Positions 1-64,000 of a DNA stretch of 64,000 bases are shown piece after piece. The DNA is from a virus (Duplodnaviria > Heunggongvirae > Uroviricota > Caudoviricetes). Location: positions 1-64,000 of IMG/VR virus record IMGVR_UViG_3300035497_000275. One strand, written 5' to 3'. Positions within the stretch are counted from its first letter, which is position 1. Every line of letters starts with the position of its first letter. The notes under the pieces were generated by a model. That model did no database searches, had not been told where the DNA came from, and saw only the letters and a list, made by a program, of their open reading frames with translations. The position numbers and the translations under genes were made by a program.

Positions 1-826
1 TTGATTTGATTTCATCTGGCAATGGATCAAAAGAATTATCTTTCAATGCTGCTTTTAGCATGATCTCAATGTCAATTTCATCATATCCAAGTTCAGTTAA
101 GTCACACTCAATATGATTCTTCAGTTCACTTATCAGTTTGCCACGATTCAGGACTTTAACCATTTCTGTTTTGGTCTTAGAATTAGAACGCTTTTTCCCC
201 ATGAATTTAACTTCACAGTATTTCAGCATAATCCATGATACGTCCCGAACCTTATACCCCTCGGCTTCCTTTGCCAGTGCATAAAACACAAGCTGCCGTC
301 CATGATGGATCAAATCAGCCGTCTTGAAATCAGTAGACGTTTTCCAATCATAGATAGAAATTGTTCCGTCTGAATTCTCCCGAATCAAGTCAATATAACC
401 TTGGATATAACGATCATCAGATAGTTTATATAAAACTAATTCCTCAGTTCTAAACCTACCCTTTGGCGGTTGGAAGGTATTGCAGAAATGTTTCATATCA
501 GCAATCCAATTATCCCGGATAGAATCATTACCTTTGAAATCTTTCGGAAATTCTAACCCCAATAAATCCAAATCCATTAGTTCTTGATTTAGAACATCAG
601 GCAATGTATCAACGGCTGCTTCACCTTGAACTATGGCCTCCAACTGGTCATGTATGCGTGTTCCTAACACACCATAGATACCGTTTACACCTTTATTATG
701 GAGAATATATGTGTTATAGGCTTCATACAAACATTCTTCGATAGTATTTGCTTTTGAGATACTATACACATTCTTTCCTGCATCGAATAATGCTTGTAAT
801 CTTGGGTCTTTTTCTCGTTTTGCCAA
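1..826 (-). CDS. PD-(D/E)XK superfamily nuclease (RecB/Cas4-like), N-terminal part; gene continues past window start
   Basis: Minus-strand ORF open to position 1. TTG start at 826 preceded by GAGGTGA RBS. Motif YIQGYIDLIRENSDGTISIYDWKTS (D...D-W-K) fits the PD-(D/E)XK core. Confidence 0.55.
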   Translation of the reverse strand, partial: MAKREKDPRLQALFDAGKNVYSISKANTIEECLYEAYNTYILHNKGVNGIYGVLGTRIHDQLEAIVQGEAAVDTLPDVLNQELMDLDLLGLEFPKDFKGNDSIRDNWIADMKHFCNTFQPPKGRFRTEELVLYKLSDDRYIQGYIDLIRENSDGTISIYDWKTSTDFKTADLIHHGRQLVFYALAKEAEGYKVRDVSWIMLKYCEVKFMGKKRSNSKTKTEMVKVLNRGKLISELKNHIECDLTELGYDEIDIEIMLKAALKDNSFDPLPDEIKS

Positions 827-850
827 GTTATCACCTCATTGCATTTATAG

Positions 851-1807
851 TTATTTTAGCCAAACAACATGATTTTTCATTAATCGAAGGAAAGCATCTT
901 TCCCTAAATCAGATGGACTGGCTTTGCTTCCTTTTTGGAGAATCGTGTTGTCTTTATCATAGATATACCCTACTTTATTCCGAAATACAGCATTGTCCAA
1001 AACAAGTTTCTGCGCTTGCTGTCGAACTTGTTCTTCTTCCAGCCCTTCGTCATAGGCCAAAATGATTTTAGAAGTCATCAATGATTTTAAGTGTTTCGCC
1101 TGAACGTCACTTACATCACAACCACAAGTTGCCAGCCCTACTTTGCTTCCCATTGAATAAAGCTGCTGGACAAACTTTTCTGATTCACCGATTACTACAA
1201 TGTTCTTTTGCTGAATTGAATCATAGTTATTATGATATCCATAAAGCGTCAAACTGCGAGAACATGGAATTATTGGAAGCCAGCGTTCATCTTTTGGGCA
1301 TTTGCTATCATTTAACCGTCCCATAATGCCGCACAGTTGACCATCCAGTGTGTATTCTGGAACTGTGATTCTCAATGATTCCAAATCGAATCCGACTTTG
1401 AATTTTTCTTGTGTTTGAAAATCAATACCATCTTTAAAAAACATCATATTGTATTTCCCGGAATACTCAGAAAGAATTGACTCATCATATGTTGTCATTG
1501 CATATTCTGGTTCTGTTATTTCACGCATTAATCCTTTATAGAACCCGGAAAATGGACGGCGAATTTTTTGACTAAATTGGTTCTTTTCAAGTCCCAATTT
1601 GCTTGTGATGAATTTCAAAGCATCCGGGAAAGATAAATATTCTGTTTTCATAACCAGTGTGTAGATATTCCCATGAGAATTGATAGAAAATCCATCAAAT
1701 TTTAAAGTATCTAACTTTAATCTCATAGCTGTTGGATTATGACCATCTTCACGGCTGAAACGTAACTCATTTTTGTTAGAACGATATGTGATCTGCGTAT
1801 ATCCCAT
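851..1807 (-). CDS. putative DNA primase (TOPRIM-like)
   Basis: 318 aa. Acidic motifs NIVVIGESEKF, CGCDVSD and ILAYDEG resemble TOPRIM. Lies in the replication module just upstream of the DnaB-like helicase. Confidence 0.4.
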   Translation of the reverse strand: MGYTQITYRSNKNELRFSREDGHNPTAMRLKLDTLKFDGFSINSHGNIYTLVMKTEYLSFPDALKFITSKLGLEKNQFSQKIRRPFSGFYKGLMREITEPEYAMTTYDESILSEYSGKYNMMFFKDGIDFQTQEKFKVGFDLESLRITVPEYTLDGQLCGIMGRLNDSKCPKDERWLPIIPCSRSLTLYGYHNNYDSIQQKNIVVIGESEKFVQQLYSMGSKVGLATCGCDVSDVQAKHLKSLMTSKIILAYDEGLEEEQVRQQAQKLVLDNAVFRNKVGYIYDKDNTILQKGSKASPSDLGKDAFLRLMKNHVVWLK

Positions 1808-1900
1808 TTCTTCTAAGAGTGTGATACACGCATCCTCGTTATTTGTCAGATAATTTGATAGTGCTAACGCATTAACGATGGTGTATCACCTCCTAAATTT

Positions 1901-3031
1901 TTATAAGTTAATAAATTCCCAGCACAATGGTATTCCATTATATTTCCCAGCACTTTGCAAATTACCATTACAACATTCTCCAACATGGCGAATATGATAA
2001 TATTGTTCTGCTGCCAATGCAGATTCAAATTTCATACCAGTTGTAACACAAATGACTGGCTTTTTCTTTCCAATTCCTTTTGCACCACGTTTTTGCGCTG
2101 TGGTTTTGTCATAATCACATAACCCACGATCTGCTGCCTGTTGAAGATATTTTCTTGTAGTAATTCGATTTATTTGTAATCTGTTAGAAATATCAACAAT
2201 TTTATACCCACTGTTCCATAATTCTGCGACTTTATTTGATAATGGAGTAGTTAAGTTTTCTTTAACTTTCGATTCATCAACTTTATCAAAATCAATCAGG
2301 AACGAAAGTTCAGAACACTTTATACTATTCATTAAATACTCAAAATCAGATTTTCTTGCATCAACACAAATATAATGTGTAATTCCGTTGTCTATCGCAA
2401 TTTTTCTTTTAAATTCATCGTTTTCTTTTTGTGAGCCTCGCATAAATGCTATTTCTTGATAATGCTGTCCTCCTTGCATTTCAATCAAAGTATTAATTTG
2501 AGGTATGTAGAAATCATATCTTTTATTATGTGACCACTCGAACAGTTTTTCGGTTTCAAAATTAATTCCAATGCAACTCAATACACTTGCCATAAATCTA
2601 TTTGGAATCGAAAATCCATCGGAACAACATGGGCAACACAATCCATTACGAAGTACAACATTATATTGTTTTTCAATAACCAACCCACAATTAGGACATT
2701 TCCATTTTGCGATTTTATTTGACTGTGGAAGATGTGTATAACCGTCATTTTGATTAAGCAACATTTTTGCTATATCAGGATACTTTGTACATAAATCATT
2801 ATATCCACGTTTCACTTTATGATTTGAACATACAGAACAACCGCATCCTCTTTTTATATTAGATTCAAAAATCTTAAATTTGCTATCACATTTTAAACAT
2901 TTACACACATATCCTTTTATTGTTTTGGATTGTCCGCAATTCATCATGATTTGTTCGAGTATTATAAAATCACTACTATTTGTTGATAATTTCTGTCCTA
3001 TTTGATATAAATATTTATCGACAAATATCAC
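1901..3031 (-). CDS. Vsr/DUF559-like endonuclease with N-terminal zinc ribbons; probable free-standing homing endonuclease
   Basis: 376 aa. Several Cys clusters (GCGCSVC, CPNCG, CCPCC), then RYDFYIPQINTLIEMQGGQH resembling the Vsr/DUF559 D..E.DG.H core. Inserted between primase and helicase genes. Confidence 0.45.
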   Translation of the reverse strand: MIFVDKYLYQIGQKLSTNSSDFIILEQIMMNCGQSKTIKGYVCKCLKCDSKFKIFESNIKRGCGCSVCSNHKVKRGYNDLCTKYPDIAKMLLNQNDGYTHLPQSNKIAKWKCPNCGLVIEKQYNVVLRNGLCCPCCSDGFSIPNRFMASVLSCIGINFETEKLFEWSHNKRYDFYIPQINTLIEMQGGQHYQEIAFMRGSQKENDEFKRKIAIDNGITHYICVDARKSDFEYLMNSIKCSELSFLIDFDKVDESKVKENLTTPLSNKVAELWNSGYKIVDISNRLQINRITTRKYLQQAADRGLCDYDKTTAQKRGAKGIGKKKPVICVTTGMKFESALAAEQYYHIRHVGECCNGNLQSAGKYNGIPLCWEFINL

Positions 3032-4506
3032 CTCCCCCTGTCGTTATAAATATGGCAGTACCCAATTTCCTTCCAGCGGTTATACCGCCCATTGAATTGA
3101 TACAAAACCTGAATTTTATCATCATCATTTCTGGTCTTATCGAGAAAAGCAACAATATATTTCTTGTCTTTATCAAGTTGAATCGGTTTTTTGATGTTGG
3201 TATACTTTCCGCTGCTATCTTTTTCAAGTTGATACGCCTTTACATCGAATTTTTCTCCAGTATATTCATCCTCCCATAATTGCCGTGCATAAACCATTTC
3301 AGAAAAAACTTCCTTGATTTGCTTTGCATTAGAAAGACAACTGGCATCTAAATACCGTTTATTCAATGTATGTAACGCAAGCTGATATGTACAAATCAAA
3401 GAAATATTTTCACGGCTTGTAATCTGAAACAACTTGCGACTATGGATCAAAAGCTGTTGCCACATAGAATCATCAATTTCATCTTCAGATTTCATAGTAT
3501 CAAACATGATTGTTTGATACCCTAATTTCGATAACTTCTTGATGATCCGTTTTACCTTGTTCATATCATTATCAAACAATTTGACAAATTGAATGGAACT
3601 ATATTTCTCTCTGGAGATTTTCTTAGCCTTGCGAAGCATTTCCCACTGTTCATCGTCAAATTTACCGATTTTCAGTTTTTTGCGAGTCAATCCCCAATAA
3701 TCCAAATCATTCGTTAAAATATGAACCAAAAGCAACTGCTTAAAATCTTTAGAACGCTGCTCATTGCTGATTACGGCGCATTTTACACCATCTTCTGTCA
3801 TCGGAATAATCATGTTCTCAAAAACAAAAGAAGTCTTTCCAACACCGCTATGCCCAGCAAACATATACATATCGCCTAATGGTGTGCCAAGCGTTAAATA
3901 ATTCAGAATCGGGCAATGTGCGCCATAACTAATACCCTGTGCTGATCCGTCATTACATTCTTCAAGAAATTTTTCATCAATTTCAAGAGTTTCAATGTCG
4001 ATATCGTGTGTGTTCTTAATGCTGACACTATTCAAAATATAATCATAGTAGTCATAGACTTCTTGATTTGTCATTTTTGAAAATTTATCAATATTGGCAA
4101 GAACATTAAACCCTTTATCATGTAATGTCATCAGCGTATTCATCTTTGCAATTTTATCATAATACGCATCGACATTTTCTGGAGAAACTAATGCACACAA
4201 TTCACTGACAGTAGAGTATCCGCCCAACTCATTAAAATGTTTTTTAACAGTTGGTTTGTTCTCCAAAAATGTATAGATTGTTACATTGTCAAACGTTCTG
4301 AACCCTTGATTATACATTTGCCGACCAAGGGAAAAATAAAACACTCCATCTTCTGTCTTTAGCGTTTTATCATCACCGACATTAACACGGCGAAAATCGT
4401 CAAACAAATCTGGCTGTTTATATAAGCAAAAAACGAATGTAGCTTCTGCACTTTCTCGTCCTTTGATTAATTCTTCAGGATAGTCTTTTAGTTCTATTTG
4501 AATCAC
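3028..4506 (-). CDS. replicative DNA helicase, DnaB family
   Basis: 492 aa. Walker A FAGHSGVGKTSF, Walker B-like IMFD, DnaB-type C-terminal RecA-like domain. Confidence 0.8.
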   Translation of the reverse strand: MIQIELKDYPEELIKGRESAEATFVFCLYKQPDLFDDFRRVNVGDDKTLKTEDGVFYFSLGRQMYNQGFRTFDNVTIYTFLENKPTVKKHFNELGGYSTVSELCALVSPENVDAYYDKIAKMNTLMTLHDKGFNVLANIDKFSKMTNQEVYDYYDYILNSVSIKNTHDIDIETLEIDEKFLEECNDGSAQGISYGAHCPILNYLTLGTPLGDMYMFAGHSGVGKTSFVFENMIIPMTEDGVKCAVISNEQRSKDFKQLLLVHILTNDLDYWGLTRKKLKIGKFDDEQWEMLRKAKKISREKYSSIQFVKLFDNDMNKVKRIIKKLSKLGYQTIMFDTMKSEDEIDDSMWQQLLIHSRKLFQITSRENISLICTYQLALHTLNKRYLDASCLSNAKQIKEVFSEMVYARQLWEDEYTGEKFDVKAYQLEKDSSGKYTNIKKPIQLDKDKKYIVAFLDKTRNDDDKIQVLYQFNGRYNRWKEIGYCHIYNDRGR

Positions 4507-4512
4507 CTTCCT

Positions 4513-5019
4513 TTATAATTCATCATCGTCTAAGAAACCGCTTATATCCTTTCCAGCCGTTTTCGTGCCAAGATTAGATATGTCACTACACTCGATTTCA
4601 GTCTTTTTCATTTGTGTTTCTTGCTGTTGCTGCCGCTGGCACTCTTTATAAACGTCACCAATCTTATCTTTTATGATCGCAAACATATAAGAAATCTTAT
4701 TATATTCATTCTTGAATTCCTTGTGATCAAAACTGTACAAAATATCATCGTGACATTTTTGAAAAGTACGAAGGATTACATCATAATCATAAAAAGACAA
4801 GTCTTTTAACTTTTTGGGTAGCGAGGGTGGGAACGAATTCCCATCCCCGTATCCCAATAATTCATAACTGATATAATCAATCAGTTTTCTATAATCCTCT
4901 TTCCTTTTATGGTCAGCGTCATAGACTTCTTGGTTCTTATAATACTTTCCATTGATCTTAATAAAAGTATCTGTTGTACCAATTTCCTGTGTAACACAAC
5001 ATTTACACTGTCTTGCCAT
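4513..5019 (-). CDS. hypothetical protein (acidic C-terminus ..DDDEL)
   Basis: 168 aa ORF tightly packed in the replication operon; no recognisable motif. Confidence 0.4.
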   Translation of the reverse strand: MARQCKCCVTQEIGTTDTFIKINGKYYKNQEVYDADHKRKEDYRKLIDYISYELLGYGDGNSFPPSLPKKLKDLSFYDYDVILRTFQKCHDDILYSFDHKEFKNEYNKISYMFAIIKDKIGDVYKECQRQQQQETQMKKTEIECSDISNLGTKTAGKDISGFLDDDEL

Positions 5020-5034
5020 TAGCTGACCTCCTGA

Positions 5035-6174
5035 TTACTCTGATTCCTTCAGCACGTTTACAATATTCGTTAATACAAGCGTAGGAATATCATCAGGATT
5101 CTTGAAATTCGGGATGTTGTTCTCCGCCATAATTGCCTTTACCTTCTTCTTGGTAGCAGCATCGGCCTCGGAGAACTTATTCTGAACAATCACAATCAAC
5201 TCAGCGTTCTTTTCTTCATCCACCTTATTTGCGGCCTCTTGTTCCAGCATTTCAGCAATCTCATGTTCCTTTTCTTTTCTGGATTCCTCCAGTTCCTTCA
5301 TAGACTGCTCAACGGACTTGTCACCCTTGCTATGCTCTGCCAAAATAGCATCTGTCAACGCCTTAATAAAGGCATCTGCATCCAGCGGAATCTCATCAAC
5401 AATATCGGCAAAACGGGACTTAGAATCAACACTGTAATTGTCATCCCGGAAAGAAATGCGGCGGGATTCACTCAAAACCTTTCCCTTTACTTCCTCCTGC
5501 TTTGTGACAACATTCTTCTTTCCTGTTTTCTGCTTGACAATCTCACGGTCAATGTAAGCGACACCAAGAAAATGCAGTTTCGTCTTTAACGCATTGAAAT
5601 AACGCTGAGACATATTCGTAGTCAAGATAGAATAGGACTCACCAGTAATCGGATCATCAACATCCTTCTTCTTGGTATGCCCAATTGCGATAAAGGAAAC
5701 ACCAACACTCTTCAGTTCCCACAGTTTATCAAGAACAATCTGGATTGCCTTATCCTCGCCAGCCATAAATCCACCAAAAGCAGCCTTAATAGAAGTAATC
5801 TTAGGCTTGTCAGGATTTGCCCGGTTGTGCATCCGAATCACTTCAGGCTCGGCAATTTCAAGCAACTGATCGAAAGTATCCAGAACAACCACACGCAAGT
5901 CCTTATAGTCAGTCAGTTTGTTCTCAATGATATCATCACAAACCTCCTTGAACTTTGCCCAATCAGGAATCTTCTCAGATACAATTCCATTAATTGCATC
6001 ATGACCATCTTCCTTGCCAATGTCGAAAGCAATATAGCCATCAACACCAGCCAGCTTTTCGCATACCTCCTTAATAAGAGTAGACTTGCCAATGCCTGAT
6101 TCACCAATCAGGCCAATATTATATGCAAGCGGATCAATACAAATTTCTCGTTTCTGTCCAAACTTTCTTGCCAT
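5035..6174 (-). CDS. RecA-fold ATPase, Sak4-like
   Basis: 379 aa. Walker A GLIGESGIGKST near the N-terminus, Walker B VVVLD. Long charged C-terminal tail. Confidence 0.55.
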   Translation of the reverse strand: MARKFGQKREICIDPLAYNIGLIGESGIGKSTLIKEVCEKLAGVDGYIAFDIGKEDGHDAINGIVSEKIPDWAKFKEVCDDIIENKLTDYKDLRVVVLDTFDQLLEIAEPEVIRMHNRANPDKPKITSIKAAFGGFMAGEDKAIQIVLDKLWELKSVGVSFIAIGHTKKKDVDDPITGESYSILTTNMSQRYFNALKTKLHFLGVAYIDREIVKQKTGKKNVVTKQEEVKGKVLSESRRISFRDDNYSVDSKSRFADIVDEIPLDADAFIKALTDAILAEHSKGDKSVEQSMKELEESRKEKEHEIAEMLEQEAANKVDEEKNAELIVIVQNKFSEADAATKKKVKAIMAENNIPNFKNPDDIPTLVLTNIVNVLKESE

Positions 6175-6176
6175 TA

Positions 6177-6668
6177 TTAATCTCCTTTACTCTTGTATGA
6201 CCAATCACCAAAATATTTTTCTTCTGCTTCTTTACGAGCGTTAATTGCGTCAGATAATTGATTATAATAACCAAGCGAAAGTTTCTTTTTATGTAAATGC
6301 AAATATGCTTGCCATTTTTGACGTTGCCTATTAAAACTTACTCCAGTACATCCACTTGTATTATTAATTGATAATTGTTCATTCATCTGATTATGACTTG
6401 CCGATCCTACTCGTAAATTGCATAGGCGATTGTCTAATTTATTATGATTTATGTGATCGACTTGTTTGTTTGAAGGACAATTAGTAATAATTCTGTGCAT
6501 GAGACACATTTTACCATCCAATGCCCCTTGTAAATAACCATGACTTCCAATAGACCAAGTACATTGAGAAATGATAGGATAGAATTGATGATCAAAAATG
6601 AATTTTTCACCTTTTGTTGTATATCCTATCATTTCATTTTCTTGTTTTTGAAAAAGGTTTTTACTCAA
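6177..6668 (-). CDS. HNH homing endonuclease with AP2 DNA-binding domain
   Basis: 163 aa. HINHNKLDNRLCNLRVGSASHN is an HNH_3 motif. GCTGVSFNRQRQKWQAYLHL..LGYYNQLSDAINARKEAEEKYFG is AP2-like. Confidence 0.75.
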   Translation of the reverse strand: MSKNLFQKQENEMIGYTTKGEKFIFDHQFYPIISQCTWSIGSHGYLQGALDGKMCLMHRIITNCPSNKQVDHINHNKLDNRLCNLRVGSASHNQMNEQLSINNTSGCTGVSFNRQRQKWQAYLHLHKKKLSLGYYNQLSDAINARKEAEEKYFGDWSYKSKGD

Positions 6669-7840
6669 AACAAATCTTCGTCATCCAACCCACCATTACC
6701 AGACTTTTTATCATCTGCATCAAAAGGAGGGTCATCATCTTCGTCATCCTTAGACTTCTTTGCTGCGGCCTTCTTTGAATTGTTCTTAGCCTGTTCCAGC
6801 GTTTCATCCTCGGCGGGGACAAAAATCTTTTCCTCAAACTCATCCGGGGTATCATCAACTTCCAGCAATCCGTCAGCAAAGTCACCCTCCAGCTTCGGAT
6901 CAAACAGACGGAATTCATCAATTCGATCACCGTAGATATTTCCCTTGGGACGGAAATCATCAACTGTCTTGATGCCAAGTTCGACCTGTTCACGCTGAGA
7001 ATCTGTCAGCATAGACTCATCAAATTCCGCTTCCTCTGCGCCACGAAGCAGAACAACCTCCCAAGGAATGTGCATCATCTTCTTAGACTTGATCTTGAGG
7101 TACTTCATCTTGTAATCCAGCAGTTTCTTATGACGCTCGTTATCAAGGTCATACTTTGCGGCAGAAAAAACAAGCTGAATGGGGACATACTTTTTACCAT
7201 CATCCTTGTTGATATACTGCTCGATGTAACAATCTAACGTCATCTTCTTGTTCTCATCGAAATCAGCATCATCCAGACTATCCTTGTTGTAGAACAGGTC
7301 AAGAGTCAGAGAAAGACGATTCTTCCGTTCCTCCTTCGCTGCGAAAACATTCTGAATACGGAACTTAGAGAAATATGTATTCTTCTTAGCGTACCAGTCA
7401 CGGCTAAACTGCCCTGTCACAACCACACGCCCATCATAATCAGGCAGAACCTTCTCCAGATGCTTGATCATATCGTAAGTGGTAATAAACTCCTGCCGAC
7501 CGCCGTGATCCTCGCCCAAGTCAACAACATACTTGCGGTAATTCGCAACCTTGGACACAATATCCTCGTCAAAGCGATCATCCCAATCAACTTCCATCTT
7601 CTCGTTGTCAGTATCAAAAGTCAGAATGGTGTCCTGAACGCTGCCAAATGCCTCGACAAACGCCATATTCGCATCATTCTCCTTGACACCGAATGTCATG
7701 GAAAGCATCTTGCGCTCTTTCTTTGTCTTTTCGTCCTTCTTGCTCATTTCCTTGCAGAAAGGACGTTTTGTATCCGCCTTCTGCTTCGGAATCACAGGAA
7801 AACCAACGAAACTAAATCTGGACTGATAACTCATACACAT
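6665..7840 (-). CDS. hypothetical protein with SSB-like acidic C-terminal tail (possible ssDNA-binding or recombination mediator)
   Basis: 391 aa ending ..DDEDDDPPFDADDKKSGNGGLDDEDLF, like the acidic tip of SSB. Next to the Sak4-like ATPase. Confidence 0.35.
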   Translation of the reverse strand: MCMSYQSRFSFVGFPVIPKQKADTKRPFCKEMSKKDEKTKKERKMLSMTFGVKENDANMAFVEAFGSVQDTILTFDTDNEKMEVDWDDRFDEDIVSKVANYRKYVVDLGEDHGGRQEFITTYDMIKHLEKVLPDYDGRVVVTGQFSRDWYAKKNTYFSKFRIQNVFAAKEERKNRLSLTLDLFYNKDSLDDADFDENKKMTLDCYIEQYINKDDGKKYVPIQLVFSAAKYDLDNERHKKLLDYKMKYLKIKSKKMMHIPWEVVLLRGAEEAEFDESMLTDSQREQVELGIKTVDDFRPKGNIYGDRIDEFRLFDPKLEGDFADGLLEVDDTPDEFEEKIFVPAEDETLEQAKNNSKKAAAKKSKDDEDDDPPFDADDKKSGNGGLDDEDLF

Positions 7841-7849
7841 CTACTCCTT

Positions 7850-8410
7850 TTAATTAATTACGTCAAAATTTACTTCTAAAAACTTTCTTGATGCTAAATA
7901 ATCGCATAAGTGAACAAATTTCTCAATTTTTGTTTTAGGCGTTGGAAGGACAGTCTTTGAATTTCTTGCAGTATTCCATTGCCCCATATGTGACGAAATT
8001 GCAGAACAAACGAATTTCTCTTGTTTATCATTCAGAAAATTGCTTTCAAAATTACATTTCTTAATGAAATCTGCCGCATACAGAGGATGTTCAAAAACAG
8101 TATGGCTTCCGCTTCCGTTACCTTGTTTGATCCCATCATGCAGCATCAGACTTACCAAAATCAAATCTTGATATTCCTCCGAAAACGGGAACATTTCGAG
8201 GTTGAACAGTTCCTTTGCAATCGTCAACGCTGCTTTCGTGTGCCGCAACAGGCCACCATCACCAAGCGCATAAGAAGGATGATACTTACCACTGGACGAA
8301 GCAGGAACATGGAAGAAATAATCCGGCAGATTATCTACACAGTATTGTGCGAATTTTGCAATATCTTCTGAATGAATCCAACTGATTTCCTTTTCAAATT
8401 CAGTTCGCAC
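7850..8410 (-). CDS. HD-domain metal-dependent phosphohydrolase
   Basis: 186 aa. SGKYHPSYALGDGGLLRHTKAA...LMLHDGIK gives the H..H...HD metal-binding pattern. Confidence 0.6.
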   Translation of the reverse strand: MRTEFEKEISWIHSEDIAKFAQYCVDNLPDYFFHVPASSSGKYHPSYALGDGGLLRHTKAALTIAKELFNLEMFPFSEEYQDLILVSLMLHDGIKQGNGSGSHTVFEHPLYAADFIKKCNFESNFLNDKQEKFVCSAISSHMGQWNTARNSKTVLPTPKTKIEKFVHLCDYLASRKFLEVNFDVIN

Positions 8411-8413
8411 TAA

Positions 8414-8674
8414 TCAATCCTCCAGAAAACTCTTGAACTTACCGATAATCTTCTCGTTGTGACTGTGCTGCTGCGTCATAGAATCAGCAATCCGATCCAA
8501 CTCTGTGCGATAACTGTCAATCTCCTGAACAGTCGAAACAATATCCTGATTCACGCTTTCCAAACTGTCGATTGTGCTGGTGATCAAAGAAACTGCGTTT
8601 TGAGACTGCTCCATCAGGGTATTCAACTTTGCTTCCTTTTCGGTCAAAATGTTCTGAATCTGAACCTTTCTCAT
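8414..8674 (-). CDS. hypothetical protein
   Basis: 86 aa ORF, coiled/charged, collinear with neighbours. Confidence 0.35.
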   Translation of the reverse strand: MRKVQIQNILTEKEAKLNTLMEQSQNAVSLITSTIDSLESVNQDIVSTVQEIDSYRTELDRIADSMTQQHSHNEKIIGKFKSFLED

Positions 8675-8982
8675 TGCTCTTTCTCCTTTTCAGTATTATT
8701 GTTTTCATCGTTCTTCTTTGCGAAATTATCCTGCTTTGCCAAACTCGTCATGCAAAGCTGTCGCAAGGCAATCAACTGTTTCTGTGGATTTGTACCGTGC
8801 ATCCCATTCATTCTTTGCAGGAACACTTCGCACATAGTTTTCATGCCAATAGACAAGCCTTTCACATAGGCGTTCTTCAGCATCGTTTCCAGTGTCTTTT
8901 CAAATTCTGATTTCTCTCTTGTCTTGTTATCAACTTGTTCTGTCGGTTTATCATTTCCAATCTCTACTACATTTTCACTCAT
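8671..8982 (-). CDS. hypothetical protein
   Basis: 103 aa ORF overlapping the downstream gene by 4 nt, typical operon coupling. Confidence 0.35.
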   Translation of the reverse strand: MSENVVEIGNDKPTEQVDNKTREKSEFEKTLETMLKNAYVKGLSIGMKTMCEVFLQRMNGMHGTNPQKQLIALRQLCMTSLAKQDNFAKKNDENNNTEKEKEQ

Positions 8983-9009
8983 CTGTTTGTTCCTTTCTTG
9001 TATTTATTG

Positions 9010-9881
9010 TTATAAGCCTTTAAAAATATGCTTAATAACATCCTTTGTCCAACCGTTTCCACATAAGGATCGGCGTACATTATCACTGTATCCTTCGGTA
9101 TATCCATCTGGTAAAGTTTGCAACCGTTCATATTCTACGGGAGATAATTTCCGAATCCGTTCATTATCCCAAACTTTCTTTTCCTGATACCCTCCATTGA
9201 CACAAGTAAGAGTTGCACATTTGAATTTTGGATTATATACACGCTTTAATAAATCATGCGTATTGATTTGCAAAGTCGCAATGACCTTTTTATCGTCACC
9301 ATGAAAAATAAACGGTTTATCATAGTAATCTTTTTCTGGTACAGACTCTACCATGATATCTTGTAAAACTGTGTTATTCTTTTCTGGCAAGGGAGCAATT
9401 GGAATGTTCGTCCAATATAGTCTTTCACGATCCTGTGCTGAAAAGAGGTTGCTATTTATGTGATAACAACTTGCCCCCCCAGATTTGCGGTAATGGTATC
9501 TATATCGGCTTTATACTTTGGAACAACATTCTCCAACATGAAATAACGTGGATGAATTTCTTTAACTGCTCTCGCATATTCAAAGAAAATACCAGATTTA
9601 CCATTTAGGCCAGAACAGATCGAATCATTTTCTTGTCGTACTACGGAAAGGCTCTGGCAGCACGTTCCCGCAATCACCAAATCAAATCCATTGAACTGAG
9701 AAAAATCCGCTCCAATTACATTCCCATGATGATGAATGAATGGAAAATGTCGTGAACTGATTTCAATGGCTGGTTGGAAAATCTCGAATGTATGATATTC
9801 GTCCACTGTAATTCCTAATTCCTGCAAGGCAATCAAGCCTGTTTCAATACCGCCACAAATCGACAATACTTTTAATCCCAT
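9010..9881 (-). pseudogene. DNA (cytosine-5)-methyltransferase interrupted by a -1 frameshift in a G7 homopolymer (ORFs 9456..9881 and 9010..9390)
   Basis: The N-part has motifs I (LSICGGIETG), IV (GTCCQSLS) and VI (ENV). It stops after ..ANLGGQVVIT at the coding-strand G7 run (plus C7 at 9474..9480). With G8 the frame reads LGGASCYHINSNLFSAQDRERLYW (motif VIII QxRxR) and continues in frame into the 9010..9390 ORF (RKLSPVEYERLQTLPDGYT, RRSLCGNGWT are motifs IX/X). Confidence 0.7.
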
Positions 9882-9893
9882 GTTTTACTCTTT

Positions 9894-10319
9894 TCAAAAT
9901 AAAGGAGAATTAACGAGCGCATAAACACGGTTATCTCCATCAAAGATAATTTCTTTGATACAGTTTTTGGATTTAATATGATAACACTTGTTACCATCCA
10001 ACTGGTACACTGTCATGCCTGTATTCAACGCATACATCAATTCATCAAAAACACCACGACCAATCATCCCGGAAACCGTAGAAAACACAAGTGTATCACA
10101 TTCAGCAAGTGTATCAATAGCTGCTGTCATGATTTCTGACTCAGCGCAATCCTGCGGAAGAACTTCACTCGGATTTACAATTTCAATTGAACTATCCGGG
10201 AAAGCATCATAGATAACGTTCTTCTCATAAGCCTCCATCTTTGTGTCATACTTCCATGTGTGATGTGCGTAATAAATTTTCACTTGTATACCTCCTATTA
10301 AGTTATCAAATAAGACCAA
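9894..10319 (-). CDS. hypothetical protein; possible nucleoside 2-deoxyribosyltransferase-like fold
   Basis: 141 aa. KIYYAHH near the N-terminus and GVFDELMYALNTGMTVY weakly resemble the NDT/Rcl fold motif FE.GYA.A.GKPV. Tentative. Confidence 0.3.
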   Translation of the reverse strand: MVLFDNLIGGIQVKIYYAHHTWKYDTKMEAYEKNVIYDAFPDSSIEIVNPSEVLPQDCAESEIMTAAIDTLAECDTLVFSTVSGMIGRGVFDELMYALNTGMTVYQLDGNKCYHIKSKNCIKEIIFDGDNRVYALVNSPLF

Positions 10320-10741
10320 CGATTTTTCATTTCTTCTGGTGAAACATAATAATCACGTTTTCTACTTCCAGTCCACGCAATTCCACCAGCTTCGCCATCA
10401 AATGTAAAATTACTTGCTTTTAATGAACTTCCATTTTCAGAAGCCAATGTATAAGTGATTACTCTTTGATACCCCATATCTTTAGCAATACCCAAACAGG
10501 CTCCATATAATTTAGAACAAGCATTTCTTGTTCCATCAACACAATTACGATAAATTTCTAATGTTAATCCATCATCTAAATATCTTGCCGTTGGTCTGCC
10601 GCATATTGCAACTCCACATAATCTGTCATCATCATAACAAGATATTGCAAACTTTCCTCCAACTGGCGGAATATTATGACGGTGATATTGTTTTACATAT
10701 TCTTTTGCTGGAGTAAGATGTATTGGTCTAATTTTTAACAT
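10298..10741 (-). CDS. hypothetical protein
   Basis: 147 aa ORF inside the methyltransferase island; no recognisable motif. Confidence 0.4.
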   Translation of the reverse strand: MLKIRPIHLTPAKEYVKQYHRHNIPPVGGKFAISCYDDDRLCGVAICGRPTARYLDDGLTLEIYRNCVDGTRNACSKLYGACLGIAKDMGYQRVITYTLASENGSSLKASNFTFDGEAGGIAWTGSRKRDYYVSPEEMKNRWSYLIT

Positions 10742-10764
10742 CTTTCAACACTCACTTATTCGCA

Positions 10765-11262
10765 TCACCTTTCTTGCACTCTAAAAATTACTGGAATCAT
10801 TACCGTAGTACGTTCCTGCATCCACGGTTTTGACGGTTCAGAAAATCTATTACTATGTTCATTGACTACGATAATATCTCCTATCGTATAGAAGAAATCG
10901 CAGTTTGATAAATCTTGCGGCAACTCAACTGATTTATCACAAGTTTCTAAATTAATGATTTTATTTAGACACTCTTGTACAGTTTCGAGTACAAATAACA
11001 GAGTTCCATCATGCCGTGATGTTTTTGTTGTAAAATATCTGAAATCAGCATTAGGATCATAGGTAATTGTTGAAGTCATTTCACTTGGTTTATCGCCAAC
11101 CGAATATGTACACTTGATTTGATTGTTCTTATCAAAAGTAATTAAACCAGTTGGAGATAAGACTGTTACATTTTCAAAAGATATATCAAAGCCATCTGCG
11201 CCAAATTCTTGAATTCTCTTTTTAATGAAATCCAAACTCTTATTCATACAATCACCTTTCAA
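10765..11262 (-). CDS. hypothetical protein
   Basis: 165 aa ORF; overlaps the upstream methyltransferase gene by 11 nt. Confidence 0.4.
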   Translation of the reverse strand: MKGDCMNKSLDFIKKRIQEFGADGFDISFENVTVLSPTGLITFDKNNQIKCTYSVGDKPSEMTSTITYDPNADFRYFTTKTSRHDGTLLFVLETVQECLNKIINLETCDKSVELPQDLSNCDFFYTIGDIIVVNEHSNRFSEPSKPWMQERTTVMIPVIFRVQER

Positions 11263-11881
11263 AATCGTCTATACGCTGACACGCTGTTTGATAATATTGA
11301 CCATCCAGTTCATATCCGATAAATCTTCGTCCTGTATGTAAAGCAGCCAATGCCGTTGAACCAGCACCGATAAAACCATCAAATACAATGTCATTTGGCC
11401 TACTGTTATTCCGAATAAACAGTTCGAGAAGTTCTGTCGGCTTTTCTGTTGGATGAACCAATTTCGCAGAAGATACCTTTGCACAGTCAATCACGTCTGC
11501 TATGCGCTTTTCTTGAAATAGTGAACGTCCTTTATGACCGAACAACACCATTTCATATTTTGGTGCATATGCACCTTTTAAGTCACCGCTGCCATGATTG
11601 TTCTTATTCCAAATCAGGATATTCTTCAGCGTAAAGTATTTCTCAAATTCCGTCTTGAAAAATTCAATATGATGCCAACTGCAAAACATATAAATTGCAG
11701 AATCGTTTTTCAAAATACGATGATATTGATATAACGACTTGGAAATTAACTGGTTTGCGTCTTTATCGTTTTGAATCCTATCAAACTTTTCTTTTACGAC
11801 ACGTCTATTACTTCTGTAATTAATCAAATAAGGAGGATCAGTTACAATCAAATCAACTGATTCATCAGGCATTTTCTCCAT
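11252..11881 (-). CDS. DNA methyltransferase, beta-class (N6-adenine or N4-cytosine; DPPY then FxGxG)
   Basis: 209 aa. DLIVTDPPY near the N-terminus, HPTEKP, C-terminal FDGFIGAGST (motif I). Confidence 0.8.
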   Translation of the reverse strand: MEKMPDESVDLIVTDPPYLINYRSNRRVVKEKFDRIQNDKDANQLISKSLYQYHRILKNDSAIYMFCSWHHIEFFKTEFEKYFTLKNILIWNKNNHGSGDLKGAYAPKYEMVLFGHKGRSLFQEKRIADVIDCAKVSSAKLVHPTEKPTELLELFIRNNSRPNDIVFDGFIGAGSTALAALHTGRRFIGYELDGQYYQTACQRIDDFER

Positions 11882-11994
11882 CCCACAAATGCAATCACTG
11901 TTGAAAATTACATTTGTTCGTAGTAAACTACTTTCAAGTGGTTCTCCTTGCCCCCCCCCAAGTTCTCGACTGCATCATGTTTCCCTCCATATTA

Positions 11995-12096
11995 TTACAC
12001 CGGGACTGGATAAGGAGAACAACATGAAAGCATAATTGACAACATCAACGCATATGTAATCAGAAAAATAATATGTTTTGATACTTTTACAGTCAT
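11995..12096 (-). CDS. putative 33-aa hydrophobic peptide (MTVKVSKHIIFLITYALMLSIMLSCCSPYPVPV)
   Basis: AAGGAGGT RBS 5 nt upstream of ATG at 12096. Below the ORF-track size cutoff. Confidence 0.25.
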   Translation of the reverse strand: MTVKVSKHIIFLITYALMLSIMLSCCSPYPVPV

Positions 12097-12118
12097 GATT
12101 ACCTCCTTGTTTTTGTGG

Positions 12119-12847
12119 TTATGTATCTAAAATATATAATTGCTCCGTGATATTTAACCGGGAAGCATTATCCAATGTTCTTTTGACTGGCTGTGACCAG
12201 ATCGACTTCCATTGTACTGGTGCGGCTTGTTCCGAAACCAAAACAATATTCTTAGCAGACATTTCTTCTGCCCAATTCCAGAATTGTTCATGGTCAAATT
12301 CTTGTTGATACCCTGTTGTATTCGCATATGGAATATCACAGTAAATTACACCATGTTCATACTTTGACTGATCAAGCTGCTGATAGTCAAACTCGGCAAA
12401 TTCTACTCCTTGTAATGATGGAATCTGATTTAACAAATTTCGCTTTGCTTCATCATAATAGTTCCGAATTGTGCCGATTTTTGTTTTGACTGTCCCGGCT
12501 CTTCCGCCAAAGAACTTCCCATTATACGATGCAAGAAATCCTACCGCACCGATATACCAATCTGGAAATTGATGATCACCAGTTTGGTAGGATTTTCTGA
12601 CTGCATCATACTCGTCTTTCGTAATTTCATCTGGCAAAGTAGTAATTAAATCCATATTCTTGAATAGTTCAATGAGATAATGGTTGATATCATATCCCAT
12701 TTTCCTATTGCAAGAAATCTTATCAATTACGTTTGCCCCCCCCACGAAAGGCTCAAGGTAAAAATCGGCATCAAAATCGCTGATATAAGTCTGTATAATT
12801 GGAACGATAAACTTAGCAATGCGGGATTTTGAGCCAACGTACTTCAT
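12119..12847 (-). CDS. DNA adenine methyltransferase, Dam (D12 class, alpha)
   Basis: 242 aa. KYVGSKSRIAKFIVPII...EPFVGGANV (motifs X/I) and later CDIPY (DPPY variant), the Dam order. Confidence 0.85.
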   Translation of the reverse strand: MKYVGSKSRIAKFIVPIIQTYISDFDADFYLEPFVGGANVIDKISCNRKMGYDINHYLIELFKNMDLITTLPDEITKDEYDAVRKSYQTGDHQFPDWYIGAVGFLASYNGKFFGGRAGTVKTKIGTIRNYYDEAKRNLLNQIPSLQGVEFAEFDYQQLDQSKYEHGVIYCDIPYANTTGYQQEFDHEQFWNWAEEMSAKNIVLVSEQAAPVQWKSIWSQPVKRTLDNASRLNITEQLYILDT

Positions 12848-12864
12848 ATCAGTTCACCAGACAG

Positions 12865-13764
12865 TTAATTGGTAGAACCAATGTCAATGATAGAAGTTGA
12901 ACCAGTTACAGTAGGCAGTTCACCATTCCACTGTTCATACTTGATCTTTTCAATCAGTTCAGGTGTCAGAGAAGCCGCAATCTTCTTATTTGCATCAGCT
13001 TCGGCCTCTGCCGCAATACGGGTTGCTTCAGCCTTTGCATTGGCATCAATAATCGCCTGTTCCGCATTGATCTCAGCAACTTCTTTATCCTTCTCAGCCT
13101 GAATCTTGGCAGTCTGAGCCTCAATATTCGCCAACTCCAACTCCTGCTGCGCTGTGACCTTTTTCTGAATTGCCGCTGCGGTTTCATCATCAACGGAAAT
13201 ATCCGTAAAGTTTACAGTATCAATGATAATTCCATACTTGTCGAACTTCTCACGAAGGTAAGTGTCCAGTTCTGCATTGATCTCTGTCCGCTTATCACCG
13301 AAAATATCAGTTACAGGATAATTTGCGGAAACCTCCTGCGTCCATGCAATGATCTTAGGCTTAATAAACGAAGTCTTAATATCCTCACCAGATTTGCCCT
13401 TGAATGTGGTAAAGGTTTCTGCGACACGCTCACTGTCAAACCGATAAGAAAATTCCAGATTCACACGAACAGTCTTACCATCGGACGTAGGAATGCTGAA
13501 ACTCTCATCATCAGGGGAATCGCCCTTATTCTCAGACGAAAGATAAGACTGCTCAATACCGATGGAATATGTCGTTACCTTCTTCGTGGGAGAAACAACG
13601 TGCCAGCCCTGTGTCAGCACCTCACCATCGACACCGCCGTTCATATTGTAGACAACGCCGACATAACCAGTAGGAATCCGCTCAGTACAGGCCAGACCAA
13701 GGAATACGCCACCAAAGATCACAATAGCGAGGACTACTGCACCAATAAAACCATTCTTCTTCAA
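12865..13764 (-). CDS. SPFH/band-7 (prohibitin/HflK-like) membrane protein
   Basis: 299 aa. N-terminal TM helix, SPFH-like core, C-terminal Ala/Glu-rich coiled coil. Confidence 0.7.
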   Translation of the reverse strand: MKKNGFIGAVVLAIVIFGGVFLGLACTERIPTGYVGVVYNMNGGVDGEVLTQGWHVVSPTKKVTTYSIGIEQSYLSSENKGDSPDDESFSIPTSDGKTVRVNLEFSYRFDSERVAETFTTFKGKSGEDIKTSFIKPKIIAWTQEVSANYPVTDIFGDKRTEINAELDTYLREKFDKYGIIIDTVNFTDISVDDETAAAIQKKVTAQQELELANIEAQTAKIQAEKDKEVAEINAEQAIIDANAKAEATRIAAEAEADANKKIAASLTPELIEKIKYEQWNGELPTVTGSTSIIDIGSTN

Positions 13765-13931
13765 TTTTCTTTACCATCCTTTTCATTTTCATTAATTTCG
13801 TCTTTCGACATAGAATCCTTTGCATCTTTAAAAATTCGATTCACTAACTTTCCAATCGGAATGTAGCAGAACGAAAGTAAAATACACAAAAGAAACGCAC
13901 CAATAAAGAGTAAAAGTATAAATACAGGCAA
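13761..13931 (-). CDS. putative 56-aa membrane peptide
   Basis: TTG start with GGAGG RBS. Hydrophobic N-terminus PVFILLLFIGAFLLCILLSF. Stop overlaps the SPFH start (TTGA). Confidence 0.3.
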   Translation of the reverse strand: MPVFILLLFIGAFLLCILLSFCYIPIGKLVNRIFKDAKDSMSKDEINENEKDGKEN

Positions 13932-13948
13932 GGTTTAACCTCCGTTCT

Positions 13949-14440
13949 TTATCTTAATTTGATCCAATATCCTATATCCGACATTTCTTTAACCGCAGCA
14001 TCATAGTCGTTGTCGGTAAATACGACTAATTCACTTGGGAAAGGCGCAGGATCGTCTTGGTCATTGAAACGCAATCGTCCTTTTACGAAACAAACGTATT
14101 TTGCATTTGGAAAAACATAATTGTGCTGTGCTTTTACATCTGTTCTTGCTGGAATCAACATCACAGAAGTAATGTGATTTAACTGGCTTTCAATACAACA
14201 CTTTTCAATCCAATCCTCTTGTCCCGGATGTGCCTTCGTCTTACGTTCATAAGGCGGATTACAAAAAACTGTTTGCCCCCCCCAAGTTTGTGCCAGTCCA
14301 TCTTGTTCGATGGTATAGTAGGCATCACACTTATGGTTCGTATCATCTGCACATGGATCAAGTGTGAAATGAAAGACAGAATTCAAGCGATCAAATAACC
14401 ATTGCGGCGTTCCCCAATTATTGTTTCCAGTGCTTAACAA
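13949..14440 (-). CDS. DNA N6-adenine methyltransferase, small phage Dam-like (NPPY) family
   Basis: 163 aa. WGTPQWLFD...TWGGQTVFCNPPY (motif IV NPPY). Confidence 0.7.
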   Translation of the reverse strand: MLSTGNNNWGTPQWLFDRLNSVFHFTLDPCADDTNHKCDAYYTIEQDGLAQTWGGQTVFCNPPYERKTKAHPGQEDWIEKCCIESQLNHITSVMLIPARTDVKAQHNYVFPNAKYVCFVKGRLRFNDQDDPAPFPSELVVFTDNDYDAAVKEMSDIGYWIKLR

Positions 14441-14470
14441 TACTGAATTAATGATTATCCCTCTTTTCTA

Positions 14471-14487
14471 CTTGCATTTATGGTTAT
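14471..14487 (-). promoter_or_regulatory. conserved 17-bp motif ATAACCATAAATGCAAG (copy 1)
   Basis: Exact match to the motif also found at 27628, 45318, 50171 and 54263; about 30 nt upstream of the 14440 start. Confidence 0.4.
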
Positions 14488-16667
14488 GTAGTTAAAAAAG
14501 AATTATAGAACATATCCCGAAGCTGGATGATATGTGTTGGATGATCTTCTTGGGCGGAAAGATTCATCACGAATCCATAGAACTGATTTTCAAGAGGTGT
14601 CTGCAACGAACCCATATACTTGAAATGTCCTTGGCGGAAAATTGTATGAGCCATTGACCGCATCTTCTTCCAGAGTTTATAATAAGACAGTTTGAACTTC
14701 ACCATGAATCCAACGCTATCCTCTACCACAAAACCCTCAATCACATGACCATCATACAAATAATCGTCAGTCATGATCTCATCATACCAATTGTAGAAAT
14801 CATGCCAATTCTGAATCTGAATCGCTCGTTTCTTTACCTCGAAGCCAAAATCCTTTCCAAGTTGGACAAGCTGCGAATACGAATACTTTTCAAATTCGAT
14901 CTCATTTTTCACTACATCCAGCAGGAACAAATGTGACTTATCATATTTGATAATATGAGGATCATGCTCCATATCTACACATTCAAACACGAATGTCACA
15001 TTCTTCTGCTTCATGTACTCTTTCAGCACATCCGCATTTTTGACGTTGGCATAGAACATATCATGCAACCAGTCAGAAAATTCTCCAGTAGGATCGGACT
15101 TGCTCGTGATAAAGAAATCATCCAGTTCGGCATCATAAGATACCATTCCAAGAAATCCATTCTCTTTCACATAAGCCGTGACAGGGAACCTGAATTTATG
15201 CTGGAGCATATCAAATCTTGTTTCTGGACGCTCGTTGACATTAAAGAATTTCGGATAGGCTCTTGCAACAACATTGCCAGTTACCGTATTGATAAACAAT
15301 CCTCTGGCCTTTGTTGTCTGCTCATTCCATTTCTTATCATAGAAGGCATTGCGAGTGAAATTGAAAGACGAAATATTTCCGAACTTCTTTTCGTTAATGT
15401 ACTTATTGCGCCGCATCTGGTCAACCAAATCCATTACCGTGGATTCTTTTTCAGTATACTTTTCAGGAATTTCTTCGTCCTGCTGCCTGAATACCGTATT
15501 CCGAATACTGATCGGATGGAAACCATCTGCATCCAGCGTTACAACTCGCAAATCCTTTCCGAATTCCACGCTGCCTTCCAAATCAAAACAACGGTCTGAA
15601 ACTTGAATCGGCAAATCCTGTGTATTTCGATGACCAAACACCTGATATACATTCTCAGGCATCAGTGTATCAAAACAATGAACAACATCTACATACTCAC
15701 TATATTTACCGACACCACGAATCATCTGGTCTGACGCAACCATTGTCAGATTATCAGGAATCATGCTCAAACCAGCGTGTGTGACAAGAACTGTCTTACC
15801 TCCATATGTATAATAGGCGCATTGACTCAGTTTTCGATACAACATTCTGGCAATCTTTGTATCCAGTCCGCTCATTTCAAGCTGCCTTCTTGTTACACGC
15901 TCAAATTCCGGGGACTTCGACACACCACCATGCGCCCAATACCAAAGCCAGCGTTCATGATTTCCTTCCAGCAGGATCACATTCGGACGATCCATAATAC
16001 TGTACAGGAAATTGATGACTTCAACATTTTCAATTCCACGGTCAATATAATCGCCGCAGAAAATGTACAGTTCATCATCCTGAATCCCATCATTCAAATA
16101 CTCCTGAAGGACGGTATTACAACCGTGGATATCACCAATATGATGGATTTTCTTAAAGTTGGAGAAATCCATTGGACGATACCAAATCTTGTCCAACTCG
16201 TCAGGCTGAATCACCGTCACACCCGCTGGAATCTTCTGCATAGCAAACCGGGAATACATATTATCAATGACTTCCTCTGGAACTTGCTTGTAGTATGGTC
16301 TGTTTTTATTTCTCCGTTTACATTCCTCAATAGGAACTGTGGTGAAATCAACGCAGTACATTCGATATCGGTAAGTTTTTGCCATATCCTTATAACGGTT
16401 GATCTCTGCCGTTTTAGAATTTGTAGCATCCACCACCACGAATTCTCCACGCTGCATTCTGGCTTCGAGCATCTGGAACAGTAATTGCCAAACTGTTTTA
16501 TCGTTACCCTGACTGATCCCCATTGAGCCATCCACTTGCATCACCGGGGACTGACACATCAGACGAATATTATCAGCGGAAAGCGTAAACTGTTCCAAAC
16601 CATGCTCTTTGATGTAGGTGGACTTTCCTACGCCAGCCGCACCACGCATCAATAACAATACTCGCAT
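14484..16667 (-). CDS. Pnkp-like RNA repair enzyme: polynucleotide kinase + calcineurin-type phosphatase + ligase-like adenylyltransferase
   Basis: 727 aa. N-terminal P-loop LLLMRGAAGVGKSTY. Central metallophosphatase motifs IGDIHGC, GDYIDRG, GNHE. C-terminal YVKENGFLG resembles nucleotidyltransferase motif I (KxDG/KEDGSL of RNA ligases). Same domain order as bacterial Pnkp. Confidence 0.75.
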   Translation of the reverse strand: MRVLLLMRGAAGVGKSTYIKEHGLEQFTLSADNIRLMCQSPVMQVDGSMGISQGNDKTVWQLLFQMLEARMQRGEFVVVDATNSKTAEINRYKDMAKTYRYRMYCVDFTTVPIEECKRRNKNRPYYKQVPEEVIDNMYSRFAMQKIPAGVTVIQPDELDKIWYRPMDFSNFKKIHHIGDIHGCNTVLQEYLNDGIQDDELYIFCGDYIDRGIENVEVINFLYSIMDRPNVILLEGNHERWLWYWAHGGVSKSPEFERVTRRQLEMSGLDTKIARMLYRKLSQCAYYTYGGKTVLVTHAGLSMIPDNLTMVASDQMIRGVGKYSEYVDVVHCFDTLMPENVYQVFGHRNTQDLPIQVSDRCFDLEGSVEFGKDLRVVTLDADGFHPISIRNTVFRQQDEEIPEKYTEKESTVMDLVDQMRRNKYINEKKFGNISSFNFTRNAFYDKKWNEQTTKARGLFINTVTGNVVARAYPKFFNVNERPETRFDMLQHKFRFPVTAYVKENGFLGMVSYDAELDDFFITSKSDPTGEFSDWLHDMFYANVKNADVLKEYMKQKNVTFVFECVDMEHDPHIIKYDKSHLFLLDVVKNEIEFEKYSYSQLVQLGKDFGFEVKKRAIQIQNWHDFYNWYDEIMTDDYLYDGHVIEGFVVEDSVGFMVKFKLSYYKLWKKMRSMAHTIFRQGHFKYMGSLQTPLENQFYGFVMNLSAQEDHPTHIIQLRDMFYNSFLTT

Positions 16668-16789
16668 TGAATCTTCCTTTCTTATTTATTTTTGTTATCA
16701 GTTGCTTTGGGTACAACGCCACATTTGCGTTCCAAACTTGCGTTTTGAACGCCTGTGGCGTTTAGATTGGAATAGATAACAGGATTAAC

Positions 16790-17569
16790 TTAGGAACTGA
16801 AAGCCGGGGCGACCCCACGCGAGTTGCGAGAGTAGCTGCTGTTCGCCGACCCGTCCGTATACACACGGCAGAAGTAGGTCGTGTAGGACGAGTTGACAGA
16901 GCGCAGCCAATTCCAATCCTTATCACCGTTGACATTCAACTTGAAATACGGTGTATTCTCCTTGGCATACAACGCATACCAGTGACCTTCACCGGGAGTT
17001 CCATAGAAACTGCGACCATACAACTCCTGTTCAGACTTCAACCACACACTATCAACAGACTTTACAATTTCGCCGTTTTCATTGGCGGTATATTTCCAAA
17101 CAGGCTTAACAATGGTCTGAAGTTCATCCGACATATTATTGAAGAAATCATCGTTCAGCCAGACACGACTATCAGAAGTCCCCCAATAACAGGATTCACC
17201 ATTTTTCTTCATGGGAATCTCGTCTTTGTACAGACCTTTTATATCCCACGAAATCGGAGCCTTACCGCTGCCATCCGCCAAATCATCATGGTCAAAATCC
17301 ATGATCTGATAAACGGCATCAAAGCCATTCTTCATGTGATCTGTCTTAGTTGCTCCAAGTGCAAAGTATGTTCTTGCCAGACCAGCCTTTCCGATACGGT
17401 CAATCTCTTCCCAAGAAATCTTATCCAGATCGACCAACGGCAAATTCAGAGGAAACAAAAAATCAGAATTGCTTGCGCCGTCCAGTTTCACAGTTACAAC
17501 ATTTTCGCTTTTGACGATATGCAAACTCGGATAACGGTTCAAAACATTCTGATCAATGCGGATATCCAT
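16790..17569 (-). CDS. hypothetical protein
   Basis: 259 aa ORF; no recognisable motif. The 3' end of the gene (16790-16920) is noticeably GC-richer than its surroundings. Confidence 0.45.
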   Translation of the reverse strand: MDIRIDQNVLNRYPSLHIVKSENVVTVKLDGASNSDFLFPLNLPLVDLDKISWEEIDRIGKAGLARTYFALGATKTDHMKNGFDAVYQIMDFDHDDLADGSGKAPISWDIKGLYKDEIPMKKNGESCYWGTSDSRVWLNDDFFNNMSDELQTIVKPVWKYTANENGEIVKSVDSVWLKSEQELYGRSFYGTPGEGHWYALYAKENTPYFKLNVNGDKDWNWLRSVNSSYTTYFCRVYTDGSANSSYSRNSRGVAPAFSS

Positions 17570-18017
17570 AATCTTCTCTCCTTCTTATGTATTGTACTAA
17601 GCATATATAATTGGTCATTGCTACATAACAGCCTTGCGGTTTCACGAAAGGGCAAGCATAACGTCCCAAACCGTATCCCAAGGATTTTTGACTACCTTTT
17701 AGCTTTATTGCCTAAAATTTAAACTTTGATCCAAAATAAACTTTGAATGTTGAAGTTTGAATTTTTAGCGTTGAGCCTTGAACTTTACAGTAGCAAACAT
17801 TTGATTTCTATGGAATGCCATTCATCAATAAGGCATCCAGCTTGAATCAAATAGATTTTATAATAAAATACAAACCAATATGTATTATCATAAAATTACT
17901 TCTGTAATTTTCTTTTTTTAAAGGCATGAAGTTTTTATCAATTTCCACCTCAGAACTTCATAAAACTCAGGCGTGTTATGGTTTATCGTTTTCGTTATGC
18001 AGCAATGCCAATTAGAC

Positions 18018-18656
18018 TTAGTAACTAATTGTAATGGTTGTCAATGCGTTGGAAACGCTAAGTGCGGAATCCACTTCGGGCATGAAACTGTTGATCATTT
18101 CCTCCAGTTCGGCAATCTTCTTCTCGATGCCAAGCGGATCAATGATATCCACTGTGTTGGAAGTAATGTAGGTCTTAACAGCTTTATCATACTCATCAGA
18201 GTTGACTTTGGTATCCTTATTGCCCATCAAATTGGTAACAAAGGCTTCCGCCTTCTGCTGGAGCGAAGCATTCTTGGTTTCCATTTCCTTCTTAGCGTCC
18301 GCAAGTTCGGAGGCCAACAGGTTATGTAACTGAATGTAATACTCCATGCCGTGGTTCTTCTTGTCGATTGCCTGAACCACCGTGTACTCCTTGCCGCCAA
18401 TCGTTACGACAGTATTGGCATTGGACACGTTGACGGCATCCTTCAGGGCGTTTCTCCGTCTAATCAGGTCACAGACCTTCGTGAACTGGTTCTTGACGTG
18501 TTCGTTGAACTGATCAGGCGTGTAACCAAGTACCTTATCCTGATTATTCTTTTTCGTACCTACATAGGTACTAAGCATTGCGTCCTGAATTCTCTTGTCC
18601 AGCACCTTCAGTTCCGCAAGGGCTTTGTGGACGGTCATAGTCTCAGTTGTTGCCAT
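18018..18656 (-). CDS. hypothetical protein
   Basis: 212 aa ORF with AAAGGATGA RBS. Confidence 0.45.
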   Translation of the reverse strand: MATTETMTVHKALAELKVLDKRIQDAMLSTYVGTKKNNQDKVLGYTPDQFNEHVKNQFTKVCDLIRRRNALKDAVNVSNANTVVTIGGKEYTVVQAIDKKNHGMEYYIQLHNLLASELADAKKEMETKNASLQQKAEAFVTNLMGNKDTKVNSDEYDKAVKTYITSNTVDIIDPLGIEKKIAELEEMINSFMPEVDSALSVSNALTTITISY

Positions 18657-18696
18657 AATTCATTCATCCTTTCACATTTAAACTTTGAAATATAAT

Positions 18697-18765
18697 ACAC
18701 AAGATACGGAATCGAACCGCAATCTCCGTGTTCATCACGGTATTCTTCCATTGAACTATCTCGTG
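18697..18765 (-). ncRNA. tRNA-like element or degenerate tRNA (5-nt anticodon loop)
   Basis: Acceptor stem CACGAGA/TCTTGTG, D-arm GTTC-AATGGAA-GAAT with G18G19, T-arm TGCGG-TTCGATT-CCGTA. The anticodon arm is CCGTG-ATGAA-CACGG, so the loop is only 5 nt, or 7 nt without U33. 69 nt. Confidence 0.4.
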
Positions 18766-18834
18766 ATATTATTGCATTTATCGTTATTTATGTAAGTTTT
18801 AAGAGGCATAATACCCCTTAAAACCTCAAGCAAA

Positions 18835-19806
18835 TTACTTGTACATATAATCCCGGAATTCGGCGTACTCATCATATTTGCTTGATAGAATATGTTTTGT
18901 CTTGGTCGTATAGGATTCTATTTCTGTCATGCCAAACAGCACCCGGATCGTATCATAATCCGCACGATCAATTTTACCGTGCTGCTTTTCGTATTGATAG
19001 ACACGATAGTACAGGCCAGACAGATAAATTCGATTCCAGCGAAAGATTTTTCCCGCATTTTCAGCGGCTTTATTCGCTGATGTGACCAGACTATTTAACT
19101 GCTTGACGGCGAACACAGCATTTTTATAACTGCGGAACAAATACTCGGATTGTTGATACCACAATGTTGTGCCGCCGAACTTATTAGAATCGTAGGACTC
19201 CGCATCCCGATAGGATACCAGAATTGACATTGCCCTTTTGGACAATTTAATCTGTTCTCCCGTAGCAGGATGAATAATTGAACCTTCGTCCTCGTTGATA
19301 TCTGTTTTAAGAATGTCTGGAAGATTTTTAACATCAATCCCATACCAAACCAATGTCGCAGCAGAACGAAACGTGTCAAACTCTGTTCCACGATTTTCAA
19401 ATGCCGCCTGAATGGAATTAAACAAATCATCGTAATCTACGAAATAAAATTTTTCATAGTATTCAGAACGGTTAATGTCGTTGAAATAAATATCCCGCAA
19501 CTGGATCAACGGCGAATCTGTTCCATTCCCTGTTTCATACATCCACTTCATGAAATCGTTAATTTTGCATTTGTAGGGGTTAAAACTGTTGCTTGTCATA
19601 AGACTGGACATAGAAAACATTTCAATCAAGTCTTGACGCTTGAGATCATTATAGGGAACATCAGGCTTCAAGCCGAAGAATCTAACCAGTAGAGCGGAGA
19701 TATTACGCTTGCTTGTGTCATTCATGTTAATGGATGACTCTTCAATGTAACGATCAACCAAATTTTGATCCAGCATAATATCACCTCTTCCTAAACATAA
19801 TAACAA
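18835..19806 (-). CDS. hypothetical protein
   Basis: 323 aa ORF; no recognisable motif. Confidence 0.45.
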   Translation of the reverse strand: MLLCLGRGDIMLDQNLVDRYIEESSINMNDTSKRNISALLVRFFGLKPDVPYNDLKRQDLIEMFSMSSLMTSNSFNPYKCKINDFMKWMYETGNGTDSPLIQLRDIYFNDINRSEYYEKFYFVDYDDLFNSIQAAFENRGTEFDTFRSAATLVWYGIDVKNLPDILKTDINEDEGSIIHPATGEQIKLSKRAMSILVSYRDAESYDSNKFGGTTLWYQQSEYLFRSYKNAVFAVKQLNSLVTSANKAAENAGKIFRWNRIYLSGLYYRVYQYEKQHGKIDRADYDTIRVLFGMTEIESYTTKTKHILSSKYDEYAEFRDYMYK

Positions 19807-19848
19807 ATTTCAGAATGATTGTCAAGAAGTTTTTTGCATTTATTGTTA

Positions 19849-20211
19849 TTATGCTGAAGTCCCAAGGCCAAGGCTAACCAGCATGGCGTAATTGATTTCC
19901 TGCATCTTTTCTTCCGTCACGCTGCCGACATAGTTCTCCAGTCTACTCTTGTCGATTGTCCTGACCTGTTCCAGCAGCACCGTTGAATCCATTGATAAAT
20001 TACTTTCGTTGCATGGAATTTCGATGTGCGTGGGCAGATTCTTCTTTTGCTTAGAAGTCAGAACCGCAACAATGATCGTAGGACTGTAATGATTCCCGAC
20101 ATTATTCTGAATTACGACCACGGGACGAGTGCCGCCCTGTTCAGACCCGATAGCGGGACTGAGATCGGCATAGTAGATTTCGCCTCTCATGATATTCTTC
20201 ATAACGAACAC
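19849..20211 (-). CDS. MazF/PemK-family endoribonuclease toxin (EndoA-like)
   Basis: RGEIYYADLSPAIGSEQGGTRPVVVIQNNVGNHYSPTIIVAVLTS..LPTHIEI..LLEQVRTIDKSRL is near-collinear with Bacillus EndoA/MazF. The likely true start is ATG at 20202 (MKNIMRGE), with a GGAAGGTG RBS. Confidence 0.8.
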   Translation of the reverse strand: MFVMKNIMRGEIYYADLSPAIGSEQGGTRPVVVIQNNVGNHYSPTIIVAVLTSKQKKNLPTHIEIPCNESNLSMDSTVLLEQVRTIDKSRLENYVGSVTEEKMQEINYAMLVSLGLGTSA

Positions 20212-20301
20212 CTTCCAACAACCTTTCTTGTTTTTCTGGTTATAGTATATACCACCTCACAAGAAAAGTCAATACCTTTTGTCAGGAAATATTGCCAAAT
20301 T

Positions 20302-21012
20302 TTACTCTCTGTCATAAAATTTGCGGGAAAACTCTCTGATTTCGTTGCACATTTGGCAATATTCTCCAGATAAGATTTCAACCATCGACTGGTCAAAGAT
20401 CAGTCTGCTTGTAATGGAGTTTTGGTTTTCTAAGTCGAAAACTCCTGCGTAGATACGATTTTGGTCATCGTTCATGCGAACTTGGAAACAAATCGTGCGG
20501 CAAAGCTGCATAGACTTACTCCGTCCATCCAACTGTGCATTGATGATATGGGAAATCCGCTCCTGCTGATGACGAGGAAGTTCCCCCAACAAGTAAGGAT
20601 CAACCACCAGAATCACCGTATCCAGTTCCTTAATATACTGGTTCAGATGATCACCGAAATAGGATGTATCCATAAAATCAAACACGTTGTTCCAGTGCCG
20701 CAGCTTACCAACCTTCATCGTCTGCGGCTTTTTATGTAGGGCTTCAATCTTATATGTTTCAGTGGGAGTTCGGCAGATGAATTCCGTTGCGCTCACCGCC
20801 CGAATCTCGATCAGAACATCGTCTGAAAAAACTGACAGTGCAAACAGCCTCCGAAATTCTAAAAATCCGTTCAAGACACATTCAACCCCCGTGGCCTTGA
20901 ATTGTTTCCAGTCATCAATTGTAATCTGAAACAGGTCATAATTGCTCAGAATGGCAACAAATGAAAGGATTTTTTCTTTTTCAACAATTTCCACATTGCT
21001 CATTTCAAACAC
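20302..21012 (-). CDS. hypothetical protein, paralog of 32702..33418
   Basis: 236 aa. Shares GFLEF(R/E)RLFA, V(I/V)L(V/I)VDP and (R/K)IYAGV(F/Y) blocks with the ORF at 32702..33418. Confidence 0.5.
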   Translation of the reverse strand: MFEMSNVEIVEKEKILSFVAILSNYDLFQITIDDWKQFKATGVECVLNGFLEFRRLFALSVFSDDVLIEIRAVSATEFICRTPTETYKIEALHKKPQTMKVGKLRHWNNVFDFMDTSYFGDHLNQYIKELDTVILVVDPYLLGELPRHQQERISHIINAQLDGRSKSMQLCRTICFQVRMNDDQNRIYAGVFDLENQNSITSRLIFDQSMVEILSGEYCQMCNEIREFSRKFYDRE

Positions 21013-21031
21013 ACTCTCCCAATTCTCTCAA

Positions 21032-21060
21032 TTGACAATCCCGTTTTTTGAACTTATAAT
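21032..21060 (+). promoter_or_regulatory. consensus sigma-A promoter TTGACA-17-TATAAT
   Basis: TTGACA at 21032..21037, 17-nt spacer, TATAAT at 21055..21060; about 100 nt upstream of the XRE gene. Confidence 0.6.
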
Positions 21061-21165
21061 TTGACTATATCTACAACAACTATCCGACATATTTTTAATA
21101 TTATCAGATAACTTTCACAATGTCAAGCTAAAATGAGATTATTTTCTCACAGGAGGTAGCAGTAT

Positions 21166-21528
21166 ATGGATTCAAGTATCTACTGGCGGATCAAAGAACT
21201 TTGCGACAGGCGAGGAATCACCATTACAAAGTTAGAAAAAGACTGCGGATTTTCCAATTCTACCGTCAAGAAATGGAAAAGTACGAGTACCCCAAACGCC
21301 GACACAATTCTTATCGTAGCAAAATACCTGAACGTTTCTACCGATTACCTCTTTGGTAACACCGACATTTGTACGCCAATTGACGAATACATAGGTAACG
21401 AAAATTATGTGAAGATGCAACGGAAAATGTCACGGATGAATTCAAAAGACCAAGAACGTGCGCTTCAAATGATTGATCTCGGCTTTCAAACCGCTTACGA
21501 TGATCAGGACAAGAATAAAAGCGAATAG
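21166..21528 (+). CDS. XRE-family helix-turn-helix transcriptional regulator (repressor-like)
   Basis: 120 aa. N-terminal HTH_3-like IKELCDRRGITITKLEKDCGFSNSTVKKWKS. Confidence 0.75.
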   Translation: MDSSIYWRIKELCDRRGITITKLEKDCGFSNSTVKKWKSTSTPNADTILIVAKYLNVSTDYLFGNTDICTPIDEYIGNENYVKMQRKMSRMNSKDQERALQMIDLGFQTAYDDQDKNKSE

Positions 21529-21580
21529 TCCTGAATATTGGACTTTGCATCTGTTATAATCCCTTATGAGGTGAACACCA

Positions 21581-22180
21581 TTGCTTAGATATGCCTATAT
21601 TTGCAACCAAGTCCTCCAGCTTTATCGGCAAATGCCGACTATTCAATTCCCCATTGACCCAAGACTTATCTTAGACCAAATTGAAAACTGCAAGACTATG
21701 ACTTATCAGACCTTCGCTGAAATCAACCACTGTTCGATCCAAGAAGTGTACACGATCTGCGAAAGTCAAAGCGGCTGCACCCATTATGATATTGTCAAAG
21801 ATCGTTACCTTGTCCTATTTAATTCCTCCACTGACAATAACAACGTGGCAGGAAGAATCCGCTGGACATTAGCACATGAATTAGGTCACATCATATTGAA
21901 GCACCTCCTTTATGTGGCTGATAAAAAGATTGCGGAACGAAATTTCAGAAATTTGTCCAACCCGGAATTAGAATCCGAAGCGGACTATTTCGCCTCCCTT
22001 CTGTTGGCTCCTATGCCGCTTTATAAGCAGCTTTCTATCCAGACGGCAAAGGATATTCAAACCACTTTTGGCTTGTCCTGTGAGGCCGCTGAATGCCGTT
22101 GGCGGGATTATCTGCGCTGGACACGCAATCACACGAAAACCGCATGGGAAAATGACTTGAAAAGGATATATCAATCTTAA
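21581..22180 (+). CDS. ImmA/IrrE-family zinc metallopeptidase
   Basis: 199 aa. HELGHIILKH (HExxH). TTG start with GAGGTGA RBS. Directly downstream of the XRE regulator. Confidence 0.75.
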   Translation: MLRYAYICNQVLQLYRQMPTIQFPIDPRLILDQIENCKTMTYQTFAEINHCSIQEVYTICESQSGCTHYDIVKDRYLVLFNSSTDNNNVAGRIRWTLAHELGHIILKHLLYVADKKIAERNFRNLSNPELESEADYFASLLLAPMPLYKQLSIQTAKDIQTTFGLSCEAAECRWRDYLRWTRNHTKTAWENDLKRIYQS

Positions 22181-22501
22181 CCTGTCAATTTACATCTTAC
22201 ACTCCAGCCTAAACTTCCGTTTGCTGGAACCACACCTTCGTTTCGTCCACGCCTCAGATGCAAATTGCGCTGACAGTTTCTAACCACCTAATAAGCGCAT
22301 ATTAGTTCTAACTCCCGCTTAATCCAGTCTGTTCTTGTTGTTCGACGTAGTTAGACGCTCATGCCCTTGAGCAGTTAGGCCATTTAAATTTGCCCCATCA
22401 CAGACTCGGTTTGCATTTTTTAAGCAAGTGCCGCTGCCACATTCCCATCTTGCCAACGTAGTCGCTGAACCAGCCATGATATATCATTTCACATGGACTT
22501 T

Positions 22502-22589
22502 TGGCGACAGCGGAGGGATTTGAACCCCCGGACGATTTCTCGCCTACGGTTTTCAAGACCGTTACCTTCAACCACTCGGTCACGCTGCC
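22502..22589 (-). tRNA. tRNA-Ser (anticodon UGA), CCA encoded
   Basis: Acceptor GGCAGCG/CGCTGTC, 3-bp D-stem, anticodon arm ACGGT-CTTGAAA-ACCGT, long variable arm, T-arm GGGGG-TTCAAAT-CCCTC, CCA. 88 nt. Confidence 0.85.
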
Positions 22590-22621
22590 ATGTATCTCCC
22601 TGTTTTACAGGGAGATTTTTG

Positions 22622-23350
22622 TTAAGCAACAGTTTCGTTATCCTCTGCGTTATCGTTCTGCTGCTTATTCTTGAATCTCAGGTTATTAGGCCAAATTGTA
22701 ACGGGAATTTTCTCTACCCCGAACATCTTATAGACCAGATAGGAAGTGTACCCATCAAACAGCACCATGTTCTCGTCCACCAGAATCGGTGTTTCACAAG
22801 CACCATGACTGCGGTACTCATCCAGACGCTTGTTCAACTTCTCGTTACGAGGCTGCGTCTTAGCGAAACTACTGGTGATCTTCACATCCGTCAGCAGAAC
22901 ATTCCTGCGCTCCAGATTGAAATATTCACAATCCTTCTGTGCGTCCTCCAGCGAAAAGTAAATGTTATCCTCCATCAGCTTCAGGACGTTGTTGGTTTCA
23001 CTACGAACATAATAGATCGTGGCAACTCGTCCATCAGGAAGAACATTCGCCTCCATCATTTCAATTACGGCTTGCTCAATCTGATACTTGATCTGACCGC
23101 TGGCCTTGATCGTCTTTTTACCACGGCACTCCGGGCAGACATAGGTTTTCACCGCATCAGGATTCATCAGAACATTCAAGAAGGAATCCGTCATCTTATC
23201 AACCGCTTCCGCCAGCGAATGGCAATCCTTTGTCACAGAATGACCAAGCCGAATCGTTCCATTGCCGCCGCACACTGGACACTCAATCCGCTTAATGGTT
23301 TTCAGATGGTAAATGGTATCACCGATGTTTCCGTTAATCTTCAGTTCCAT
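22622..23350 (-). CDS. hypothetical protein with CxxCxGxG zinc finger and possible ParB/Srx-like C-terminal region
   Basis: 242 aa. CPVCGGNGT and CPECRGKKT repeats. ETPILVDENMVLFDGYTSYLVYKMFGVEKIPVTIW resembles the ParB N-terminal motif but lacks GxxR. Confidence 0.4.
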   Translation of the reverse strand: MELKINGNIGDTIYHLKTIKRIECPVCGGNGTIRLGHSVTKDCHSLAEAVDKMTDSFLNVLMNPDAVKTYVCPECRGKKTIKASGQIKYQIEQAVIEMMEANVLPDGRVATIYYVRSETNNVLKLMEDNIYFSLEDAQKDCEYFNLERRNVLLTDVKITSSFAKTQPRNEKLNKRLDEYRSHGACETPILVDENMVLFDGYTSYLVYKMFGVEKIPVTIWPNNLRFKNKQQNDNAEDNETVA

Positions 23351-23487
23351 AGTTTTACCTCTTTCTTGTTTTTATAGTTATAATGTCTAAAAAATAAATA
23401 GGAAAGATTTTTATTTCTATCTTTTTACCTATTAACTCCTGACACTGATGATTATAATTGAATTTATCGTTATTGTCAATAGGTTTT

Positions 23488-23844
23488 TCAAATTTTCTTA
23501 AAAAACTTTGCGCCCTGAATTTTCGCCTCGTGATAGGTAGTCCGATTGCCACGGGCATTGGTGATCCACAGTTCCATTTCCTGCTCCTTATACTCCACCA
23601 AAACAGGCTCCACAAACCCATTCCACCACATAGAAACACACTGGTTATCCATCTTTTTAAGCTGGTCATATTTCAGTTCTTGTCTATCTGTACAAGGCGG
23701 AAACGGGCAGTTGTCGCACTCACTCCTATCACATCCCTGTGAAGGAGATTTTGCTGCCAAATAAATACCTAACAGCAGACAGAATCCCAAGACAACAATC
23801 ATCAAAATCATAGCGATTCTCCTTATTATGTAATCTAATATCAA
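23488..23844 (-). CDS. hypothetical membrane-anchored protein
   Basis: 118 aa. N-terminal TM helix, Cys-rich segment CDRSECDNCPFPPC. Preferred over the overlapping 23355..23669 ORF. Confidence 0.35.
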   Translation of the reverse strand: MILDYIIRRIAMILMIVVLGFCLLLGIYLAAKSPSQGCDRSECDNCPFPPCTDRQELKYDQLKKMDNQCVSMWWNGFVEPVLVEYKEQEMELWITNARGNRTTYHEAKIQGAKFFKKI

Positions 23845-24219
23845 TTACCAGCAATCATAGTCTGTGATATTTTCTTCCTCGCCGCACACTGGACACTTAA
23901 TGGAAATAGCCGTTCCAACTCCCGTGCCGACCAGATCATAGACATAATGACCACCATTCTTACAGGACGCATAATGACGCTCCCGGAACGCCTTTTGTGC
24001 GTTGCGCTCTTTTTCAGACAGCATCATTAAGGAGCGTTCATGCAAAGAATTGATTTCTGCATCACGGCTTTTAATTTCTTCTGCCTGATCATATTCTTTC
24101 AGCCTTTTCCGAAGTCGTGCATTATCATCACGAAGTTCCTGCACCTGTTCCGTGATTTTCTCCATTAACTGTTCAATGCTATAATCATGGAACACAAAAT
24201 GAAATCCCTTCTTTTTCAT
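23845..24219 (-). CDS. hypothetical protein (coiled coil plus C-terminal CxxC)
   Basis: 124 aa ORF. Confidence 0.4.
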   Translation of the reverse strand: MKKKGFHFVFHDYSIEQLMEKITEQVQELRDDNARLRKRLKEYDQAEEIKSRDAEINSLHERSLMMLSEKERNAQKAFRERHYASCKNGGHYVYDLVGTGVGTAISIKCPVCGEEENITDYDCW

Positions 24220-24228
24220 AATTCCTCC

Positions 24229-24438
24229 TTACTTATAATTGTTAATTAAAATCCACGGCGTTGTGAACCAAATTGTAAAAATCCAAAACATTGAACACAT
24301 TGCGGCAAATAACACAGAATCATTATCTTCATAAAGATGACTGTGCTTTTTGATATCCCTATGATTCAAATAACAAAATGTGAAATCAACGCACATAATT
24401 ACGATATACAGAAACGCCAAAAACGCAAACAATAACAA
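24229..24438 (-). CDS. small hydrophobic protein
   Basis: 69 aa, two predicted TM segments. Confidence 0.3.
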   Translation of the reverse strand: MLLFAFLAFLYIVIMCVDFTFCYLNHRDIKKHSHLYEDNDSVLFAAMCSMFWIFTIWFTTPWILINNYK

Positions 24439-24580
24439 CTATTTCACCACCTAATCTTGACGAATATTTAATTCCAAGCAGTCTGCACAAATTGGAGTAA
24501 ATTCATCCAGCATGAACATCTTATCTACCGATTCATACATTCCGCAAAATGGGCAAAGAAAGACGTATTCATTTCCTCTT

Positions 24581-24988
24581 TTAATACAATGATCTTTGTA
24601 AGGCATTACGATCCTCCCACTTTTCAACCCAATAATAGTTCTCTACATCGTCCTGTTTATCCAGATCAGCAATCGCTTCCTCTTTTGTTTTGAATACACA
24701 TGGGCAAATATGCCCCTTTGTCAAATTCACATACGACCATCCGCTGCCGTCCTTATGTGGAACTAAAAGCACATCTACATTGTCATTCTTTCGCAAAACT
24801 GTAATATGTAAGATATTATCCGACATTAAGATAGCCTTAATCGTTGGCACGGTTTTAGCGGATTGCACATACTTCATACAATCGCTTACTGTACCGCTGA
24901 CATAACCGTGTTTCTCCCATTCCTTTGCCCTTAATCGAAAAGCATCCAGTTTAGCAAGTAACTCGTCAGCATCAATTATCCGGGACAT
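24581..24988 (-). CDS. hypothetical protein (MSRIIDAD family, copy 1)
   Basis: 135 aa. N-terminus MSRIIDADELL is shared with the next gene. Confidence 0.4.
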   Translation of the reverse strand: MSRIIDADELLAKLDAFRLRAKEWEKHGYVSGTVSDCMKYVQSAKTVPTIKAILMSDNILHITVLRKNDNVDVLLVPHKDGSGWSYVNLTKGHICPCVFKTKEEAIADLDKQDDVENYYWVEKWEDRNALQRSLY

Positions 24989-25409
24989 TCATTTCACCCC
25001 CATCCATCTTCGCCCCACACTTTGGGCAATAATCAAGCCAACTATCAGAACTTCGTCCATTACATTCAGAACAATACAAATCATCGTACTCCATTCGCTC
25101 ATCTACTGTAATGGTATGTTCATTACCAAATTCATCTGTTCCAGTATATTGTCTGATACCGCCATGAATTGCTCGTTTCTTAACCCAATGACCATGACGT
25201 ATCGGTGTTGCATCTACGGTTGGCTGATCATCTATGCTACTCAGAAAATCGTTTGTATCATAAATATGTTCATTCTGTCCATTGTTCAGCCATTCCTCAC
25301 GCAGAATATCAGCATCAATAATTCTGCTCATTATTCTGCTCTCCATATCTGGTGTTCCATTTTTCAACAACGGTCTGATAGCCATTGATTTTGAAAACAG
25401 GTTCACCAT
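24972..25409 (-). CDS. hypothetical protein (MSRIIDAD family, copy 2) with C-terminal zinc ribbon
   Basis: Probable true start at about 25331 (MSRIIDADILREEW), minimising overlap with the upstream gene. CSECNG...CPKCGAKM. Confidence 0.4.
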   Translation of the reverse strand: MVNLFSKSMAIRPLLKNGTPDMESRIMSRIIDADILREEWLNNGQNEHIYDTNDFLSSIDDQPTVDATPIRHGHWVKKRAIHGGIRQYTGTDEFGNEHTITVDERMEYDDLYCSECNGRSSDSWLDYCPKCGAKMDGGEMNVPDN

Positions 25410-25578
25410 TTACAAGATGAAATTCAGAATTACAGGAAAAATCAATGCGACAATTTTCGCATCCACACGAATAAGACGCAGTAAACATCCCGTCATTTTT
25501 ATGTCCACAAGCATATTCCCTAATTCTTGCCTTACCACCACAAAACGGACACGGCTTCAAATCAGCCATCTTGTTCAC
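25315..25578 (-). CDS. Lar-family restriction alleviation-like protein
   Basis: 87 aa. N-terminal MADLKPCPFCGGKARI matches the conserved Lar-family start (LKPCPFCGG). Confidence 0.5.
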   Translation of the reverse strand: MNKMADLKPCPFCGGKARIREYACGHKNDGMFTASYSCGCENCRIDFSCNSEFHLVNGEPVFKINGYQTVVEKWNTRYGEQNNEQNY

Positions 25579-26027
25579 CTCTTTCTTTTTTGTTCAAACA
25601 CTTTTCGTAAAAATCCGCTGATCCATTCATCAGCAGAAATTTCTACTGGCTCAGATGGATATGTATGCTCTTTCCAAGCTGTTGTCGGAGAAACAATGTG
25701 TTGTCCCCACGGTAGATTCTTTGACATATCCCATGTAAACGAATGACCATCCCAATGAGCATAGTAAAAGTTGCCAACTCTCATACCAAGTAAATAGCTA
25801 TCTTCACTTTCACAATAATAAAAGCGATACAAGCCTACTTCCTGCTGCTTTTGTAATTCTTCTGATTTTGAAGTGGTTGAAGTAAAAGCCTCATTCGGAA
25901 AATCAATTTGCGGTAAACTGTTTTTCAATTCCTGCCTTGCCATCCATCCTGCTTGATTGGCCTCGCAAAAGACAGATTGGATTTCTGCATTATCCATTTT
26001 TATTCTCTCCATCATTGATGATATCAA
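25575..26027 (-). CDS. hypothetical protein
   Basis: 150 aa ORF. Confidence 0.4.
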   Translation of the reverse strand: MISSMMERIKMDNAEIQSVFCEANQAGWMARQELKNSLPQIDFPNEAFTSTTSKSEELQKQQEVGLYRFYYCESEDSYLLGMRVGNFYYAHWDGHSFTWDMSKNLPWGQHIVSPTTAWKEHTYPSEPVEISADEWISGFLRKVFEQKRKR

Positions 26028-26361
26028 GGAATTTTACAACTTCTCCCTCTTTCAATGTCGGGAACATATCATTATTCAGTTGAACACCTGTTCTTTTCTT
26101 TGATGTGTCGTACAAATAAGGATGTTTATTCGTCCCCATAAAGACGGCATCATACAAATAGAAAAATGAGCGCATAAGTGCTTGTGCATCCAACTTTTCC
26201 TGTTCTGTAAAGCGTGAAAATGTTTCAATGCCCCAATCTTTTGGACAATTAATAAAATTTTCATCACACAGTTTTTTCAATCTACATTCCGTGCAATGTT
26301 TTATTACAGAAACATAATCCACCAATTCTCCAAGTTTCAAATTGTTTAGTATACTGCTCAT
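25990..26361 (-). CDS. hypothetical protein
   Basis: 123 aa ORF, Cys-containing (CTECRLKKLC..CPKDWG). Confidence 0.4.
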   Translation of the reverse strand: MSSILNNLKLGELVDYVSVIKHCTECRLKKLCDENFINCPKDWGIETFSRFTEQEKLDAQALMRSFFYLYDAVFMGTNKHPYLYDTSKKRTGVQLNNDMFPTLKEGEVVKFLDIINDGENKNG

Positions 26362-26373
26362 GGTTCATCCTCC

Positions 26374-27213
26374 TTAATTATAGGACGCAACAAAAACAAA
26401 CTGGTTGATGTAGTCCGGCTGCTGTGTGAAGATAGGAATTTCCATATCAAAGCACCACTTATTTCGCACGATCTCACCAATCTTCACAGGCTTCTTTACA
26501 CAACAAGTACCACGCTTACAAGGTGTAGAGAAATCATTCCAGTTGATCCCCTTTTCTGTGAAAAGCATATCCTGAATCTTATCGCAGGATTGGTTCATCA
26601 ACTGCTTGTGGGAGAAATTAGCCTGACCGACAGATTGAATACTGTTCCGTGTGCAATCTACCTGTCTCCACACGAAGTAATTGGCAACATCATCCTTCGG
26701 CACATTGAATACACGGGCATCAAACAATGCCTTATCAAACCGGGATGTGTAAATCTGCGCCAGCTTCAAGGCATCCCGATCCACATTCGGATCATTTGTT
26801 CCGCCTTCATACCAGTCTGGCAAAGTCTCATTGCCCCATTCATCCACGTTCTTACGCCATGCGGCATTGAAGGCCATTGTTGCCATAGACGCTGAGACAC
26901 TACACATCTTCTGAAGCGTATTATCAAACCAAGAATCGCTTGCAATCGTCTGATAATCGACCAGCAACAGAGAAATTTCATCCGACTGTGTATAACCAAG
27001 CACACAGCCCTGAATATTTTCGCAGAGATACTTCATCGTATCCTGCATCGTTTTCATCAAAATCTGATCAAAAGGTTTCTTAAATCCTCTTGTAAATGTG
27101 TGAAAGGCTTTCCCATCAATCCGAATGATAACAGGCATACGCCGCACCAAATGCGCCCTTGTGACATTCTCGTAGGTTTTCATACGGTTGCCAAGATTAT
27201 CACGCTTATCCAT
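26374..27213 (-). CDS. Thg1-like protein (tRNA-His guanylyltransferase / 3'-5' nucleotidyltransferase family)
   Basis: 279 aa. KTYENVTRAHLVRRMPVIIRIDGKAFHTFTRGFKKPFD and YTQSDEISLLLVD match the Thg1 catalytic RIDG..FH.F and SDE blocks. Confidence 0.8.
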   Translation of the reverse strand: MDKRDNLGNRMKTYENVTRAHLVRRMPVIIRIDGKAFHTFTRGFKKPFDQILMKTMQDTMKYLCENIQGCVLGYTQSDEISLLLVDYQTIASDSWFDNTLQKMCSVSASMATMAFNAAWRKNVDEWGNETLPDWYEGGTNDPNVDRDALKLAQIYTSRFDKALFDARVFNVPKDDVANYFVWRQVDCTRNSIQSVGQANFSHKQLMNQSCDKIQDMLFTEKGINWNDFSTPCKRGTCCVKKPVKIGEIVRNKWCFDMEIPIFTQQPDYINQFVFVASYN

Positions 27214-27634
27214 TATTCTGTTCCTCCTTTAAAATTCCCAAGTCAATTAACTGGTTGATTTTCTGCAAGAAACGCTCCTGAATCAGCAAGTCGTTCTCAC
27301 ATTCAATGTCTTTTTCCTGAAAGAATTGTTTGAAAGAATAGCCGCACATTCCACCATAGGACGTAAAATAAAACCTGAATTTCCCGGCGTATGCTTTAGC
27401 GTTCTCATCGTAAATTCCAATCCAATAGGAAGTATTCGTTCCAAACTGTTCATCCGCTGCTGTCCCAGCAGATTCACAGATACACCACGCCTGAATCCCG
27501 CTGTTCCTCCAAAACAACGGTTCATGTATCAGACTTCTATCTGCGATCCGCAATTTACGGATTTTTGCAGGAGTTAAATTGTACTTGTTTTCTACCGTAG
27601 GTTTTCTCATGTTCTCCACCTTATGTAATTGCAT
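27206..27634 (-). CDS. hypothetical protein (likely starts at 27610, MRKPTVENK)
   Basis: An internal ATG with AAGGTGGAG RBS sits directly after a copy of the 17-bp motif. Confidence 0.4.
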   Translation of the reverse strand: MQLHKVENMRKPTVENKYNLTPAKIRKLRIADRSLIHEPLFWRNSGIQAWCICESAGTAADEQFGTNTSYWIGIYDENAKAYAGKFRFYFTSYGGMCGYSFKQFFQEKDIECENDLLIQERFLQKINQLIDLGILKEEQNNG

Positions 27635-27644
27635 TTATGGTTAT
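27628..27644 (-). promoter_or_regulatory. conserved 17-bp motif ATAACCATAAATGCAAT (copy 2)
   Basis: 16/17 match to the motif; immediately upstream of the RBS of the 27610 start. Confidence 0.4.
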
Positions 27645-27655
27645 GTGATGAAAAA

Positions 27656-27961
27656 TTAAACAGTCACTCCGGGTACTGTTTCCGCTGCACAATCCATGAT
27701 AAACCCATCAAACAGGCTCGGCGTAGGATTTGCGCCGTTCAACTGCGCCCAATGCTTTCGCTCTGCTGGAATTGTCCAGTCCTTGATTACATCTTCCAAA
27801 GTTTCATACTGGAATACTACACGTTCCACTGGACAGACCACAAAAATCTCATGGTGTCTGGTTTGCAACTCGATCTGACACGTCTGGTCTTTCTGCAACC
27901 CACACTTTGGTTTTCCTATGTACTTGCCAGAAATCATTTTTACCTCCCTTTCTTTTTCCAT
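27656..27961 (-). CDS. hypothetical protein
   Basis: 101 aa ORF. Confidence 0.35.
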   Translation of the reverse strand: MEKEREVKMISGKYIGKPKCGLQKDQTCQIELQTRHHEIFVVCPVERVVFQYETLEDVIKDWTIPAERKHWAQLNGANPTPSLFDGFIMDCAAETVPGVTV

Positions 27962-28041
27962 TCATATAATTTCTGCTCAATTCGCCACTTGAACAGTTGC
28001 CAACGGAATTTAAAATTGAAACGAAAACGTTTCATTGCAGA

Positions 28042-28230
28042 TCACTCCTGTCTATTTCTAATCTGCTGCTTTGCAATTTCTACACGGGACAAACCGCAGA
28101 TCGGGCAATAGAGAAACTGTTTTTCTAAAGGAAACCGATAGCTGCCACCAGCCATAATCACACGAGAACCATATTTGTCTGTCTCATAAGAAGCAGTACC
28201 AAAATCAAAGCGACTGCAAAAATCACACAT
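28042..28230 (-). CDS. small zinc-ribbon protein
   Basis: 62 aa. CDFC...CPICG. Confidence 0.3.
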   Translation of the reverse strand: MCDFCSRFDFGTASYETDKYGSRVIMAGGSYRFPLEKQFLYCPICGLSRVEIAKQQIRNRQE

Positions 28231-28754
28231 TACGATTCCTCCATCAGTTTCTTAACTCGTTCAATTTCAGCAGCAGTATGTGGTGTTCCTCCATCATTCA
28301 TATCAATATACCACTGTAAAACTTCATTGCGAGTCTTTAAATCGTTTACGTTCACAATCATACTATGATCAACAAGGTCTAATTCGCCTTCATAATCCAA
28401 GTACAGAATTCCAAACGCAGGAATTTCATTATTCAAGAAACGGCGAATTGCAGTAATCCGCTGCAACCCATCAACGCACACAAAATCATTATAACCATCT
28501 GTTACAGGAATGTGCCAACTTGGATTATTAAAATACAATGTACGACCAGATTTACCACAACGCAAAATGTATTCAATAAATTTGATTTGCTGTTCCTGTG
28601 TCCAAACATGACCACGTTGAAAATCTGGAATCATTTGCAATCCTTCTTCTTCAATCCATTGGTCAATTTGTTTAATCAAAAATTTCAATGACATATTGAC
28701 TTCGTATGAGCCACATCTTGTAAATTTAGGAATATCACGAAATTTCATTTTCAC
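28230..28754 (-). CDS. DUF262-like (ParB/Srx-fold) protein
   Basis: 174 aa. DFQRGHVW and VCVDGLQRITAIRRF match the DUF262 QR..W / DGQQR blocks. Confidence 0.5.
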   Translation of the reverse strand: MKMKFRDIPKFTRCGSYEVNMSLKFLIKQIDQWIEEEGLQMIPDFQRGHVWTQEQQIKFIEYILRCGKSGRTLYFNNPSWHIPVTDGYNDFVCVDGLQRITAIRRFLNNEIPAFGILYLDYEGELDLVDHSMIVNVNDLKTRNEVLQWYIDMNDGGTPHTAAEIERVKKLMEES

Positions 28755-28760
28755 AACTCC

Positions 28761-29015
28761 TTACAAATCCTGATTGTCCATGTCCATTTGAGAAAAGAAT
28801 TCCCGTTTGAGATTTTCCAAGCCAAATTCACCATACTGGATATAGCACAGTACAGCTTCTTCTAAAGTATCTGCGTTTTCTGATTTTGTCGGAATTGAAC
28901 TTGCGTTAGGAATCAACTCCTGCAAAGCATTGATAACTTCCGAAGTCGCTTCCGTTGCTCTATCTTGCTTTTCTTTCGCAGTTTTGATCAGCTTGCAAAT
29001 CTCATTTACGGTCAT
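28761..29015 (-). CDS. hypothetical protein
   Basis: 84 aa ORF. Confidence 0.35.
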   Translation of the reverse strand: MTVNEICKLIKTAKEKQDRATEATSEVINALQELIPNASSIPTKSENADTLEEAVLCYIQYGEFGLENLKREFFSQMDMDNQDL

Positions 29016-29017
29016 AA

Positions 29018-29416
29018 TTACTCCCCATCTATCATCTGTTTCAATTTTCTCAATTGTTCCAGACTTGTATTGTAAATATACTTATTAAGATTTCGCTCGA
29101 TATACTGAATCGTATGAATACGCTCCATATAATTACGCATGGATTCTTCCGTTGGGAACAACATATCATAAGACGAATACTGCGTTTTTTCTACAAGATA
29201 TTCGTCACCATCACTCTTTAAATAATACTGTCTCTTCCAGCCTTCTTTGAGCGTGACATATTTGTTTCCAACTTTTTCGATTGTGACTTCGCTGGTACTG
29301 TCAAACGTAAAACCAGTTCGACTATTGATCAACCACGCAGTTTGTCCGGGTACAAAATCTTTCAATGATACCATAGCAAATTCCTCATTAGCCCTTGAAC
29401 AAGTCGATAGCGTCAA
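29018..29416 (-). CDS. hypothetical protein
   Basis: 132 aa ORF. Confidence 0.4.
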   Translation of the reverse strand: MTLSTCSRANEEFAMVSLKDFVPGQTAWLINSRTGFTFDSTSEVTIEKVGNKYVTLKEGWKRQYYLKSDGDEYLVEKTQYSSYDMLFPTEESMRNYMERIHTIQYIERNLNKYIYNTSLEQLRKLKQMIDGE

Positions 29417-29573
29417 TAATTTCTTTCAGCAGATCACGCACCTCGACCAATTCTCCGTTCTCATAATCCTCCGCTGCCTGAGTCAACGCTTCCACGATTT
29501 TTTCATCGTCTAATTCCGCTCCGTTGGAGGAAATAAACCGATTCTTCTGTATCATTTGATACCATCCTTTCAA
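29388..29573 (-). CDS. hypothetical small acidic protein
   Basis: 61 aa ORF. Confidence 0.3.
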   Translation of the reverse strand: MKGWYQMIQKNRFISSNGAELDDEKIVEALTQAAEDYENGELVEVRDLLKEIIDAIDLFKG

Positions 29574-29653
29574 AATTATACAGACCTTTTTCGTAAGGCC
29601 ACGAAAATGGAAGAACGATTCAAAAAACAGCCCTATTTTTAAATCGTAATATC

Positions 29654-29848
29654 TTACCTACTGGTTTTCTCCAATTCTTGTTGCATTTTTAAAGCAATGA
29701 TTGCCATTTGCGCTGCCTTTCGTTTATGCGGCCTTGCTGACCAAGTTTTTCCATCAGAATTTGCATCTTTAGACAAAATGAAAATTGCCTCTTCGATAGT
29801 CATATCCTGAACATCTTGTTCCGTAGAAGTATGGTCAAACTTTCGCAT
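29654..29848 (-). CDS. hypothetical protein
   Basis: 64 aa ORF. Confidence 0.3.
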   Translation of the reverse strand: MRKFDHTSTEQDVQDMTIEEAIFILSKDANSDGKTWSARPHKRKAAQMAIIALKMQQELEKTSR

Positions 29849-30038
29849 CTGTCACACTTTTCTCCGCTCTTTTCACCTTAAACTGGTCACGGTCAAAAGC
29901 CGGGAGGCTGGTTTGTCCGTTGGCAATGGCAATATGGTAATAGTCATCCACGAACATGATCGTTCCCCATTCATTATAATAAGGACTTTCCTTGTCCGTG
30001 ATGACCACACGTTTTCCAACCATCTTTGACTGCTTCAT
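29835..30038 (-). CDS. hypothetical protein
   Basis: 67 aa ORF. Confidence 0.3.
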   Translation of the reverse strand: MKQSKMVGKRVVITDKESPYYNEWGTIMFVDDYYHIAIANGQTSLPAFDRDQFKVKRAEKSVTDAKV

Positions 30039-30039
30039 T

Positions 30040-31377
30040 TTACACCTCCAGATATGTTTTTGCCTGTTCCATCAAAACAGACCTTTTATTTTCCAATGTG
30101 CCTTCCACCACGGCATCCAGCAACTTTTTCAAAACTGCTCCAAGCTGGATACCTTGACGGAAACCAAGTTCCATCAGGTCTTTTCCGCTGACCGCCAAAT
30201 CCTTTAAGGTATAGCAGTCCTGCTCGGCCTGAATCTCCGCATAGATTTCCCAAATCTTTGAAAGGTTCGCTCGATCATCCGCAATGGGAGTCTGCGCCGC
30301 TTTATCTGCTGCCTTGACGTGCAACAGGCGTTCAAACTGTTCCGCTCCATAACGGTTCAAACAACGGCGCACAGAGGCTTTTGTGGGCGCAATCTCATGG
30401 TCATGAAATTCCACAAGCTGCGTAACAGTTTCCACCGTTTTATTATCAAAACGAAGATTCTTCAAGGAATTTTCCGCTATTCCAGCACTGATCACAGAAT
30501 GGTGATAGAAATGTCCATTCCCCTGTTCATCCAGCGTCATGCAATGGGGTTTTCCAAGGTCATGATAAAGTAGCGCAAGGCGGACATACAAATCCTTCGG
30601 CGCATAGGAAACTGCCGTGACAGTATGATTCCACACGTCCATATAATGATGAGGATTATGCTGCAAAAATCCAACGGCTGGCGTGATTTCCGGGATGATG
30701 ACGGCGAAAATCTCCTGATAACAGCGAAGCATGGTATAGCAAGCGTCACTCAGCAGGATTTCAGACAGTTCTCCAATCATCCGCTCTGGCGCAATTTGCT
30801 TCAGCAAATCCTTATGACGGAACATGGCTTCCTCTGTCCGCTTTTCCACAAAGAATCCAAACCGGGACGCAAAGCGAATGGCACGGAGAATCCGCAAAGC
30901 ATCCTCCTGAAACCGCTTATCTGGATTTCCAACACAGCAGATTTGTCCAAGTTTCAAATCAAAACGGCTTTTGGAATAGTCGATCACTCTGCCGCTGCTG
31001 TCTGCCGCCATTGCGTTGATCCGAAAATCACGGCGGGACAAATCTTCCTTTAGGTCACTGACGAATTCCACAGAATCAGGATGACGATGATCCGAATACA
31101 CACCATCTTTACGAAACGTGGTGATTTCATAACCTACACCATCCAGCAGGACAGTCAATGTTCCATGCTTCAATCCCGTTTCAATAACACGGAAATTACG
31201 GAAAATAGATTTCATCTGTCCCGGCAACGCACTGGTGCAAATGTCCCAATCATGCGGCGTTCTTCCAAGCAGACTATCCCGGACACATCCGCCCACCACA
31301 TAGGCGGAACATCCCGCATCCGTCAAAATATTCATCAACTGACGGGGAGCATCAGGAATTTCAATATAGGTGTCCAT
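30040..31377 (-). CDS. CCA-adding tRNA nucleotidyltransferase with C-terminal HD domain
   Basis: 445 aa. Pol-beta head motif AYVVGGCVRDSLLGRTPHDWDICT. C-terminal HD signature LLYHDLGKPH. Confidence 0.85.
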   Translation of the reverse strand: MDTYIEIPDAPRQLMNILTDAGCSAYVVGGCVRDSLLGRTPHDWDICTSALPGQMKSIFRNFRVIETGLKHGTLTVLLDGVGYEITTFRKDGVYSDHRHPDSVEFVSDLKEDLSRRDFRINAMAADSSGRVIDYSKSRFDLKLGQICCVGNPDKRFQEDALRILRAIRFASRFGFFVEKRTEEAMFRHKDLLKQIAPERMIGELSEILLSDACYTMLRCYQEIFAVIIPEITPAVGFLQHNPHHYMDVWNHTVTAVSYAPKDLYVRLALLYHDLGKPHCMTLDEQGNGHFYHHSVISAGIAENSLKNLRFDNKTVETVTQLVEFHDHEIAPTKASVRRCLNRYGAEQFERLLHVKAADKAAQTPIADDRANLSKIWEIYAEIQAEQDCYTLKDLAVSGKDLMELGFRQGIQLGAVLKKLLDAVVEGTLENKRSVLMEQAKTYLEV

Positions 31378-31398
31378 ATTTCCACCACCTTCTATTTA

Positions 31399-31599
31399 TC
31401 AAGAATCGGAATTTTGATCCTCAGATACTTTCGTTTCATCCAATTCGTAATTATCACCGCAAAAGCTGCTGGTGTTGATATCATAGGTATCCTTCGGGAG
31501 TTCCTGATCTCTCCCGGTCATAATGAAATACCGAAAAATAGCTGCGCTATGGTAGAGGCATCCGGGATTTTTCTTACAGGTCTTACAAGACTTCTCCAT
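31399..31599 (-). CDS. hypothetical Cys-containing protein
   Basis: 66 aa. CKTCKKNPGC. Confidence 0.3.
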   Translation of the reverse strand: MEKSCKTCKKNPGCLYHSAAIFRYFIMTGRDQELPKDTYDINTSSFCGDNYELDETKVSEDQNSDS

Positions 31600-31628
31600 T
31601 TTGTTTGTCCTCCTATAAAAATATGAAG

Positions 31629-32705
31629 TTAATCCAACCCAATGAATTTACCTAAATACTGCCTTTCAAAGCACAAGTCCGGCATACCATCCTGCATGAT
31701 GGAATAGCGGTTGACATACATGGTAAATTCCTCGATCTCCTTGCTGTTTGGCTTTTCCGGGAGGGAGGAATTTTCCTTTGCGTAGTTCATCCGCTTTTCG
31801 TACTCATTGACCATATCGTAAAATTCCTGTCGAAACGTTCCATCTTCGTTCTGGAATTCTCCGTTGCGAATGGACATTAACAACGGCAAATCATGCTCCC
31901 GGTAGGTAATGATCTCTTCCTTTTCCAGAATGTCAATGCACATCAGGTACAGACGGATCAAGTGCATAGCGTGTTTTGCCAAATAAGCATCGTCTTTCTT
32001 CTTGTTCCGCTGCGTGATTTTTCCGTAGTCCTTGATAATTTTGTTGAGGTCGCTCCAAATGTTCTTATAATCCCGCAACGGATAATGCTTTAAGGAAACG
32101 TCCGCAAAAATCTCCGTGTCCAAATCCTCCTGCTGCGACTGGTCAACATACAACTGGAATGTTCCGTTTTCAAAATCCTGATACCGCTCGTTGAAAGAAA
32201 ACATAGCGGATTTACAGGAGGACAAAATGTGCGCCTCTTTTTCTGACTGCCCATAATTGTTTCTCGCCAAGGCCGCTTGCAGACGGCGAAGCTGCTGTGT
32301 GGCATATCCGCCAAAAGCGTAAATGGCTTTCCGGGACAGGAACATCTTACGCTTTTCCACCAGCAGTTTTCCGATCTCATTATAGAAATGGTAACTGTCT
32401 GGTCTGCATCCAAGTAATTCGATTGTGTTAGGATTACAGTTTTCCAACAGGCCAACCAGTTTATTAAAACTATAAATCGTGGTGTCCGTCTGGTTATCCA
32501 CGACCTGTTCAAAGTTGGTTCTTCCAAGCAAATCCCGGCTTGAATTCAAAGCGCATCCACGCACGTCAATGTCGGAGTCCGGGACGTTTGTTCCATAGGC
32601 GTGACTGCCGCCAAAAGTGGCAAATATCATCCGCTGTCCAAGATGTTCATTGGTATTGATAAACTGATATTCAGGACGTGCAAGCACTTCAATAATGTCC
32701 ATCAT
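31629..32705 (-). CDS. Pol-beta superfamily nucleotidyltransferase (NTase head plus helical tail)
   Basis: 358 aa. FATFGGSHAYGTNVPDSDIDVRG gives the GS-x10-DxD NTase signature. Sits next to the CCA-adding enzyme. Its stop overlaps the start of 32702..33418. Confidence 0.6.
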   Translation of the reverse strand: MMDIIEVLARPEYQFINTNEHLGQRMIFATFGGSHAYGTNVPDSDIDVRGCALNSSRDLLGRTNFEQVVDNQTDTTIYSFNKLVGLLENCNPNTIELLGCRPDSYHFYNEIGKLLVEKRKMFLSRKAIYAFGGYATQQLRRLQAALARNNYGQSEKEAHILSSCKSAMFSFNERYQDFENGTFQLYVDQSQQEDLDTEIFADVSLKHYPLRDYKNIWSDLNKIIKDYGKITQRNKKKDDAYLAKHAMHLIRLYLMCIDILEKEEIITYREHDLPLLMSIRNGEFQNEDGTFRQEFYDMVNEYEKRMNYAKENSSLPEKPNSKEIEEFTMYVNRYSIMQDGMPDLCFERQYLGKFIGLD

Positions 32706-33418
32706 TTTTCCACCTCATTTTTAAAACATTCTGGAACTACCACGCTTAATAAATTACGACAAATTAAAGCCTCATCTTTGTCCATATAGTATTCTTTTTC
32801 TCCATGATAAATTTTCCGTTCATTCACCATTATTTCGTTTTCTGGAAAATATACTCCCGCATAAATCTTCGTGTTTGCAAAATCCTTGTATTCAATTCGA
32901 TAATATATTGTTCTGTACCGCTGCCAAAACTCTCCTTGAACATTAAATGTACCATTAAGGATCGACATAATTCCAACTTTCTGGCGATATGATAATCCAT
33001 CAAGTTTATCAGGATCAACAATCAACACAACGCAGGAAGTCATCTTATTTAGATAATTTAGATAATAGTGTGTCAGGTATTTTTTATCCATCAAATCATA
33101 AATGTTGTGAAAGACTTTTCCATTCGTATCTGCCGATTTTCCCGCTCTTTTATGTGTTGCCTCAATGACATAAAAGTTTGCTTTAGTATAAACAATACAT
33201 TTTGTTTCTCCACGCATTTCATATTTGACAACCGTATCAGAAATTTTAGAACTGGCGAACAAACGTTCAAACTCCAAAAAACCGGGTACTGATTCACTAA
33301 TCCCACTACATAAAAATGTAGAGCAATCATTCAAAGTGATATTAAAACGATCATAACCACAGAATTTATTAACAACTGCTGTTGAAACTGTACATTTTTC
33401 CATATACCTATACCTCAT
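32702..33418 (-). CDS. hypothetical protein, paralog of 20302..21012
   Basis: 238 aa. Shares GFLEFERLFA, VVLIVDP and KIYAGVY blocks with 20302..21012. Start overlaps the NTase stop (ATGA). Confidence 0.5.
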   Translation of the reverse strand: MRYRYMEKCTVSTAVVNKFCGYDRFNITLNDCSTFLCSGISESVPGFLEFERLFASSKISDTVVKYEMRGETKCIVYTKANFYVIEATHKRAGKSADTNGKVFHNIYDLMDKKYLTHYYLNYLNKMTSCVVLIVDPDKLDGLSYRQKVGIMSILNGTFNVQGEFWQRYRTIYYRIEYKDFANTKIYAGVYFPENEIMVNERKIYHGEKEYYMDKDEALICRNLLSVVVPECFKNEVEK

Positions 33419-33458
33419 TTTTCCGTCATCAATTTCGTGTTATCACGAATTAGATTTT

Positions 33459-34037
33459 TCACTTTGCGAATTTTCCATAAACGTACTTGATCTGCTGGTC
33501 GATGTGATTTTCTGCGTACTGTCTGGCCTCGGCAAAGGTCATCAGTTTATCATCCACTGTGATTTTTCCATTCCTAAAATTCTCCCGCTCGGCTGCGTCA
33601 AACCTTGTCAAAAAGCATGGCGGTTCATACCAGAATCTCTTTTTTCCTATTCCAGACCAACAGGCTTGTTTCATCCGCTTGCTGATATAATCTTCTACTT
33701 CATACAGGTCAAAGGTTCTCCAAATGTACGGCTGCACATTTCCTTCATCGTCCATCAGTTCCCGCTCGGAGAATGGATAAATACCTTGTTCCAGTTTATC
33801 CAAAAAACTAATTAGCTGATCATAGGTGGTGTCCGCACTGAAATTTGTGTGAAATCTGTCCCGCTTACAGCCGTGTAGGTATTCGATCCGTTCCCGCCGT
33901 TCCTGTGCCGTTTGTTCCTGCTGACGCTTTTCCCGTTCCTCTGGCTTCATGGTCTGAATAAATACAAGAACGGATACAATGAAAACCATTACAAAAATCA
34001 ATCCAAGGGTTCCAAGGAAAACCATCCAAATCATCAT
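33459..34037 (-). CDS. hypothetical membrane-anchored protein
   Basis: 192 aa. N-terminal TM helix, then a charged ERE-rich segment. Confidence 0.4.
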   Translation of the reverse strand: MMIWMVFLGTLGLIFVMVFIVSVLVFIQTMKPEEREKRQQEQTAQERRERIEYLHGCKRDRFHTNFSADTTYDQLISFLDKLEQGIYPFSERELMDDEGNVQPYIWRTFDLYEVEDYISKRMKQACWSGIGKKRFWYEPPCFLTRFDAAERENFRNGKITVDDKLMTFAEARQYAENHIDQQIKYVYGKFAK

Positions 34038-34091
34038 TTATCCATCCTTCCGTTTTCTCAGTTATTATTCTAATTGTTTTTCTGGTTATTG

Positions 34092-34328
34092 TCAAGAGTT
34101 TTCTTCTGAAATCTGTAAATTTTCTTTCCTGCTTTTCCGCAAGGCTCTTTGATTCCAGTATTGGTGCTGCTCATTCTTCTGTAAATGGTGGCACTGTTTG
34201 CCCAAGCAGTTTTTCCGCTTGATCTCATGTACCGTCAAGGCTCCGCAATGCAAAGCACAATACGCTGCCGGGTTTGCTGGCCTACCGCCGTAAATGGTTT
34301 TCTCCATCTTACTTTTCCTCCGTTCCAA
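34092..34328 (-). CDS. hypothetical protein
   Basis: 78 aa ORF. Confidence 0.3.
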   Translation of the reverse strand: MERRKSKMEKTIYGGRPANPAAYCALHCGALTVHEIKRKNCLGKQCHHLQKNEQHQYWNQRALRKSRKENLQISEENS

Positions 34329-34692
34329 CTGGCGGTTTTGGTTTTTCCATCCAGTGTGTAATTTTCATTCCATGTTTTCTTGCATAATCAGTCATTTCCC
34401 ATATAGCAATGATTTCTCCGTTTTCTTTCTGATATGGGATCAACATAGAAACCTCTACACAGCCGCTACCATCATTAAACAAGGTTTTTACAATGACTTG
34501 CTGAAAGAAAGACAAATTATTTTCCGCCATAAAACTATAATAATCTTCAACATCAGGAACATCATGCCATATAACAATTTGTGCATTATATTTATCTAAA
34601 ATCTTTTGTAACCCATTGGTATCTTTATTTCCCATATCATTCTTCCTCCCTGTCTGGCGGGATATCCACCGTTCCACGTCTGGCATTATCAC
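34309..34692 (-). CDS. hypothetical protein
   Basis: 127 aa ORF. Confidence 0.4.
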   Translation of the reverse strand: MIMPDVERWISRQTGRKNDMGNKDTNGLQKILDKYNAQIVIWHDVPDVEDYYSFMAENNLSFFQQVIVKTLFNDGSGCVEVSMLIPYQKENGEIIAIWEMTDYARKHGMKITHWMEKPKPPVGTEEK

Positions 34693-35257
34693 ATCGACTG
34701 CACTTGCAATGTCCGTATGGATTCCCGGTTCTCAGCCAATAGCTGCTGACCTCAATGATCCTGCCGCAATTTGTACATTCACATTTCCAGCGGATTTCAT
34801 TTCCCGCAAGGCGGTCATTCTTGACTGCCTCCAATACCTTTAAATATCCAATGGTTTCTCCCGTCAAATCGTGTTTCAGTTCGTGACGAAGGCAACCGCA
34901 GGAATTGGTTCTATCATTCCGCAAACTGTCTGAAAGAACAGAAACCACGTTTCCACACTCACAGTCACAAATCCAGTAGGCTTTTCCGCCTTTTTTAGAG
35001 GTGTCCCGGCAACGCACCTTCAGTTTTCCGAAGGTCTTTCCAGTCAAATCAATGAATGTTGACGGCGTTTGGTGGCGGAGGCAACCGCAGGACTTTGTTC
35101 CATTGGTTTTTGTCAAGTTCGTGGAAGAAACCACCACGATATTTCCGCACTCACACTGGCACTCCCACATGGGTCTGCCGGGTTTCCGATCTTCCACACG
35201 GCGGATCACTCTCAAGCTGCCGAATGTTCTGTTGGTCAAATCAAGTAGTTTTCCCAT
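34637..35257 (-). CDS. zinc-binding protein with three tandem ~62-aa repeats (LTG.TFG.L.V...W.C.CECGN...SCGCLRH)
   Basis: 206 aa. The three repeat units start at LTNRTFGSLRV, LTGKTFGKLKV and LTGETIGYLKV, each with a CxCxCGN...CGC cluster. Confidence 0.5.
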   Translation of the reverse strand: MGKLLDLTNRTFGSLRVIRRVEDRKPGRPMWECQCECGNIVVVSSTNLTKTNGTKSCGCLRHQTPSTFIDLTGKTFGKLKVRCRDTSKKGGKAYWICDCECGNVVSVLSDSLRNDRTNSCGCLRHELKHDLTGETIGYLKVLEAVKNDRLAGNEIRWKCECTNCGRIIEVSSYWLRTGNPYGHCKCSRCDNARRGTVDIPPDREEE

Positions 35258-35549
35258 TTCGTTTCACCCTGTTCACAATAAACCCGTCAATATAAAATCT
35301 GTTCTCATCATACGCATACTCTACATCTGCGTTAAAGTCGATGGGAAAAATCAGATTGTCCGCAAAATGTGAAAAGGCTTGATCATTTTTCCGCCTGTAA
35401 TTTTCATCACGACAAAGCTGCTCTGCCTCTTTCCTTGTGATTCTTTCCGCATTTTCCGGGACTAATTTTTCCTGCTCTGCATTTTCCGTATAGAACAGAT
35501 TATAAGTATTCGCAAAGTCATTCCAATACCGCACATAATACTTTTTCAT
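35241..35549 (-). CDS. hypothetical protein
   Basis: 102 aa ORF. Confidence 0.35.
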   Translation of the reverse strand: MKKYYVRYWNDFANTYNLFYTENAEQEKLVPENAERITRKEAEQLCRDENYRRKNDQAFSHFADNLIFPIDFNADVEYAYDENRFYIDGFIVNRVKRNGKTT

Positions 35550-35848
35550 TGTTCATTTTCCTTTCTGACTGTTTCCAGTTCCATTCTCATTCCATTATCT
35601 GCTGGAATGGTGATAAATTTTCCGTAGCTGTCTGCGTCATAGGGATTATCGCCGTACCACATTCCCATGAACAAACCGAAACATTGATAATCCCTGTGCC
35701 AAAGCACAATTCCTGTGTAGTTTCTGCTCTTTATGTGGATCGTATCACCTGTCCTGATCTCGTCCCCATTCACATCCAGCAATCCCGTCAAAATTCCAAT
35801 GCGCTCTAACTTGCTGCGTGGTGTTTTCCTGTGTCTGATCTTTTCCAT
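35546..35848 (-). CDS. hypothetical protein
   Basis: 100 aa ORF. Confidence 0.35.
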   Translation of the reverse strand: MEKIRHRKTPRSKLERIGILTGLLDVNGDEIRTGDTIHIKSRNYTGIVLWHRDYQCFGLFMGMWYGDNPYDADSYGKFITIPADNGMRMELETVRKENEQ

Positions 35849-35853
35849 TCTGG

Positions 35854-36105
35854 TTAATCCTCCAAAGGAATTATCATGGCCTTTACAACGGCTGGCGGAA
35901 CGTCCAGCACCGCAACGATGGCTTCTCCGTCAATACTGATACTCTTAACAAGGATTTCTAAAATTCCGTTGTAACTACACATGGTAGGTGTCAGTTCGAC
36001 CAAATCTTCCTTGCCTTTATAGTCATACAGTGAACGAAGCATGATTTTTCCAAATCCAAAGGCATATCGTAACTGTCCAATGGTCATTGATTTAAAGTTA
36101 TCCAT
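35854..36105 (-). CDS. hypothetical protein
   Basis: 83 aa ORF. Confidence 0.35.
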   Translation of the reverse strand: MDNFKSMTIGQLRYAFGFGKIMLRSLYDYKGKEDLVELTPTMCSYNGILEILVKSISIDGEAIVAVLDVPPAVVKAMIIPLED

Positions 36106-36277
36106 TACGATTCCTCCTTAATATCTTTTTCAAGTTCATTGAGAACGTACCGCAATAATTGTGTCGAAACGTCTACAACAGGATCAAGATTACGACCTGA
36201 ATTACAGTATTCCTCAAGGGCGCATACAGGCGCAACAAGTTTTCCATGAAGTTCTGATTTCGTCATTTTTCTACACC

Positions 36278-36562
36278 TCACATTTCATAGTCAAATTCCT
36301 GCAACCCGCCCATATCGGACACATAGGCTGCTACGTCCTGCACATTGATCATCGTGGAATTTTTCTCGACTGTGTAATAGTACCGACCAGAATCATTCAA
36401 TTCTCTGTAATAGTGAAGGAGAATCATCACAACCAGATTTTCCAGCGAAGTCTTGATCGTGTAGTTTTGGCTGCTGATCCAGTCTGCTACCAAATCCATA
36501 TCACACTTCTTTTCCTCTGGCGTTCCGGGAATGTATTTCCACTGACCTACATTGTTCACCAT
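36278..36562 (-). CDS. hypothetical protein
   Basis: 94 aa ORF. Confidence 0.35.
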   Translation of the reverse strand: MVNNVGQWKYIPGTPEEKKCDMDLVADWISSQNYTIKTSLENLVVMILLHYYRELNDSGRYYYTVEKNSTMINVQDVAAYVSDMGGLQEFDYEM

Positions 36563-36828
36563 GATTTTTCCGACCTCGCTTTCCAGTATTCTTCCATTTC
36601 CTTATCCTGCAACGCTACAAATTCATCGTAGGACATACACTTCACACTTGGGTATACATTGCGTAACTGTTTGGGGAAATTTCCAAGGCACGATTTAAGC
36701 GTGTGCGTAACGTGTTTAATCATTCCTGCGCTGTTAAACCCCACCACGACTTCCTCACCCATTTTTCCAACCTCCTTTACAAAATACTTTGAAAGTTCGT
36801 CAAGCCTTCTGCCGCTGACTTTGCCCAC
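36556..36828 (-). CDS. hypothetical protein (probable start at 36762)
   Basis: Internal ATG preceded by GGAGGTTGGAAAA, the conserved initiation context of this gene block. Confidence 0.35.
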   Translation of the reverse strand: MGKVSGRRLDELSKYFVKEVGKMGEEVVVGFNSAGMIKHVTHTLKSCLGNFPKQLRNVYPSVKCMSYDEFVALQDKEMEEYWKARSEKSW

Positions 36829-37085
36829 TTGTCTGTTTCATCCAAAAAATGCGTTCCCTCATCAATGGTATCGGGATCATCCAGACTAATCAAATCATCG
36901 TCATAGGCTTCCTGCGCCTTGTCGATGGCCTCTGACAGTTCTTCCGCCTCCACCTCGACAATCATGCTGCGCTGTTCCACAACGCTGATATAGTATTTCA
37001 TGCTGTCCGCCTCACTTTCCCGCAAGGAGGCTCTTGCAAATCGTCTTGAACTTCTTTTCCGCCTTGTCCTGCTCCGTTCCGCCAA
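36777..37085 (-). CDS. hypothetical acidic protein
   Basis: 102 aa ORF. Confidence 0.35.
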   Translation of the reverse strand: MAERSRTRRKRSSRRFARASLRESEADSMKYYISVVEQRSMIVEVEAEELSEAIDKAQEAYDDDLISLDDPDTIDEGTHFLDETDKWAKSAAEGLTNFQSIL

Positions 37086-37290
37086 ACAGGGTAACGGTTT
37101 CCTGATCCTTGCCGCCTTCCAGCTTCAGCGCAAAGATGTTTCCGATAGGGGTTTCCATCTGGTACAGATAGACGTGCTTCCCGTTGATCATGGCCTCGTT
37201 CTTGGTAATGAAAGTGGTTTCCATAGTGATTTCTCCTTTTTGTTTTGATTTTTTGTGTGTTGTTGTTGTTTTTCCAGTCTTGCTATTCAA
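37012..37290 (-). CDS. hypothetical protein
   Basis: 92 aa ORF. Confidence 0.35.
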   Translation of the reverse strand: MNSKTGKTTTTHKKSKQKGEITMETTFITKNEAMINGKHVYLYQMETPIGNIFALKLEGGKDQETVTLFGGTEQDKAEKKFKTICKSLLAGK

Positions 37291-38108
37291 CCTACCTTGT
37301 CCGCCTCCCTGTTGACTGCTTCGATCAAATCATTCATACAGTCAAAGAATTTTTGTGAACACGTTGATCTGCCTGTCTTATAAAACCGTACCTCAGACAC
37401 TTTTCCATCATGGATCGAAACAGTTCCTAACTTTTCTCCGATCCAGCCTTGTGTCCGAATGGGACAAGCGATCCCGTATTTCTTCATCAGGTAAAGGACA
37501 ACTGTTGTTTCCGTGTGGTCATAGCGGGAACGGTAAAAGTCAACGTGACTGTTTCGCAATTCTCCACCGCTGCGGATGATCTGAAGGGAAGTTTCCACGA
37601 TCTCCTGTGCCGCCGTGTTCTTTTCATCCACATACTGTCTGTCGGCTTCCTCCTGCTGCTTCCGCCGTTCTTCCCGTTCTCCCAAAAGCTGTTCCGCATA
37701 GCGTTTCCGGGATTCCCACATTGGATTTTCCAGTTCTGGCGCAAGTGTTTTGATCATTTCAATCTCGATATATCGGAAATACTCATCGTTCAGAAGTTTC
37801 CGCTGGATCGTCTGCAAAAACTGTTCCGCCGTGTCCATCTGATACATACTGATCTTTTCCATGACAATCACGGTATCTTCGCTGGTGTCCACCTGTGCAA
37901 CCCACATTCCAGCGGATTTTCCGGGATAGCAAATGTACAAGTCGCACACGTCATAACTGGCTCCACGCCGTTTTTCCGTTTCACCACGATACAGGTTTCC
38001 ACCGATCTGCTGCATCCACCGTGCATGATAGACCGCTTTTGTCTGATCTACATTGTAAGTGATAACACGTTTCCGTTCCCACTCTGTTTCCAAATCCGAT
38101 AATTTCAC
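37287..38108 (-). CDS. hypothetical protein
   Basis: 273 aa ORF; no recognisable motif. Confidence 0.45.
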   Translation of the reverse strand: MKLSDLETEWERKRVITYNVDQTKAVYHARWMQQIGGNLYRGETEKRRGASYDVCDLYICYPGKSAGMWVAQVDTSEDTVIVMEKISMYQMDTAEQFLQTIQRKLLNDEYFRYIEIEMIKTLAPELENPMWESRKRYAEQLLGEREERRKQQEEADRQYVDEKNTAAQEIVETSLQIIRSGGELRNSHVDFYRSRYDHTETTVVLYLMKKYGIACPIRTQGWIGEKLGTVSIHDGKVSEVRFYKTGRSTCSQKFFDCMNDLIEAVNREADKVG

Positions 38109-38144
38109 TCGCTCTCCATCCTCTCTAACACTGGTCAGGTGTTG

Positions 38145-38666
38145 TTATTTTTTGACTGCATTGCAAGGCACCCACTGTTTGCCGTTCCATTTCAATTTGC
38201 TGACACGTTCCACTTCGTTATAAACCTGTTCCGCCGTCAAATCGGGGCGCAAGGCAAGCAAGGCCAAACGGAACGCCTTGATCCGCTCTGTATCGTGGTT
38301 CGGATCATCGTTAATTTTCCGCTGCTGTTCGACTGCATATGAGAAGATATGTTTTGTCGCTTGCTTGTAATGCTGAATTTTCCGCTCCATTTCATCCTGA
38401 TCATCATACAGACGGTTCATCCGCTTCATGGCTTCCTCCACCACGATATGGGACAATTCATATTCCGTGGTAAAGGTTTCCGTGTCCAGTTCCGACAGGA
38501 TATCCATATGGGCGTGATACTTGCCGATACTGTGTTCCACATTGATAAAAGCCGTTATCCGTTCCTTCCCGGTTACAGTGTCCAGCTTTTGCATATTGTC
38601 GTTCATCGTCATGACGGCTTCGCCAATTTCCTCCGTCAACTTCTGCACCAGATTTTCCATGTTCAT
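38145..38666 (-). CDS. hypothetical protein
   Basis: 173 aa. Start context GGAGGTTGGAAAAATG. Confidence 0.4.
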   Translation of the reverse strand: MNMENLVQKLTEEIGEAVMTMNDNMQKLDTVTGKERITAFINVEHSIGKYHAHMDILSELDTETFTTEYELSHIVVEEAMKRMNRLYDDQDEMERKIQHYKQATKHIFSYAVEQQRKINDDPNHDTERIKAFRLALLALRPDLTAEQVYNEVERVSKLKWNGKQWVPCNAVKK

Positions 38667-38681
38667 TTTTCCAACCTCCGT

Positions 38682-39038
38682 TTAATTCAAATATCCGTGA
38701 ATGAAGTAGCTGCTGACCATACAGGCAATGTGACGATATTTCCGCAACAGCCGTTCTGACTGAATGGTTCTTCCTCTGCTGTCAACTGCCTTGTGAATTT
38801 CCATCTTGTTTCCAGACAAGTACAGATACACGGTAAACAGTTCACCGTTCAGACTGGAAACAGTAAACTCACCAACTTCACCCATGAAGTCAATTTTCCA
38901 ATCATTCATAAACCTATCCTTGACGTGCCAACTCTTCCGCCGTGGCAAGGGATTTTCCATAGGGCTGATCTGGAGTCCTTGCCAATCAATGGCCTCCTGC
39001 AACTCCTGCTTCGTGGTCACGTTGGTACAACTGTACAT
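38682..39038 (-). CDS. hypothetical protein
   Basis: 118 aa. Start context GGGAGGTGGAAAAATG. Confidence 0.4.
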   Translation of the reverse strand: MYSCTNVTTKQELQEAIDWQGLQISPMENPLPRRKSWHVKDRFMNDWKIDFMGEVGEFTVSSLNGELFTVYLYLSGNKMEIHKAVDSRGRTIQSERLLRKYRHIACMVSSYFIHGYLN

Positions 39039-39050
39039 TTTTCCACCTCC

Positions 39051-39290
39051 CTAAATGATCCCGTTTTCTTTAAATTCTCTGACCAAACCATATTTCCGTG
39101 CCAACTGTTCAAAATAGGCTTGCTGTTCCGCAATTTCCCCATAAGAATAATCATGCTCTGAAAATTCCGCTTGCCATTCAATGGCTTCCTGTCTGGCTGC
39201 GTCTTTCCGCTTTTCGTAGTTTGTCATTTTTCCAGCCCTCCTAAAGCGTGATAACCACTCTGTAACCGGGTTTAATCTCCATCTGTGCAA
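39051..39290 (-). CDS. hypothetical protein
   Basis: 79 aa. Start context AGGAGGGCTGGAAAAATG. Confidence 0.35.
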   Translation of the reverse strand: MHRWRLNPVTEWLSRFRRAGKMTNYEKRKDAARQEAIEWQAEFSEHDYSYGEIAEQQAYFEQLARKYGLVREFKENGII

Positions 39291-39501
39291 CGAAGTTTAC
39301 AAGGGAATGTAGATAGTCACGCACCATCTGACGTGCCTTTTCCGTGTCCTTGATATAAACTGATTTATCCCACACGGGAGGCTTCTCAATGTTCGAGCCG
39401 GGAGCGAAGTATTGAACGTTCAAATAGATATGTTCATGATCATACCATTCTTCCGCCAACACTTTATAACAACCGATCCAGCCGTCTTTGAACACTAACA
39501 T
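39241..39501 (-). CDS. hypothetical protein
   Basis: 86 aa. Start context AGGAGGCTGGAAAAATG. Confidence 0.35.
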   Translation of the reverse strand: MLVFKDGWIGCYKVLAEEWYDHEHIYLNVQYFAPGSNIEKPPVWDKSVYIKDTEKARQMVRDYLHSLVNFVAQMEIKPGYRVVITL

Positions 39502-39513
39502 TTTTCCAGCCTC

Positions 39514-40164
39514 CTACATTTCAAAGGTAACAATTCTTCCGCTGTCAAGCTGATAATAGTTTTCTTCGTTCAGTAAGTCCTCACCAAACTTTTCAAAGTC
39601 GAAGTATTTTTCCACGACATTGTTCGTATCAGTCCCGACATAACCCAATTCATACGCCTCTTCTCTGCCTAATTCCTCCGTATCCTCAAACACACAGCCG
39701 ATAATGCTTCTGTCCTGATAGTCCAGCGGATAGGCGTTAAAGGCTTCTTCCACTTCATCCTCCGTCAAGTCGTGTTCGTCCATGACGATTTCTTTTTCCT
39801 CTGCTACGATGTTCTGGAAAAATTCTTTTGCATCCTCGCTGCACAGTCTGTCATAGACTGGCTGAATTTTCCGACACAGTTCAACGCCTTCCTGATAACG
39901 GCTATCGCCTCTTTCAATGCCGTATCCCAATTTTCCAATATCCTGATCAAATTTCCGCAAGGCGTTATATTCCGCCTCTGTCAAGATCGTTTCAATTTCT
40001 CCATAGGCGTTCCATGTATGCCCACAATAGCAAGCACCATGTAAATTTACGCCTCCGAAGTAGTGACCACATTCAAACCGCAAAGGATTTTCTTCAATGT
40101 ATGCAAGACTGTCCCGATCTTCGCTATCCTTGATCCTGTACAAAAATACCTTACTCATAATCAA
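39514..40164 (-). CDS. hypothetical acidic protein
   Basis: 216 aa ORF. Confidence 0.4.
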   Translation of the reverse strand: MIMSKVFLYRIKDSEDRDSLAYIEENPLRFECGHYFGGVNLHGACYCGHTWNAYGEIETILTEAEYNALRKFDQDIGKLGYGIERGDSRYQEGVELCRKIQPVYDRLCSEDAKEFFQNIVAEEKEIVMDEHDLTEDEVEEAFNAYPLDYQDRSIIGCVFEDTEELGREEAYELGYVGTDTNNVVEKYFDFEKFGEDLLNEENYYQLDSGRIVTFEM

Positions 40165-40631
40165 TTTTCCCTTCTGCGTCTTTGACGCTTTTCTATGATC
40201 TCTTGCGCTCTGACGGGTTTATTTTTCCGCTTGTCTGTTTGTCCCGCCTTGATCCGTGTGGGTTTTCCAGCCTCTAAAAGCTGCTTATCCATACCGTGTT
40301 CATAGGCTTTATCCCGCATTGTTTGAGAATACGATTTTTCCGTTGTCCGTGAATTGCTGCATAGGCCAAAGGTTTCCTTGTATTCCGCTATGGTCATTCC
40401 GTGGGATTCTCTGATATGGCTTCCCAATCTGGTATAGGATTTTCCGCAAATGTGGCAAATGACTTTCCCGGTTTCGTCCCTCTGGATCGTGCCGTATTCC
40501 GGTAAACTGTGGATTTTTCCGCCGTCTCTGAAATACTTGTAACAACCCTGACACAATCCTGTATAGCTTTTTGGGGAGGGTTTTCCGCAATGGCTGCAAA
40601 TGATCATTTTTCCATCACTCCAGAAAATCAT
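40161..40631 (-). CDS. Ros/MucR-like zinc-finger protein
   Basis: 156 aa. ICHICGKSYTRLGSHIRESHGMTIAEYKETFGL matches the Ros/MucR C2H2 pattern C..CG....L..H....H.....EY....GL, with an extra N-terminal CxxC...CxxC ribbon. Confidence 0.5.
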   Translation of the reverse strand: MIFWSDGKMIICSHCGKPSPKSYTGLCQGCYKYFRDGGKIHSLPEYGTIQRDETGKVICHICGKSYTRLGSHIRESHGMTIAEYKETFGLCSNSRTTEKSYSQTMRDKAYEHGMDKQLLEAGKPTRIKAGQTDKRKNKPVRAQEIIEKRQRRRREN

Positions 40632-40851
40632 TCTTTTCCAGTCTGACTATCATGGTTTTTACAATAGCGTTGATCTCTTTCAGTGTTCCATACCAAAGTT
40701 CGTTCCCGTTCATGCACAATCTGTAAAGCCGGGTTTCCTCGCTGTCTGGTAAATCCTCCACATAGATATAACTTGCAACCATTCCACGGTTATTCAACAT
40801 ATTCCACCGCTGACAATCTTTGTTGACGGTTTCAAAAAGGTTTACTTTCAT
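40615..40851 (-). CDS. hypothetical protein
   Basis: 78 aa. Start context AGGAGGTAACGGAAAAATG. Confidence 0.3.
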   Translation of the reverse strand: MKVNLFETVNKDCQRWNMLNNRGMVASYIYVEDLPDSEETRLYRLCMNGNELWYGTLKEINAIVKTMIVRLEKNDFLE

Positions 40852-40993
40852 TTTTCCGTTACCTCCTGTTATGCGCTCTCTTGCTGGTAGTAGTCCGACA
40901 ACTTCACATAAACTTTTCCGCCATAGTAGAAGGCTTTTTCATGTTCGCTATCGCTTGCAAGTTCAATACACGGTACACCAAAAATATAATAGA

Positions 40994-41311
40994 TCATGGT
41001 TTTATCCTCCTATGTTTCCGCTGCTTCCGTCTGTTGATTTTCCGCCGATAGTTTCCGGGATCGTTCCCTCCCGTGTATTCCCACACATAGAAGGAAACAG
41101 CCGCAATTCCCACATAAATGAACGTTGACGGGAAAATCTCGCTCCAATCTGCTCCACAGTCTGACGCTCCAGCTTTTCCAAGTATCATGATGAAACTGAA
41201 GGCCAACACAAAACCGCTGATCCGTCTTATCCATGTTTTCATCTGTAAACCGCTCCTTTTTCCGTCAACCGGGATATGCTGCAATGACAAGATCGTTTTT
41301 CTGATCGTCAA
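40994..41311 (-). CDS. hypothetical membrane protein
   Basis: 105 aa, hydrophobic segments. Confidence 0.3.
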   Translation of the reverse strand: MTIRKTILSLQHIPVDGKRSGLQMKTWIRRISGFVLAFSFIMILGKAGASDCGADWSEIFPSTFIYVGIAAVSFYVWEYTGGNDPGNYRRKINRRKQRKHRRIKP

Positions 41312-41501
41312 AGTAGAAATGATTTTTCTTCGTTTTACTTTCCCTGATCCCTTTTATGTGTTTGGGATAATCCGCCGTGTTCCAGTTTTTCCGCAAATAC
41401 TGTTCTATGTAGTTGATCAAGGCTTGTTTTGGCTCTGTTGTGTATTCCGCAACTTTGCTAATTTTTCCGTTCCCGTCACACTGATAAATCAAACTAACCA
41501 T
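41265..41501 (-). CDS. hypothetical protein
   Basis: 78 aa. Start context GGGAGGAACGGGAAAATG. Confidence 0.3.
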   Translation of the reverse strand: MVSLIYQCDGNGKISKVAEYTTEPKQALINYIEQYLRKNWNTADYPKHIKGIRESKTKKNHFYFDDQKNDLVIAAYPG

Positions 41502-41519
41502 TTTCCCGTTCCTCCCTGT

Positions 41520-41840
41520 TCAGTTGTTCCAGCCGTCAAAATAACCGCTGTACCGTGTCTGTATGATCTGATCGTCATAAATGATCTCTGTACCGCTTTT
41601 ATACATGGTCAAGCTGCAAATATCGCCTTCTATCCAATCTTCCACGCCGTAGAACGTCCACAAGTTTCCGTTAAAGTCCTGTACCGTTACAACGTCTGTT
41701 TCCGTGTCCACGTCAACAACAACCGTTGTTAATGGGTAAATCTCTTCCAGTTTTGCCGCCGTTCCGCTGCTGAATGTAAACAGGTTTACAACGGCGATAA
41801 ATGTAAGGATAAAGTTTTTCATGTTCTGTTCCTCCGTCAA
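41520..41840 (-). CDS. small secreted protein (signal peptide)
   Basis: 106 aa. N-terminal MKNFILTFIAVVNLFTFSSGTAA. Confidence 0.4.
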   Translation of the reverse strand: MTEEQNMKNFILTFIAVVNLFTFSSGTAAKLEEIYPLTTVVVDVDTETDVVTVQDFNGNLWTFYGVEDWIEGDICSLTMYKSGTEIIYDDQIIQTRYSGYFDGWNN

Positions 41841-42061
41841 ATAAAGTTTTCTTGTACGCCCAACTGTAACCGCCCTATTTTGTTGATCGTTCCATTCTGT
41901 TCATACAAGATCAATTCTGTTCTGGTCAAATATCCGTCTGTGAATTTTCCAAAATCCGCAACCGCTTTATTATGAAAGTCAATGTAATTGTGAATTTTCG
42001 CTTTATCCGCTGGAAGAAAATCATGTTTTTCCATGTATTCATCAATGGTTTTATAATTCAT
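41837..42061 (-). CDS. hypothetical protein
   Basis: 74 aa ORF. Confidence 0.3.
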   Translation of the reverse strand: MNYKTIDEYMEKHDFLPADKAKIHNYIDFHNKAVADFGKFTDGYLTRTELILYEQNGTINKIGRLQLGVQENFI

Positions 42062-42076
42062 TTTCTGTTCCTCCAG

Positions 42077-42319
42077 TTATCGCAAGATACTAATTAGACT
42101 GTTCTGGAATTTAACAAGGGTTTTCTGTGTGGGATCGTTCCAATCTCCTAAATCCCGCCTCCATTGTTGTAAAACCGGGAAAACCGCCGTCACAACTTCG
42201 TTTACCGTCATTTTTCCATTGTCGATATCTGTTAAATAACTGTGATAATCGCCGTTAGGATCGTTTCTTTGCATATAGTCAAATAGCTTTACAAGGGTTT
42301 TCCGCTGCTGCTGATCCAT
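42077..42319 (-). CDS. hypothetical protein
   Basis: 80 aa ORF. Confidence 0.3.
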   Translation of the reverse strand: MDQQQRKTLVKLFDYMQRNDPNGDYHSYLTDIDNGKMTVNEVVTAVFPVLQQWRRDLGDWNDPTQKTLVKFQNSLISILR

Positions 42320-42331
42320 GTTTTCAGCCTC

Positions 42332-42553
42332 CTAAACTTCGTCATACTGGAATTTAAACCGCCGTTCATATCCTGTATAGGCTTCATGTGCAATGACTTC
42401 TGTTATTTTTCCGTTCCTGTATGGTAGACTGTTCAAGGCTTTTAAAACGGTTTTACAATCCTGTTCCAGTCTTTCCCGGTTAGAAACTCCCGTTGTTAGT
42501 TCTCTGTAATTGTCATTAGGATCAAAGAAAACATAATCTTTATAATAGTTCAT
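42332..42553 (-). CDS. hypothetical protein
   Basis: 73 aa ORF. Confidence 0.3.
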   Translation of the reverse strand: MNYYKDYVFFDPNDNYRELTTGVSNRERLEQDCKTVLKALNSLPYRNGKITEVIAHEAYTGYERRFKFQYDEV

Positions 42554-42568
42554 AGGTTTTCTAACCTC

Positions 42569-42832
42569 CTAACAGACTTCTCTAATAATTGCGTTCATAC
42601 AAGGATCAATTTCACAGATTTTCCATGTATCCGGGATAATTCCATTGTGTGCATTTAAATAGTTTTGCGCTGCTTCCACCGTTTCAAAGGTCAAGGCATA
42701 ACTACACGGGAGCCTTCCGCCGTATACAGGGCGAAGCGGAGCAATATAATCTTTAGCCATAAATTTCCCCATATAGGAACGTTCAAGAATATAACCCGCC
42801 TTCGCTCCATTGCTTGTTAAAACGTAACTCAT
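42569..42832 (-). CDS. hypothetical protein
   Basis: 87 aa ORF. Confidence 0.3.
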   Translation of the reverse strand: MSYVLTSNGAKAGYILERSYMGKFMAKDYIAPLRPVYGGRLPCSYALTFETVEAAQNYLNAHNGIIPDTWKICEIDPCMNAIIREVC

Positions 42833-42973
42833 TTTTCTAACCTCCGTATTTTGTCAAGTTCGTTTTCCGTTGTTTTGGTACTCACTCAAACGGTAAATAA
42901 TCCGGGTTTATATTTACCGCTTGATCAATACCAAATTTCAACCGCCGTTTTCCTCCCTGTATGGTTTTTATGG

Positions 42974-43363
42974 TTATTTGCCGCCGTTTTCTTTTATGGC
43001 CTGTTCCCGCCATTTCTCCACGGTGGATATAATAGGCTTCATCACGTCTTTATAGTTGTATCCGTATTTCTCCAGATACTTTTTTAACTGTTCAGAAGTC
43101 ACGGCGTATTTATCGCCGTATTCATTCTTTACAACTTCGGCGGCAAATTCCAGATATGCAAGCCATACAAGAGAGTGAATTTTCCGTGACGTGTCCAGCA
43201 TGGAAACAGTAAAGCGGCTTTTCCCGGCTCCTACGTTGGTACTTCTCCATACAATATCAATTTGATCTTCGATACAGTCCCGGAAATAATCAATGTTTAA
43301 CGTTCCTTTTTCCGTCTGAAAATAGCCGTCAAGGGCGTTAAAAGTGAATTGTGTTTTAGTCAT
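42974..43363 (-). CDS. hypothetical protein
   Basis: 129 aa. Start context AGGAGTGACGGAAAAATG. Confidence 0.4.
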   Translation of the reverse strand: MTKTQFTFNALDGYFQTEKGTLNIDYFRDCIEDQIDIVWRSTNVGAGKSRFTVSMLDTSRKIHSLVWLAYLEFAAEVVKNEYGDKYAVTSEQLKKYLEKYGYNYKDVMKPIISTVEKWREQAIKENGGK

Positions 43364-43575
43364 TTTTCCGTCACTCCTAAATTATATTTGTGTGTGATTT
43401 TCCGCCGTGTAGCTTCCACCGCTAAAATGATCCGGGTTTTCCGTGCATAGTCGCTTGCATATGCGTTTGCTTCCTCCAGTGTTCCAAATACCTTGTTATC
43501 TGTTTTGTAGTGTTCCGGGTTTTCCATGCTGCTATTCCTCCGTTCCGTTTTCCAGTTCTTCCCGTGTAAATGCAA
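43360..43575 (-). CDS. hypothetical protein
   Basis: 71 aa ORF. Confidence 0.3.
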   Translation of the reverse strand: MHLHGKNWKTERRNSSMENPEHYKTDNKVFGTLEEANAYASDYARKTRIILAVEATRRKITHKYNLGVTEK

Positions 43576-43822
43576 GGTTTTCTAAAGCGTTTAACGCTTC
43601 CTTTAGTGTTTCATATACGGAAACATGAAACAGAAAACCGCCGTCATAGTCTGAAGATATTGATACACGAAAAGCGGGTTGACGTTTTGGGGCCTCGCAA
43701 TACGGGAAAATATTCACCTCTTCAATTTTCGCCGTATTTCTGAATTTACTATGATATACACGCATTTTTCCGCCTCCTTTACAGGTATTCCACTTCAGTA
43801 AATGCGGGATCGTTCTGGACAC
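43532..43822 (-). CDS. hypothetical protein (probable start at 43765, MRVYHSKF)
   Basis: Internal ATG preceded by AGGAGGCGGAAAA. Confidence 0.35.
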   Translation of the reverse strand: MSRTIPHLLKWNTCKGGGKMRVYHSKFRNTAKIEEVNIFPYCEAPKRQPAFRVSISSDYDGGFLFHVSVYETLKEALNALENLAFTREELENGTEE

Positions 43823-43979
43823 GGTTTAGAAGCTCCCTATAATCCGCCGTCTTGATCTCTATTCCTTCCGGGATCATGTGCGCTTCCCGTGTGGTATAGG
43901 TTTTCTTTTCCGTGTCGATTTTCAAGGTTTTGCGGCTCCCGTTGGTTTTGTTCCGTGCCGTTTTAAACTGGAATAACAT
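43779..43979 (-). CDS. hypothetical protein
   Basis: 66 aa ORF. Confidence 0.3.
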   Translation of the reverse strand: MLFQFKTARNKTNGSRKTLKIDTEKKTYTTREAHMIPEGIEIKTADYRELLNRVQNDPAFTEVEYL

Positions 43980-43993
43980 TTTTAAACCCTCCT

Positions 43994-44344
43994 TTATTTC
44001 TCCGTTGCTTCCCGGATAAACTGATCAATCAGTTTTCCCATTTCAAGCGCAAGTGTTTCATAATCGAAAACCCGCTTGTTATAAAGGGCTTCCTTCAGTT
44101 CTCCCGCTGCTTTTTCATAACGGCGAGTCACTTCATAGGAAGTTTTGACGTTTCCGAAGGGAGCGTAACCCGTGGCAATGGCAATATCTCCGAAGGCGTA
44201 AATATCGGCTCCCCAACCTTCCCGCCGTGCCGTGTATGCAATGGGATTTTCAAAAGATAACAGGGATTGCAAATTGCAATAGGGAACGGAAATGATCTTG
44301 CTAAAACGGCTCTTAATGGCCTTCTGTGTGGTTTTGTATTTCAT
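43994..44344 (-). CDS. hypothetical protein
   Basis: 116 aa ORF. Confidence 0.4.
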   Translation of the reverse strand: MKYKTTQKAIKSRFSKIISVPYCNLQSLLSFENPIAYTARREGWGADIYAFGDIAIATGYAPFGNVKTSYEVTRRYEKAAGELKEALYNKRVFDYETLALEMGKLIDQFIREATEK

Positions 44345-44378
44345 GGTTTAAACCTCCTATAATTGTTTGTATGGTTAT

Positions 44379-44711
44379 TTAAATATAATCAACTTCGCCG
44401 GATCGGATCATGGAAAGAATACCGTTTAATTCATTACAAATATACCGCTTGATCCTGTTTAATTCGCCGTCAAGTTCAGACTTTTTAAAGCCCTTGTAAT
44501 TATAGGCCATATTCCTATATTGCTTCAATTCAATATCAGGATCGAAAAGCCAACTATTGACATTATCGGCGGCAAACTGGAAAACCTTTTCAATTTCCAT
44601 ATACTTTGCAAAGTGTTGATCTTTTCGGTTTACGCTCCACGTTATAGCCTTGACTTTATCGGCGGCTTCATTCAATGCCTTCAGATTATAACAGGCTCTT
44701 TCAAATACCAT
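44379..44711 (-). CDS. hypothetical protein
   Basis: 110 aa ORF. Confidence 0.4.
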   Translation of the reverse strand: MVFERACYNLKALNEAADKVKAITWSVNRKDQHFAKYMEIEKVFQFAADNVNSWLFDPDIELKQYRNMAYNYKGFKKSELDGELNRIKRYICNELNGILSMIRSGEVDYI

Positions 44712-44726
44712 TTTAATAACCTCCCT

Positions 44727-44957
44727 TTAAAACTGAAAACCCTTTTTGTAAAGTCTATTGATAGCTTCATCATAGCTATTATAAACTCGCTTGCTTCCAT
44801 TCTCAAATTTTACGGCGGCTGCTCCATTTTCCAGTTCTTCAACCGTGACTTCTTCGCCGTTAATGTTATACAATGTTTCAACCATTTTAAAAGCCTCCAT
44901 ATAATTGATTTTGTGGTTATTTGTTTTTTGGAATAGGGCTTTTTTGTGGAAAACCAT
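44727..44957 (-). CDS. hypothetical protein
   Basis: 76 aa ORF. Confidence 0.35.
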   Translation of the reverse strand: MVFHKKALFQKTNNHKINYMEAFKMVETLYNINGEEVTVEELENGAAAVKFENGSKRVYNSYDEAINRLYKKGFQF

Positions 44958-44990
44958 TTAGAAAACCCGCCTTTATTGACTTTATTGTTA

Positions 44991-45185
44991 TTAGTTGTTA
45001 AAATTAAGAATACCAGTATTTAAAAACCGCTGAAAAGTATTGATACAATCATTAAAATAGAAATTTGTACTAATCATATAATAGTTCATGATTGCGTTTA
45101 TAATTCCTACGCAAGCCGGGAAATTATACTTGTTTTGTTTTTTGGCTTCGCTATACATTGCGTTTATTGTATCGTAGTAACCCAT
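44991..45185 (-). CDS. hypothetical protein (first gene of the leftward block)
   Basis: 64 aa. GGGAGG RBS preceded by a degenerate copy of the ATAACC motif. Confidence 0.3.
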   Translation of the reverse strand: MGYYDTINAMYSEAKKQNKYNFPACVGIINAIMNYYMISTNFYFNDCINTFQRFLNTGILNFNN

Positions 45186-45317
45186 TTTATAAACCTCCCA
45201 TTTATTGCATATACGGTTATTTAGTAACTATTTAACGGATCAGCGGGTTTTTGTTTGGCTTATTTGATCCCGCTGCTTTATTTCCCCTTCCTCTTTACAA
45301 GTATATGTTACCACATT

Positions 45318-45334
45318 ATAACCATAAATGCAAG
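45318..45334 (+). promoter_or_regulatory. conserved 17-bp motif ATAACCATAAATGCAAG (copy 3, rightward)
   Basis: Exact match, in the divergent control region. Confidence 0.4.
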
Positions 45335-45479
45335 AACTTTTTTCGATTTTAGGCGTTTAAAATTGCACAAAAAAGTATAATATATTTTGTGTATATTGCA
45401 TATGTGGTTATACGCTGCTATGTGGTTTTGATTATTAGATTATGCTGTATTTGGTACTATGTTTTGCTGATTTGATTAT

Positions 45480-45770
45480 TAGGTTTTTCAGCGGATCGGA
45501 AAAGCACGGCGAAAACGATTGTATCACGGCGGGAAAAGTAACGGCGGGACAACTGGACAAAACCCGGAAAAGCAGCCGGGACAAATCCCGCCTTGATCCC
45601 GTGGGAATGTGGGAGCCGTTCCCGGTTGAAATTTGGCCTATGACGGCGGATCAAGTTTTGTTCGGTTTTTGGGATTTGGCGAACAAAACCCGTTGAAAAC
45701 CCGTGCATTTCATACGGCGGATCGGTGGAAAGACGGCGGGAGGGTTTACACTTCGGATCGGTTTTGATTT
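45480..45770. repeat. iteron-like repeats in the divergent intergenic region (putative origin or control region)
   Basis: AAAACCCG(G/T) three times (about 45556, 45683, 45694), CGGGACAA twice, and (A/G)CGGATC(A/G)G five to six times, each carrying a GATC. No credible ORF. Confidence 0.4.
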
Positions 45771-46030
45771 TCGCCCAGCGGTAGAGTACATCTACTCAAC
45801 ATCCAACCCCAAAAATCCAGCCCACATCAGTCCAGTCGAAAATCCCCTATTTTTCATCGGTTTTTGCATCGGGAAATTCCCTGAAATCCAGACTACATCA
45901 AACATCCAGCGTCTACCCTCTTGCTGCCGTCCTGTACTTTTTGCCTATGCAAAACCTATTGAATCTGCGGATGTTTGGAATTCTGATCACGATGAGGGCA
46001 AAAATAATAACAATAAATTCAAGAAAGTTG

Positions 46031-46059
46031 TTGACATTTGATATGAAAAGGCTTATAAT
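46031..46059 (+). promoter_or_regulatory. consensus sigma-A promoter TTGACA-17-TATAAT
   Basis: TTGACA 46031..46036, 17-nt spacer, TATAAT 46054..46059; 87 nt upstream of the recombinase gene. Confidence 0.65.
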
Positions 46060-46145
46060 GATAATTGAAGATAGGCACTGACAATCAAAGATTTTCAAGC
46101 TAATCTGGGATATGAACTGGACAATAAAAATCGGAGGTCTTTACG

Positions 46146-46898
46146 ATGACGAATAAAATTGTTGAAAATTCCGAAAATGTGAAAATCGAATTTGCTCCTT
46201 GGTTCGAGGCCATGATCGACCAAAAGGCGCAAACAGCAGCTAAAGTCGCCGCTCCTATTATGGATGAAAGCTATTGTGAGCGTGAACATATCAGTCATGA
46301 ATCTGTTGAGCCGATTCGGTCACTGGATGATGTGGAGCGGATCAAGAATTACTTTTTAACCCGTAAGGGGCATGGAAACAACAGTATTCGCAATTACGCC
46401 TATTTTGTCCTTTCGCTGAATATTGCACGGAGGGCGGGGGATATTTTAAATCTCCATGTATATGACGTGCTGAATAAGGACGGTACTTTTAAAACCCACG
46501 TCACTTTCGAGCATGAGCAAAAAACCGGGAAAAAATCTGACGTGCTTTTAAATAGTAAGGCAGTTGAAGCGTTGACTATGTATTTTAACACATTGGGCGA
46601 ATATAAAATGTCTGACTGGCTTTTCCCCAAACTGAATGATCCTGCTGAACATATCAGTGTGGATGGAATGAGGCGGATGCTTCAACGGGCAGTTAAAGAT
46701 TTGGGGTTGGACATTCATATTGGGACACATTCTCTGCGTAAGACTATGCCTTATCATGTTATCAGTAACAGCACAAATACTGAGGACGAAGTTATTATTT
46801 CACAATTCCTCAAGCACAATGATGTAAAAACCACTTATCACTATATAGGGCGCAGCCAGAGCGAAATGGACGCATTTGTGGAGGCGCATGGTATTTAA
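46146..46898 (+). CDS. tyrosine-type site-specific recombinase/integrase (short, catalytic domain only)
   Basis: 250 aa. ARRAGDI (Arg), GTHSLRKT (HxxR), TTYHYIG (Tyr) in the order of the tyrosine recombinase catalytic residues. Confidence 0.75.
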   Translation: MTNKIVENSENVKIEFAPWFEAMIDQKAQTAAKVAAPIMDESYCEREHISHESVEPIRSLDDVERIKNYFLTRKGHGNNSIRNYAYFVLSLNIARRAGDILNLHVYDVLNKDGTFKTHVTFEHEQKTGKKSDVLLNSKAVEALTMYFNTLGEYKMSDWLFPKLNDPAEHISVDGMRRMLQRAVKDLGLDIHIGTHSLRKTMPYHVISNSTNTEDEVIISQFLKHNDVKTTYHYIGRSQSEMDAFVEAHGI

Positions 46899-47111
46899 AC
46901 TATATTATAATATATAGTGCTGGCGCAAAGTTTTCGGCTGTGCGACTGCCTACGGCAGATCGCTTCGCCGTTCTGTCCTTTCCTTGCGGAAAGTCCAGAA
47001 AATCAGGCAAAATCAATTGTTTTGGAAATCGTAATCATAGTTGCCCTCCGAGCCTACCCTTTGAAAATGTCTGAAGATGTGGGCTTTTGGGGACTTGTGG
47101 GCGAAAAAAAA

Positions 47112-47153
47112 GACCCATAATAAATATTATATATAATTATGGCGGTTTTTTTT
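47112..47153 (+). terminator. putative rho-independent terminator (AT-rich stem plus T8)
   Basis: CCATAAT..ATTATGG stem flanked by GACC/GGCGG, followed by TTTTTTTT at 47146..47153. Confidence 0.4.
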
Positions 47154-47250
47154 GGCCTCGACACGCTGAAACCTGTTGAAACTGCGGCTGTTTGACGAGG
47201 TTGGGCTGGAGGGCAACTTTTGATAATTTTGAAAAGAAAGGAGATTGTGA

Positions 47251-48363
47251 ATGGAACAAACTGGCGCAAAGCTAAAATGTATCGAGTACAACGAATCAGT
47301 TCTGGTTGATAAAGTATGCACGGATGCACAGCGCAAGGCATATAGGAAAAAGAATAAGTTCGTCAATTCAACATACCGCAAGATGTTCTTGGATACACTA
47401 TCAAGATACTGCGATTATGAGTATGACGCAGAATCCAAGAAGTACAGGATCACGGAGGTTTTTGACTACCCCATTACTTTGGCTGAATCACGAATTCACA
47501 AGGGGATATATCAGTACCTTACTCCGCTGATTCTGAATGAAGTCTTGTTTGGCGAGGAAAGTACGAACCGTAAAGCTGTCATTACATCTGTTGATTTGGC
47601 ACGGTCAGTTGGTATGATCAACGAAAACTACAATGTCGCAAAATTTAACCAAGATGCAATGCAAACTGATTTGGACTTTTCTTCTGCTGTGCTTGCTGAA
47701 TATTTCAACAAAGCTGATAATCGGATGGACGAATACATACGGCGGTGTATCAAATATCTAAAATCAATGAACTGTGTGATTTACAACGAAACGCATATGA
47801 TCAGTTTATTGCCGCAGGAAGTTGAAATTGAGAATGGTCGAATTATCATCAAGCCGCATACAATCAGGAGAGCAACTGATGATGAAATGAAGTTGTATGC
47901 TTCTTTGGTTGATCAAGCTGCTAAACAGGCCAAGATCACTTCGGACAATGAAAAGTGGTACGGGAAGAAAGCACTTAAATATCGCAATACGTTGACTGCA
48001 TTGCTGCGGGAACATAACATCGAATTTGTTTGTCGGGCATTTGAATTGTGGCGTGTTGACACAGATCGGTGCAAGTCAATCATGCGAAGTTTTGCAGATA
48101 AGACTATTGACCAGCGAAGGCATGAAATTGGGTACTTGATGCAGACCGTCATGGATACAAATGCTGAAAATCGGCTGATTAAGAATCCAAGTCTTGGTGC
48201 GAACTATCTGGAACAGTTTAAAAAGCTATCAGATATTGTAATGCCCCCAGATGCAGAAGATATTCGTCCTAAGTTAAAATCAATCAAAGAACAAGATTTA
48301 CAAGAAAAATTGAAAAATAAATATAATTACGAAATTGAGTATGCTATATCAGGTGGTGAATAA
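47251..48363 (+). CDS. hypothetical protein
   Basis: 370 aa ORF with AAAGGAG RBS; no recognisable motif. Confidence 0.5.
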   Translation: MEQTGAKLKCIEYNESVLVDKVCTDAQRKAYRKKNKFVNSTYRKMFLDTLSRYCDYEYDAESKKYRITEVFDYPITLAESRIHKGIYQYLTPLILNEVLFGEESTNRKAVITSVDLARSVGMINENYNVAKFNQDAMQTDLDFSSAVLAEYFNKADNRMDEYIRRCIKYLKSMNCVIYNETHMISLLPQEVEIENGRIIIKPHTIRRATDDEMKLYASLVDQAAKQAKITSDNEKWYGKKALKYRNTLTALLREHNIEFVCRAFELWRVDTDRCKSIMRSFADKTIDQRRHEIGYLMQTVMDTNAENRLIKNPSLGANYLEQFKKLSDIVMPPDAEDIRPKLKSIKEQDLQEKLKNKYNYEIEYAISGGE

Positions 48364-48366
48364 TTT

Positions 48367-50166
48367 TTGGAACTGAGTAAGGTTCAAAAGGAAGCGGTGG
48401 ATTTTTACACTGGATGTTGTAATGTCATTGCTTCTGCTGGTTCTGGAAAAACAAGAGTGTTGGTAAACAGGATTGTTAATTTAATTGACGAGTATGATGT
48501 GGAGCCGGGAAAGATTTTAGCAATTACATTTAGCAAGAAAGCAAAAGAAAACATGGTTGAGAGATTGCAGAAAATGATACCAGAGTATGCAAATTTAATC
48601 AACATCGAAACATTTCATTCTTTTGGATATCGTATTATCCGCAAGTTTAATCGTGAGCAATTTGAAATTCTTGATGCAGACTGGAAGAAAGTCAAAATCA
48701 TTGAAGAAATTTTGCATCAGTATTTTCACGAAAAAGAGCCTGATGGACAGGAAATCGCAGATGTACTTAGTTTTATTTCGATTCAGAAAAATCAGATGAA
48801 AAAGCCAAATACTTCTACGAAATTCGGAAAAATTTATCAAAAGTACGAGGAATATAAGGATTTACATAATCAGCTTGATTTTGATGATATGTTGGTAAAA
48901 TGCTATCGCATTTTAAGTACAAATGAAAAGTGCTTGGCATATTGTCAAGAGCAATATCAGTTTATTCTTGCGGACGAAATGCAAGACACCAATGCAGTTC
49001 AGTATGAAATTCTACGGCTAATTGGCGAGAAATATAAGAATGTTTTTGTAGTAGATGATCCGTTACAGAACATCTTCATGTGGCGTGGAAGCAATAATCG
49101 GTATGTGATGAATTTCGATCAGGATTGGCCTGATGCGAAAATTATTCATCTGAACAAGAATTATCGCAGTAGTCAAGACATTGTATCGGCGGCAAATAAG
49201 TTCGCACAGTGTATCCCGGAGTCACATCACAGACATTACGTTGAGAGCGTTGCAGACAAGGATACATTTGAACAGCCGCATTATATTCGGTACGCAGACG
49301 AAACTTCTGAGGCCAACGGCGTATCCAGTCAGGTTCAAGAACTACATGAACTTGGATATGAATATAAGGATATGGCGGTGCTGACAAGGACAAACGCTCA
49401 GTTGCAGAATTTTGAAACAGCGTTTTATAGAAACGGAGTTCCATATCAGGTTGTTGATGGAATGTCATTTATTGACCGCCGTGAAATCAAAATCGTCCTC
49501 TGTTATTTGAGGCTTGTTTGTAATGGTGATGATGACGAAGCATTTGAGTACATTTACAATCGTCCAAACCGCTGGCTTGGTTCTGCATTTTTACAGGAAG
49601 TCAAGCGGATCGCAAGAAAAGAAAAAATATCTTTGTTTTCTGCAATGTTTAAGACAACATCCAATTGGCGGTATAAGAATGCAGTCAATAATATTTATTC
49701 TACTGTAAAATCTATTCGTGATACAGAATATAAATCAGTAGATAAGGCTATTGCTGATCTGCGAAAAAGATTGAATTTGGATTCTTATGTGTCAAAGGAT
49801 TTGTGCGAGAATGATGACAGTAAGGTTGAAAATTTGAATACGCTGGAGCGTATGGCATCTAACTATTCTGATATCAAGCGTTTTATTTCATTTATGATGA
49901 AGTTTGCAAAGGAAAAGAAGTCAAATCCAAATTCCGTTCAACTAATGACAATTCATAAATCAAAAGGGTTGGAATTCCCTGTTGTGTTTGTCGCTGGTGT
50001 GAATCAAGGGCTTCTTCCTCATGAAAAGAATCAGAATCAAGATGAAGAAAAGCGGTTGATGTATGTGGCTATTACAAGAGCCGAAAAAATATTGAATATC
50101 TCTTCTACACAACAGTATAACGGAAAGGATGTAAAGGAAAGCGAGTTTATTCCCGTTTTATTTTAA
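48367..50166 (+). CDS. UvrD/Rep/PcrA-family SF1 DNA helicase
   Basis: 599 aa. Walker A IASAGSGKTRVL, LADEMQDTN (motif II), VVDDPLQNIF, C-terminal TIHKSKGLEFPVVFV. TTG start. Confidence 0.8.
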   Translation: MELSKVQKEAVDFYTGCCNVIASAGSGKTRVLVNRIVNLIDEYDVEPGKILAITFSKKAKENMVERLQKMIPEYANLINIETFHSFGYRIIRKFNREQFEILDADWKKVKIIEEILHQYFHEKEPDGQEIADVLSFISIQKNQMKKPNTSTKFGKIYQKYEEYKDLHNQLDFDDMLVKCYRILSTNEKCLAYCQEQYQFILADEMQDTNAVQYEILRLIGEKYKNVFVVDDPLQNIFMWRGSNNRYVMNFDQDWPDAKIIHLNKNYRSSQDIVSAANKFAQCIPESHHRHYVESVADKDTFEQPHYIRYADETSEANGVSSQVQELHELGYEYKDMAVLTRTNAQLQNFETAFYRNGVPYQVVDGMSFIDRREIKIVLCYLRLVCNGDDDEAFEYIYNRPNRWLGSAFLQEVKRIARKEKISLFSAMFKTTSNWRYKNAVNNIYSTVKSIRDTEYKSVDKAIADLRKRLNLDSYVSKDLCENDDSKVENLNTLERMASNYSDIKRFISFMMKFAKEKKSNPNSVQLMTIHKSKGLEFPVVFVAGVNQGLLPHEKNQNQDEEKRLMYVAITRAEKILNISSTQQYNGKDVKESEFIPVLF

Positions 50167-50170
50167 GCAT

Positions 50171-50187
50171 ATAACCATAAATACAAG
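50171..50187 (+). promoter_or_regulatory. conserved 17-bp motif ATAACCATAAATACAAG (copy 4)
   Basis: About 40 nt upstream of the 50227 start. Confidence 0.4.
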
Positions 50188-50226
50188 TATTGGAGGGATA
50201 TATTATAGATAGGAGTATGATAATGT

Positions 50227-50421
50227 ATGGAGCATTCGGAAGAATTTTCGTGTTTAGATTGTATCTGGTGTGATCAATGTCGTGATGTACAACCATGTAT
50301 GTTTTTTGATAACGGCAAATCTGGAATCGTGACCGATCAGGACGTGGAACAAATTGTAGAGAAAAACCGAAAAGATTATAGTGAAGCGTATTTGGATTAT
50401 TTAGCTGAATTTAACGATTAA
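50227..50421 (+). CDS. hypothetical Cys-rich protein
   Basis: 64 aa. CLDCIWCDQC. Confidence 0.35.
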   Translation: MEHSEEFSCLDCIWCDQCRDVQPCMFFDNGKSGIVTDQDVEQIVEKNRKDYSEAYLDYLAEFND

Positions 50422-50433
50422 GGAGAATGAAAT

Positions 50434-51627
50434 ATGAATGTAATGCAAGCACAACATATCATTTATCTTGATAATGCTGCTACTACGAAACCATACAAAG
50501 GTGTTATCAACGCAGTTTTGAATACAATTGATGATGGGTATGGTAATCCGAGCAGTCTGCATAAGAAAGGAAAAGCAGCTTCAAAACTTGTGCAAGAAGC
50601 ACGGGAACTGATTGCTGATTTTATTCATGCAAAGCCCAGTGAGATTATCTTTACTTCTGGTGGCAGCGAGTCTGATAATCTTGCGCTGCGTGGAATTGCA
50701 CCATATTTGAAAAGCATTGGCAAGACAACCATTGTAACCAGTGTAATTGAACATCCTGCGGTGCTGAATACTTGTGCTGATTTAAAGAAGGATGGGTTTA
50801 AGATCATCTATATGCCAGTTGATAAGGATGGTCGTGTGGATATTGAAGAATTTGATAAAGTTCTTAAACAGAAGCACGATGAAATTGGTCTTGTCTATAT
50901 TATGGCAGTTAATAATGAAATTGGTTCTATCCAACTCATTGATGATATTGGTGAACTTTGTCACGAATATTCTATCATTTTTGGTACAGATGCGGTTCAG
51001 GCGTTGACACATATTCCGCTGGATGTACAGGCCAGCCATATTGATCTGATGGCAATGTCGGCGCATAAGATTCATGGTATGAAAGGAATCGGCGCATTGT
51101 ATGTTCGGGATGGGATTACCCTCTCCCCTATTATTACCGGGGGTGGTCAGGAAAATCATCTTCGTGCTGGTACGGAGAATGTGCCGGGTATCGTAGCTTT
51201 TGGCGAAGCTATTCGATTTGCAAAGGTTTTGATGAACGATGATACAAGACACTATTGGAATTTGCGAGAACAATTTTTTAATGTGCTGAATGAATCTGAT
51301 ATTAAGTATCATGTTAATGGTGATGGCGGTGTCCCGAATATCATTAGTTTAACTTTGCCGGGATGTGAAAGTGAAGCCATGCTGTTGTTGTTAAATGAAC
51401 AGAATGTATGCGTGTCTGCTGGTTCAGCTTGTGCGGCTGGATCACTGGAACCAAGTCATGTGTTGAAGGCTTTATATCTTCCTGATGGATATGCGAATTG
51501 TACAATTCGGATTTCAATGGGTGGAAATACTGATGAGTTTGAAATTGTGACGGCAGCACAGGCTATTATCAAAGCAGTCCATCAACTTCTTGATATGCAG
51601 CCGAAAGTGGAGGATGAAAATGGATAA
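50434..51627 (+). CDS. cysteine desulfurase (NifS/IscS, class V aminotransferase)
   Basis: 397 aa. IYLDNAATTKP, SGGSESDNLALRG, PLP-lysine SAHKIHGMKGIGALYVR, C-terminal SAGSACAAG with the active Cys. Confidence 0.85.
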   Translation: MNVMQAQHIIYLDNAATTKPYKGVINAVLNTIDDGYGNPSSLHKKGKAASKLVQEARELIADFIHAKPSEIIFTSGGSESDNLALRGIAPYLKSIGKTTIVTSVIEHPAVLNTCADLKKDGFKIIYMPVDKDGRVDIEEFDKVLKQKHDEIGLVYIMAVNNEIGSIQLIDDIGELCHEYSIIFGTDAVQALTHIPLDVQASHIDLMAMSAHKIHGMKGIGALYVRDGITLSPIITGGGQENHLRAGTENVPGIVAFGEAIRFAKVLMNDDTRHYWNLREQFFNVLNESDIKYHVNGDGGVPNIISLTLPGCESEAMLLLLNEQNVCVSAGSACAAGSLEPSHVLKALYLPDGYANCTIRISMGGNTDEFEIVTAAQAIIKAVHQLLDMQPKVEDENG

Positions 51628-52441
51628 GAAATGGGTTAAATCAGAAAAATGCAGATTGTTGGATATTGCACAAGAAAAACAAAGGAATATCATTTTTCAA
51701 ATTAATTCTGCTGAGTTATTGACGGCGAAGGATAAGGAAGATTTGATTAATCTGCTTGATTCAACTTCAAGAAAATCTCATTATGATTCATTTGGAACAT
51801 ATTCTCTTTCCAAATTGTTTGATAATCATAATAAAGATGATGATTTTGATTTTGGTTCTGCTTATGATTTTATTGAACACATTTGCAGTGACGAATATTT
51901 TTCATTAATATTTAGAATCAATCACATTTTAGACAGATATATTGATTCTGATGAAGTTGAATTTGACGGTGACATTATTATCACTGATCCGTGCTATGTT
52001 GCAAAAGATGAAGATTCTGATTGGGATAAATGCTGCTGTGGAGAAAATTTGGACAAGATCGGAATTACACATTTCATGACACGGGACACACTTTACGGTG
52101 ATTGGGGATGTACTGTTTATAATTCTGATACAAAGCAGAAAATCGGGGAATTTTGCGCTGATGCTGGTATGGTTTCTGTTATGTTGTTAGATGATGTTCT
52201 GAAATATAATCCAGATTTTAATTATCATACAGAACGGACGTGGACAACGACTTTGATTCAAGATTTTCATGGAAAAGTTCAGTTTGTTGTAGAGCGTACT
52301 GAAGGTGTCTATGATGAAGATTCTAAATGGCATAAGGCTGGCGATAAGTGGGAAGATTTTAGTGTTCATGTTGTTGGTCATGGTGTAAATAAAAAGACTG
52401 GCGAAAAAATTAATTTCCGCAGCAGTCAGACTTCTTTATAA
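51620..52441 (+). CDS. hypothetical protein
   Basis: 273 aa. ATG overlaps the cysteine desulfurase stop (AATGGATAA). Confidence 0.45.
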   Translation: MDKKWVKSEKCRLLDIAQEKQRNIIFQINSAELLTAKDKEDLINLLDSTSRKSHYDSFGTYSLSKLFDNHNKDDDFDFGSAYDFIEHICSDEYFSLIFRINHILDRYIDSDEVEFDGDIIITDPCYVAKDEDSDWDKCCCGENLDKIGITHFMTRDTLYGDWGCTVYNSDTKQKIGEFCADAGMVSVMLLDDVLKYNPDFNYHTERTWTTTLIQDFHGKVQFVVERTEGVYDEDSKWHKAGDKWEDFSVHVVGHGVNKKTGEKINFRSSQTSL

Positions 52442-52445
52442 GCCT

Positions 52446-53012
52446 ATGGAAGAATACTGGACAGGCGCATGGTATGATGGAGTTGATTATTCTTGGCGTT
52501 TTGAAGTATCTACGTTAGGAAGATTGCGAAACGCCAAGAATAAGAAAATTTACATTTTACATACTGGAGCAAATGGATATTTACAGATATGTACTTCTAT
52601 TAATGGGAAGAACAAAAATATCCGTGTTCATCGTTGCGTTGCTGAAACATTTCTTGATAATCCATATGGCTATGAAATTGTAAATCATTTAGATGGTAAT
52701 AAGCAAAATAATCGGTTGGATAATTTGGAATGGTGTACACGTCATGACAACTATGAACACGCTGTTCAAATGGATTTAATAAATCCAGATTACAGTTATA
52801 TGCTTGGTCAGAATTCACATTATGGGTATTATCGTGGAAGTTATAATGGAATGGCAAAATTGACTGAGCAAGATGTAATTTACATTCGTGAAAATTATAT
52901 ACCGAAAGGAAAGGGGCAAAAATGTAATCGTCAAGAACTTGCAACTTATTTTGGTGTTAGTGTTGGTTTAATTTCACGCATTATCAAAAATGAAATTTGG
53001 ACTCATGTGTAA
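52446..53012 (+). CDS. HNH homing endonuclease (HNH_3)
   Basis: 188 aa. VHRCVAETF...VNHLDGNKQNNRLDNLEWCTRHDN. Confidence 0.7.
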   Translation: MEEYWTGAWYDGVDYSWRFEVSTLGRLRNAKNKKIYILHTGANGYLQICTSINGKNKNIRVHRCVAETFLDNPYGYEIVNHLDGNKQNNRLDNLEWCTRHDNYEHAVQMDLINPDYSYMLGQNSHYGYYRGSYNGMAKLTEQDVIYIRENYIPKGKGQKCNRQELATYFGVSVGLISRIIKNEIWTHV

Positions 53013-53025
53013 GGAGGTCAAAAAA

Positions 53026-53814
53026 ATGATTAATTGTAAAACGATTGCTGCTGAACGAAAGCAAAAGATGAAAGAGTACATTGATAAGAACAATTTGAAC
53101 ATCACGCTTGCAGTATTTCAGGTCGGTGATAATCCAGCATCAAATTCTTATATCAAAGGAAAACACAAAGATTGTGATGAAGTTGGAGTTGATTTTCTAC
53201 ATATCAAATATGACGAAAGTGTGAGTACAGAAGAAATTATTCGTGATATTCAGTGGGCTAATATTAATACTTCAATTAACGGAATTATTGTTCAACTTCC
53301 GTTGCCGAAGCATTTGGATCAGGGAAAAATTCTGAATGAAATTTGTGATGAAAAGGATGTAGATGGGTTTAAACATAACAGTTCTTTTGTTCCGTGTACT
53401 CCAAAAGGTGTCATGATGATTCTCGATCATATTGGTTATGACGTTGATGGAAAATTGTGTTGTGTAATTGGTCGTGGAGCAGTTGGGAAGCCAATGGTAG
53501 ATGAATTAACAGCGAAGAATGCGACTGTTCTTTGGTGCAATAGTCATACACCAGAAAAACTTCTTGATGAATATGTTATGATCTCAGATGTTGTAATTTC
53601 TGCGGCAGGAGTCCCAAAATTGATTCATTCTTATACTGAAGATCAAATTATTATTGATGTTGGTATTAATCGTGATGAAGATGGGAAACTGTGTGGTGAT
53701 GTAGATAAGGACTGTTATCATGATGATTTTCAGATTACTCCTGTTCCCGGTGGTGTTGGCCTGATGACCAGAGTTGCGTTGTTAGAAAATACGGTATATG
53801 GAGGTAAGAGATAA
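53026..53814 (+). CDS. folD: bifunctional methylenetetrahydrofolate dehydrogenase/cyclohydrolase FolD
   Basis: IIVQLPLP, TPKG, VIGRGAVGKP, PVPGGVG. ATG at 53026 with AAGGAGG RBS; the track ORF starts earlier. Confidence 0.8.
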   Translation: MINCKTIAAERKQKMKEYIDKNNLNITLAVFQVGDNPASNSYIKGKHKDCDEVGVDFLHIKYDESVSTEEIIRDIQWANINTSINGIIVQLPLPKHLDQGKILNEICDEKDVDGFKHNSSFVPCTPKGVMMILDHIGYDVDGKLCCVIGRGAVGKPMVDELTAKNATVLWCNSHTPEKLLDEYVMISDVVISAAGVPKLIHSYTEDQIIIDVGINRDEDGKLCGDVDKDCYHDDFQITPVPGGVGLMTRVALLENTVYGGKR

Positions 53815-54266
53815 TGGGACAGATCAAGGTTGTTGACGGTGATTTGCTCAATGCGAAGGAATCCTATATTGCCCATCAAGTAAATTGTTATGGTGCAATG
53901 GGACGTGGAGTTGCTTTACAGATTCGTCATATGTATCCTGATGTTTATAGACGATATAAAGCATATTGTGAAGAACATCGTGTAAAAAATCTACTTGGTC
54001 GTATTTTGATTATCCCGACAGATGATGGTCGCATTATTTGTAATTTGTTTGGTCAAGAGGGTTATGGTCAAGGAAAATGCAACACGGATATCGCTGCTTT
54101 GACAAAGTGTTTCCAAAGTCTTGAGAAAATTGTTCCGCATTCCGAGTCCATTGCAATGCCGTATCAGATTGGATGTGGTCTTGGAGGCGGAAATTGGGAT
54201 TTGGTACTTCCTTTGATTCGAGATATTTTTGTTCATCATACGGTTGTTCTTTACAGGTACAAATAA
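53814..54266 (+). CDS. macro-domain protein (ADP-ribose / Appr-1''-p binding or processing)
   Basis: 150 aa. HQVNCYGAMGRGVALQI and IGCGLGGGNW resemble the macro-domain N..G.GGV.AI and GIFG blocks. Confidence 0.55.
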   Translation: MGQIKVVDGDLLNAKESYIAHQVNCYGAMGRGVALQIRHMYPDVYRRYKAYCEEHRVKNLLGRILIIPTDDGRIICNLFGQEGYGQGKCNTDIAALTKCFQSLEKIVPHSESIAMPYQIGCGLGGGNWDLVLPLIRDIFVHHTVVLYRYK

Positions 54267-54279
54267 CCATAAATACAAG
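54263..54279 (+). promoter_or_regulatory. conserved 17-bp motif ATAACCATAAATACAAG (copy 5)
   Basis: Ends 9 nt before the ATG at 54288 and overlaps its RBS. Confidence 0.4.
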
Positions 54280-54287
54280 GAGGAAAT

Positions 54288-54929
54288 ATGAAAGTTTTGG
54301 AATTGTTTGCTGGGACTCGTTCTATTGGCAAGGCTTTTGAACGGGGGGGGCATGAAGTTTTTAGTATAGAATGGGATCAGCATTTTGAGAACATTAATCT
54401 TTATGCCGATATTGGTAAGGTAACTGCTGAAGAAATTATTAAACAGTTTGGCAGACCTGATGTGATTTGGGCTTCCCCTGATTGTACTACATATTCAATT
54501 GCTGCGATTTCACATCATAGAAGAAAAGAAGATGATGGCAATTTAGCAGCGGTTTCAGAATACGCAAAATTTTGTGATCAAGTAAATGTTCATGTTTTGG
54601 AGTTGATTAAAGAATTGAATCCAAAATTTTGGTTCATTGAAAATCCTCGTGGTGGATTAAGGAAGATGCGTTTTATGCAAGGGCTTCCACGTTATACTGT
54701 TACATATTGTCAATATGGCGATTCTCGTATGAAACCAACAGATATTTTTACAAATCACCCAAATCCAGAATTTAAACCGCCTTGCCATAATGGTGATCCG
54801 TGTCATGTATCTGCGCCAAGAGGTGCTAAGACTGGAACACAAGGATTAAAGGGGCATATTGAACGTTCTATTATTCCAGAACAATTATGTGACCATATTG
54901 TAAAAATTTGCGAAGATTATTGGGAGTGA
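54288..54929 (+). CDS. compact SAM-dependent DNA methyltransferase, cytosine-5-like
   Basis: 213 aa. LELFAGTRSIG (motif I), ASPDCTTYS (PC motif), FIENPRG (ENV-like). Contains a G8 run at 54343..54350. Confidence 0.5.
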   Translation: MKVLELFAGTRSIGKAFERGGHEVFSIEWDQHFENINLYADIGKVTAEEIIKQFGRPDVIWASPDCTTYSIAAISHHRRKEDDGNLAAVSEYAKFCDQVNVHVLELIKELNPKFWFIENPRGGLRKMRFMQGLPRYTVTYCQYGDSRMKPTDIFTNHPNPEFKPPCHNGDPCHVSAPRGAKTGTQGLKGHIERSIIPEQLCDHIVKICEDYWE

Positions 54930-54933
54930 TTTA

Positions 54934-55293
54934 TTGAAATGTGAAATTTGCGGCAAGGAAATTAATGCGAGTTCTTATTCAAATGCCGTGCTTTGTAGTA
55001 GTAAGTGCTTTCATACTCATTTCTGGAGAGAAATTATTGCCGAAAAGGAAAAACATATTATCATTCATGGTAACTGTTATTGTGATGGCGGAAACATCGA
55101 AAATCCACGTTCAACTGCCTTTGTTGGATTTAGTGGGCGTAGGTTCTGGATTCGATTTTTTGATGGACACGAAATCACGACAAACAATTTGTGGACTCAG
55201 GGAGAAATACCAGAGGAATTCAGGGAACAGCTTCCAGATAACGCAGAATTCTTTTGGCCTGAAACAAAGAACTTGATTCAGCAGAATTATTAA
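54934..55293 (+). CDS. hypothetical zinc-binding protein
   Basis: 119 aa. CEICGK...CSSKC..H. TTG start. Confidence 0.4.
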   Translation: MKCEICGKEINASSYSNAVLCSSKCFHTHFWREIIAEKEKHIIIHGNCYCDGGNIENPRSTAFVGFSGRRFWIRFFDGHEITTNNLWTQGEIPEEFREQLPDNAEFFWPETKNLIQQNY

Positions 55294-55307
55294 ACGGGAG
55301 GGATTTC

Positions 55308-58300
55308 ATGCTTGAAAGCGGAGTTCGTATTCCGTCATTAGACGGTAAAGATATTTTTATTTCAAATCATTATCTTAAAAAGAATGAAGTCGGATATAAA
55401 TTGCGGAATCAGAACGGTGACTTGAATCTTTCTCGTTTTATTAACACGTTGGATTATAGTTTGGATTTGATTAAAATGCAGGAGGTTTATGCTTCTGTAT
55501 ATAAGCAAAACGATTTTTCATTTCATAAAAATGGAAAGGATTACACGCAGCGAGTTATCAATGTTACATTCAAATATAGCAATAAATTATTTAACCGTGT
55601 AAGAAATAATTTGTATGTGAAATTTGGTTATGCTGTTGATGATCTTGTCTTTGAAGATTGTGTAGCTTTCCATAACGGAGAACTTGTCGGTATTCAGGTT
55701 GGTGAAGATGTAAAATCACCTCTTGATAAAGAAAAAATTGATAAGTGCTTCTATTTTGAAAATGGTACATATCAAGTTAAAGCAAATATTCCAATTTTGA
55801 ATGGCGTTGCTGATATCCGTTCTCAGATTTATCAGGATGGGTTTTACTGTGATGGAATCCATTTTGTGCGGTTCAAGAGAAGTTCCGGGTCAAGTCGTGT
55901 TGGTAAATGTCTGTTCATTGATGAACGGTTATATGATCAGATGCACGAATGGGAAATGTGTGGCATTGAAGTCAAGCACGGGCAGGACATTGACCTTGCC
56001 GCACTGGAGCCGTATATTGCACTGACACTTAGCAGTATTGTTGGGACAATTCAGATTCGGCCTGAAAACATTCTTGTTATTGATGACTATTCCAGCGTTT
56101 TCAAAGAACGAGCAGTTGCGACACGGTTGGTAGATGGCAGACTGGTTTCAAAACCAGAGGATGTAGAAATTTCAAATAGTATTTGGGATGGGCAGTCCTT
56201 AATGGATAAAAGTCTGTTTGGCGAGTATAAACAATGGGGTATGCTTCTGCTTCGGGCAAGGTTTTTCAAGTCCTGCTGTTTTAATGCCAATATTCAGGAG
56301 TGGTTTCGTGATAATGGTATTACAGAAGTTAGTCAGTTGAATGGGCGTACTCAGGCAAAACGAATTGAAGATGTAAAACTGATTACTACACCGAGTTCTA
56401 TCAAATATTTGAAGTTTGGAAATCTGGATACTTGGCTGAATACTTTGGAAACTACTTTTGGTGTTGTGAAGCATGAAAAGCCGACACATTTCTTTGATGG
56501 GCGCATGGTACAGACACACTATCAACTTCTGAACACATTGCAGATGGCTTATCAGGAAGTTGAACAGCTTGTGCAACCTTCATTGGATTTTGCAAAGATG
56601 GTCAAAACTGATCCGGCAGCACTGAGATATCAGATCAGTTATCAATATCATTCTCCAGATGATACATTCTACACAAAGGCAGTTACATCAAAGAATGATA
56701 TTATTTATCGGCTTTTAAGTATCAACGATAAATTTGCTGAAACAAAGATGTATCGGCAATTCTGTAATGATTTGATTAAATCTTTTATCAAGAATTTGCG
56801 TTGCGGACATATTCTTGTACATGGAAATTACAGTACACTTTGCGGAAATTCTATTGAAATGTTGAAACAGGCCATTGGAACTTTTGATGGAACTTCTGTG
56901 ATAGAAATTAATACGGTTCATAGCACAAAGTTTGAAAATGGTAAAGAGTTGCTTGGTTCACGCAGCCCACACGTTACGGTTGGCAATGTGCTTGTGACAA
57001 CGAATGTATGGCATGATGAAATCACGAAGTATATGAATTCAACGCCAGAAATTGTCTATATTAACAGCATTGGGGAAAACATACTGGAACGTCTGTCTGG
57101 AGCAGATTTTGACAGTGATACAATGCTATTGACAGATAACGAGATTTTAGTGACGGCGGCGAAACGGAACTATCAGAACTTCCCTGTTCCTACAAAACTG
57201 GTTGAATCCGCAAAGCGAAAGAGGAAATATACCAATGAGGAAAAGGCTGATCTTGATGTAAAGACCAGTGTGAACAAAATTGGAGAAATTATTAATCTTT
57301 CGCAGGAGTTGAATTCGATTCTTTGGGATCGGTTGAACAGCGGTGAATCAGTTTCCGATGTAATGGATTTGTATTGTGATATTTCTCAGTTGGATGTTAT
57401 GTCTAATTTGGAGATTGATTCTGCAAAGCGAGAGAATCCAGCAAATAATACATATGAACTGCAATGTTTAAAGAAAAAGTATGATGTGCGTGATAAGAAG
57501 AACCGTCATGTGCGTCCACTGTTCTTTAAGTATATTGATGGATATAAGGGTTATCGTGATGATTATTACTTGTATTCTGATCAAGATGATGATATTCAGA
57601 AAATTGCAAGGTTAGAAAAATCAACTGAAGCATATAAGTTCAAATCAGATTATGAAGCAAAAAGCAAAGAAAGTGGAAATGAAGTTAAAGTAATTGTTGA
57701 GCGTGGAAGAATGTCTTATCGTTCACACAAGACTTCAATGGATTATTTGCAACATTGTATTGATAAGAATTTTTCTATGCCAAGGAAACAGTCAACAAAA
57801 TTATTGTCTGATATACTGACTTGTCCTGATGATTCACCAGAAGAAATCAATCTTGAATTGGAAGAACAAACTTTGTGTCTTATAAAAGATACGAAGGCAA
57901 AAATCAATGGTGTGTGGAATAGTGATGAATTTTCAAGTAGAGAAAAGCGTGAACTGGCGCAAGAAACAAGAGTTGAATGTATCCAAGAAATGACTAATAT
58001 AGATTTTAACCAGTCCACTTTATATCATTTTCTTTGTCGGGTTGAACAAGAAGATATTCAGAAAAATAATGACAATGGAGAAGATCGTTATTTGAGATTC
58101 TTATTTTATCTGATGATGGATGAACAGAATTGGAAAATGAGGTCTGCAATTGGAAGATTAATTTTTAGAAGTAAAACAAAAGTTTATGAACTTGTAGAAT
58201 CAGATGATGGTGATATTCTAATTTATAATTTTAAGTATAGGAGGGTTGAAAACGGTATGCCATATGAAAGTTCAGATGAAATGAAAAATATCGTGAATTC

Positions 58301-58475
58301 ATTTCTATCAGAATACGGACTTAAAACTTTGTGGTTTGCAAATAAGATCGGAATTGACAAAATCAAATTGAGCCGTTTTTTGTCAGGTCAACGTCCAATC
58401 AATGATACTGAGCAATTGAAGAAAATGTATTTGTTCATTGATGATTATAAAGAGAGAATGAGCGGTTTGATGTGA
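55308..58475 (+). CDS. large protein, candidate single-subunit DPBB-type RNA polymerase (YonO / beta-prime-like)
   Basis: 1055 aa. ADFDSDTM at 57102..57125 closely resembles the universal beta-prime Mg-binding motif NADFDGDQM. No polB/polA/primase motif set. GGGAGGG RBS. Confidence 0.4.
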   Translation: MLESGVRIPSLDGKDIFISNHYLKKNEVGYKLRNQNGDLNLSRFINTLDYSLDLIKMQEVYASVYKQNDFSFHKNGKDYTQRVINVTFKYSNKLFNRVRNNLYVKFGYAVDDLVFEDCVAFHNGELVGIQVGEDVKSPLDKEKIDKCFYFENGTYQVKANIPILNGVADIRSQIYQDGFYCDGIHFVRFKRSSGSSRVGKCLFIDERLYDQMHEWEMCGIEVKHGQDIDLAALEPYIALTLSSIVGTIQIRPENILVIDDYSSVFKERAVATRLVDGRLVSKPEDVEISNSIWDGQSLMDKSLFGEYKQWGMLLLRARFFKSCCFNANIQEWFRDNGITEVSQLNGRTQAKRIEDVKLITTPSSIKYLKFGNLDTWLNTLETTFGVVKHEKPTHFFDGRMVQTHYQLLNTLQMAYQEVEQLVQPSLDFAKMVKTDPAALRYQISYQYHSPDDTFYTKAVTSKNDIIYRLLSINDKFAETKMYRQFCNDLIKSFIKNLRCGHILVHGNYSTLCGNSIEMLKQAIGTFDGTSVIEINTVHSTKFENGKELLGSRSPHVTVGNVLVTTNVWHDEITKYMNSTPEIVYINSIGENILERLSGADFDSDTMLLTDNEILVTAAKRNYQNFPVPTKLVESAKRKRKYTNEEKADLDVKTSVNKIGEIINLSQELNSILWDRLNSGESVSDVMDLYCDISQLDVMSNLEIDSAKRENPANNTYELQCLKKKYDVRDKKNRHVRPLFFKYIDGYKGYRDDYYLYSDQDDDIQKIARLEKSTEAYKFKSDYEAKSKESGNEVKVIVERGRMSYRSHKTSMDYLQHCIDKNFSMPRKQSTKLLSDILTCPDDSPEEINLELEEQTLCLIKDTKAKINGVWNSDEFSSREKRELAQETRVECIQEMTNIDFNQSTLYHFLCRVEQEDIQKNNDNGEDRYLRFLFYLMMDEQNWKMRSAIGRLIFRSKTKVYELVESDDGDILIYNFKYRRVENGMPYESSDEMKNIVNSFLSEYGLKTLWFANKIGIDKIKLSRFLSGQRPINDTEQLKKMYLFIDDYKERMSGLM

Positions 58476-58510
58476 CTTGGCAATAAAAATTGCCAAACAA
58501 AAAATAAAAC

Positions 58511-58537
58511 AGTCTGATTTTCAGACATTTTCATCTT
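58511..58537 (+). terminator. putative rho-independent terminator
   Basis: AGTCTGA-ttt-TCAGAC hairpin followed by ATTTTCATCTT. Preceded by a second hairpin, TTGGCAAT-aaaa-ATTGCCAA, at 58477..58496 just after the stop codon. Confidence 0.4.
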
Positions 58538-58628
58538 CGCTAAGTGAGTCTAAGGGTAAGACAACGAAAACGCTGAAAAATCAGTGTTTTCGCTGCCTCC
58601 CAAATTGAATGAAAAGGAATGAATATAT

Positions 58629-58847
58629 TTGATTAGTATTACTAAGCCTGAGTCCGAAAAGATTCGTGAAGTATTCCCTCGTGCGGAAATCGTGCGAACT
58701 TGTATTCAAAAGAGCAAGCGTCACCACTACTATCTGCCAGAGAACGAGAAGTATTTGCGTCTGATCGTGGACAGCAATCATGCGGCTGCTTCTATCTGCC
58801 AGCAGATCGACAAGGAACGTGAGCGCAAGCGTAAGTATCGTGGTTAA
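58629..58847 (+). CDS. hypothetical small basic protein
   Basis: 72 aa, TTG start. Confidence 0.3.
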   Translation: MISITKPESEKIREVFPRAEIVRTCIQKSKRHHYYLPENEKYLRLIVDSNHAAASICQQIDKERERKRKYRG

Positions 58848-58861
58848 TGGAGGTGGACAAT

Positions 58862-59494
58862 ATGAGAAAGACTGATTTTTACGATATTGACTTTAATGAG
58901 GCCGAAGTTGTGAAAACTTGGGGGGTCGATGAGATTTTCTATCTGCGTAATTTGCAGGATAGGAAACTGTTTCTCAGTGATGAGATTGATGAAATGGTTA
59001 TCGACAATATTGTTCGCCATATTTTACAGTATAATGCCGATGATAAGGGCAAGCCTGTGGAAGATCGCAAGCCAATTCTTCTGTATGTTTCCTCCAATGG
59101 CGGCAGTGTTGATCCCGGTTTTGAATTGATTGATGTGATTCTTCAGAGTAAGACACCTGTGTACACAGTGAATATTGGGTATCAGTATTCAATGGGATTT
59201 TTGATTGGCCTTGCTGGTCATAAGCGGTTTGCGTCTAAGACTGCAAAGTTTTTGATGCACGATGGTTCCAACTTTGTGTTTAATTCTGGTGCAAAGGCGC
59301 AAGACCAGATGGAGTTCAATAAGCGTATTGAGGAACGCATTAAGCAATATGTATTGTCAAGAAGTAAGATTTCAGCAGATGAGTATGATAGTAAACTGCG
59401 TGTTGAATGGTACTTATTTGCGGATGAAGCAAAGGAGAAAGGTTTCTGCGATTTGATCATTGGTGAAGATTGCAGTCTTGACGATATTGTGTAA
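58862..59494 (+). CDS. ClpP-family serine protease (possible prohead protease)
   Basis: LYVSSNGGSV and TVNIGYQYSMGFLIGLAG (Ser in a GxSMG-like context). ATG at 58862 with GGAGGTGG RBS. Confidence 0.55.
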   Translation: MRKTDFYDIDFNEAEVVKTWGVDEIFYLRNLQDRKLFLSDEIDEMVIDNIVRHILQYNADDKGKPVEDRKPILLYVSSNGGSVDPGFELIDVILQSKTPVYTVNIGYQYSMGFLIGLAGHKRFASKTAKFLMHDGSNFVFNSGAKAQDQMEFNKRIEERIKQYVLSRSKISADEYDSKLRVEWYLFADEAKEKGFCDLIIGEDCSLDDIV

Positions 59495-59510
59495 AAAGGG
59501 AGAATCATAT

Positions 59511-60338
59511 ATGGTTGAATACCGAGGATTTCAGGAAATCAGTACGGACGATGTTAGACTGGCGGACTTTTATCGTGACTTAACGGTAAATACTTTTCAG
59601 TGTTTACAAAATGAATATGTTCTGATTCAAGACCAGACTGGCGTGATTCATGACTTTTATCGCTGGAATGGAACAGAATATGTTCTTGTACCCTATAAGA
59701 TCATTAAGAATGACTATATGGGTGATGTGAAGCCGAGAAATCCGCAACAGCGAATTGCAGTTGATATGCTTTATAACGATGATATTACTGTTAAGATTTT
59801 GTCTGGTTGCTTTGGTTCTGGTAAGGATTATTTGATGGCGGCAGCGGCACTTGATCTGGTATTTCAGGGTAAATACGATAGGATCATGTGGGTTCGGAAT
59901 AATGTTGAAGTGAAGAATTCAAAGCCGCTTGGATTTTTGCCGGGTGATGCTTTTGATAAACTGCTTCCATTTGCTATGCCGCTGGCAGATCATGTTGGTG
60001 GTCGTGAAGGACTGGAGCGTTTAATTAGCAGCGGACAGATTGAGGTAGAACATCTTGGGTTCATTCGTGGTCGTGATATTAAGCATACGATCATTATGTG
60101 TAGTGAATCTGAAAATATGACAAAGGAGCATATTCAGTTACTTCTTGGTCGTGTTGGCGAAGGGTCTGCCCTGTGGCTGAATGGTGATTATAAGCAGACA
60201 GATCACAAGGTATTTGCCGATAATAATGGACTGATGATTGCCGTAGATCGGCTCAAAGGTCATCCAAAGTTTGGATTTGTCAAACTGTTAAAGACTGAGC
60301 GAAGTGAAACCGCAGCAATGGCGGATTTACTTGATTAA
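59511..60338 (+). CDS. PhoH-like ATPase
   Basis: QQRIAVDMLYNDDITVKILSGCFGSGKDYLM (P-loop) plus CSESENMT; typical phage PhoH-family order. ATG at 59511 with AAAGGGAG RBS. Confidence 0.65.
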   Translation: MVEYRGFQEISTDDVRLADFYRDLTVNTFQCLQNEYVLIQDQTGVIHDFYRWNGTEYVLVPYKIIKNDYMGDVKPRNPQQRIAVDMLYNDDITVKILSGCFGSGKDYLMAAAALDLVFQGKYDRIMWVRNNVEVKNSKPLGFLPGDAFDKLLPFAMPLADHVGGREGLERLISSGQIEVEHLGFIRGRDIKHTIIMCSESENMTKEHIQLLLGRVGEGSALWLNGDYKQTDHKVFADNNGLMIAVDRLKGHPKFGFVKLLKTERSETAAMADLLD

Positions 60339-60372
60339 TCAAATAACTATATATACAAGAGAGGTACAAATT

Positions 60373-60558
60373 ATGATTAATAATTTTATGTGCGATAATT
60401 GCAGACATTACATGGTGTGTTCTAAGTTGAACACTCTGATGAAGTTTCATGAGACTGCAAAGAAGGATTTGATGATTACACTGAAGATGGAAGAGTGTAT
60501 GGATTACGAGGCCGATCCTGATGAAGATGCCGATGCGTCTGATGAGGATGTGGAGTAA
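60373..60558 (+). CDS. small Cys-containing protein with acidic tail
   Basis: 61 aa. CDNCRHYMVC. C-terminal DPDEDADASDEDVE. Confidence 0.3.
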   Translation: MINNFMCDNCRHYMVCSKLNTLMKFHETAKKDLMITLKMEECMDYEADPDEDADASDEDVE

Positions 60559-60630
60559 CCAGTAAGGAGGTAGATCGTTATAGAACAAGCAGATTTTTTA
60601 AGTCGGCAGTTCGATTTACTCTCTAATCGT

Positions 60631-61776
60631 TTGGATGATCCTTCTATTGAATGGCAAGATGTGGCGGATTTACGAGCGGAGTATTTCGGTGGGACAGAAC
60701 ACATTGATACGATTCGCAAGGGGTCTAAATTATTTTATGAGTATTTGAATGCGGGATGGATTAAAAATCCTGATGAAAGTTCAACGGCTACTTCTTTACA
60801 AATGACTCATCAAATAAGAGAATTACAAAAGGAACGTTATAAACTCCAAACAGAAAAGTTAGAGATTAATCGTTGGTTGCGTGAAAATGCTCGTGATGAA
60901 TTGATCGTTGAACATATTCGTCAGGCAGTTGATACGCTGGAGCCTTTGGTTATTCCTGAACCAATTATTCCAATCCATGATAATCGTGAATATTTGTTCT
61001 GTTTTGGTGATTGCCATTATGGAATCGAATTTGAAATCAATGATTTAGACGGGAATGTAATTAACGCATATAGTCCAGAGATTTTTGAAAATAGAATGTG
61101 GGATTTACTTTCTCAGATTCTTGAGATCGTTCAGGAACGTCATATTACTGAACTTAATGTGTGGGACTTGGGTGATAATATCCAAGGTATTCTGCGATTA
61201 AATTCACAGCTTATGAAATTACGTTACGGAATTATTGATTCAAGCCTTCGATATGCTGACTTTGTTGCTAATTGGCTTAATGAATTAAGCAAGAAAGTAA
61301 AGATTAGATTTCAGATGGTTGTTGATTCAAACCATAATCAGTTACGAATTTGTAATGCTCCAAAGAACGCATTCAAAGATGAAAACATGAGTAAGGTTAT
61401 TCTTTGCTACATGAAACAGAGATTAATTGATAATCCGAATGTAGAATTTGTTGAAAATCCTACTGGAATGGACTTTTCTGTTCTGTCTGATTTCGCAATT
61501 TTAGGTATTCATGGTGAAGTTAAGAATTTAGCTGAATCGTTATCAAAATATTCTATCGCATATAAACGATCAATTGATTACATAATTGGGGCGCATTGTC
61601 ATCATTTCACTAACACAGAAATTGGTCGTAAATGTGAATCAATTCAGATTAGAAGCATTATCGGCGTTGATCCATATGGGTTATCTCTTAATGCCACGTC
61701 AGATTCAGGTGCGTCCTTGCTGTGTTTTGAGCAAGGTAAGGGACTTATATGTGATTATAAGTTGATTTTGAATTGA
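60631..61776 (+). CDS. calcineurin-like metallophosphoesterase
   Basis: 381 aa. FCFGDCHYG, DLGDNIQG, SNHN, GIHGEV, GAHCHH give the GDxHG / GDxxD / GNH / GH.H motif set. TTG start; the ORF is open upstream to 60574. Confidence 0.7.
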   Translation: MDDPSIEWQDVADLRAEYFGGTEHIDTIRKGSKLFYEYLNAGWIKNPDESSTATSLQMTHQIRELQKERYKLQTEKLEINRWLRENARDELIVEHIRQAVDTLEPLVIPEPIIPIHDNREYLFCFGDCHYGIEFEINDLDGNVINAYSPEIFENRMWDLLSQILEIVQERHITELNVWDLGDNIQGILRLNSQLMKLRYGIIDSSLRYADFVANWLNELSKKVKIRFQMVVDSNHNQLRICNAPKNAFKDENMSKVILCYMKQRLIDNPNVEFVENPTGMDFSVLSDFAILGIHGEVKNLAESLSKYSIAYKRSIDYIIGAHCHHFTNTEIGRKCESIQIRSIIGVDPYGLSLNATSDSGASLLCFEQGKGLICDYKLILN

Positions 61777-61785
61777 GGTGGTGCA

Positions 61786-62061
61786 ATGAATCGAAAGGAA
61801 TTGATTGCCGATATTGCTGCACGAACAGATTTCAGTAAAAAGGATGTGACTGAGATTCTTGACGCATATGAAAAGTCTATTATTGATGCTTTACGGCGTG
61901 GGGAGAATGTTCAGTTACATGGGTTTATGAATATTGAGCATGGTGTTCGTAAAGGCCATAAGGGACGTGATTTCAATAAGGGCGTTATGATTGATATTCA
62001 GGATCAGCCGATTATTAAAGTTCGTCCGGGGACAATGTTGGCGGCGTGTTTAGAAACATAA
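61786..62061 (+). CDS. HU/IHF-family DNA-binding protein
   Basis: 91 aa. MNRKELIADIAARTDFSKKDVTEILDA...RPGTMLA, a typical HU fold sequence. Confidence 0.8.
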   Translation: MNRKELIADIAARTDFSKKDVTEILDAYEKSIIDALRRGENVQLHGFMNIEHGVRKGHKGRDFNKGVMIDIQDQPIIKVRPGTMLAACLET

Positions 62062-62066
62062 TAATA

Positions 62067-62095
62067 AGGGGAGAGTAATCCTCTCCTCTATTTAT
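62067..62095 (+). terminator. rho-independent terminator
   Basis: AGGGGAGAG-taatc-CTCTCCTCT hairpin followed by ATTTAT. Confidence 0.5.
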
Positions 62096-62177
62096 GGGAA
62101 GGTAGCTTATCATGGTAAAGCATTTGACGAGCCAAAGCTGGTCAAAACGGTAATAGGTTCAAGTCCTGTCCTTCCAC
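62096..62177 (+). ncRNA. tRNA-like element with extended hairpin in place of the anticodon arm
   Basis: Acceptor GGGAAGG/CCTTCCA (6/7 bp), D-arm GCTT-ATCATGGTA-AAGC, T-arm ATAGG-TTCAAGT-CCTGT. The anticodon position is TTTGAC-G-AGC-CAAA-GCT-G-GTCAAA: a 9-bp helix with a G-G mismatch and a 4-nt loop. No CCA. Confidence 0.4.
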
Positions 62178-62209
62178 TCAAAAATTTTTAAAAACTTTTC
62201 TGAAAACCC

Positions 62210-62238
62210 TTGACAATAACCATATATTCAAGTATAAT
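62210..62238 (+). promoter_or_regulatory. consensus sigma-A promoter TTGACA-17-TATAAT driving the tRNA array
   Basis: TTGACA 62210..62215, spacer ATAACCATATATTCAAG (a variant of the 17-bp motif), TATAAT 62233..62238. Confidence 0.65.
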
Positions 62239-62301
62239 AGTCAATGTCAGGAGGCAATGAAACCTGATAATTCAAACGGTAGATAACCACATATACAATA
62301 T

Positions 62302-62376
62302 GGCGTGTTAGTCAAGTGGTTAAGACACCGCCCTTTCACGGCGGTAACACGAGTTCGAGTCTCGTACACGTCACCA
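62302..62376 (+). tRNA. tRNA-Glu (UUC)
   Basis: Acceptor GGCGTGT/ACACGTC, anticodon arm CCGCC-CTTTCAC-GGCGG, T-arm ACGAG-TTCGAGT-CTCGT, CCA encoded. 75 nt. Confidence 0.85.
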
Positions 62377-62520
62377 ATAGGGAACGGTTAATTAGAATAT
62401 CATAAACTCTTTGTTAGACGAAAGGGTTCGCTGCTCATGAGGCGTGTCTATATGATATTGTAAGTAAGGATTAACCAAGTAATAAGAGTTATGGAGTGGT
62501 TTTCTTATTACAAAAGACAA

Positions 62521-62594
62521 TGCGGAATATTGTAATGGTAGCATATTAGCCTCATAAGCTGATGATTCTGGTTCAATTCCAGATTCCGCAACCA
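62521..62594 (+). tRNA. tRNA-Met/Ile2 type (CAU), D-arm atypical
   Basis: Acceptor TGCGGAA/TTCCGCA, anticodon arm TTAGC-CTCATAA-GCTGA, T-arm TCTGG-TTCAATT-CCAGA, CCA. No clean 4-bp D-stem found by eye. Confidence 0.6.
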
Positions 62595-62597
62595 AAT

Positions 62598-62686
62598 GGA
62601 GTGTTGCCAGAGTTGGTAATGGGTCGGATTGCTAATCCGCAGCCAACGGAAACGTTGCGAAGGTTCAAATCCTTCACACTCCGCCA
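62598..62686 (+). tRNA. tRNA-Ser (GCU)
   Basis: Acceptor GGAGTGT/ACACTCC, anticodon loop TTGCTAA, long variable arm, T-arm AAGG-TTCAAAT-CCTT, CCA. 89 nt. Confidence 0.75.
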
Positions 62687-62694
62687 AAATATAT

Positions 62695-62770
62695 GCTGCT
62701 GTGGCGCAATAGGTAGCGCAACTGATTTGTAATCAGTAGGTTGCAGGTTCGATTCCTGTCAGCAGCTCCA
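62695..62770 (+). tRNA. tRNA-Thr (UGU)
   Basis: Acceptor GCTGCTG/CAGCAGC, D-arm GCGC-AATAGGTA-GCGC, anticodon arm ACTGA-TTTGTAA-TCAGT, CCA. 76 nt. Confidence 0.85.
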
Positions 62771-62773
62771 TAT

Positions 62774-62849
62774 GGGGACGTGGCGCAATTGGGAGCGCAT
62801 CTGATTTGCATTCAGAGGGTTGTGGGTTCGAGTCCCATCGTTTCCACCA
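62774..62849 (+). tRNA. tRNA-Ala (UGC)
   Basis: Acceptor GGGGACG with G3-U70, anticodon arm TCTGA-TTTGCAT-TCAGA, T-arm GTGGG-TTCGAGT-CCCAT, CCA. 76 nt. Confidence 0.85.
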
Positions 62850-62852
62850 TAT

Positions 62853-62939
62853 GCGGATGTGATGGAATTGGTAGACGTGCTTGACTCAAAATCAAGTGGT
62901 AGTGATACCGTGTGGGTTCGAGTCCCACCATCCGTACCA
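62853..62939 (+). tRNA. tRNA-Leu (CAA)
   Basis: Acceptor GCGGATG/CATCCGT, anticodon arm CTTGA-CTCAAAA-TCAAG, long variable arm, CCA. 87 nt. Confidence 0.85.
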
Positions 62940-63013
62940 ATATTCCCGTATTACAATGGTCTATGTATCTTTCCTATTGGCGAGAGCGGCTTGCAACGCA
63001 GCGGGAATTATAT

Positions 63014-63088
63014 AGGAGTGTAGTGTAACGGTCAGCATATCGGACTTTGACTCCGCTGGTAAAGGTTCAAATCCTTTCACTCCTGCCA
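63014..63088 (+). tRNA. tRNA-Gln (UUG)
   Basis: Acceptor AGGAGTG/CACTCCT, anticodon loop CTTTGAC, T-arm AAAGG-TTCAAAT-CCTTT, CCA. 75 nt. Confidence 0.75.
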
Positions 63089-63099
63089 TAATTAAATAT

Positions 63100-63187
63100 G
63101 GGGGTATAGCCGAACTGGTATAGGCAACAGACTTAAAATCTGTCGGTAGTGATACCATTGTGGATTCGAGTTCCACTACCCCTACCA
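63100..63187 (+). tRNA. tRNA-Leu (UAA)
   Basis: Acceptor GGGGGTA/TACCCCT, anticodon arm ACAGA-CTTAAAA-TCTGT, long variable arm, T-arm GTGGA-TTCGAGT-TCCAC, CCA. 88 nt. Confidence 0.85.
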
Positions 63188-63190
63188 TAT

Positions 63191-63264
63191 TGAGGGTATG
63201 GTGTAATGGTAACACGCTTGCCTTGGGAGCAAGAGTAGCAGTTCAAGTCTGATACCTTCAGCCA
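63191..63264 (+). tRNA. tRNA-Pro (UGG)
   Basis: Anticodon arm CTTGC-CTTGGGA-GCAAG perfect, D-stem GTGT/ACAC, T-loop TTCAAGT, ends ..ACCTTCAGCCA. Short variable arm; exact ends uncertain. Confidence 0.7.
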
Positions 63265-63267
63265 AAA

Positions 63268-63308
63268 GCGTCCTTACTGTATCGAAAGATTGCAGTAAGG
63301 GCGTTTTT
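63268..63308 (+). terminator. rho-independent terminator after the tRNA array
   Basis: GCGTCCTTACTG - 13-nt loop - CAGTAAGGGCGT stem followed by TTTTT. Confidence 0.6.
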
Positions 63309-63340
63309 ATATATTCAAATTTAAATAGTGAGGTGGCAGT

Positions 63341-64000
63341 ATGGCAAGAAAGTCTGGCAGTTCTACTGCCAACCAAATTAAAAAGAAACAGTGTTCTACT
63401 TGTCAAAATGATAAACGGATCAATGATTTTTATATGAGTTATAATCCGTTGCATATGGATAATAGGATGCCGATTTGTAAGGAATGTATTCGTAATGCTT
63501 GTTTTACTGAAGATGGAGAATTTGATATCGAAAAATTGTATTCTATTCTTCGTCAAACAGATCGCCCATTCTTATGTAATATTTGGGAAAAGAGTATTAA
63601 TGAAGTTCAGAAAAACACTGGCGTAAAATACGAAGATATTTCTTATGATGCTGTTTTGGGTAAATATTTTAAAAATATTGCTTTGCAACAGCATCGTTCA
63701 AAAACTTGGTCTGATAGCATTTTTGATTCAAAATCAAGCGCAGATAGTTATGTTGAAAGTTCACGCAGAAAGAGTGGAATATACAATGATAAGGTATTTT
63801 ATCTTTCTCAGGATGATTTCAAGGTAACAAACGAAATTATTCAGTTATTCGGTGAAGGATATACTTCAAAAGAATATTCGATTATGAATCATTATTACGA
63901 AACAATGCTACAAGATTATCCGAATATCACAAGCAGTCAAAAAAATCTGTTGATTCGTTATGTTAGATTTGCGGCAAAAGAGGAATTGGCAACAAGTTAT
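63341..64000 (+). CDS. hypothetical protein with N-terminal CxxC...CxxC zinc ribbon, 5' part; continues past window end
   Basis: ATG at 63341 with GAGGTGG RBS. Open reading frame to position 64000 (MARKSGSSTANQIKKKQCSTCQNDKRINDFYMSYNPLHMDNRMPICKECIRNAC...). Not in the ORF track because it has no stop in the window. Confidence 0.5.
   Translation, partial: MARKSGSSTANQIKKKQCSTCQNDKRINDFYMSYNPLHMDNRMPICKECIRNACFTEDGEFDIEKLYSILRQTDRPFLCNIWEKSINEVQKNTGVKYEDISYDAVLGKYFKNIALQQHRSKTWSDSIFDSKSSADSYVESSRRKSGIYNDKVFYLSQDDFKVTNEIIQLFGEGYTSKEYSIMNHYYETMLQDYPNITSSQKNLLIRYVRFAAKEELATSY

What the first reader, a model, noticed from the sequence alone, without database searches (positions are those of the whole stretch)
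14484..16667. Single polypeptide combining P-loop kinase, binuclear metallophosphatase and KxNG ligase-like domain
The domain order is P-loop kinase (GAAGVGKST), then calcineurin-type phosphatase (GDIHG / GDYIDRG / GNHE), then a C-terminal adenylyltransferase motif I variant (YVKENGFLG). This mirrors bacterial Pnkp, which works with Hen1. No Hen1-like methyltransferase is visible in the window. Either a partner lies outside the window, or this enzyme seals on its own. The motif uses Asn instead of Asp (KENG vs KxDG), which deserves attention.
Basis: partly seen in the sequence, partly recalled or inferred. Interest (0 to 1): 0.65.

Follow-up and report, generated by a model that had tools for sequence, protein, structure and literature searches.

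The report
Phage one-protein RNA repair enzyme
This phage gene encodes a single protein that should both clean up and rejoin cut RNA (most likely tRNAs cut by bacterial defences); it belongs to a large, already catalogued but untested phage family, and its joining module is unexpectedly of the yeast tRNA-ligase type rather than the bacterial Pnkp or phage T4 type.

Summary
ORF 14484-16667 (minus strand, 727 aa) has a P-loop polynucleotide kinase, a binuclear metallophosphatase and an ATP-dependent RNA ligase, each with a complete active site.

The healing half resembles bacterial Pnkp, but the ligase does not. It is a Pfam RNA_lig_T4_1 domain whose closest relatives by sequence and by fold are fungal Trl1 ligase domains. 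It carries its own Trl1-like C-terminal domain, so no Hen1 is expected, and none is present.

KxNG is the normal Trl1 motif I. It comes with the His/Arg/Arg pocket that makes fungal ligase depend on a 2'-phosphate end (here H571/K667/R670). That pocket is nearly invariant in 150 diverse family members and absent from T4 Rnl1.

The family is large, with about 112 full-length copies in cultured phages, and is already labelled "RNA ligase". No biochemical study turned up in the searchable literature.

The real partners in the window are an RlaP nucleotidyltransferase, a CCA-adding enzyme, a Thg1-like polymerase and about 11 tRNA genes.

Verdict: an ordinary heal-and-seal tRNA repair enzyme in a new module combination. 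The open question is whether it seals 2'-OH or 2'-phosphate ends. Interest is moderate.

The parts
14484..16667 (-). Whole ORF, 727 aa: kinase-phosphatase-ligase RNA repair protein (stop codon at 14484-14486)
   Evidence: ORF list. PHROG 8238 matches full length at E 6e-224. Three Pfam domains. AF2 model mean pLDDT 87.8.
16673..16680 (-). Shine-Dalgarno-like AAAGGAAG, ending 5 nt before the ATG
   Evidence: Read directly from the sequence. No sigma-70 promoter or terminator enrichment nearby, so the gene probably sits inside a long minus-strand transcription unit (inference).
16173..16667 (-). 5'-OH polynucleotide kinase domain (aa 1-165). P-loop G9-T17 at 16617-16643; D32/R35 at 16563-16574.
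15468..16172 (-). Binuclear metallophosphoesterase domain (aa 166-400): GDIHG 16122-16136, GDYIDRG 16035-16055, GNHE 15954-15965, H297 15777-15779, H346 15630-15632
14688..15467 (-). ATP-dependent RNA ligase adenylyltransferase domain (aa 401-660): motif I K501-E-N-G at 15156-15167, motif III E562, H571 at 14955-14957, motif IV EGFV at 14727-14738, motif V K657-F-K659 at 14691-14699
   Evidence: Pfam RNA_lig_T4_1 at 8.9e-43 over the full model. Profile to PDB: Trl1-LIG at E 4e-24 to 3e-19, with T4 Rnl1 absent at E<=0.01. BLASTP 1e-17 to Trl1 against 0.021 to T4 Rnl1. Residue map.
14487..14687 (-). Short three-helix C-terminal domain (aa 661-727), homologous to the Trl1-LIG C-domain. Basic pair K667/R670 at 14658-14669; R717 at 14517-14519.
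31629..32705 (-). Context, probable co-worker: RlaP (RNA-ligase-associated Pol-beta nucleotidyltransferase)
   Evidence: Pfam PF10127 at 2e-19. The family adds 1-2 nucleotides to RNA 3' ends in vitro (PMC12776372). The functional link to the ligase is inferred; it lies 15 kb away on the same strand.
30040..31377 (-). Context: CCA-adding enzyme / tRNA nucleotidyltransferase with HD domain
   Evidence: Pfam PolyA_pol at 4.4e-34, tRNA_NucTran2_2 at 8.9e-14, HD at 7.3e-8.
26374..27213 (-). Context: Thg1-like 3'-5' nucleotidyltransferase (tRNA 5'-end repair type)
   Evidence: Pfam Thg1 at 4.5e-32 and Thg1C at 1.1e-6.
62096..63264 (+). Context: array of 9-10 tRNA genes (Glu, Met, Ser, Thr, Ala, Leu, Gln, Leu, Pro, plus one found by Rfam only). 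Another tRNA-Ser(UGA) lies at 22502-22589 on the minus strand.
   Evidence: ARAGORN; Rfam RF00005 at gathering threshold.

Best explanation
The gene encodes a self-contained heal-and-seal RNA repair enzyme of a large temperate phage of gut Clostridia. Its likely job is to rejoin tRNAs, host or phage-encoded, that have been cut by metal-independent ribonucleases such as anticodon nucleases or toxin RNases. [quoted passage not shown]

The proposed steps are as follows. (1) The N-terminal P-loop kinase, of CthPnk type with Asp32 as general base, phosphorylates the 5'-OH. [quoted passage not shown] (3) The C-terminal ligase is adenylylated on Lys501, transfers AMP to the 5'-phosphate and joins it to the 3'-OH.

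The ligase is of the fungal Trl1 type. Its own short C-terminal domain supplies the end-binding residues in cis, so it does not need a Hen1-like activator. It probably works with the phage's RlaP, CCA-adding and Thg1-like nucleotidyltransferases, which restore lost nucleotides, and with the phage tRNA set.

What is shown: the domain identities, the intact catalytic residues, the Trl1-like fold and pocket, and the absence of Hen1, RtcB and Tpt1 from the window. What is inferred: the substrates, the order of steps, cooperation with the other genes, and whether the sealed end carries a 2'-OH or a 2'-phosphate.
Against: I found no biochemical data for any member of this family. The RNA target is not identified, and no anticodon nuclease is known for the host. 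There is no conserved gene neighbourhood linking the gene to RlaP, CCA or Thg1 in other phages. The ligase carries the pocket that in fungi enforces 2'-phosphate ends, and that fits poorly with a fused phosphatase expected to produce 2'-OH ends.
Confidence: 0.8

Rival explanations
1. Yeast-type chemistry. The phosphatase acts mainly as a cyclic phosphodiesterase that leaves a 3'-OH,2'-phosphate end. The Trl1-like ligase needs, or strongly prefers, that 2'-phosphate, which it binds with N503/H571/K667/R670. The junction 2'-phosphate is then removed by a host Tpt1/KptA or by the enzyme's own phosphatase.
For: The fungal 2'-phosphate pocket is present and nearly invariant: N503 149/150, H571 149/150, K667 144 K + 6 R, R670 148/150. 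It is also found in six divergent cultured-phage homologs, while T4 Rnl1 has D/I/H/K at these positions. The His lies exactly nine residues after the motif III Glu, as in Trl1 (PMC11404444). In CthPnkp a single H189D change gives a 2'-phosphate product that yeast ligase seals and T4 Rnl1 does not (PMC1920235). 29 of 107 family representatives have Gln at that His, and His-to-Gln does not support monoesterase activity in CthPnkp (PMC3675462). Lambda phosphatase yields a mixture of 2'- and 3'-NMP (PMC2190708).
Against: The window protein keeps His181 and Arg210, both needed for the CthPnkp monoesterase, so 2'-OH ends are the default prediction. There is no Tpt1/KptA or 2H enzyme in the window, or in the 10 kb beyond one end. 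Phage-encoded KptA does not co-occur with the family: 95 Staphylococcus phage records carry the ligase and at most one has KptA. No family member has a fused 2H or Tpt1 domain. Plant Trl1 needs a 2'-phosphate yet lacks the two arginines, so the pocket and the specificity are not strictly coupled (PMC12440814).
Confidence: 0.25
2. One reading: a bacterial Pnkp-type enzyme whose ligase is inert until activated by a Hen1 methyltransferase encoded outside the window, which would also 2'-O-methylate the repair junction.
For: The domain order is the same as in Pnkp, and the kinase and phosphatase are the best structural matches to CthPnkp modules. NCBIfam bacter_Pnkp is the top NCBIfam hit.
Against: That hit scores 73.6 bits against a cut-off of 750 and covers only model positions 10-324 of 851, so none of the ligase part. 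The ligase matches Trl1 and then T4 Rnl1, and no Pnkp ligase appears in the top 50-60 fold matches. The protein has its own C-domain. The only methyltransferases in the window are DNA methyltransferases: N6_N4, D12, phage Dam, C5 and Mom-like. The weak Methyltransf_23 protein in related contigs has an NPPF amino-methyltransferase motif and is absent from the window. No Hen1 lies next to the homologs in six other phage genomes.
Confidence: 0.03
3. The protein is not an RNA repair enzyme. It could be a protein Ser/Thr phosphatase plus kinase used for host takeover, or a tail-fibre attachment factor like T4 gp63 (Rnl1), with the ligase fold kept for a non-catalytic role.
For: Several database annotations call homologs 'serine/threonine protein phosphatase'. 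The phosphatase's best sequence matches include lambda phosphatase and PP1/PP2A. T4 Rnl1 has a second role in tail-fibre attachment (record annotation).
Against: All three active sites are intact and under strong conservation across 150 diverse representatives, including the ligase nucleophile and its metal and ATP ligands. The kinase has the polynucleotide-kinase Asp/Arg acceptor site. The fusion of exactly these three activities is what RNA end healing and sealing requires. The gene lies among early, replication and modification genes, not among tail genes.
Confidence: 0.03

Closest known systems
Fungal tRNA ligase Trl1, ligase domain ('Rnl6' clade; Chaetomium thermophilum and Candida glabrata structures 6n0t, 6n0v, 6n67, 8rbj, 9qw7)
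   Different: The domain order is reversed: the ligase is C-terminal here and N-terminal in Trl1. The healing modules differ: a metallophosphatase here against a 2H cyclic phosphodiesterase in Trl1. The kinase is closest to CthPnk rather than to the GTP-specific Trl1 kinase. The C-domain is shorter (about 67 aa against 81). The first Arg of the triad is Lys. Trl1 His241 and Arg305 correspond to Leu and Glu. The source is a phage, not a eukaryote. A 2'-phosphate requirement is untested.
Bacterial Pnkp of the Pnkp-Hen1 RNA repair system (Clostridium thermocellum Pnkp; TIGR04075)
   Same: Same order of kinase, binuclear metallophosphatase and ligase. The kinase and phosphatase are the closest solved structures, and all their essential residues are kept.
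   Different: The ligase domain belongs to a different clade: it is not Rnl4 and is not covered by the Pnkp model. It has a C-domain in cis in place of the Hen1 N-terminal domain acting in trans. There is no hen1 gene. The context is a phage rather than a bacterial operon.
Bacteriophage T4 Pnkp plus Rnl1 tRNA repair pathway
   Same: A phage-encoded countermeasure built from a 5' kinase, a 3' phosphatase and an ATP-dependent ligase of the same Pfam family (PF09511). The expected biological role is the same: reversing tRNA cleavage.
   Different: T4 uses two proteins and this phage uses one. The T4 phosphatase is a DxDxT/HAD enzyme, not a metallophosphatase. T4 Rnl1 has KEDG, lacks the His/Lys/Arg pocket (it has I167/H250/K253) and has an unrelated 120-aa tRNA-binding C-domain. 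Similarity to the window ligase is weak (BLASTP E 0.021).
PHROG 8238 / NCBI 'RNA ligase' proteins of Twort-like, Sep1-like, SPbeta-like, Brochothrix A9, Lactobacillus Lb338-1 and Fusobacterium FNU phages (for example Twort ORF008)
   Same: True family members with the same three-domain architecture, 33-46% identical. The family has been known as sequences since 2005.
   Different: The window protein comes from an uncultured gut phage. Its nearest database relative is 76% identical, and there is no nucleotide match to any deposited phage. I found no biochemical study of any of these proteins.

Membership tests
Bacterial Pnkp (Pnkp-Hen1 system, NCBIfam TIGR04075) | Whole-protein score at or above the curated cut-off (750 bits) | tested here: not met
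   73.6 bits. The match covers model positions 10-324 of 851 only.
Bacterial Pnkp (Pnkp-Hen1 system, NCBIfam TIGR04075) | N-terminal P-loop 5'-OH polynucleotide kinase with Lys21/Ser22/Asp38/Arg41 | tested here: met
Bacterial Pnkp (Pnkp-Hen1 system, NCBIfam TIGR04075) | Central binuclear metallophosphoesterase with Asp187/His189/Asp233/Arg237/Asn263/His264/His323/His376 | tested here: met
Bacterial Pnkp (Pnkp-Hen1 system, NCBIfam TIGR04075) | C-terminal Rnl4-type ligase domain that needs the Hen1 N-domain to seal | tested here: not met
   The ligase part of the model is not matched. The top fold hits are Trl1-LIG and then T4 Rnl1, with no Pnkp ligase in the top 50-60.
Bacterial Pnkp (Pnkp-Hen1 system, NCBIfam TIGR04075) | Adjacent hen1 (RNA 2'-O-methyltransferase) gene | tested here: not met
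   Only DNA methyltransferases are in the window. None is next to the homologs in other phages. The other ~60 kb of the phage genome could not be read.
Pfam PF09511 RNA_lig_T4_1 (Rnl1-like ATP-dependent RNA ligases) | Score above the gathering threshold over the whole model | tested here: met
   147.2 bits against 28.3; model positions 1-227 of 227.
Pfam PF09511 RNA_lig_T4_1 (Rnl1-like ATP-dependent RNA ligases) | Covalent nucleotidyltransferase motifs: Lys nucleophile (I), Ia, Glu (III), EG (IV), KxK (V) | tested here: met
   K501, K523, E562, E644/G645 and K657/K659 are each present in 149-150 of 150 representatives.
T4 Rnl1 clade (sensu Shuman) | Rnl1-specific C-terminal tRNA-binding domain (T4 aa 255-374) | tested here: not met
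Trl1-type ligase ('Rnl6' clade) | Trl1-type helical C-domain appended to the adenylyltransferase domain | tested here: met
Trl1-type ligase ('Rnl6' clade) | His-Arg-Arg triad (Cth His227/Arg334/Arg337) plus the motif I Asn150 that bind the 2'-phosphate mimic | tested here: met
   H571, K667 (Lys in place of Arg334), R670 and N503. T4 Rnl1 has I, H, K and D at these positions.
Trl1-type ligase ('Rnl6' clade) | Requirement or strong preference for a 3'-OH,2'-phosphate end | not testable with these tools
   This needs ligation assays with 2'-phosphate and 2'-OH substrates.
Eukaryal trifunctional tRNA ligase Trl1 (whole protein) | LIG-KIN-CPD order with a 2H cyclic phosphodiesterase | tested here: not met
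   The order here is KIN-phosphatase-LIG, with a metallophosphoesterase. No 2H domain is seen in this protein or in ten atypical family members.
T4 Pnkp | DxDxT (HAD) 3'-phosphatase domain fused to the kinase | tested here: not met
   The phosphatase is a calcineurin-type binuclear metalloenzyme.

The most novel reading that the evidence does not exclude
This phage family is a prokaryotic-virus branch of the Trl1-type tRNA ligases, previously described as confined to fungi and kinetoplastids. It keeps a working 2'-phosphate pocket. If so, it seals 3'-OH,2'-phosphate ends made by its own metallophosphodiesterase and leaves a 2'-phosphate junction, giving bacteria and phages a natural source of 2'-phosphate RNA. 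That would supply the missing substrate for the widespread but unexplained bacterial Tpt1/KptA enzymes. Alternatively, the enzyme's own phosphatase might remove the junction phosphate. Either way it would point to a phage link in the origin of the eukaryotic tRNA splicing ligase.
Probability: 0.25. Interest if true: 0.8.

Novelty: new variant of a known kind. Interest (0 to 1): 0.48.

Why it matters
Heal-and-seal RNA repair is a known phage counter-defence, so the basic function is not new. This case adds three things.

1. It corrects an easy mis-assignment. Kinase-phosphatase-ligase order does not make a protein a Pnkp/Hen1 system.

2. It shows that a very large phage family joins a bacterial-Pnkp-type healing half to a yeast-Trl1-type sealing half. 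The family has about 2,700 clusters at 50% identity and about 112 full-length copies in cultured Staphylococcus, Bacillus, Brochothrix, Lactobacillus and Fusobacterium phages. The Trl1-type half includes the pocket that published work (PMC6379707, PMC11404444) describes as unique to, and diagnostic of, 2'-phosphate-dependent fungal ligases.

3. It makes one question directly testable with a single recombinant protein: do phages use the "yeast" chemistry, and is that where substrates for bacterial Tpt1 come from?

It also matters for current efforts to use the His-Arg-Arg pocket as an antifungal target, because gut and skin phages carry the same pocket.

Tried and rejected
- **Pnkp/Hen1 membership:** rejected on the NCBIfam score and coverage and on fold matches.
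- **Hen1, RtcB, Tpt1/KptA and 2H partners:** searched for among about 55 window ORFs with Pfam and PHROGs and with tblastn of a KptA sequence. None was found.
- **A weak Methyltransf_23 protein in related contigs:** this turned out to be an NPPF DNA amino-methyltransferase and is absent from the window. The window ORF at the corresponding place (22622-23350) is a zinc-ribbon protein.
- **Conserved gene neighbourhoods in six other phages:** no conserved partner.
- **Beyond the window:** only 10 kb at one end could be read, and it holds replication genes. At the other end the available contigs stop at the tRNA array.
- **The orphan ORF 32702-33418, which overlaps the RlaP start:** only two homologs, so no structure prediction was attempted.
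- **Remus_168 ('2',3'-cyclic nucleotide 3'-phosphodiesterase'):** its N-terminal 198 aa has no Pfam hit, so the annotation could not be confirmed.
- **Burroughs & Aravind 2016 (PMC5062991):** this is the paper most likely to have catalogued the fusion, and it is not held. Prior description there cannot be excluded.
- **Promoter and terminator scan:** nothing above chance.
- **Megablast of 16 kb of the window against deposited phages:** no match.
Full report
**1. The observation**

ORF 14484-16667 on the minus strand is a real, uninterrupted 727-codon reading frame with an ATG start. A Shine-Dalgarno-like AAAGGAAG ends 5 nt upstream of the ATG.

Pfam finds three domains:
- AAA_33 (P-loop kinase), aa 4-141, E 1.2e-22.
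- Metallophos, aa 173-299, E 7.9e-13.
- RNA_lig_T4_1, aa 453-663, covering the entire model, E 8.9e-43 (147 bits against a cut-off of 28.3).

An AlphaFold2 model built on 32 homologs is confident (mean pLDDT 87.8, pTM 0.70).

**2. What each module is**

*Ligase.* Motifs I (K501-E-N-G), Ia (K523), III (E562), IV (E644-G-F-V) and V (K657-x-K659) are all present, as are the N-subdomain ATP contacts R455, K473 and F474.

**3. The ligase is Trl1-like, not Pnkp-like or T4-like**

*Not Pnkp-like.* NCBIfam's bacterial Pnkp model scores 73.6 bits against a cut-off of 750. It aligns only to model positions 10-324 of 851, which is the kinase and phosphatase part.

*Sequence evidence.* Against all PDB sequences, the best hits for the protein, and more strongly for a family profile, are fungal Trl1 ligase domains (E 4e-24 to 3e-19). 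The alignment runs to the last residues of the protein. T4 Rnl1 is not found at E<=0.01. Direct BLASTP of the ligase region gives E 1e-17 to Chaetomium and Candida glabrata Trl1-LIG and 0.021 to authentic T4 Rnl1.

**4. The KxNG motif and the 2'-phosphate pocket**

In Chaetomium Trl1-LIG, motif I is TLKENG. Asn150 contacts both the catalytic metal's waters and a sulfate taken to mimic the RNA 2'-phosphate. The other sulfate ligands are His227, Arg334 and Arg337, described as unique to the Trl1 clade (PMC6379707). They were later shown kinetically to enforce the 2'-phosphate preference (PMC11404444, PMC12440814).

The HMM alignment and a MAFFT alignment with T4 Rnl1 and five divergent cultured-phage homologs give the following map:

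| Window protein | Chaetomium Trl1-LIG |
|---|---|
| N503 | Asn150 |
| H571 (nine residues after E562, as in Trl1) | His227 |
| K667 | Arg334 |
| R670 | Arg337 |
| R717 | Arg389 (C-domain) |

All six phage proteins have N/H/K/R at the four pocket positions, while T4 Rnl1 has D101/I167/H250/K253.

Across the 150 best cluster representatives from a 1.8-billion-protein library, which are at most 50% identical to each other, the counts are N503 149, H571 149, K667 144 K + 6 R, R670 148 and R717 143.

So the Asn is the family norm and part of a conserved anion pocket. It is not a degenerate KxDG. Differences from Trl1 are a shorter C-domain, Lys for the first Arg, and Leu/Glu at the positions of Trl1 His241/Arg305.

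**5. How common and how well known the family is**

- PHROG 8238 ('RNA ligase') matches end to end.
- tblastn finds the full-length protein in 112 deposited phage genomes, at 37-46% identity. These include SPbeta-like Bacillus phages, Twort-, Sep1- and related Staphylococcus phages, Brochothrix A9, and Alicyclobacillus, Lactobacillus and Fusobacterium phages.
- Annotations vary: 'RNA ligase', 'polynucleotide kinase', 'Ser/Thr phosphatase' or 'hypothetical'.
- The 5.8-billion-protein database returns 3,269 hits, the best at 76% identity, one of them named 'RNA ligase [Flintibacter muris]'.
- The ligase domain alone finds 2,678 cluster representatives, 642 of them at E<=1e-30. Of the best 150, 91 have the three-domain length.
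- Atypical members are kinase+ligase, phosphatase+ligase, unknown N-terminal domain+ligase, or carry a homing-endonuclease insert. None has a 2H or Tpt1 domain.
- Eight literature searches found no biochemical study of any member. Comparative papers mention calcineurin-like phosphatases in phage RNA repair only in passing (PMC7824862, PMC9503650).

**6. Context in the window**

The window is about half of a ~124 kb phage genome from a JGI metagenome. It is syntenic, at 64-78% nucleotide identity, with abundant 125-155 kb gut-metagenome contigs that share the order DUF6273, this gene, Dam, D12 MTase, N6_N4 MTase ... AAA_24, YorH, DnaB. It has no nucleotide match among deposited phages. An integrase at 46146-46898 suggests a temperate lifestyle.

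The immediate neighbours are DNA methyltransferases, an SPFH protein and a DUF6273 protein. No Hen1, RtcB, Tpt1/KptA or 2H enzyme was found among about 55 ORFs scanned, by tblastn with KptA, or in the 10 kb beyond one end.

The same strand does carry other RNA-end repair genes:
- a Thg1-like 3'-5' polymerase (26374-27213);
- a CCA-adding enzyme (30040-31377);
- an RlaP nucleotidyltransferase (31629-32705).

There are also 11 tRNA genes. RlaP enzymes add one or two nucleotides to RNA 3' ends and leave a 3'-OH suited to 5'-phosphate ligases (PMC12776372). These, rather than Hen1, are the plausible co-workers, but this is inferred. Other phages carrying the family show no conserved linkage.

**7. 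Mechanism**

The best-supported reading is a self-sufficient heal-and-seal enzyme. [quoted passage not shown] In Trl1 the C-domain is dispensable for adenylylation but essential for sealing (PMC11404444). In Pnkp that role is played in trans by Hen1 (established knowledge of the Pnkp-Hen1 system). Here the C-domain is fused, so autonomy is expected.

The unresolved point is the 2' end.

*For a T4-like 2'-OH route:*
- The window protein keeps His181 and Arg210, which CthPnkp needs for its monoesterase step (PMC3675462).
- No Tpt1 is present.
- Phage-encoded KptA does not co-occur with the family: 95 Staphylococcus phage records carry the ligase and at most one carries KptA.

*For a yeast-like 2'-phosphate route:*
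- The pocket is almost invariant.
- CthPnkp H189D switches to a 2'-phosphate product that only yeast ligase seals (PMC1920235).
- 29 of 107 family representatives naturally have Gln at that His.

I put about 0.25 on a real 2'-phosphate preference.

**8. Verdict**

The specific analogy to Pnkp/Hen1 is not supported. The protein is a new member (at most 76% identity to anything known) of a large, catalogued but apparently uncharacterised phage family. That family is best described as a new variant of heal-and-seal RNA repair: Pnkp-type healing fused to Trl1-type sealing. Interest is moderate. It would rise sharply if the 2'-phosphate chemistry were confirmed.

Noticed in passing
window 19849-20211 (-): A phage-encoded MazF/PemK-like endoribonuclease toxin (PHROG 1936, E 3.9e-36) lies 3.2 kb upstream of the repair gene. 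The same ORF is present in the related contigs (PemK_toxin in L003-L006). MazF-type cuts leave exactly the ends that this repair enzyme would heal.
   Followed up: partly
window 53814-54266 (+): A Macro-domain protein (Pfam E 2.1e-9). Macro domains process ADP-ribose-1''-phosphate, a by-product of Tpt1/KptA action, but they also counter ADP-ribosylation defences. No KptA was found in the window.
   Followed up: partly
family representatives P0171, P0177, P0185 and others (29 of 107 with the domain aligned): In the phosphatase motif I (GDxHG), the metal-ligand His equivalent to CthPnkp His189 is naturally Gln (GDLQG) in about a quarter of family representatives. In CthPnkp this position decides whether the product end is 2'-OH or 2'-phosphate. 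The window protein and the cultured-phage homologs keep His.
   Followed up: partly
L007 4557-5999 (Staphylococcus phage Remus, Remus_168): A 480-aa protein joins the same Trl1-like ligase domain to a 198-aa N-terminal region with no Pfam hit. It is annotated '2',3'-cyclic nucleotide 3'-phosphodiesterase'. If that annotation is right, it would be a ligase plus CPD pairing reminiscent of Trl1.
   Followed up: partly
P0121 (1001 aa family member): A homolog has NUMOD1/NUMOD4/I-HmuI-like homing-endonuclease modules inserted between the kinase and the phosphatase motifs.
   Followed up: no
window 32702-33418 (-): A 238-aa orphan ORF whose end overlaps the RlaP start codon by 4 nt, which suggests translational coupling. 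It has only two homologs in 5.8 billion proteins and no Pfam or PHROG hit.
   Followed up: partly
window 18697-18765 (-) and 62096-62177 (+): ARAGORN calls a 69-nt 'tRNA-Ser(UGA)' at 18697-18765, which is too short for a class II tRNA and is not supported by Rfam. Rfam finds an extra weak tRNA (35.8 bits) at 62096-62177 that ARAGORN misses.
   Followed up: partly
window 9010-12847 and 13949-14440 (-), 54288-54929 (+): An unusually dense set of DNA-modification genes: N6_N4 MTase, D12 MTase, phage Dam, a C5-cytosine MTase apparently split into two ORFs (9456-9881 and 9010-9390; a single 290-aa gene in relative L004), a second C5 MTase fragment, and a weak Mom-like hit (10298-10741).
   Followed up: no
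window 28230-28754 (-): A 174-aa protein matches only the N-terminal (DUF262) half of GmrSD-type restriction endonucleases. It sits between the Thg1-like and CCA-adding genes.
   Followed up: no
window 45000-46900: The coding strand and GC skew switch at about 45-46 kb, next to a tyrosine integrase (46146-46898). Beyond it lie auxiliary genes: a class-V aminotransferase (50434-51627), FolD (52990-53814), ClpP, PhoH, and a 1055-aa ORF with no Pfam hit (55308-58475).
   Followed up: no
phage collection: 54 Listeria phage records match the full-length protein but drop out when only the ligase domain is used as the query. Those phages appear to carry the kinase and/or phosphatase part without this ligase.
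   Followed up: no

Follow-up and report, generated by a model that had tools for sequence, protein, structure and literature searches.

A repeated, gene-oriented 17-bp box in an SPbeta-like phage from the human gut, a candidate operator of an MrpR-like repressor

Introduction

The SPbeta repeated element (SPBRE) is the operator of the SPbeta master repressor MrpR/YopR/SroF (Lazarevic 1999; Kohm et al. 2023, PMC10516654), and has been verified as the MrpR target by ChAP-seq and EMSA (PMC10516654). SroF of phage phi3T binds as a monomer to a 26-bp asymmetric A-tract box present at multiple sites of the genome (bioRxiv 10.1101/2025.11.27.690993), contacting 24 of the 26 bp and clamping the DNA (9RD5; bioRxiv 10.1101/2025.11.27.690993). 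Scanning of the SPBc2 genome yielded approximately 12 copies of SPBRE, all oriented with the genes and all located in the early region (64–130 kb), and none in the late operon. Most of them form the 17-bp spacer of TAGACA-N17-TATAAT promoters, and three (yopV, yopM, yonX) abut the ribosome-binding site.

Here we describe a repeated box in a 64,000-nt stretch of phage DNA (positions 1 to 64,000 of the IMG/VR record IMGVR_UViG_3300035497_000275, further referred to as the window). The window comes from a human gut phage that, judging by its gene content, is SPbeta-like. The gene order in the early arm is collinear with SPbeta (SPBc2), the product of the gene at 55308 is similar to YonO of SPbeta (BLASTP, E=4e-9), its GADFDSD segment being aligned with the metal-binding motif DNDGD of YonO, and YonJ_CC, YonG_N and YonD_N domains are encoded downstream. 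The suggestion of a phage-encoded RNA polymerase at 55308, made in a preliminary description of this DNA, is thereby confirmed. The box itself is probably an asymmetric operator, seen in its conserved core, for a 313-aa MrpR-like master repressor, equivalent to SPBRE and Phi3TRE, as argued below from comparative data.

Results and Discussion

Box motif and its copies

The box consensus in the window is ATAAC-N-A-N-A-A-A-T-R-CAA-K, 17 bases, with the exact form ATAACCATAAATRCAAG. The five copies reported previously are genuine: four are exact, compared to zero expected in 100 dinucleotide-preserving shuffles, and one is a 16/17 match. With up to three mismatches allowed, 23 matches are found in the window vs 0.65 expected, and the skeleton ATAAC-N-A-N-A-N-A-NN-CAA is matched 22 times vs 0.07. 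The weight matrix yields 24 strong boxes scoring 19–26 bits (Table 1), set apart from two marginal ones (36010, 22670); in random sequence it gives about two matches, weak ones, above 12 bits. Information content is highest at ATAAC and CAA, positions 8, 10, 12, and 13 are variable, and position 11 is A in all 24 copies.

The degenerate copies listed earlier (12106, 42961, 44362, 44904, 45204, 45395, 60343) are also retained, as is the one forming the spacer of the tRNA-array promoter (62216), while those at 838, 8997, 18771, 19833, 20227, 23365, 23457, 34073, 44975, 46007, and 62283 had been overlooked.

Table 1. Boxes, sigma-A-type promoters and the candidate repressor gene in the window. 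Box classes: a, 17-bp promoter spacer; b, directly after –10; c, 7 nt upstream of –35; d, stand-alone.
Feature	Coordinates	Strand	Class	Details
Box ATAACTATAAATGCAAT	838..854	-	d	TAA = stop of gene 851-1807; TTG start codon 11 nt downstream
Box	8997..9013	-	d	TAA = stop of gene 9010-9390; ATG 14 nt downstream
Box	12106..12122	-	d	TAA = stop (probably) of gene 12119-12847; last G opens GGAGG ribosome-binding site
Box, exact	14471..14487	-	d	TAA = stop of Pnkp/RNA-ligase gene 14484-16667
Box	18771..18787	-		Just downstream of MrpR-like repressor gene and conserved hairpin; 5 nt ahead of tRNA-like gene 18697-18765
Box	19833..19849	-	c	Upstream of –35 of promoter 19825-19797
Box	20227..20243	-	b	After –10 of promoter 20272-20244
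Box	23365..23381	-	d	92 bp downstream of box 23457; ATG of gene 22622-23350 at 14 nt
Box	23457-23473	-	a	Spacer of promoter 23451..23479
Box, 16/17	27628..27644	-	d	ATG 17 nt downstream
Box	34073-34089	-	a	Spacer of promoter 34067..34095
Box, weaker (19 bits)	42961..42977	-		TAA = upstream gene's stop codon
Box	44362..44378	-	d	ATG 17 nt downstream
Box	44904..44920	-	d	Tandem with box 44975, 71 bp apart
Box	44975..44991	-	d	
Box	45204..45220	-		Abuts ribosome-binding site of first leftward gene (44991-45185)
Box	45395..45411	-		Central control region; points left
Box, exact	45318..45334	+		Central control region; faces box 45395(-), 60 bp between
Box	46007..46023	+	c	Upstream of –35 of promoter 46031-46059
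Box, exact	50171..50187	+	d	Between UvrD-like helicase gene and next gene
Box, exact	54263..54279	+	d	TAA = stop of macro-domain gene; last G opens ribosome-binding site of methylase gene
Box	60343..60359	+	d	Ahead of small gene and YonJ-like gene pair
Box	62216-62232	+	a	Spacer of tRNA-array promoter 62210..62238
Box	62283..62299	+		2 nt ahead of tRNA-Glu (62302)
Promoter TTGACA-17-TATTAT	19797..19825	-		11/12, upstream TG; precedes MrpR-like gene
Promoter TTGACT-17-TATACT	20272-20244	-		Drives PemK-like toxin gene, then MrpR-like repressor gene
Promoter TTGACA-17-TATAAT, consensus	23451..23479	-		Box = spacer
Promoter TTGACA-17-TAGAAT	34067..34095	-		Box = spacer
Promoter, consensus	46031-46059	+		Drives 250-aa tyrosine recombinase gene
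Promoter TTGACA-17-TATAAT, consensus	62210..62238	+		tRNA array; box = spacer
Promoter, 12/12 consensus	21032..21060	+		No box; drives XRE-type HTH gene 21166-21528 and ImmA-like peptidase gene
MrpR/YopR/SroF-like integrase-fold protein gene (P0136), 313 aa	18835-19776	-		Profile and structure comparison

Localization of boxes

In agreement with the orientation noted before, all 24 boxes share the strand of the genes around them. This is the minus strand up to approximately 45300 and the plus strand beyond, the only exception to this split being the face-to-face pair in the control region. The preliminary description had considered that the motif might be equally frequent inside coding regions; it is essentially absent from them, as none of the 24 strong boxes is located within a coding sequence, each lying between genes or overlapping a stop codon. 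At five sites or more (838, 8997, 14471, 42961, 54263, and probably 12106; Table 1), the upstream gene ends on the TAA formed by box positions 2–4. At about 13 sites a start codon follows only 8–18 nt beyond the box, the final base of several boxes doubles as the opening G of the Shine-Dalgarno sequence, and two boxes precede tRNA genes at 2–5 nt. Boxes are dense in the early arms, with their early and replication genes, whereas few are found in the late structural region, with one box in approximately 13 kb of late genes of the same phage (L054) and one or two per approximately 14 kb in relatives.

We scored seven sigma-A-type promoters with at least 10/12 consensus match, each preceding a gene of the same strand, and observe a box in a fixed register at six of them, the exception being the promoter of the XRE repressor gene (21032). 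Three boxes form the spacer, one follows –10, and two (plus one in L054) are upstream of –35. The earlier statement that the motif does not coincide with canonical promoters does not hold, both for the exact 17-bp spacers and for the boxes adjoining –35 or –10. On the other hand, a –35 or –10 is not recognizable beside about 17 of the 24 boxes, which counts against an operator, and the early arm that runs leftward from 45185 to 34100 begins with boxes but has no consensus sigma-A promoter.

These registers also bear on the possibility that the box acts in RNA, as a processing site, proposed previously, or, within polycistronic transcripts, as a translation enhancer or a leader free of structure. 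The box is always sense-oriented in the window, A/U-rich and unstructured, and lies immediately 5' of ribosome-binding sites, as such an element might. However, an exact 17-bp spacer in three promoters and a fixed distance of 7 nt from –35 of three others are DNA-level constraints, and the two boxes preceding tRNA genes, where translation is irrelevant, exclude a purely translational role. The box regions are no more structured than shuffled controls, the box matches no Rfam family, and one box is inverted in a relative. Hence a processing site is not supported, and we regard any action in RNA as very improbable.

Candidate repressor

The MrpR profile (hmmsearch) singles out the ORF 18835-19806 among 505 ORFs of the window (E=1.9e-4). 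In profile-profile comparison (hhalign), the 313-aa protein aligns with MrpR along 231 collinear columns (84% probability, E=7.5e-6). Its AlphaFold model has pLDDT of 91.8, and the top five PDB matches in Foldseek are MrpR (8A0A), YopR (8BJ6 and 8BPZ) and DNA-bound SroF (9RD5), with true recombinases ranking below; the best TM-score, to 9RD5, is 0.58. Sequence identity to MrpR is only about 14–16%, and Pfam's own MrpR models do not match the protein. Taken together, the profiles and the modeled structure show it to be a distant homologue of MrpR/YopR/SroF.

We infer that this protein binds the box and that the predicted binding represses transcription. A monomer of the integrase-fold repressor on boxes in spacers or at start sites would keep the host RNA polymerase off lytic promoters in the lysogen. 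Boxes 7 nt upstream of –35, including that of the repressor's own gene, or downstream of promoters, may tune or reinforce the control. Stand-alone boxes between a stop codon and a ribosome-binding site or tRNA would be further binding sites, possibly blocking read-through into lytic genes, with one example directly behind the repressor gene. Against this, we know of no established role for repressor sites that lie inside operons, and the strict co-orientation of stand-alone boxes is the expectation for promoters.

Other DNA-binding proteins of the window also count against the 313-aa protein as the binder. The box could be an operator for the XRE-type HTH protein (21166-21528), the Ros/MucR zinc-finger protein (40161-40631) or the 250-aa tyrosine recombinase (46146-46898), all encoded here, the latter two also conserved in relatives. 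Ros/MucR proteins bind AT-rich DNA, and boxes, together with a consensus promoter, flank the recombinase gene in every relative examined. At the same time, XRE repressors are normally dimers on palindromes, whereas the box is asymmetric, and the recombinase, retaining all six catalytic residues and showing no profile similarity to MrpR, looks like an enzyme. To our knowledge, a 17-bp box of this repeated, oriented kind has no precedent for any of the three, whereas it has one in the MrpR/SroF family. We thus consider a binder from this set unlikely.

Conservation in relatives

Scanning of relatives, suggested in the preliminary description, demonstrates that boxes persist at orthologous junctions at about 70% nucleotide identity. 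The junction orthologous to box 14471 has a box in relative L101, and the arrangement at box 18771 is retained in L009 and L101. Among boxes linked to promoters, the arrangement at 20227 is kept in L009, and that at 46007 in L047, with variant boxes in L052 and L050; the orthologue of promoter 34067 in about 14 related IMG/VR contigs reads TTGACA-ATAACCATAAATACAAG-TACAAT. At the 50171 junction L047 retains a box and L052 a variant one, box 60343 is kept in L074-L087, and box 62283 before tRNA-Glu is also kept in relatives.

In the L101 lineage the MrpR-like protein is 43% identical, and box position 11 is T in seven of eight copies. This change, tracking the lineage with a diverged MrpR-like protein, counts for the box as the repressor's operator. 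One box in this lineage is inverted.

Boxes as possible promoters of the YonO-like polymerase

An alternative is that the box is a promoter, or a promoter core, for phage-directed transcription machinery, with the YonO-like RNA polymerase at 55308 as the first candidate. The boxes linked to sigma-A promoters would then mark overlapping early/middle promoter pairs, and the stand-alone ones would be internal middle promoters before ribosome-binding sites or tRNAs. The orientation of all 24 boxes with the genes fits this possibility, as do the distances of stand-alone boxes to start codons and to the two tRNA genes, and several operon heads that have boxes but no consensus sigma-A promoter. One box stands before the yonK/yonJ-like pair, two before the tRNA array at the beginning of the late region, and the 55308 protein has an extra C-terminal HTH-like segment (weak); the promoter recognized by YonO is not established (PMC5467207).

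Still, box 54263 precedes the polymerase's own operon, headed by the methylase gene, and boxes are dense among early and replication genes but rare in 13–14 kb of late genes. The only mapped YonO-dependent start region in SPbeta is upstream of yonK (PMC5467207), and in our scan SPBRE is absent from this region (yonN-yonK). The precise placement of boxes with respect to the sigma-A hexamers (at 0 nt, at 7 nt, or as a 17-bp spacer) and the inverted box in a relative also speak against promoters. Transcription initiated at the box or past it would, moreover, cut short the Shine-Dalgarno sequence wherever the last box base is its opening G, as in several copies. Finally, the closest experimentally characterized counterparts, SPBRE and Phi3TRE, are repressor operators, and a homologue of the SPBRE-type repressor is encoded in the window. 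We therefore find promoters for the phage machinery quite unlikely. Of the promoter class suggested earlier, what stands is a phage-specific, orientation-locked, transcription-linked DNA element, while a middle or late promoter for the 55308 polymerase is not the best supported function.

Less probable still is a combination of the two, with the stand-alone boxes serving as promoters of the YonO-like two-barrel polymerase, maybe via the HTH-like segment, and the integrase-fold repressor binding the same sequence. If true, one 17-bp element would be both a switch and a promoter, and would provide the first promoter consensus for the class of two-barrel single-chain polymerases.

Comparison with known systems

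The T4 late promoters (TATAAATA) and the 17–23-bp promoters of the T7 type are likewise short, oriented, repeated, and often overlap the upstream stop codon, and the box center, CATAAATR, resembles TATAAATA. However, the invariant positions of the box (ATAAC, CAA) fall outside this part, and, unlike T4 late and T7-type promoters, the box is embedded in sigma-A promoters at fixed registers. The window yielded no gp55/gp33-like or T7-like polymerase genes, no sigma factor gene, and no domain of the sigma or gp55 type; that no sigma factor gene was found there also counts for the operator. A T4-type late promoter (TATAAATA with gp55/gp33) was rejected, as the conserved part is ATAAC/CAA and no gp55-like factors were found in the window.

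Compared to SPbeta, the box differs in sequence (ATAACCATAAATRCAAG in the window vs ACAAATACAAAWAATATGTATATA in SPbeta). No significant similarity to SPBRE or Phi3TRE is observed, 8–10 of 17 positions agreeing with the SPBRE spacer in AT-rich sequence; as SPbeta and phi3T already differ in their boxes, which are phage-specific, similarity of box sequences is a weak criterion. The density is about twofold higher (24 boxes per 64 kb vs approximately 12 per 70 kb), most boxes of the window, unlike SPBRE, have no –35/–10 flank, and two registers, 7 nt upstream of –35 and directly after –10, are additional. Rather than in a sroA-F operon, the repressor gene resides beside the PemK-like toxin gene and the XRE/ImmA module. 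The window showed no arbitrium genes, and neither a Sar-type antirepressor nor an intergenic LexA box was found in it. The conserved core covers 17–19 bp vs 24–26 bp contacted by SroF.

The likeness lies in the architecture. Both SPBRE and the box of the window are repeated, non-palindromic elements of 15–24 bp at many intergenic sites of the early arm, oriented with the genes, found as a 17-bp spacer or next to a ribosome-binding site, and absent or rare in the late operon, and both phages encode a homologous integrase-fold repressor. Phi3TRE is an asymmetric, A-tract-rich operator read by a single clamping SroF monomer, and such reading would account for a non-palindromic, oriented box. If the 313-aa protein indeed binds it, the box system adds SPbeta-type operator boxes in a human gut phage to the known SPBRE/Phi3TRE class.

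Motif Occurrence and Placement

The 17-mer ATAACCATAAATRCAAG is present in the window in four exact copies, with none expected, and in 23 copies at three or fewer mismatches (0.65 expected); the skeleton ATAAC-N-A-N-A-N-A-NN-CAA matches 22 times, compared to 0.07 expected. Scanning with a weight matrix built from the box sites, which yields about two matches above 12 bits in random sequence, gives a clean score gap in the window, with 24 sites at 19–26 bits and two marginal ones at 13–16 bits. Positions A1, T2, A4, C5, A9, A11, C14 and A16 do not vary, positions 6, 8, 10, 12, 13 and 17 do, and upstream of the box no further conservation is observed beyond a T-rich tendency. Unbiased k-mer motif discovery picked up the box in the window and one close relative; for the distant relatives L043, L050 and L052 its output was limited to AT-rich low-complexity words, and variant boxes of distant relatives were found by inspection of orthologous junctions. 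Another over-represented word, AACGGAAAAATGA, was ruled out as an element, given its coding or start-codon context.

All strong sites are on the same strand as the local genes. No strong site falls inside a coding sequence. The copies listed in the preliminary description are correctly positioned, but 11 were overlooked. The TAA at box positions 2–4 doubles as the upstream gene's stop codon at no fewer than five sites (838, 8997, 14471, 42961, 54263) and, going by the ORF table, at 12106 as well. At approximately 13 sites the start codon follows 8–18 nt past the box, which thus constitutes nearly the entire intergenic spacer, and two copies are found 2 nt and 5 nt ahead of tRNA or tRNA-like genes. 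The latter placement, as well as constraints acting at the DNA level, makes an RNA-level role of the motif unlikely; moreover, folding of eight motif regions reveals no structure (Z-scores –1.2 to +1.4), and the Rfam search yielded tRNAs only, with no match for the motif.

Registers to Sigma-A Promoters

Consensus scans of the window identify few gene-facing near-perfect sigma-70-type promoters, and the box, earlier thought to avoid canonical promoters, in fact stands in fixed registers to them, forming classes a to c, with the remaining copies constituting class d (see the table). Class c promoters precede the repressor gene, the recombinase gene and one isolated late-region gene. The only perfect promoter lacking a box, at 21032-21060, drives genes for an XRE-type HTH protein and an ImmA-like peptidase. 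The box itself was rejected as a sigma-A promoter, since only one or two copies (TACAAT at 62283, TGcAATAAT at 18771) have any register whose hexamer combines A at position 2 with T at position 6. Terminator-then-promoter logic was also dropped, as terminator-like hairpins are not enriched.

The isolated late-region gene (16775-17269 of L054, the same phage right of the window), lies about 12 kb beyond the window among late genes and has its own consensus promoter and box. Its product is a zinc-ribbon protein, part of which resembles the ribosomal protein L7/L12 C-terminal domain.

Coordinates of box classes and of two gene sets
Feature	Arrangement	Coordinates
Class a	box is the exact 17-bp spacer of TTGACA-17-TATAAT	23479-23451, 34095-34067, 62210-62238
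Class b	box starts at the first base past the –10 hexamer	20272-20244
Class c	box ends 7 nt ahead of the –35 hexamer	19825-19797, 46031-46059
Class c, third promoter	same phage, late region	L054 position 16700
Class d	stand-alone, about 17 copies, hexamers unrecognisable	
RNA-repair/tRNA set		14484-16667, 26374-27213, 30040-31377, 31629-32705, 62096-63264, 18697-18765, 22502-22589
DNA methyltransferase genes		9010-9881, 11252-11881, 12119-12847, 13949-14440, 54288-54929

Phage Identity and the SPbeta Precedent

The product of 55308-58475(+), 1055 aa in length, is homologous to YonO (BLASTP E=4e-9 over 474 residues, with GADFDSD aligned to DNDGD), the single-chain two-barrel RNA polymerase of the Bacillus prophage SPbeta. 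An exact-protein look-up places the identical protein on the 123.7-kb metagenomic contig JGI Ga0376451_0000063, where genes to the right contain YonJ_CC, YonG_N and YonD_N domains. In the left arm, genes for replication, methylases and RNA repair follow an order that is collinear with the SPbeta early arm. Therefore, the window belongs to an SPbeta-like human-gut phage. The host is probably a member of Lachnospiraceae, based on the sole GTDB match and distant Enterocloster phage relatives. Megablast of 12 kb of the window against GenBank phages, a back-translated search for the polymerase in IMG/VR and an exact-protein look-up for 6665-7840 gave no match; relatives were reached via the exact motif, exact-protein look-ups and one late gene. 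No gene for a sigma factor was detected in the window.

Several further features of the gene content were observed. The polymerase is longer than its SPbeta counterpart (839 aa), and its extra C-terminal segment of about 90 residues is helix-turn-helix-like, with HTH_60 as the sole Pfam match (E=0.017); if this is a DNA-binding domain fused to a YonO-class polymerase, it would be of interest for promoter recognition. The large RNA-repair/tRNA set comprises a Pnkp/RNA-ligase fusion, a Thg1-like enzyme, a CCA-adding enzyme, an RlaP nucleotidyltransferase, an array of about ten tRNAs, and two lone tRNA or tRNA-like genes. DNA methyltransferases of differing classes (C5, N4/N6, D12, Dam) are encoded by at least five genes, one apparently split into C5 halves. 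Three GAAC-N4-GTTC matches to the LexA box in the window are all within genes and not significant.

In SPbeta, ChAP-seq, EMSA and reporter fusions demonstrated that the master repressor MrpR (YopR, SroF), a protein of the tyrosine-recombinase fold, targets the repeated asymmetric box SPBRE (PMC10516654). The structure of phi3T SroF on a 26-bp box was solved in a 2025 preprint, showing a monomer clamping an asymmetric A-tract-rich operator, with sites spread over the genome (10.1101/2025.11.27.690993). Scanning SPBc2, we observe about 12 SPBRE copies, all gene-oriented and all in the early region, most of them forming the 17-bp spacer of TAGACA-N17-TATAAT, and three (at yopV, yopM and yonX) abutting the ribosome-binding site, with degenerate hexamers.

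Less probably, the stand-alone boxes may instead be promoters for the YonO-like polymerase, as the copies are oriented with and close to genes and tRNAs, some operon heads have no other promoter, and no YonO promoter is known so far. However, a box precedes the polymerase's own operon, boxes are more common among early than late genes, the registers to sigma-A hexamers are fixed, several copies overlap the Shine-Dalgarno sequence, and the SPbeta precedent is a repressor site. The sole mapped YonO-dependent start is between yonN and yonK (PMC5467207), and no SPBRE is found in this interval of SPBc2. The interval itself, 1.7 kb long (SPBc2 59152-60834, minus strand; 9152-10834 of the segment L045), is unannotated and highly structured-looking, and the matching place in the window is occupied by the tRNA array.

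Candidate Repressor

A profile of 11 MrpR homologues selects, out of 505 window ORFs, the ORF 18835-19806(–) with E=1.9e-4; its actual product, P0136, has 313 aa, compared to 325 aa in MrpR. When a profile of 23 P0136 homologues is compared with that of the MrpR family, the match has a probability of 84% and E=7.5e-6, with 231 collinear columns spanning both domains. The best five PDB matches of the P0136 AlphaFold model (mean pLDDT 91.8) are MrpR 8A0A, YopR 8BJ6 chains C and A, YopR 8BPZ and SroF 9RD5, ranking above lambda integrase, Xer and Cre; the TM-score with the DNA-bound phi3T SroF 9RD5 is 0.58. Pfam's own MrpR models do not match P0136, which makes it a remote family member. Its gene has a class c promoter ahead of it, in an operon headed by the class b promoter, and is followed by a conserved hairpin and then another box, so that the repressor's own expression unit is ringed by boxes.

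Immediately upstream of this gene is a PemK/MazF-like toxin gene, 19849-20211(–), and on the opposite strand are the XRE-type HTH gene, 21166-21528, and the ImmA-like M78 peptidase gene, 21581-22180, driven by the box-free consensus promoter. The latter module looks like a second, ImmR/ImmA-style control layer, and the whole arrangement (19849-22180) is retained in L101, a more distant relative.

That the box is bound by another protein, namely the XRE protein, a Ros/MucR-type zinc-finger regulator or the recombinase, seems less probable. The Ros/MucR-type gene, 40161-40631(–), has a Pfam match with E=1.6e-10 and is kept in relatives; such a regulator is unusual for a phage of Firmicutes. The recombinase, a 250-aa PF00589 protein (46146-46898), was the first candidate for the MrpR analogue and was rejected: neither BLAST nor profile comparison relates it to MrpR, and its six catalytic residues are all unchanged across 24 homologues. 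Its gene adjoins a non-coding stretch of about 600 bp (gene and stretch together, window 45430-46898) with the box AGAGTACATCT[AG]CTCA, kept in distant relatives (compared here: L047, L050, L052). The contig of one relative stops within this stretch, which may be a recombination site or genome end.

Conservation of the Box in Relatives

Of the IMG/VR loci recovered by the exact motif, 14 are relatives at approximately 70% nucleotide identity, and retain boxes of classes a, b, c and d at orthologous places. Most of 12 loci surrounding a late gene keep the box ahead of the yonJ-like pair and both tRNA-promoter boxes, and the late genes over the next 14 kb or so have only one or two boxes. At the same junctions in the more distant relatives the box is altered, to ATAACCAAWAAAATAAC in L052 and to ATAACAAnAATTACAAG in L101. 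The MrpR-like protein of L101 is 43% identical to P0136, and box position 11 is T in seven of eight L101 copies versus A in 24 of 24 window copies; one L101 box is inverted, 5 nt upstream of a –35 hexamer. As the box drifts with a fast-evolving DNA-binding protein and can be inverted, it resembles an operator more than it does a promoter or RNA signal, an argument from few observations rather than from statistics. No recognisable box is seen near the MrpR-like gene of the single GTDB genome match.

Discussion

The motif is real and functional-looking, and is best explained as the predicted SPBRE-type operator set of a distant gut SPbeta-like phage. A monomer of the integrase-fold repressor is predicted to clamp each box, and boxes in the spacer or over the start site would deny the host polymerase access to lytic promoters during lysogeny, for which SPBRE reporter fusions in SPbeta provide a precedent (PMC10516654). 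Speculatively, class c boxes, which lie ahead of the –35 hexamer, might be neutral or activating. Stand-alone boxes could act as roadblocks to read-through, e.g., from the repressor's own promoter into replication genes, or merely raise local repressor occupancy; this role is the weakest step of the explanation.

If the operator reading holds, the SPbeta-type lysogeny switch, unusual in its monomeric integrase-shaped repressor and long asymmetric boxes scattered genome-wide, would extend from Bacillus phages to a family of human-gut phages of approximately 120 kb. The analysis yields a specific operator prediction, a candidate gene for the repressor and a 24-site target map, all directly testable. 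It also prompts a question that work on Bacillus has left aside, that is, the function of repressor boxes between genes with no nearby promoter. The anatomy of SPBRE in SPBc2 is the same as that of the box in the window. Copies without a promoter make up an unusually large part of the window set.
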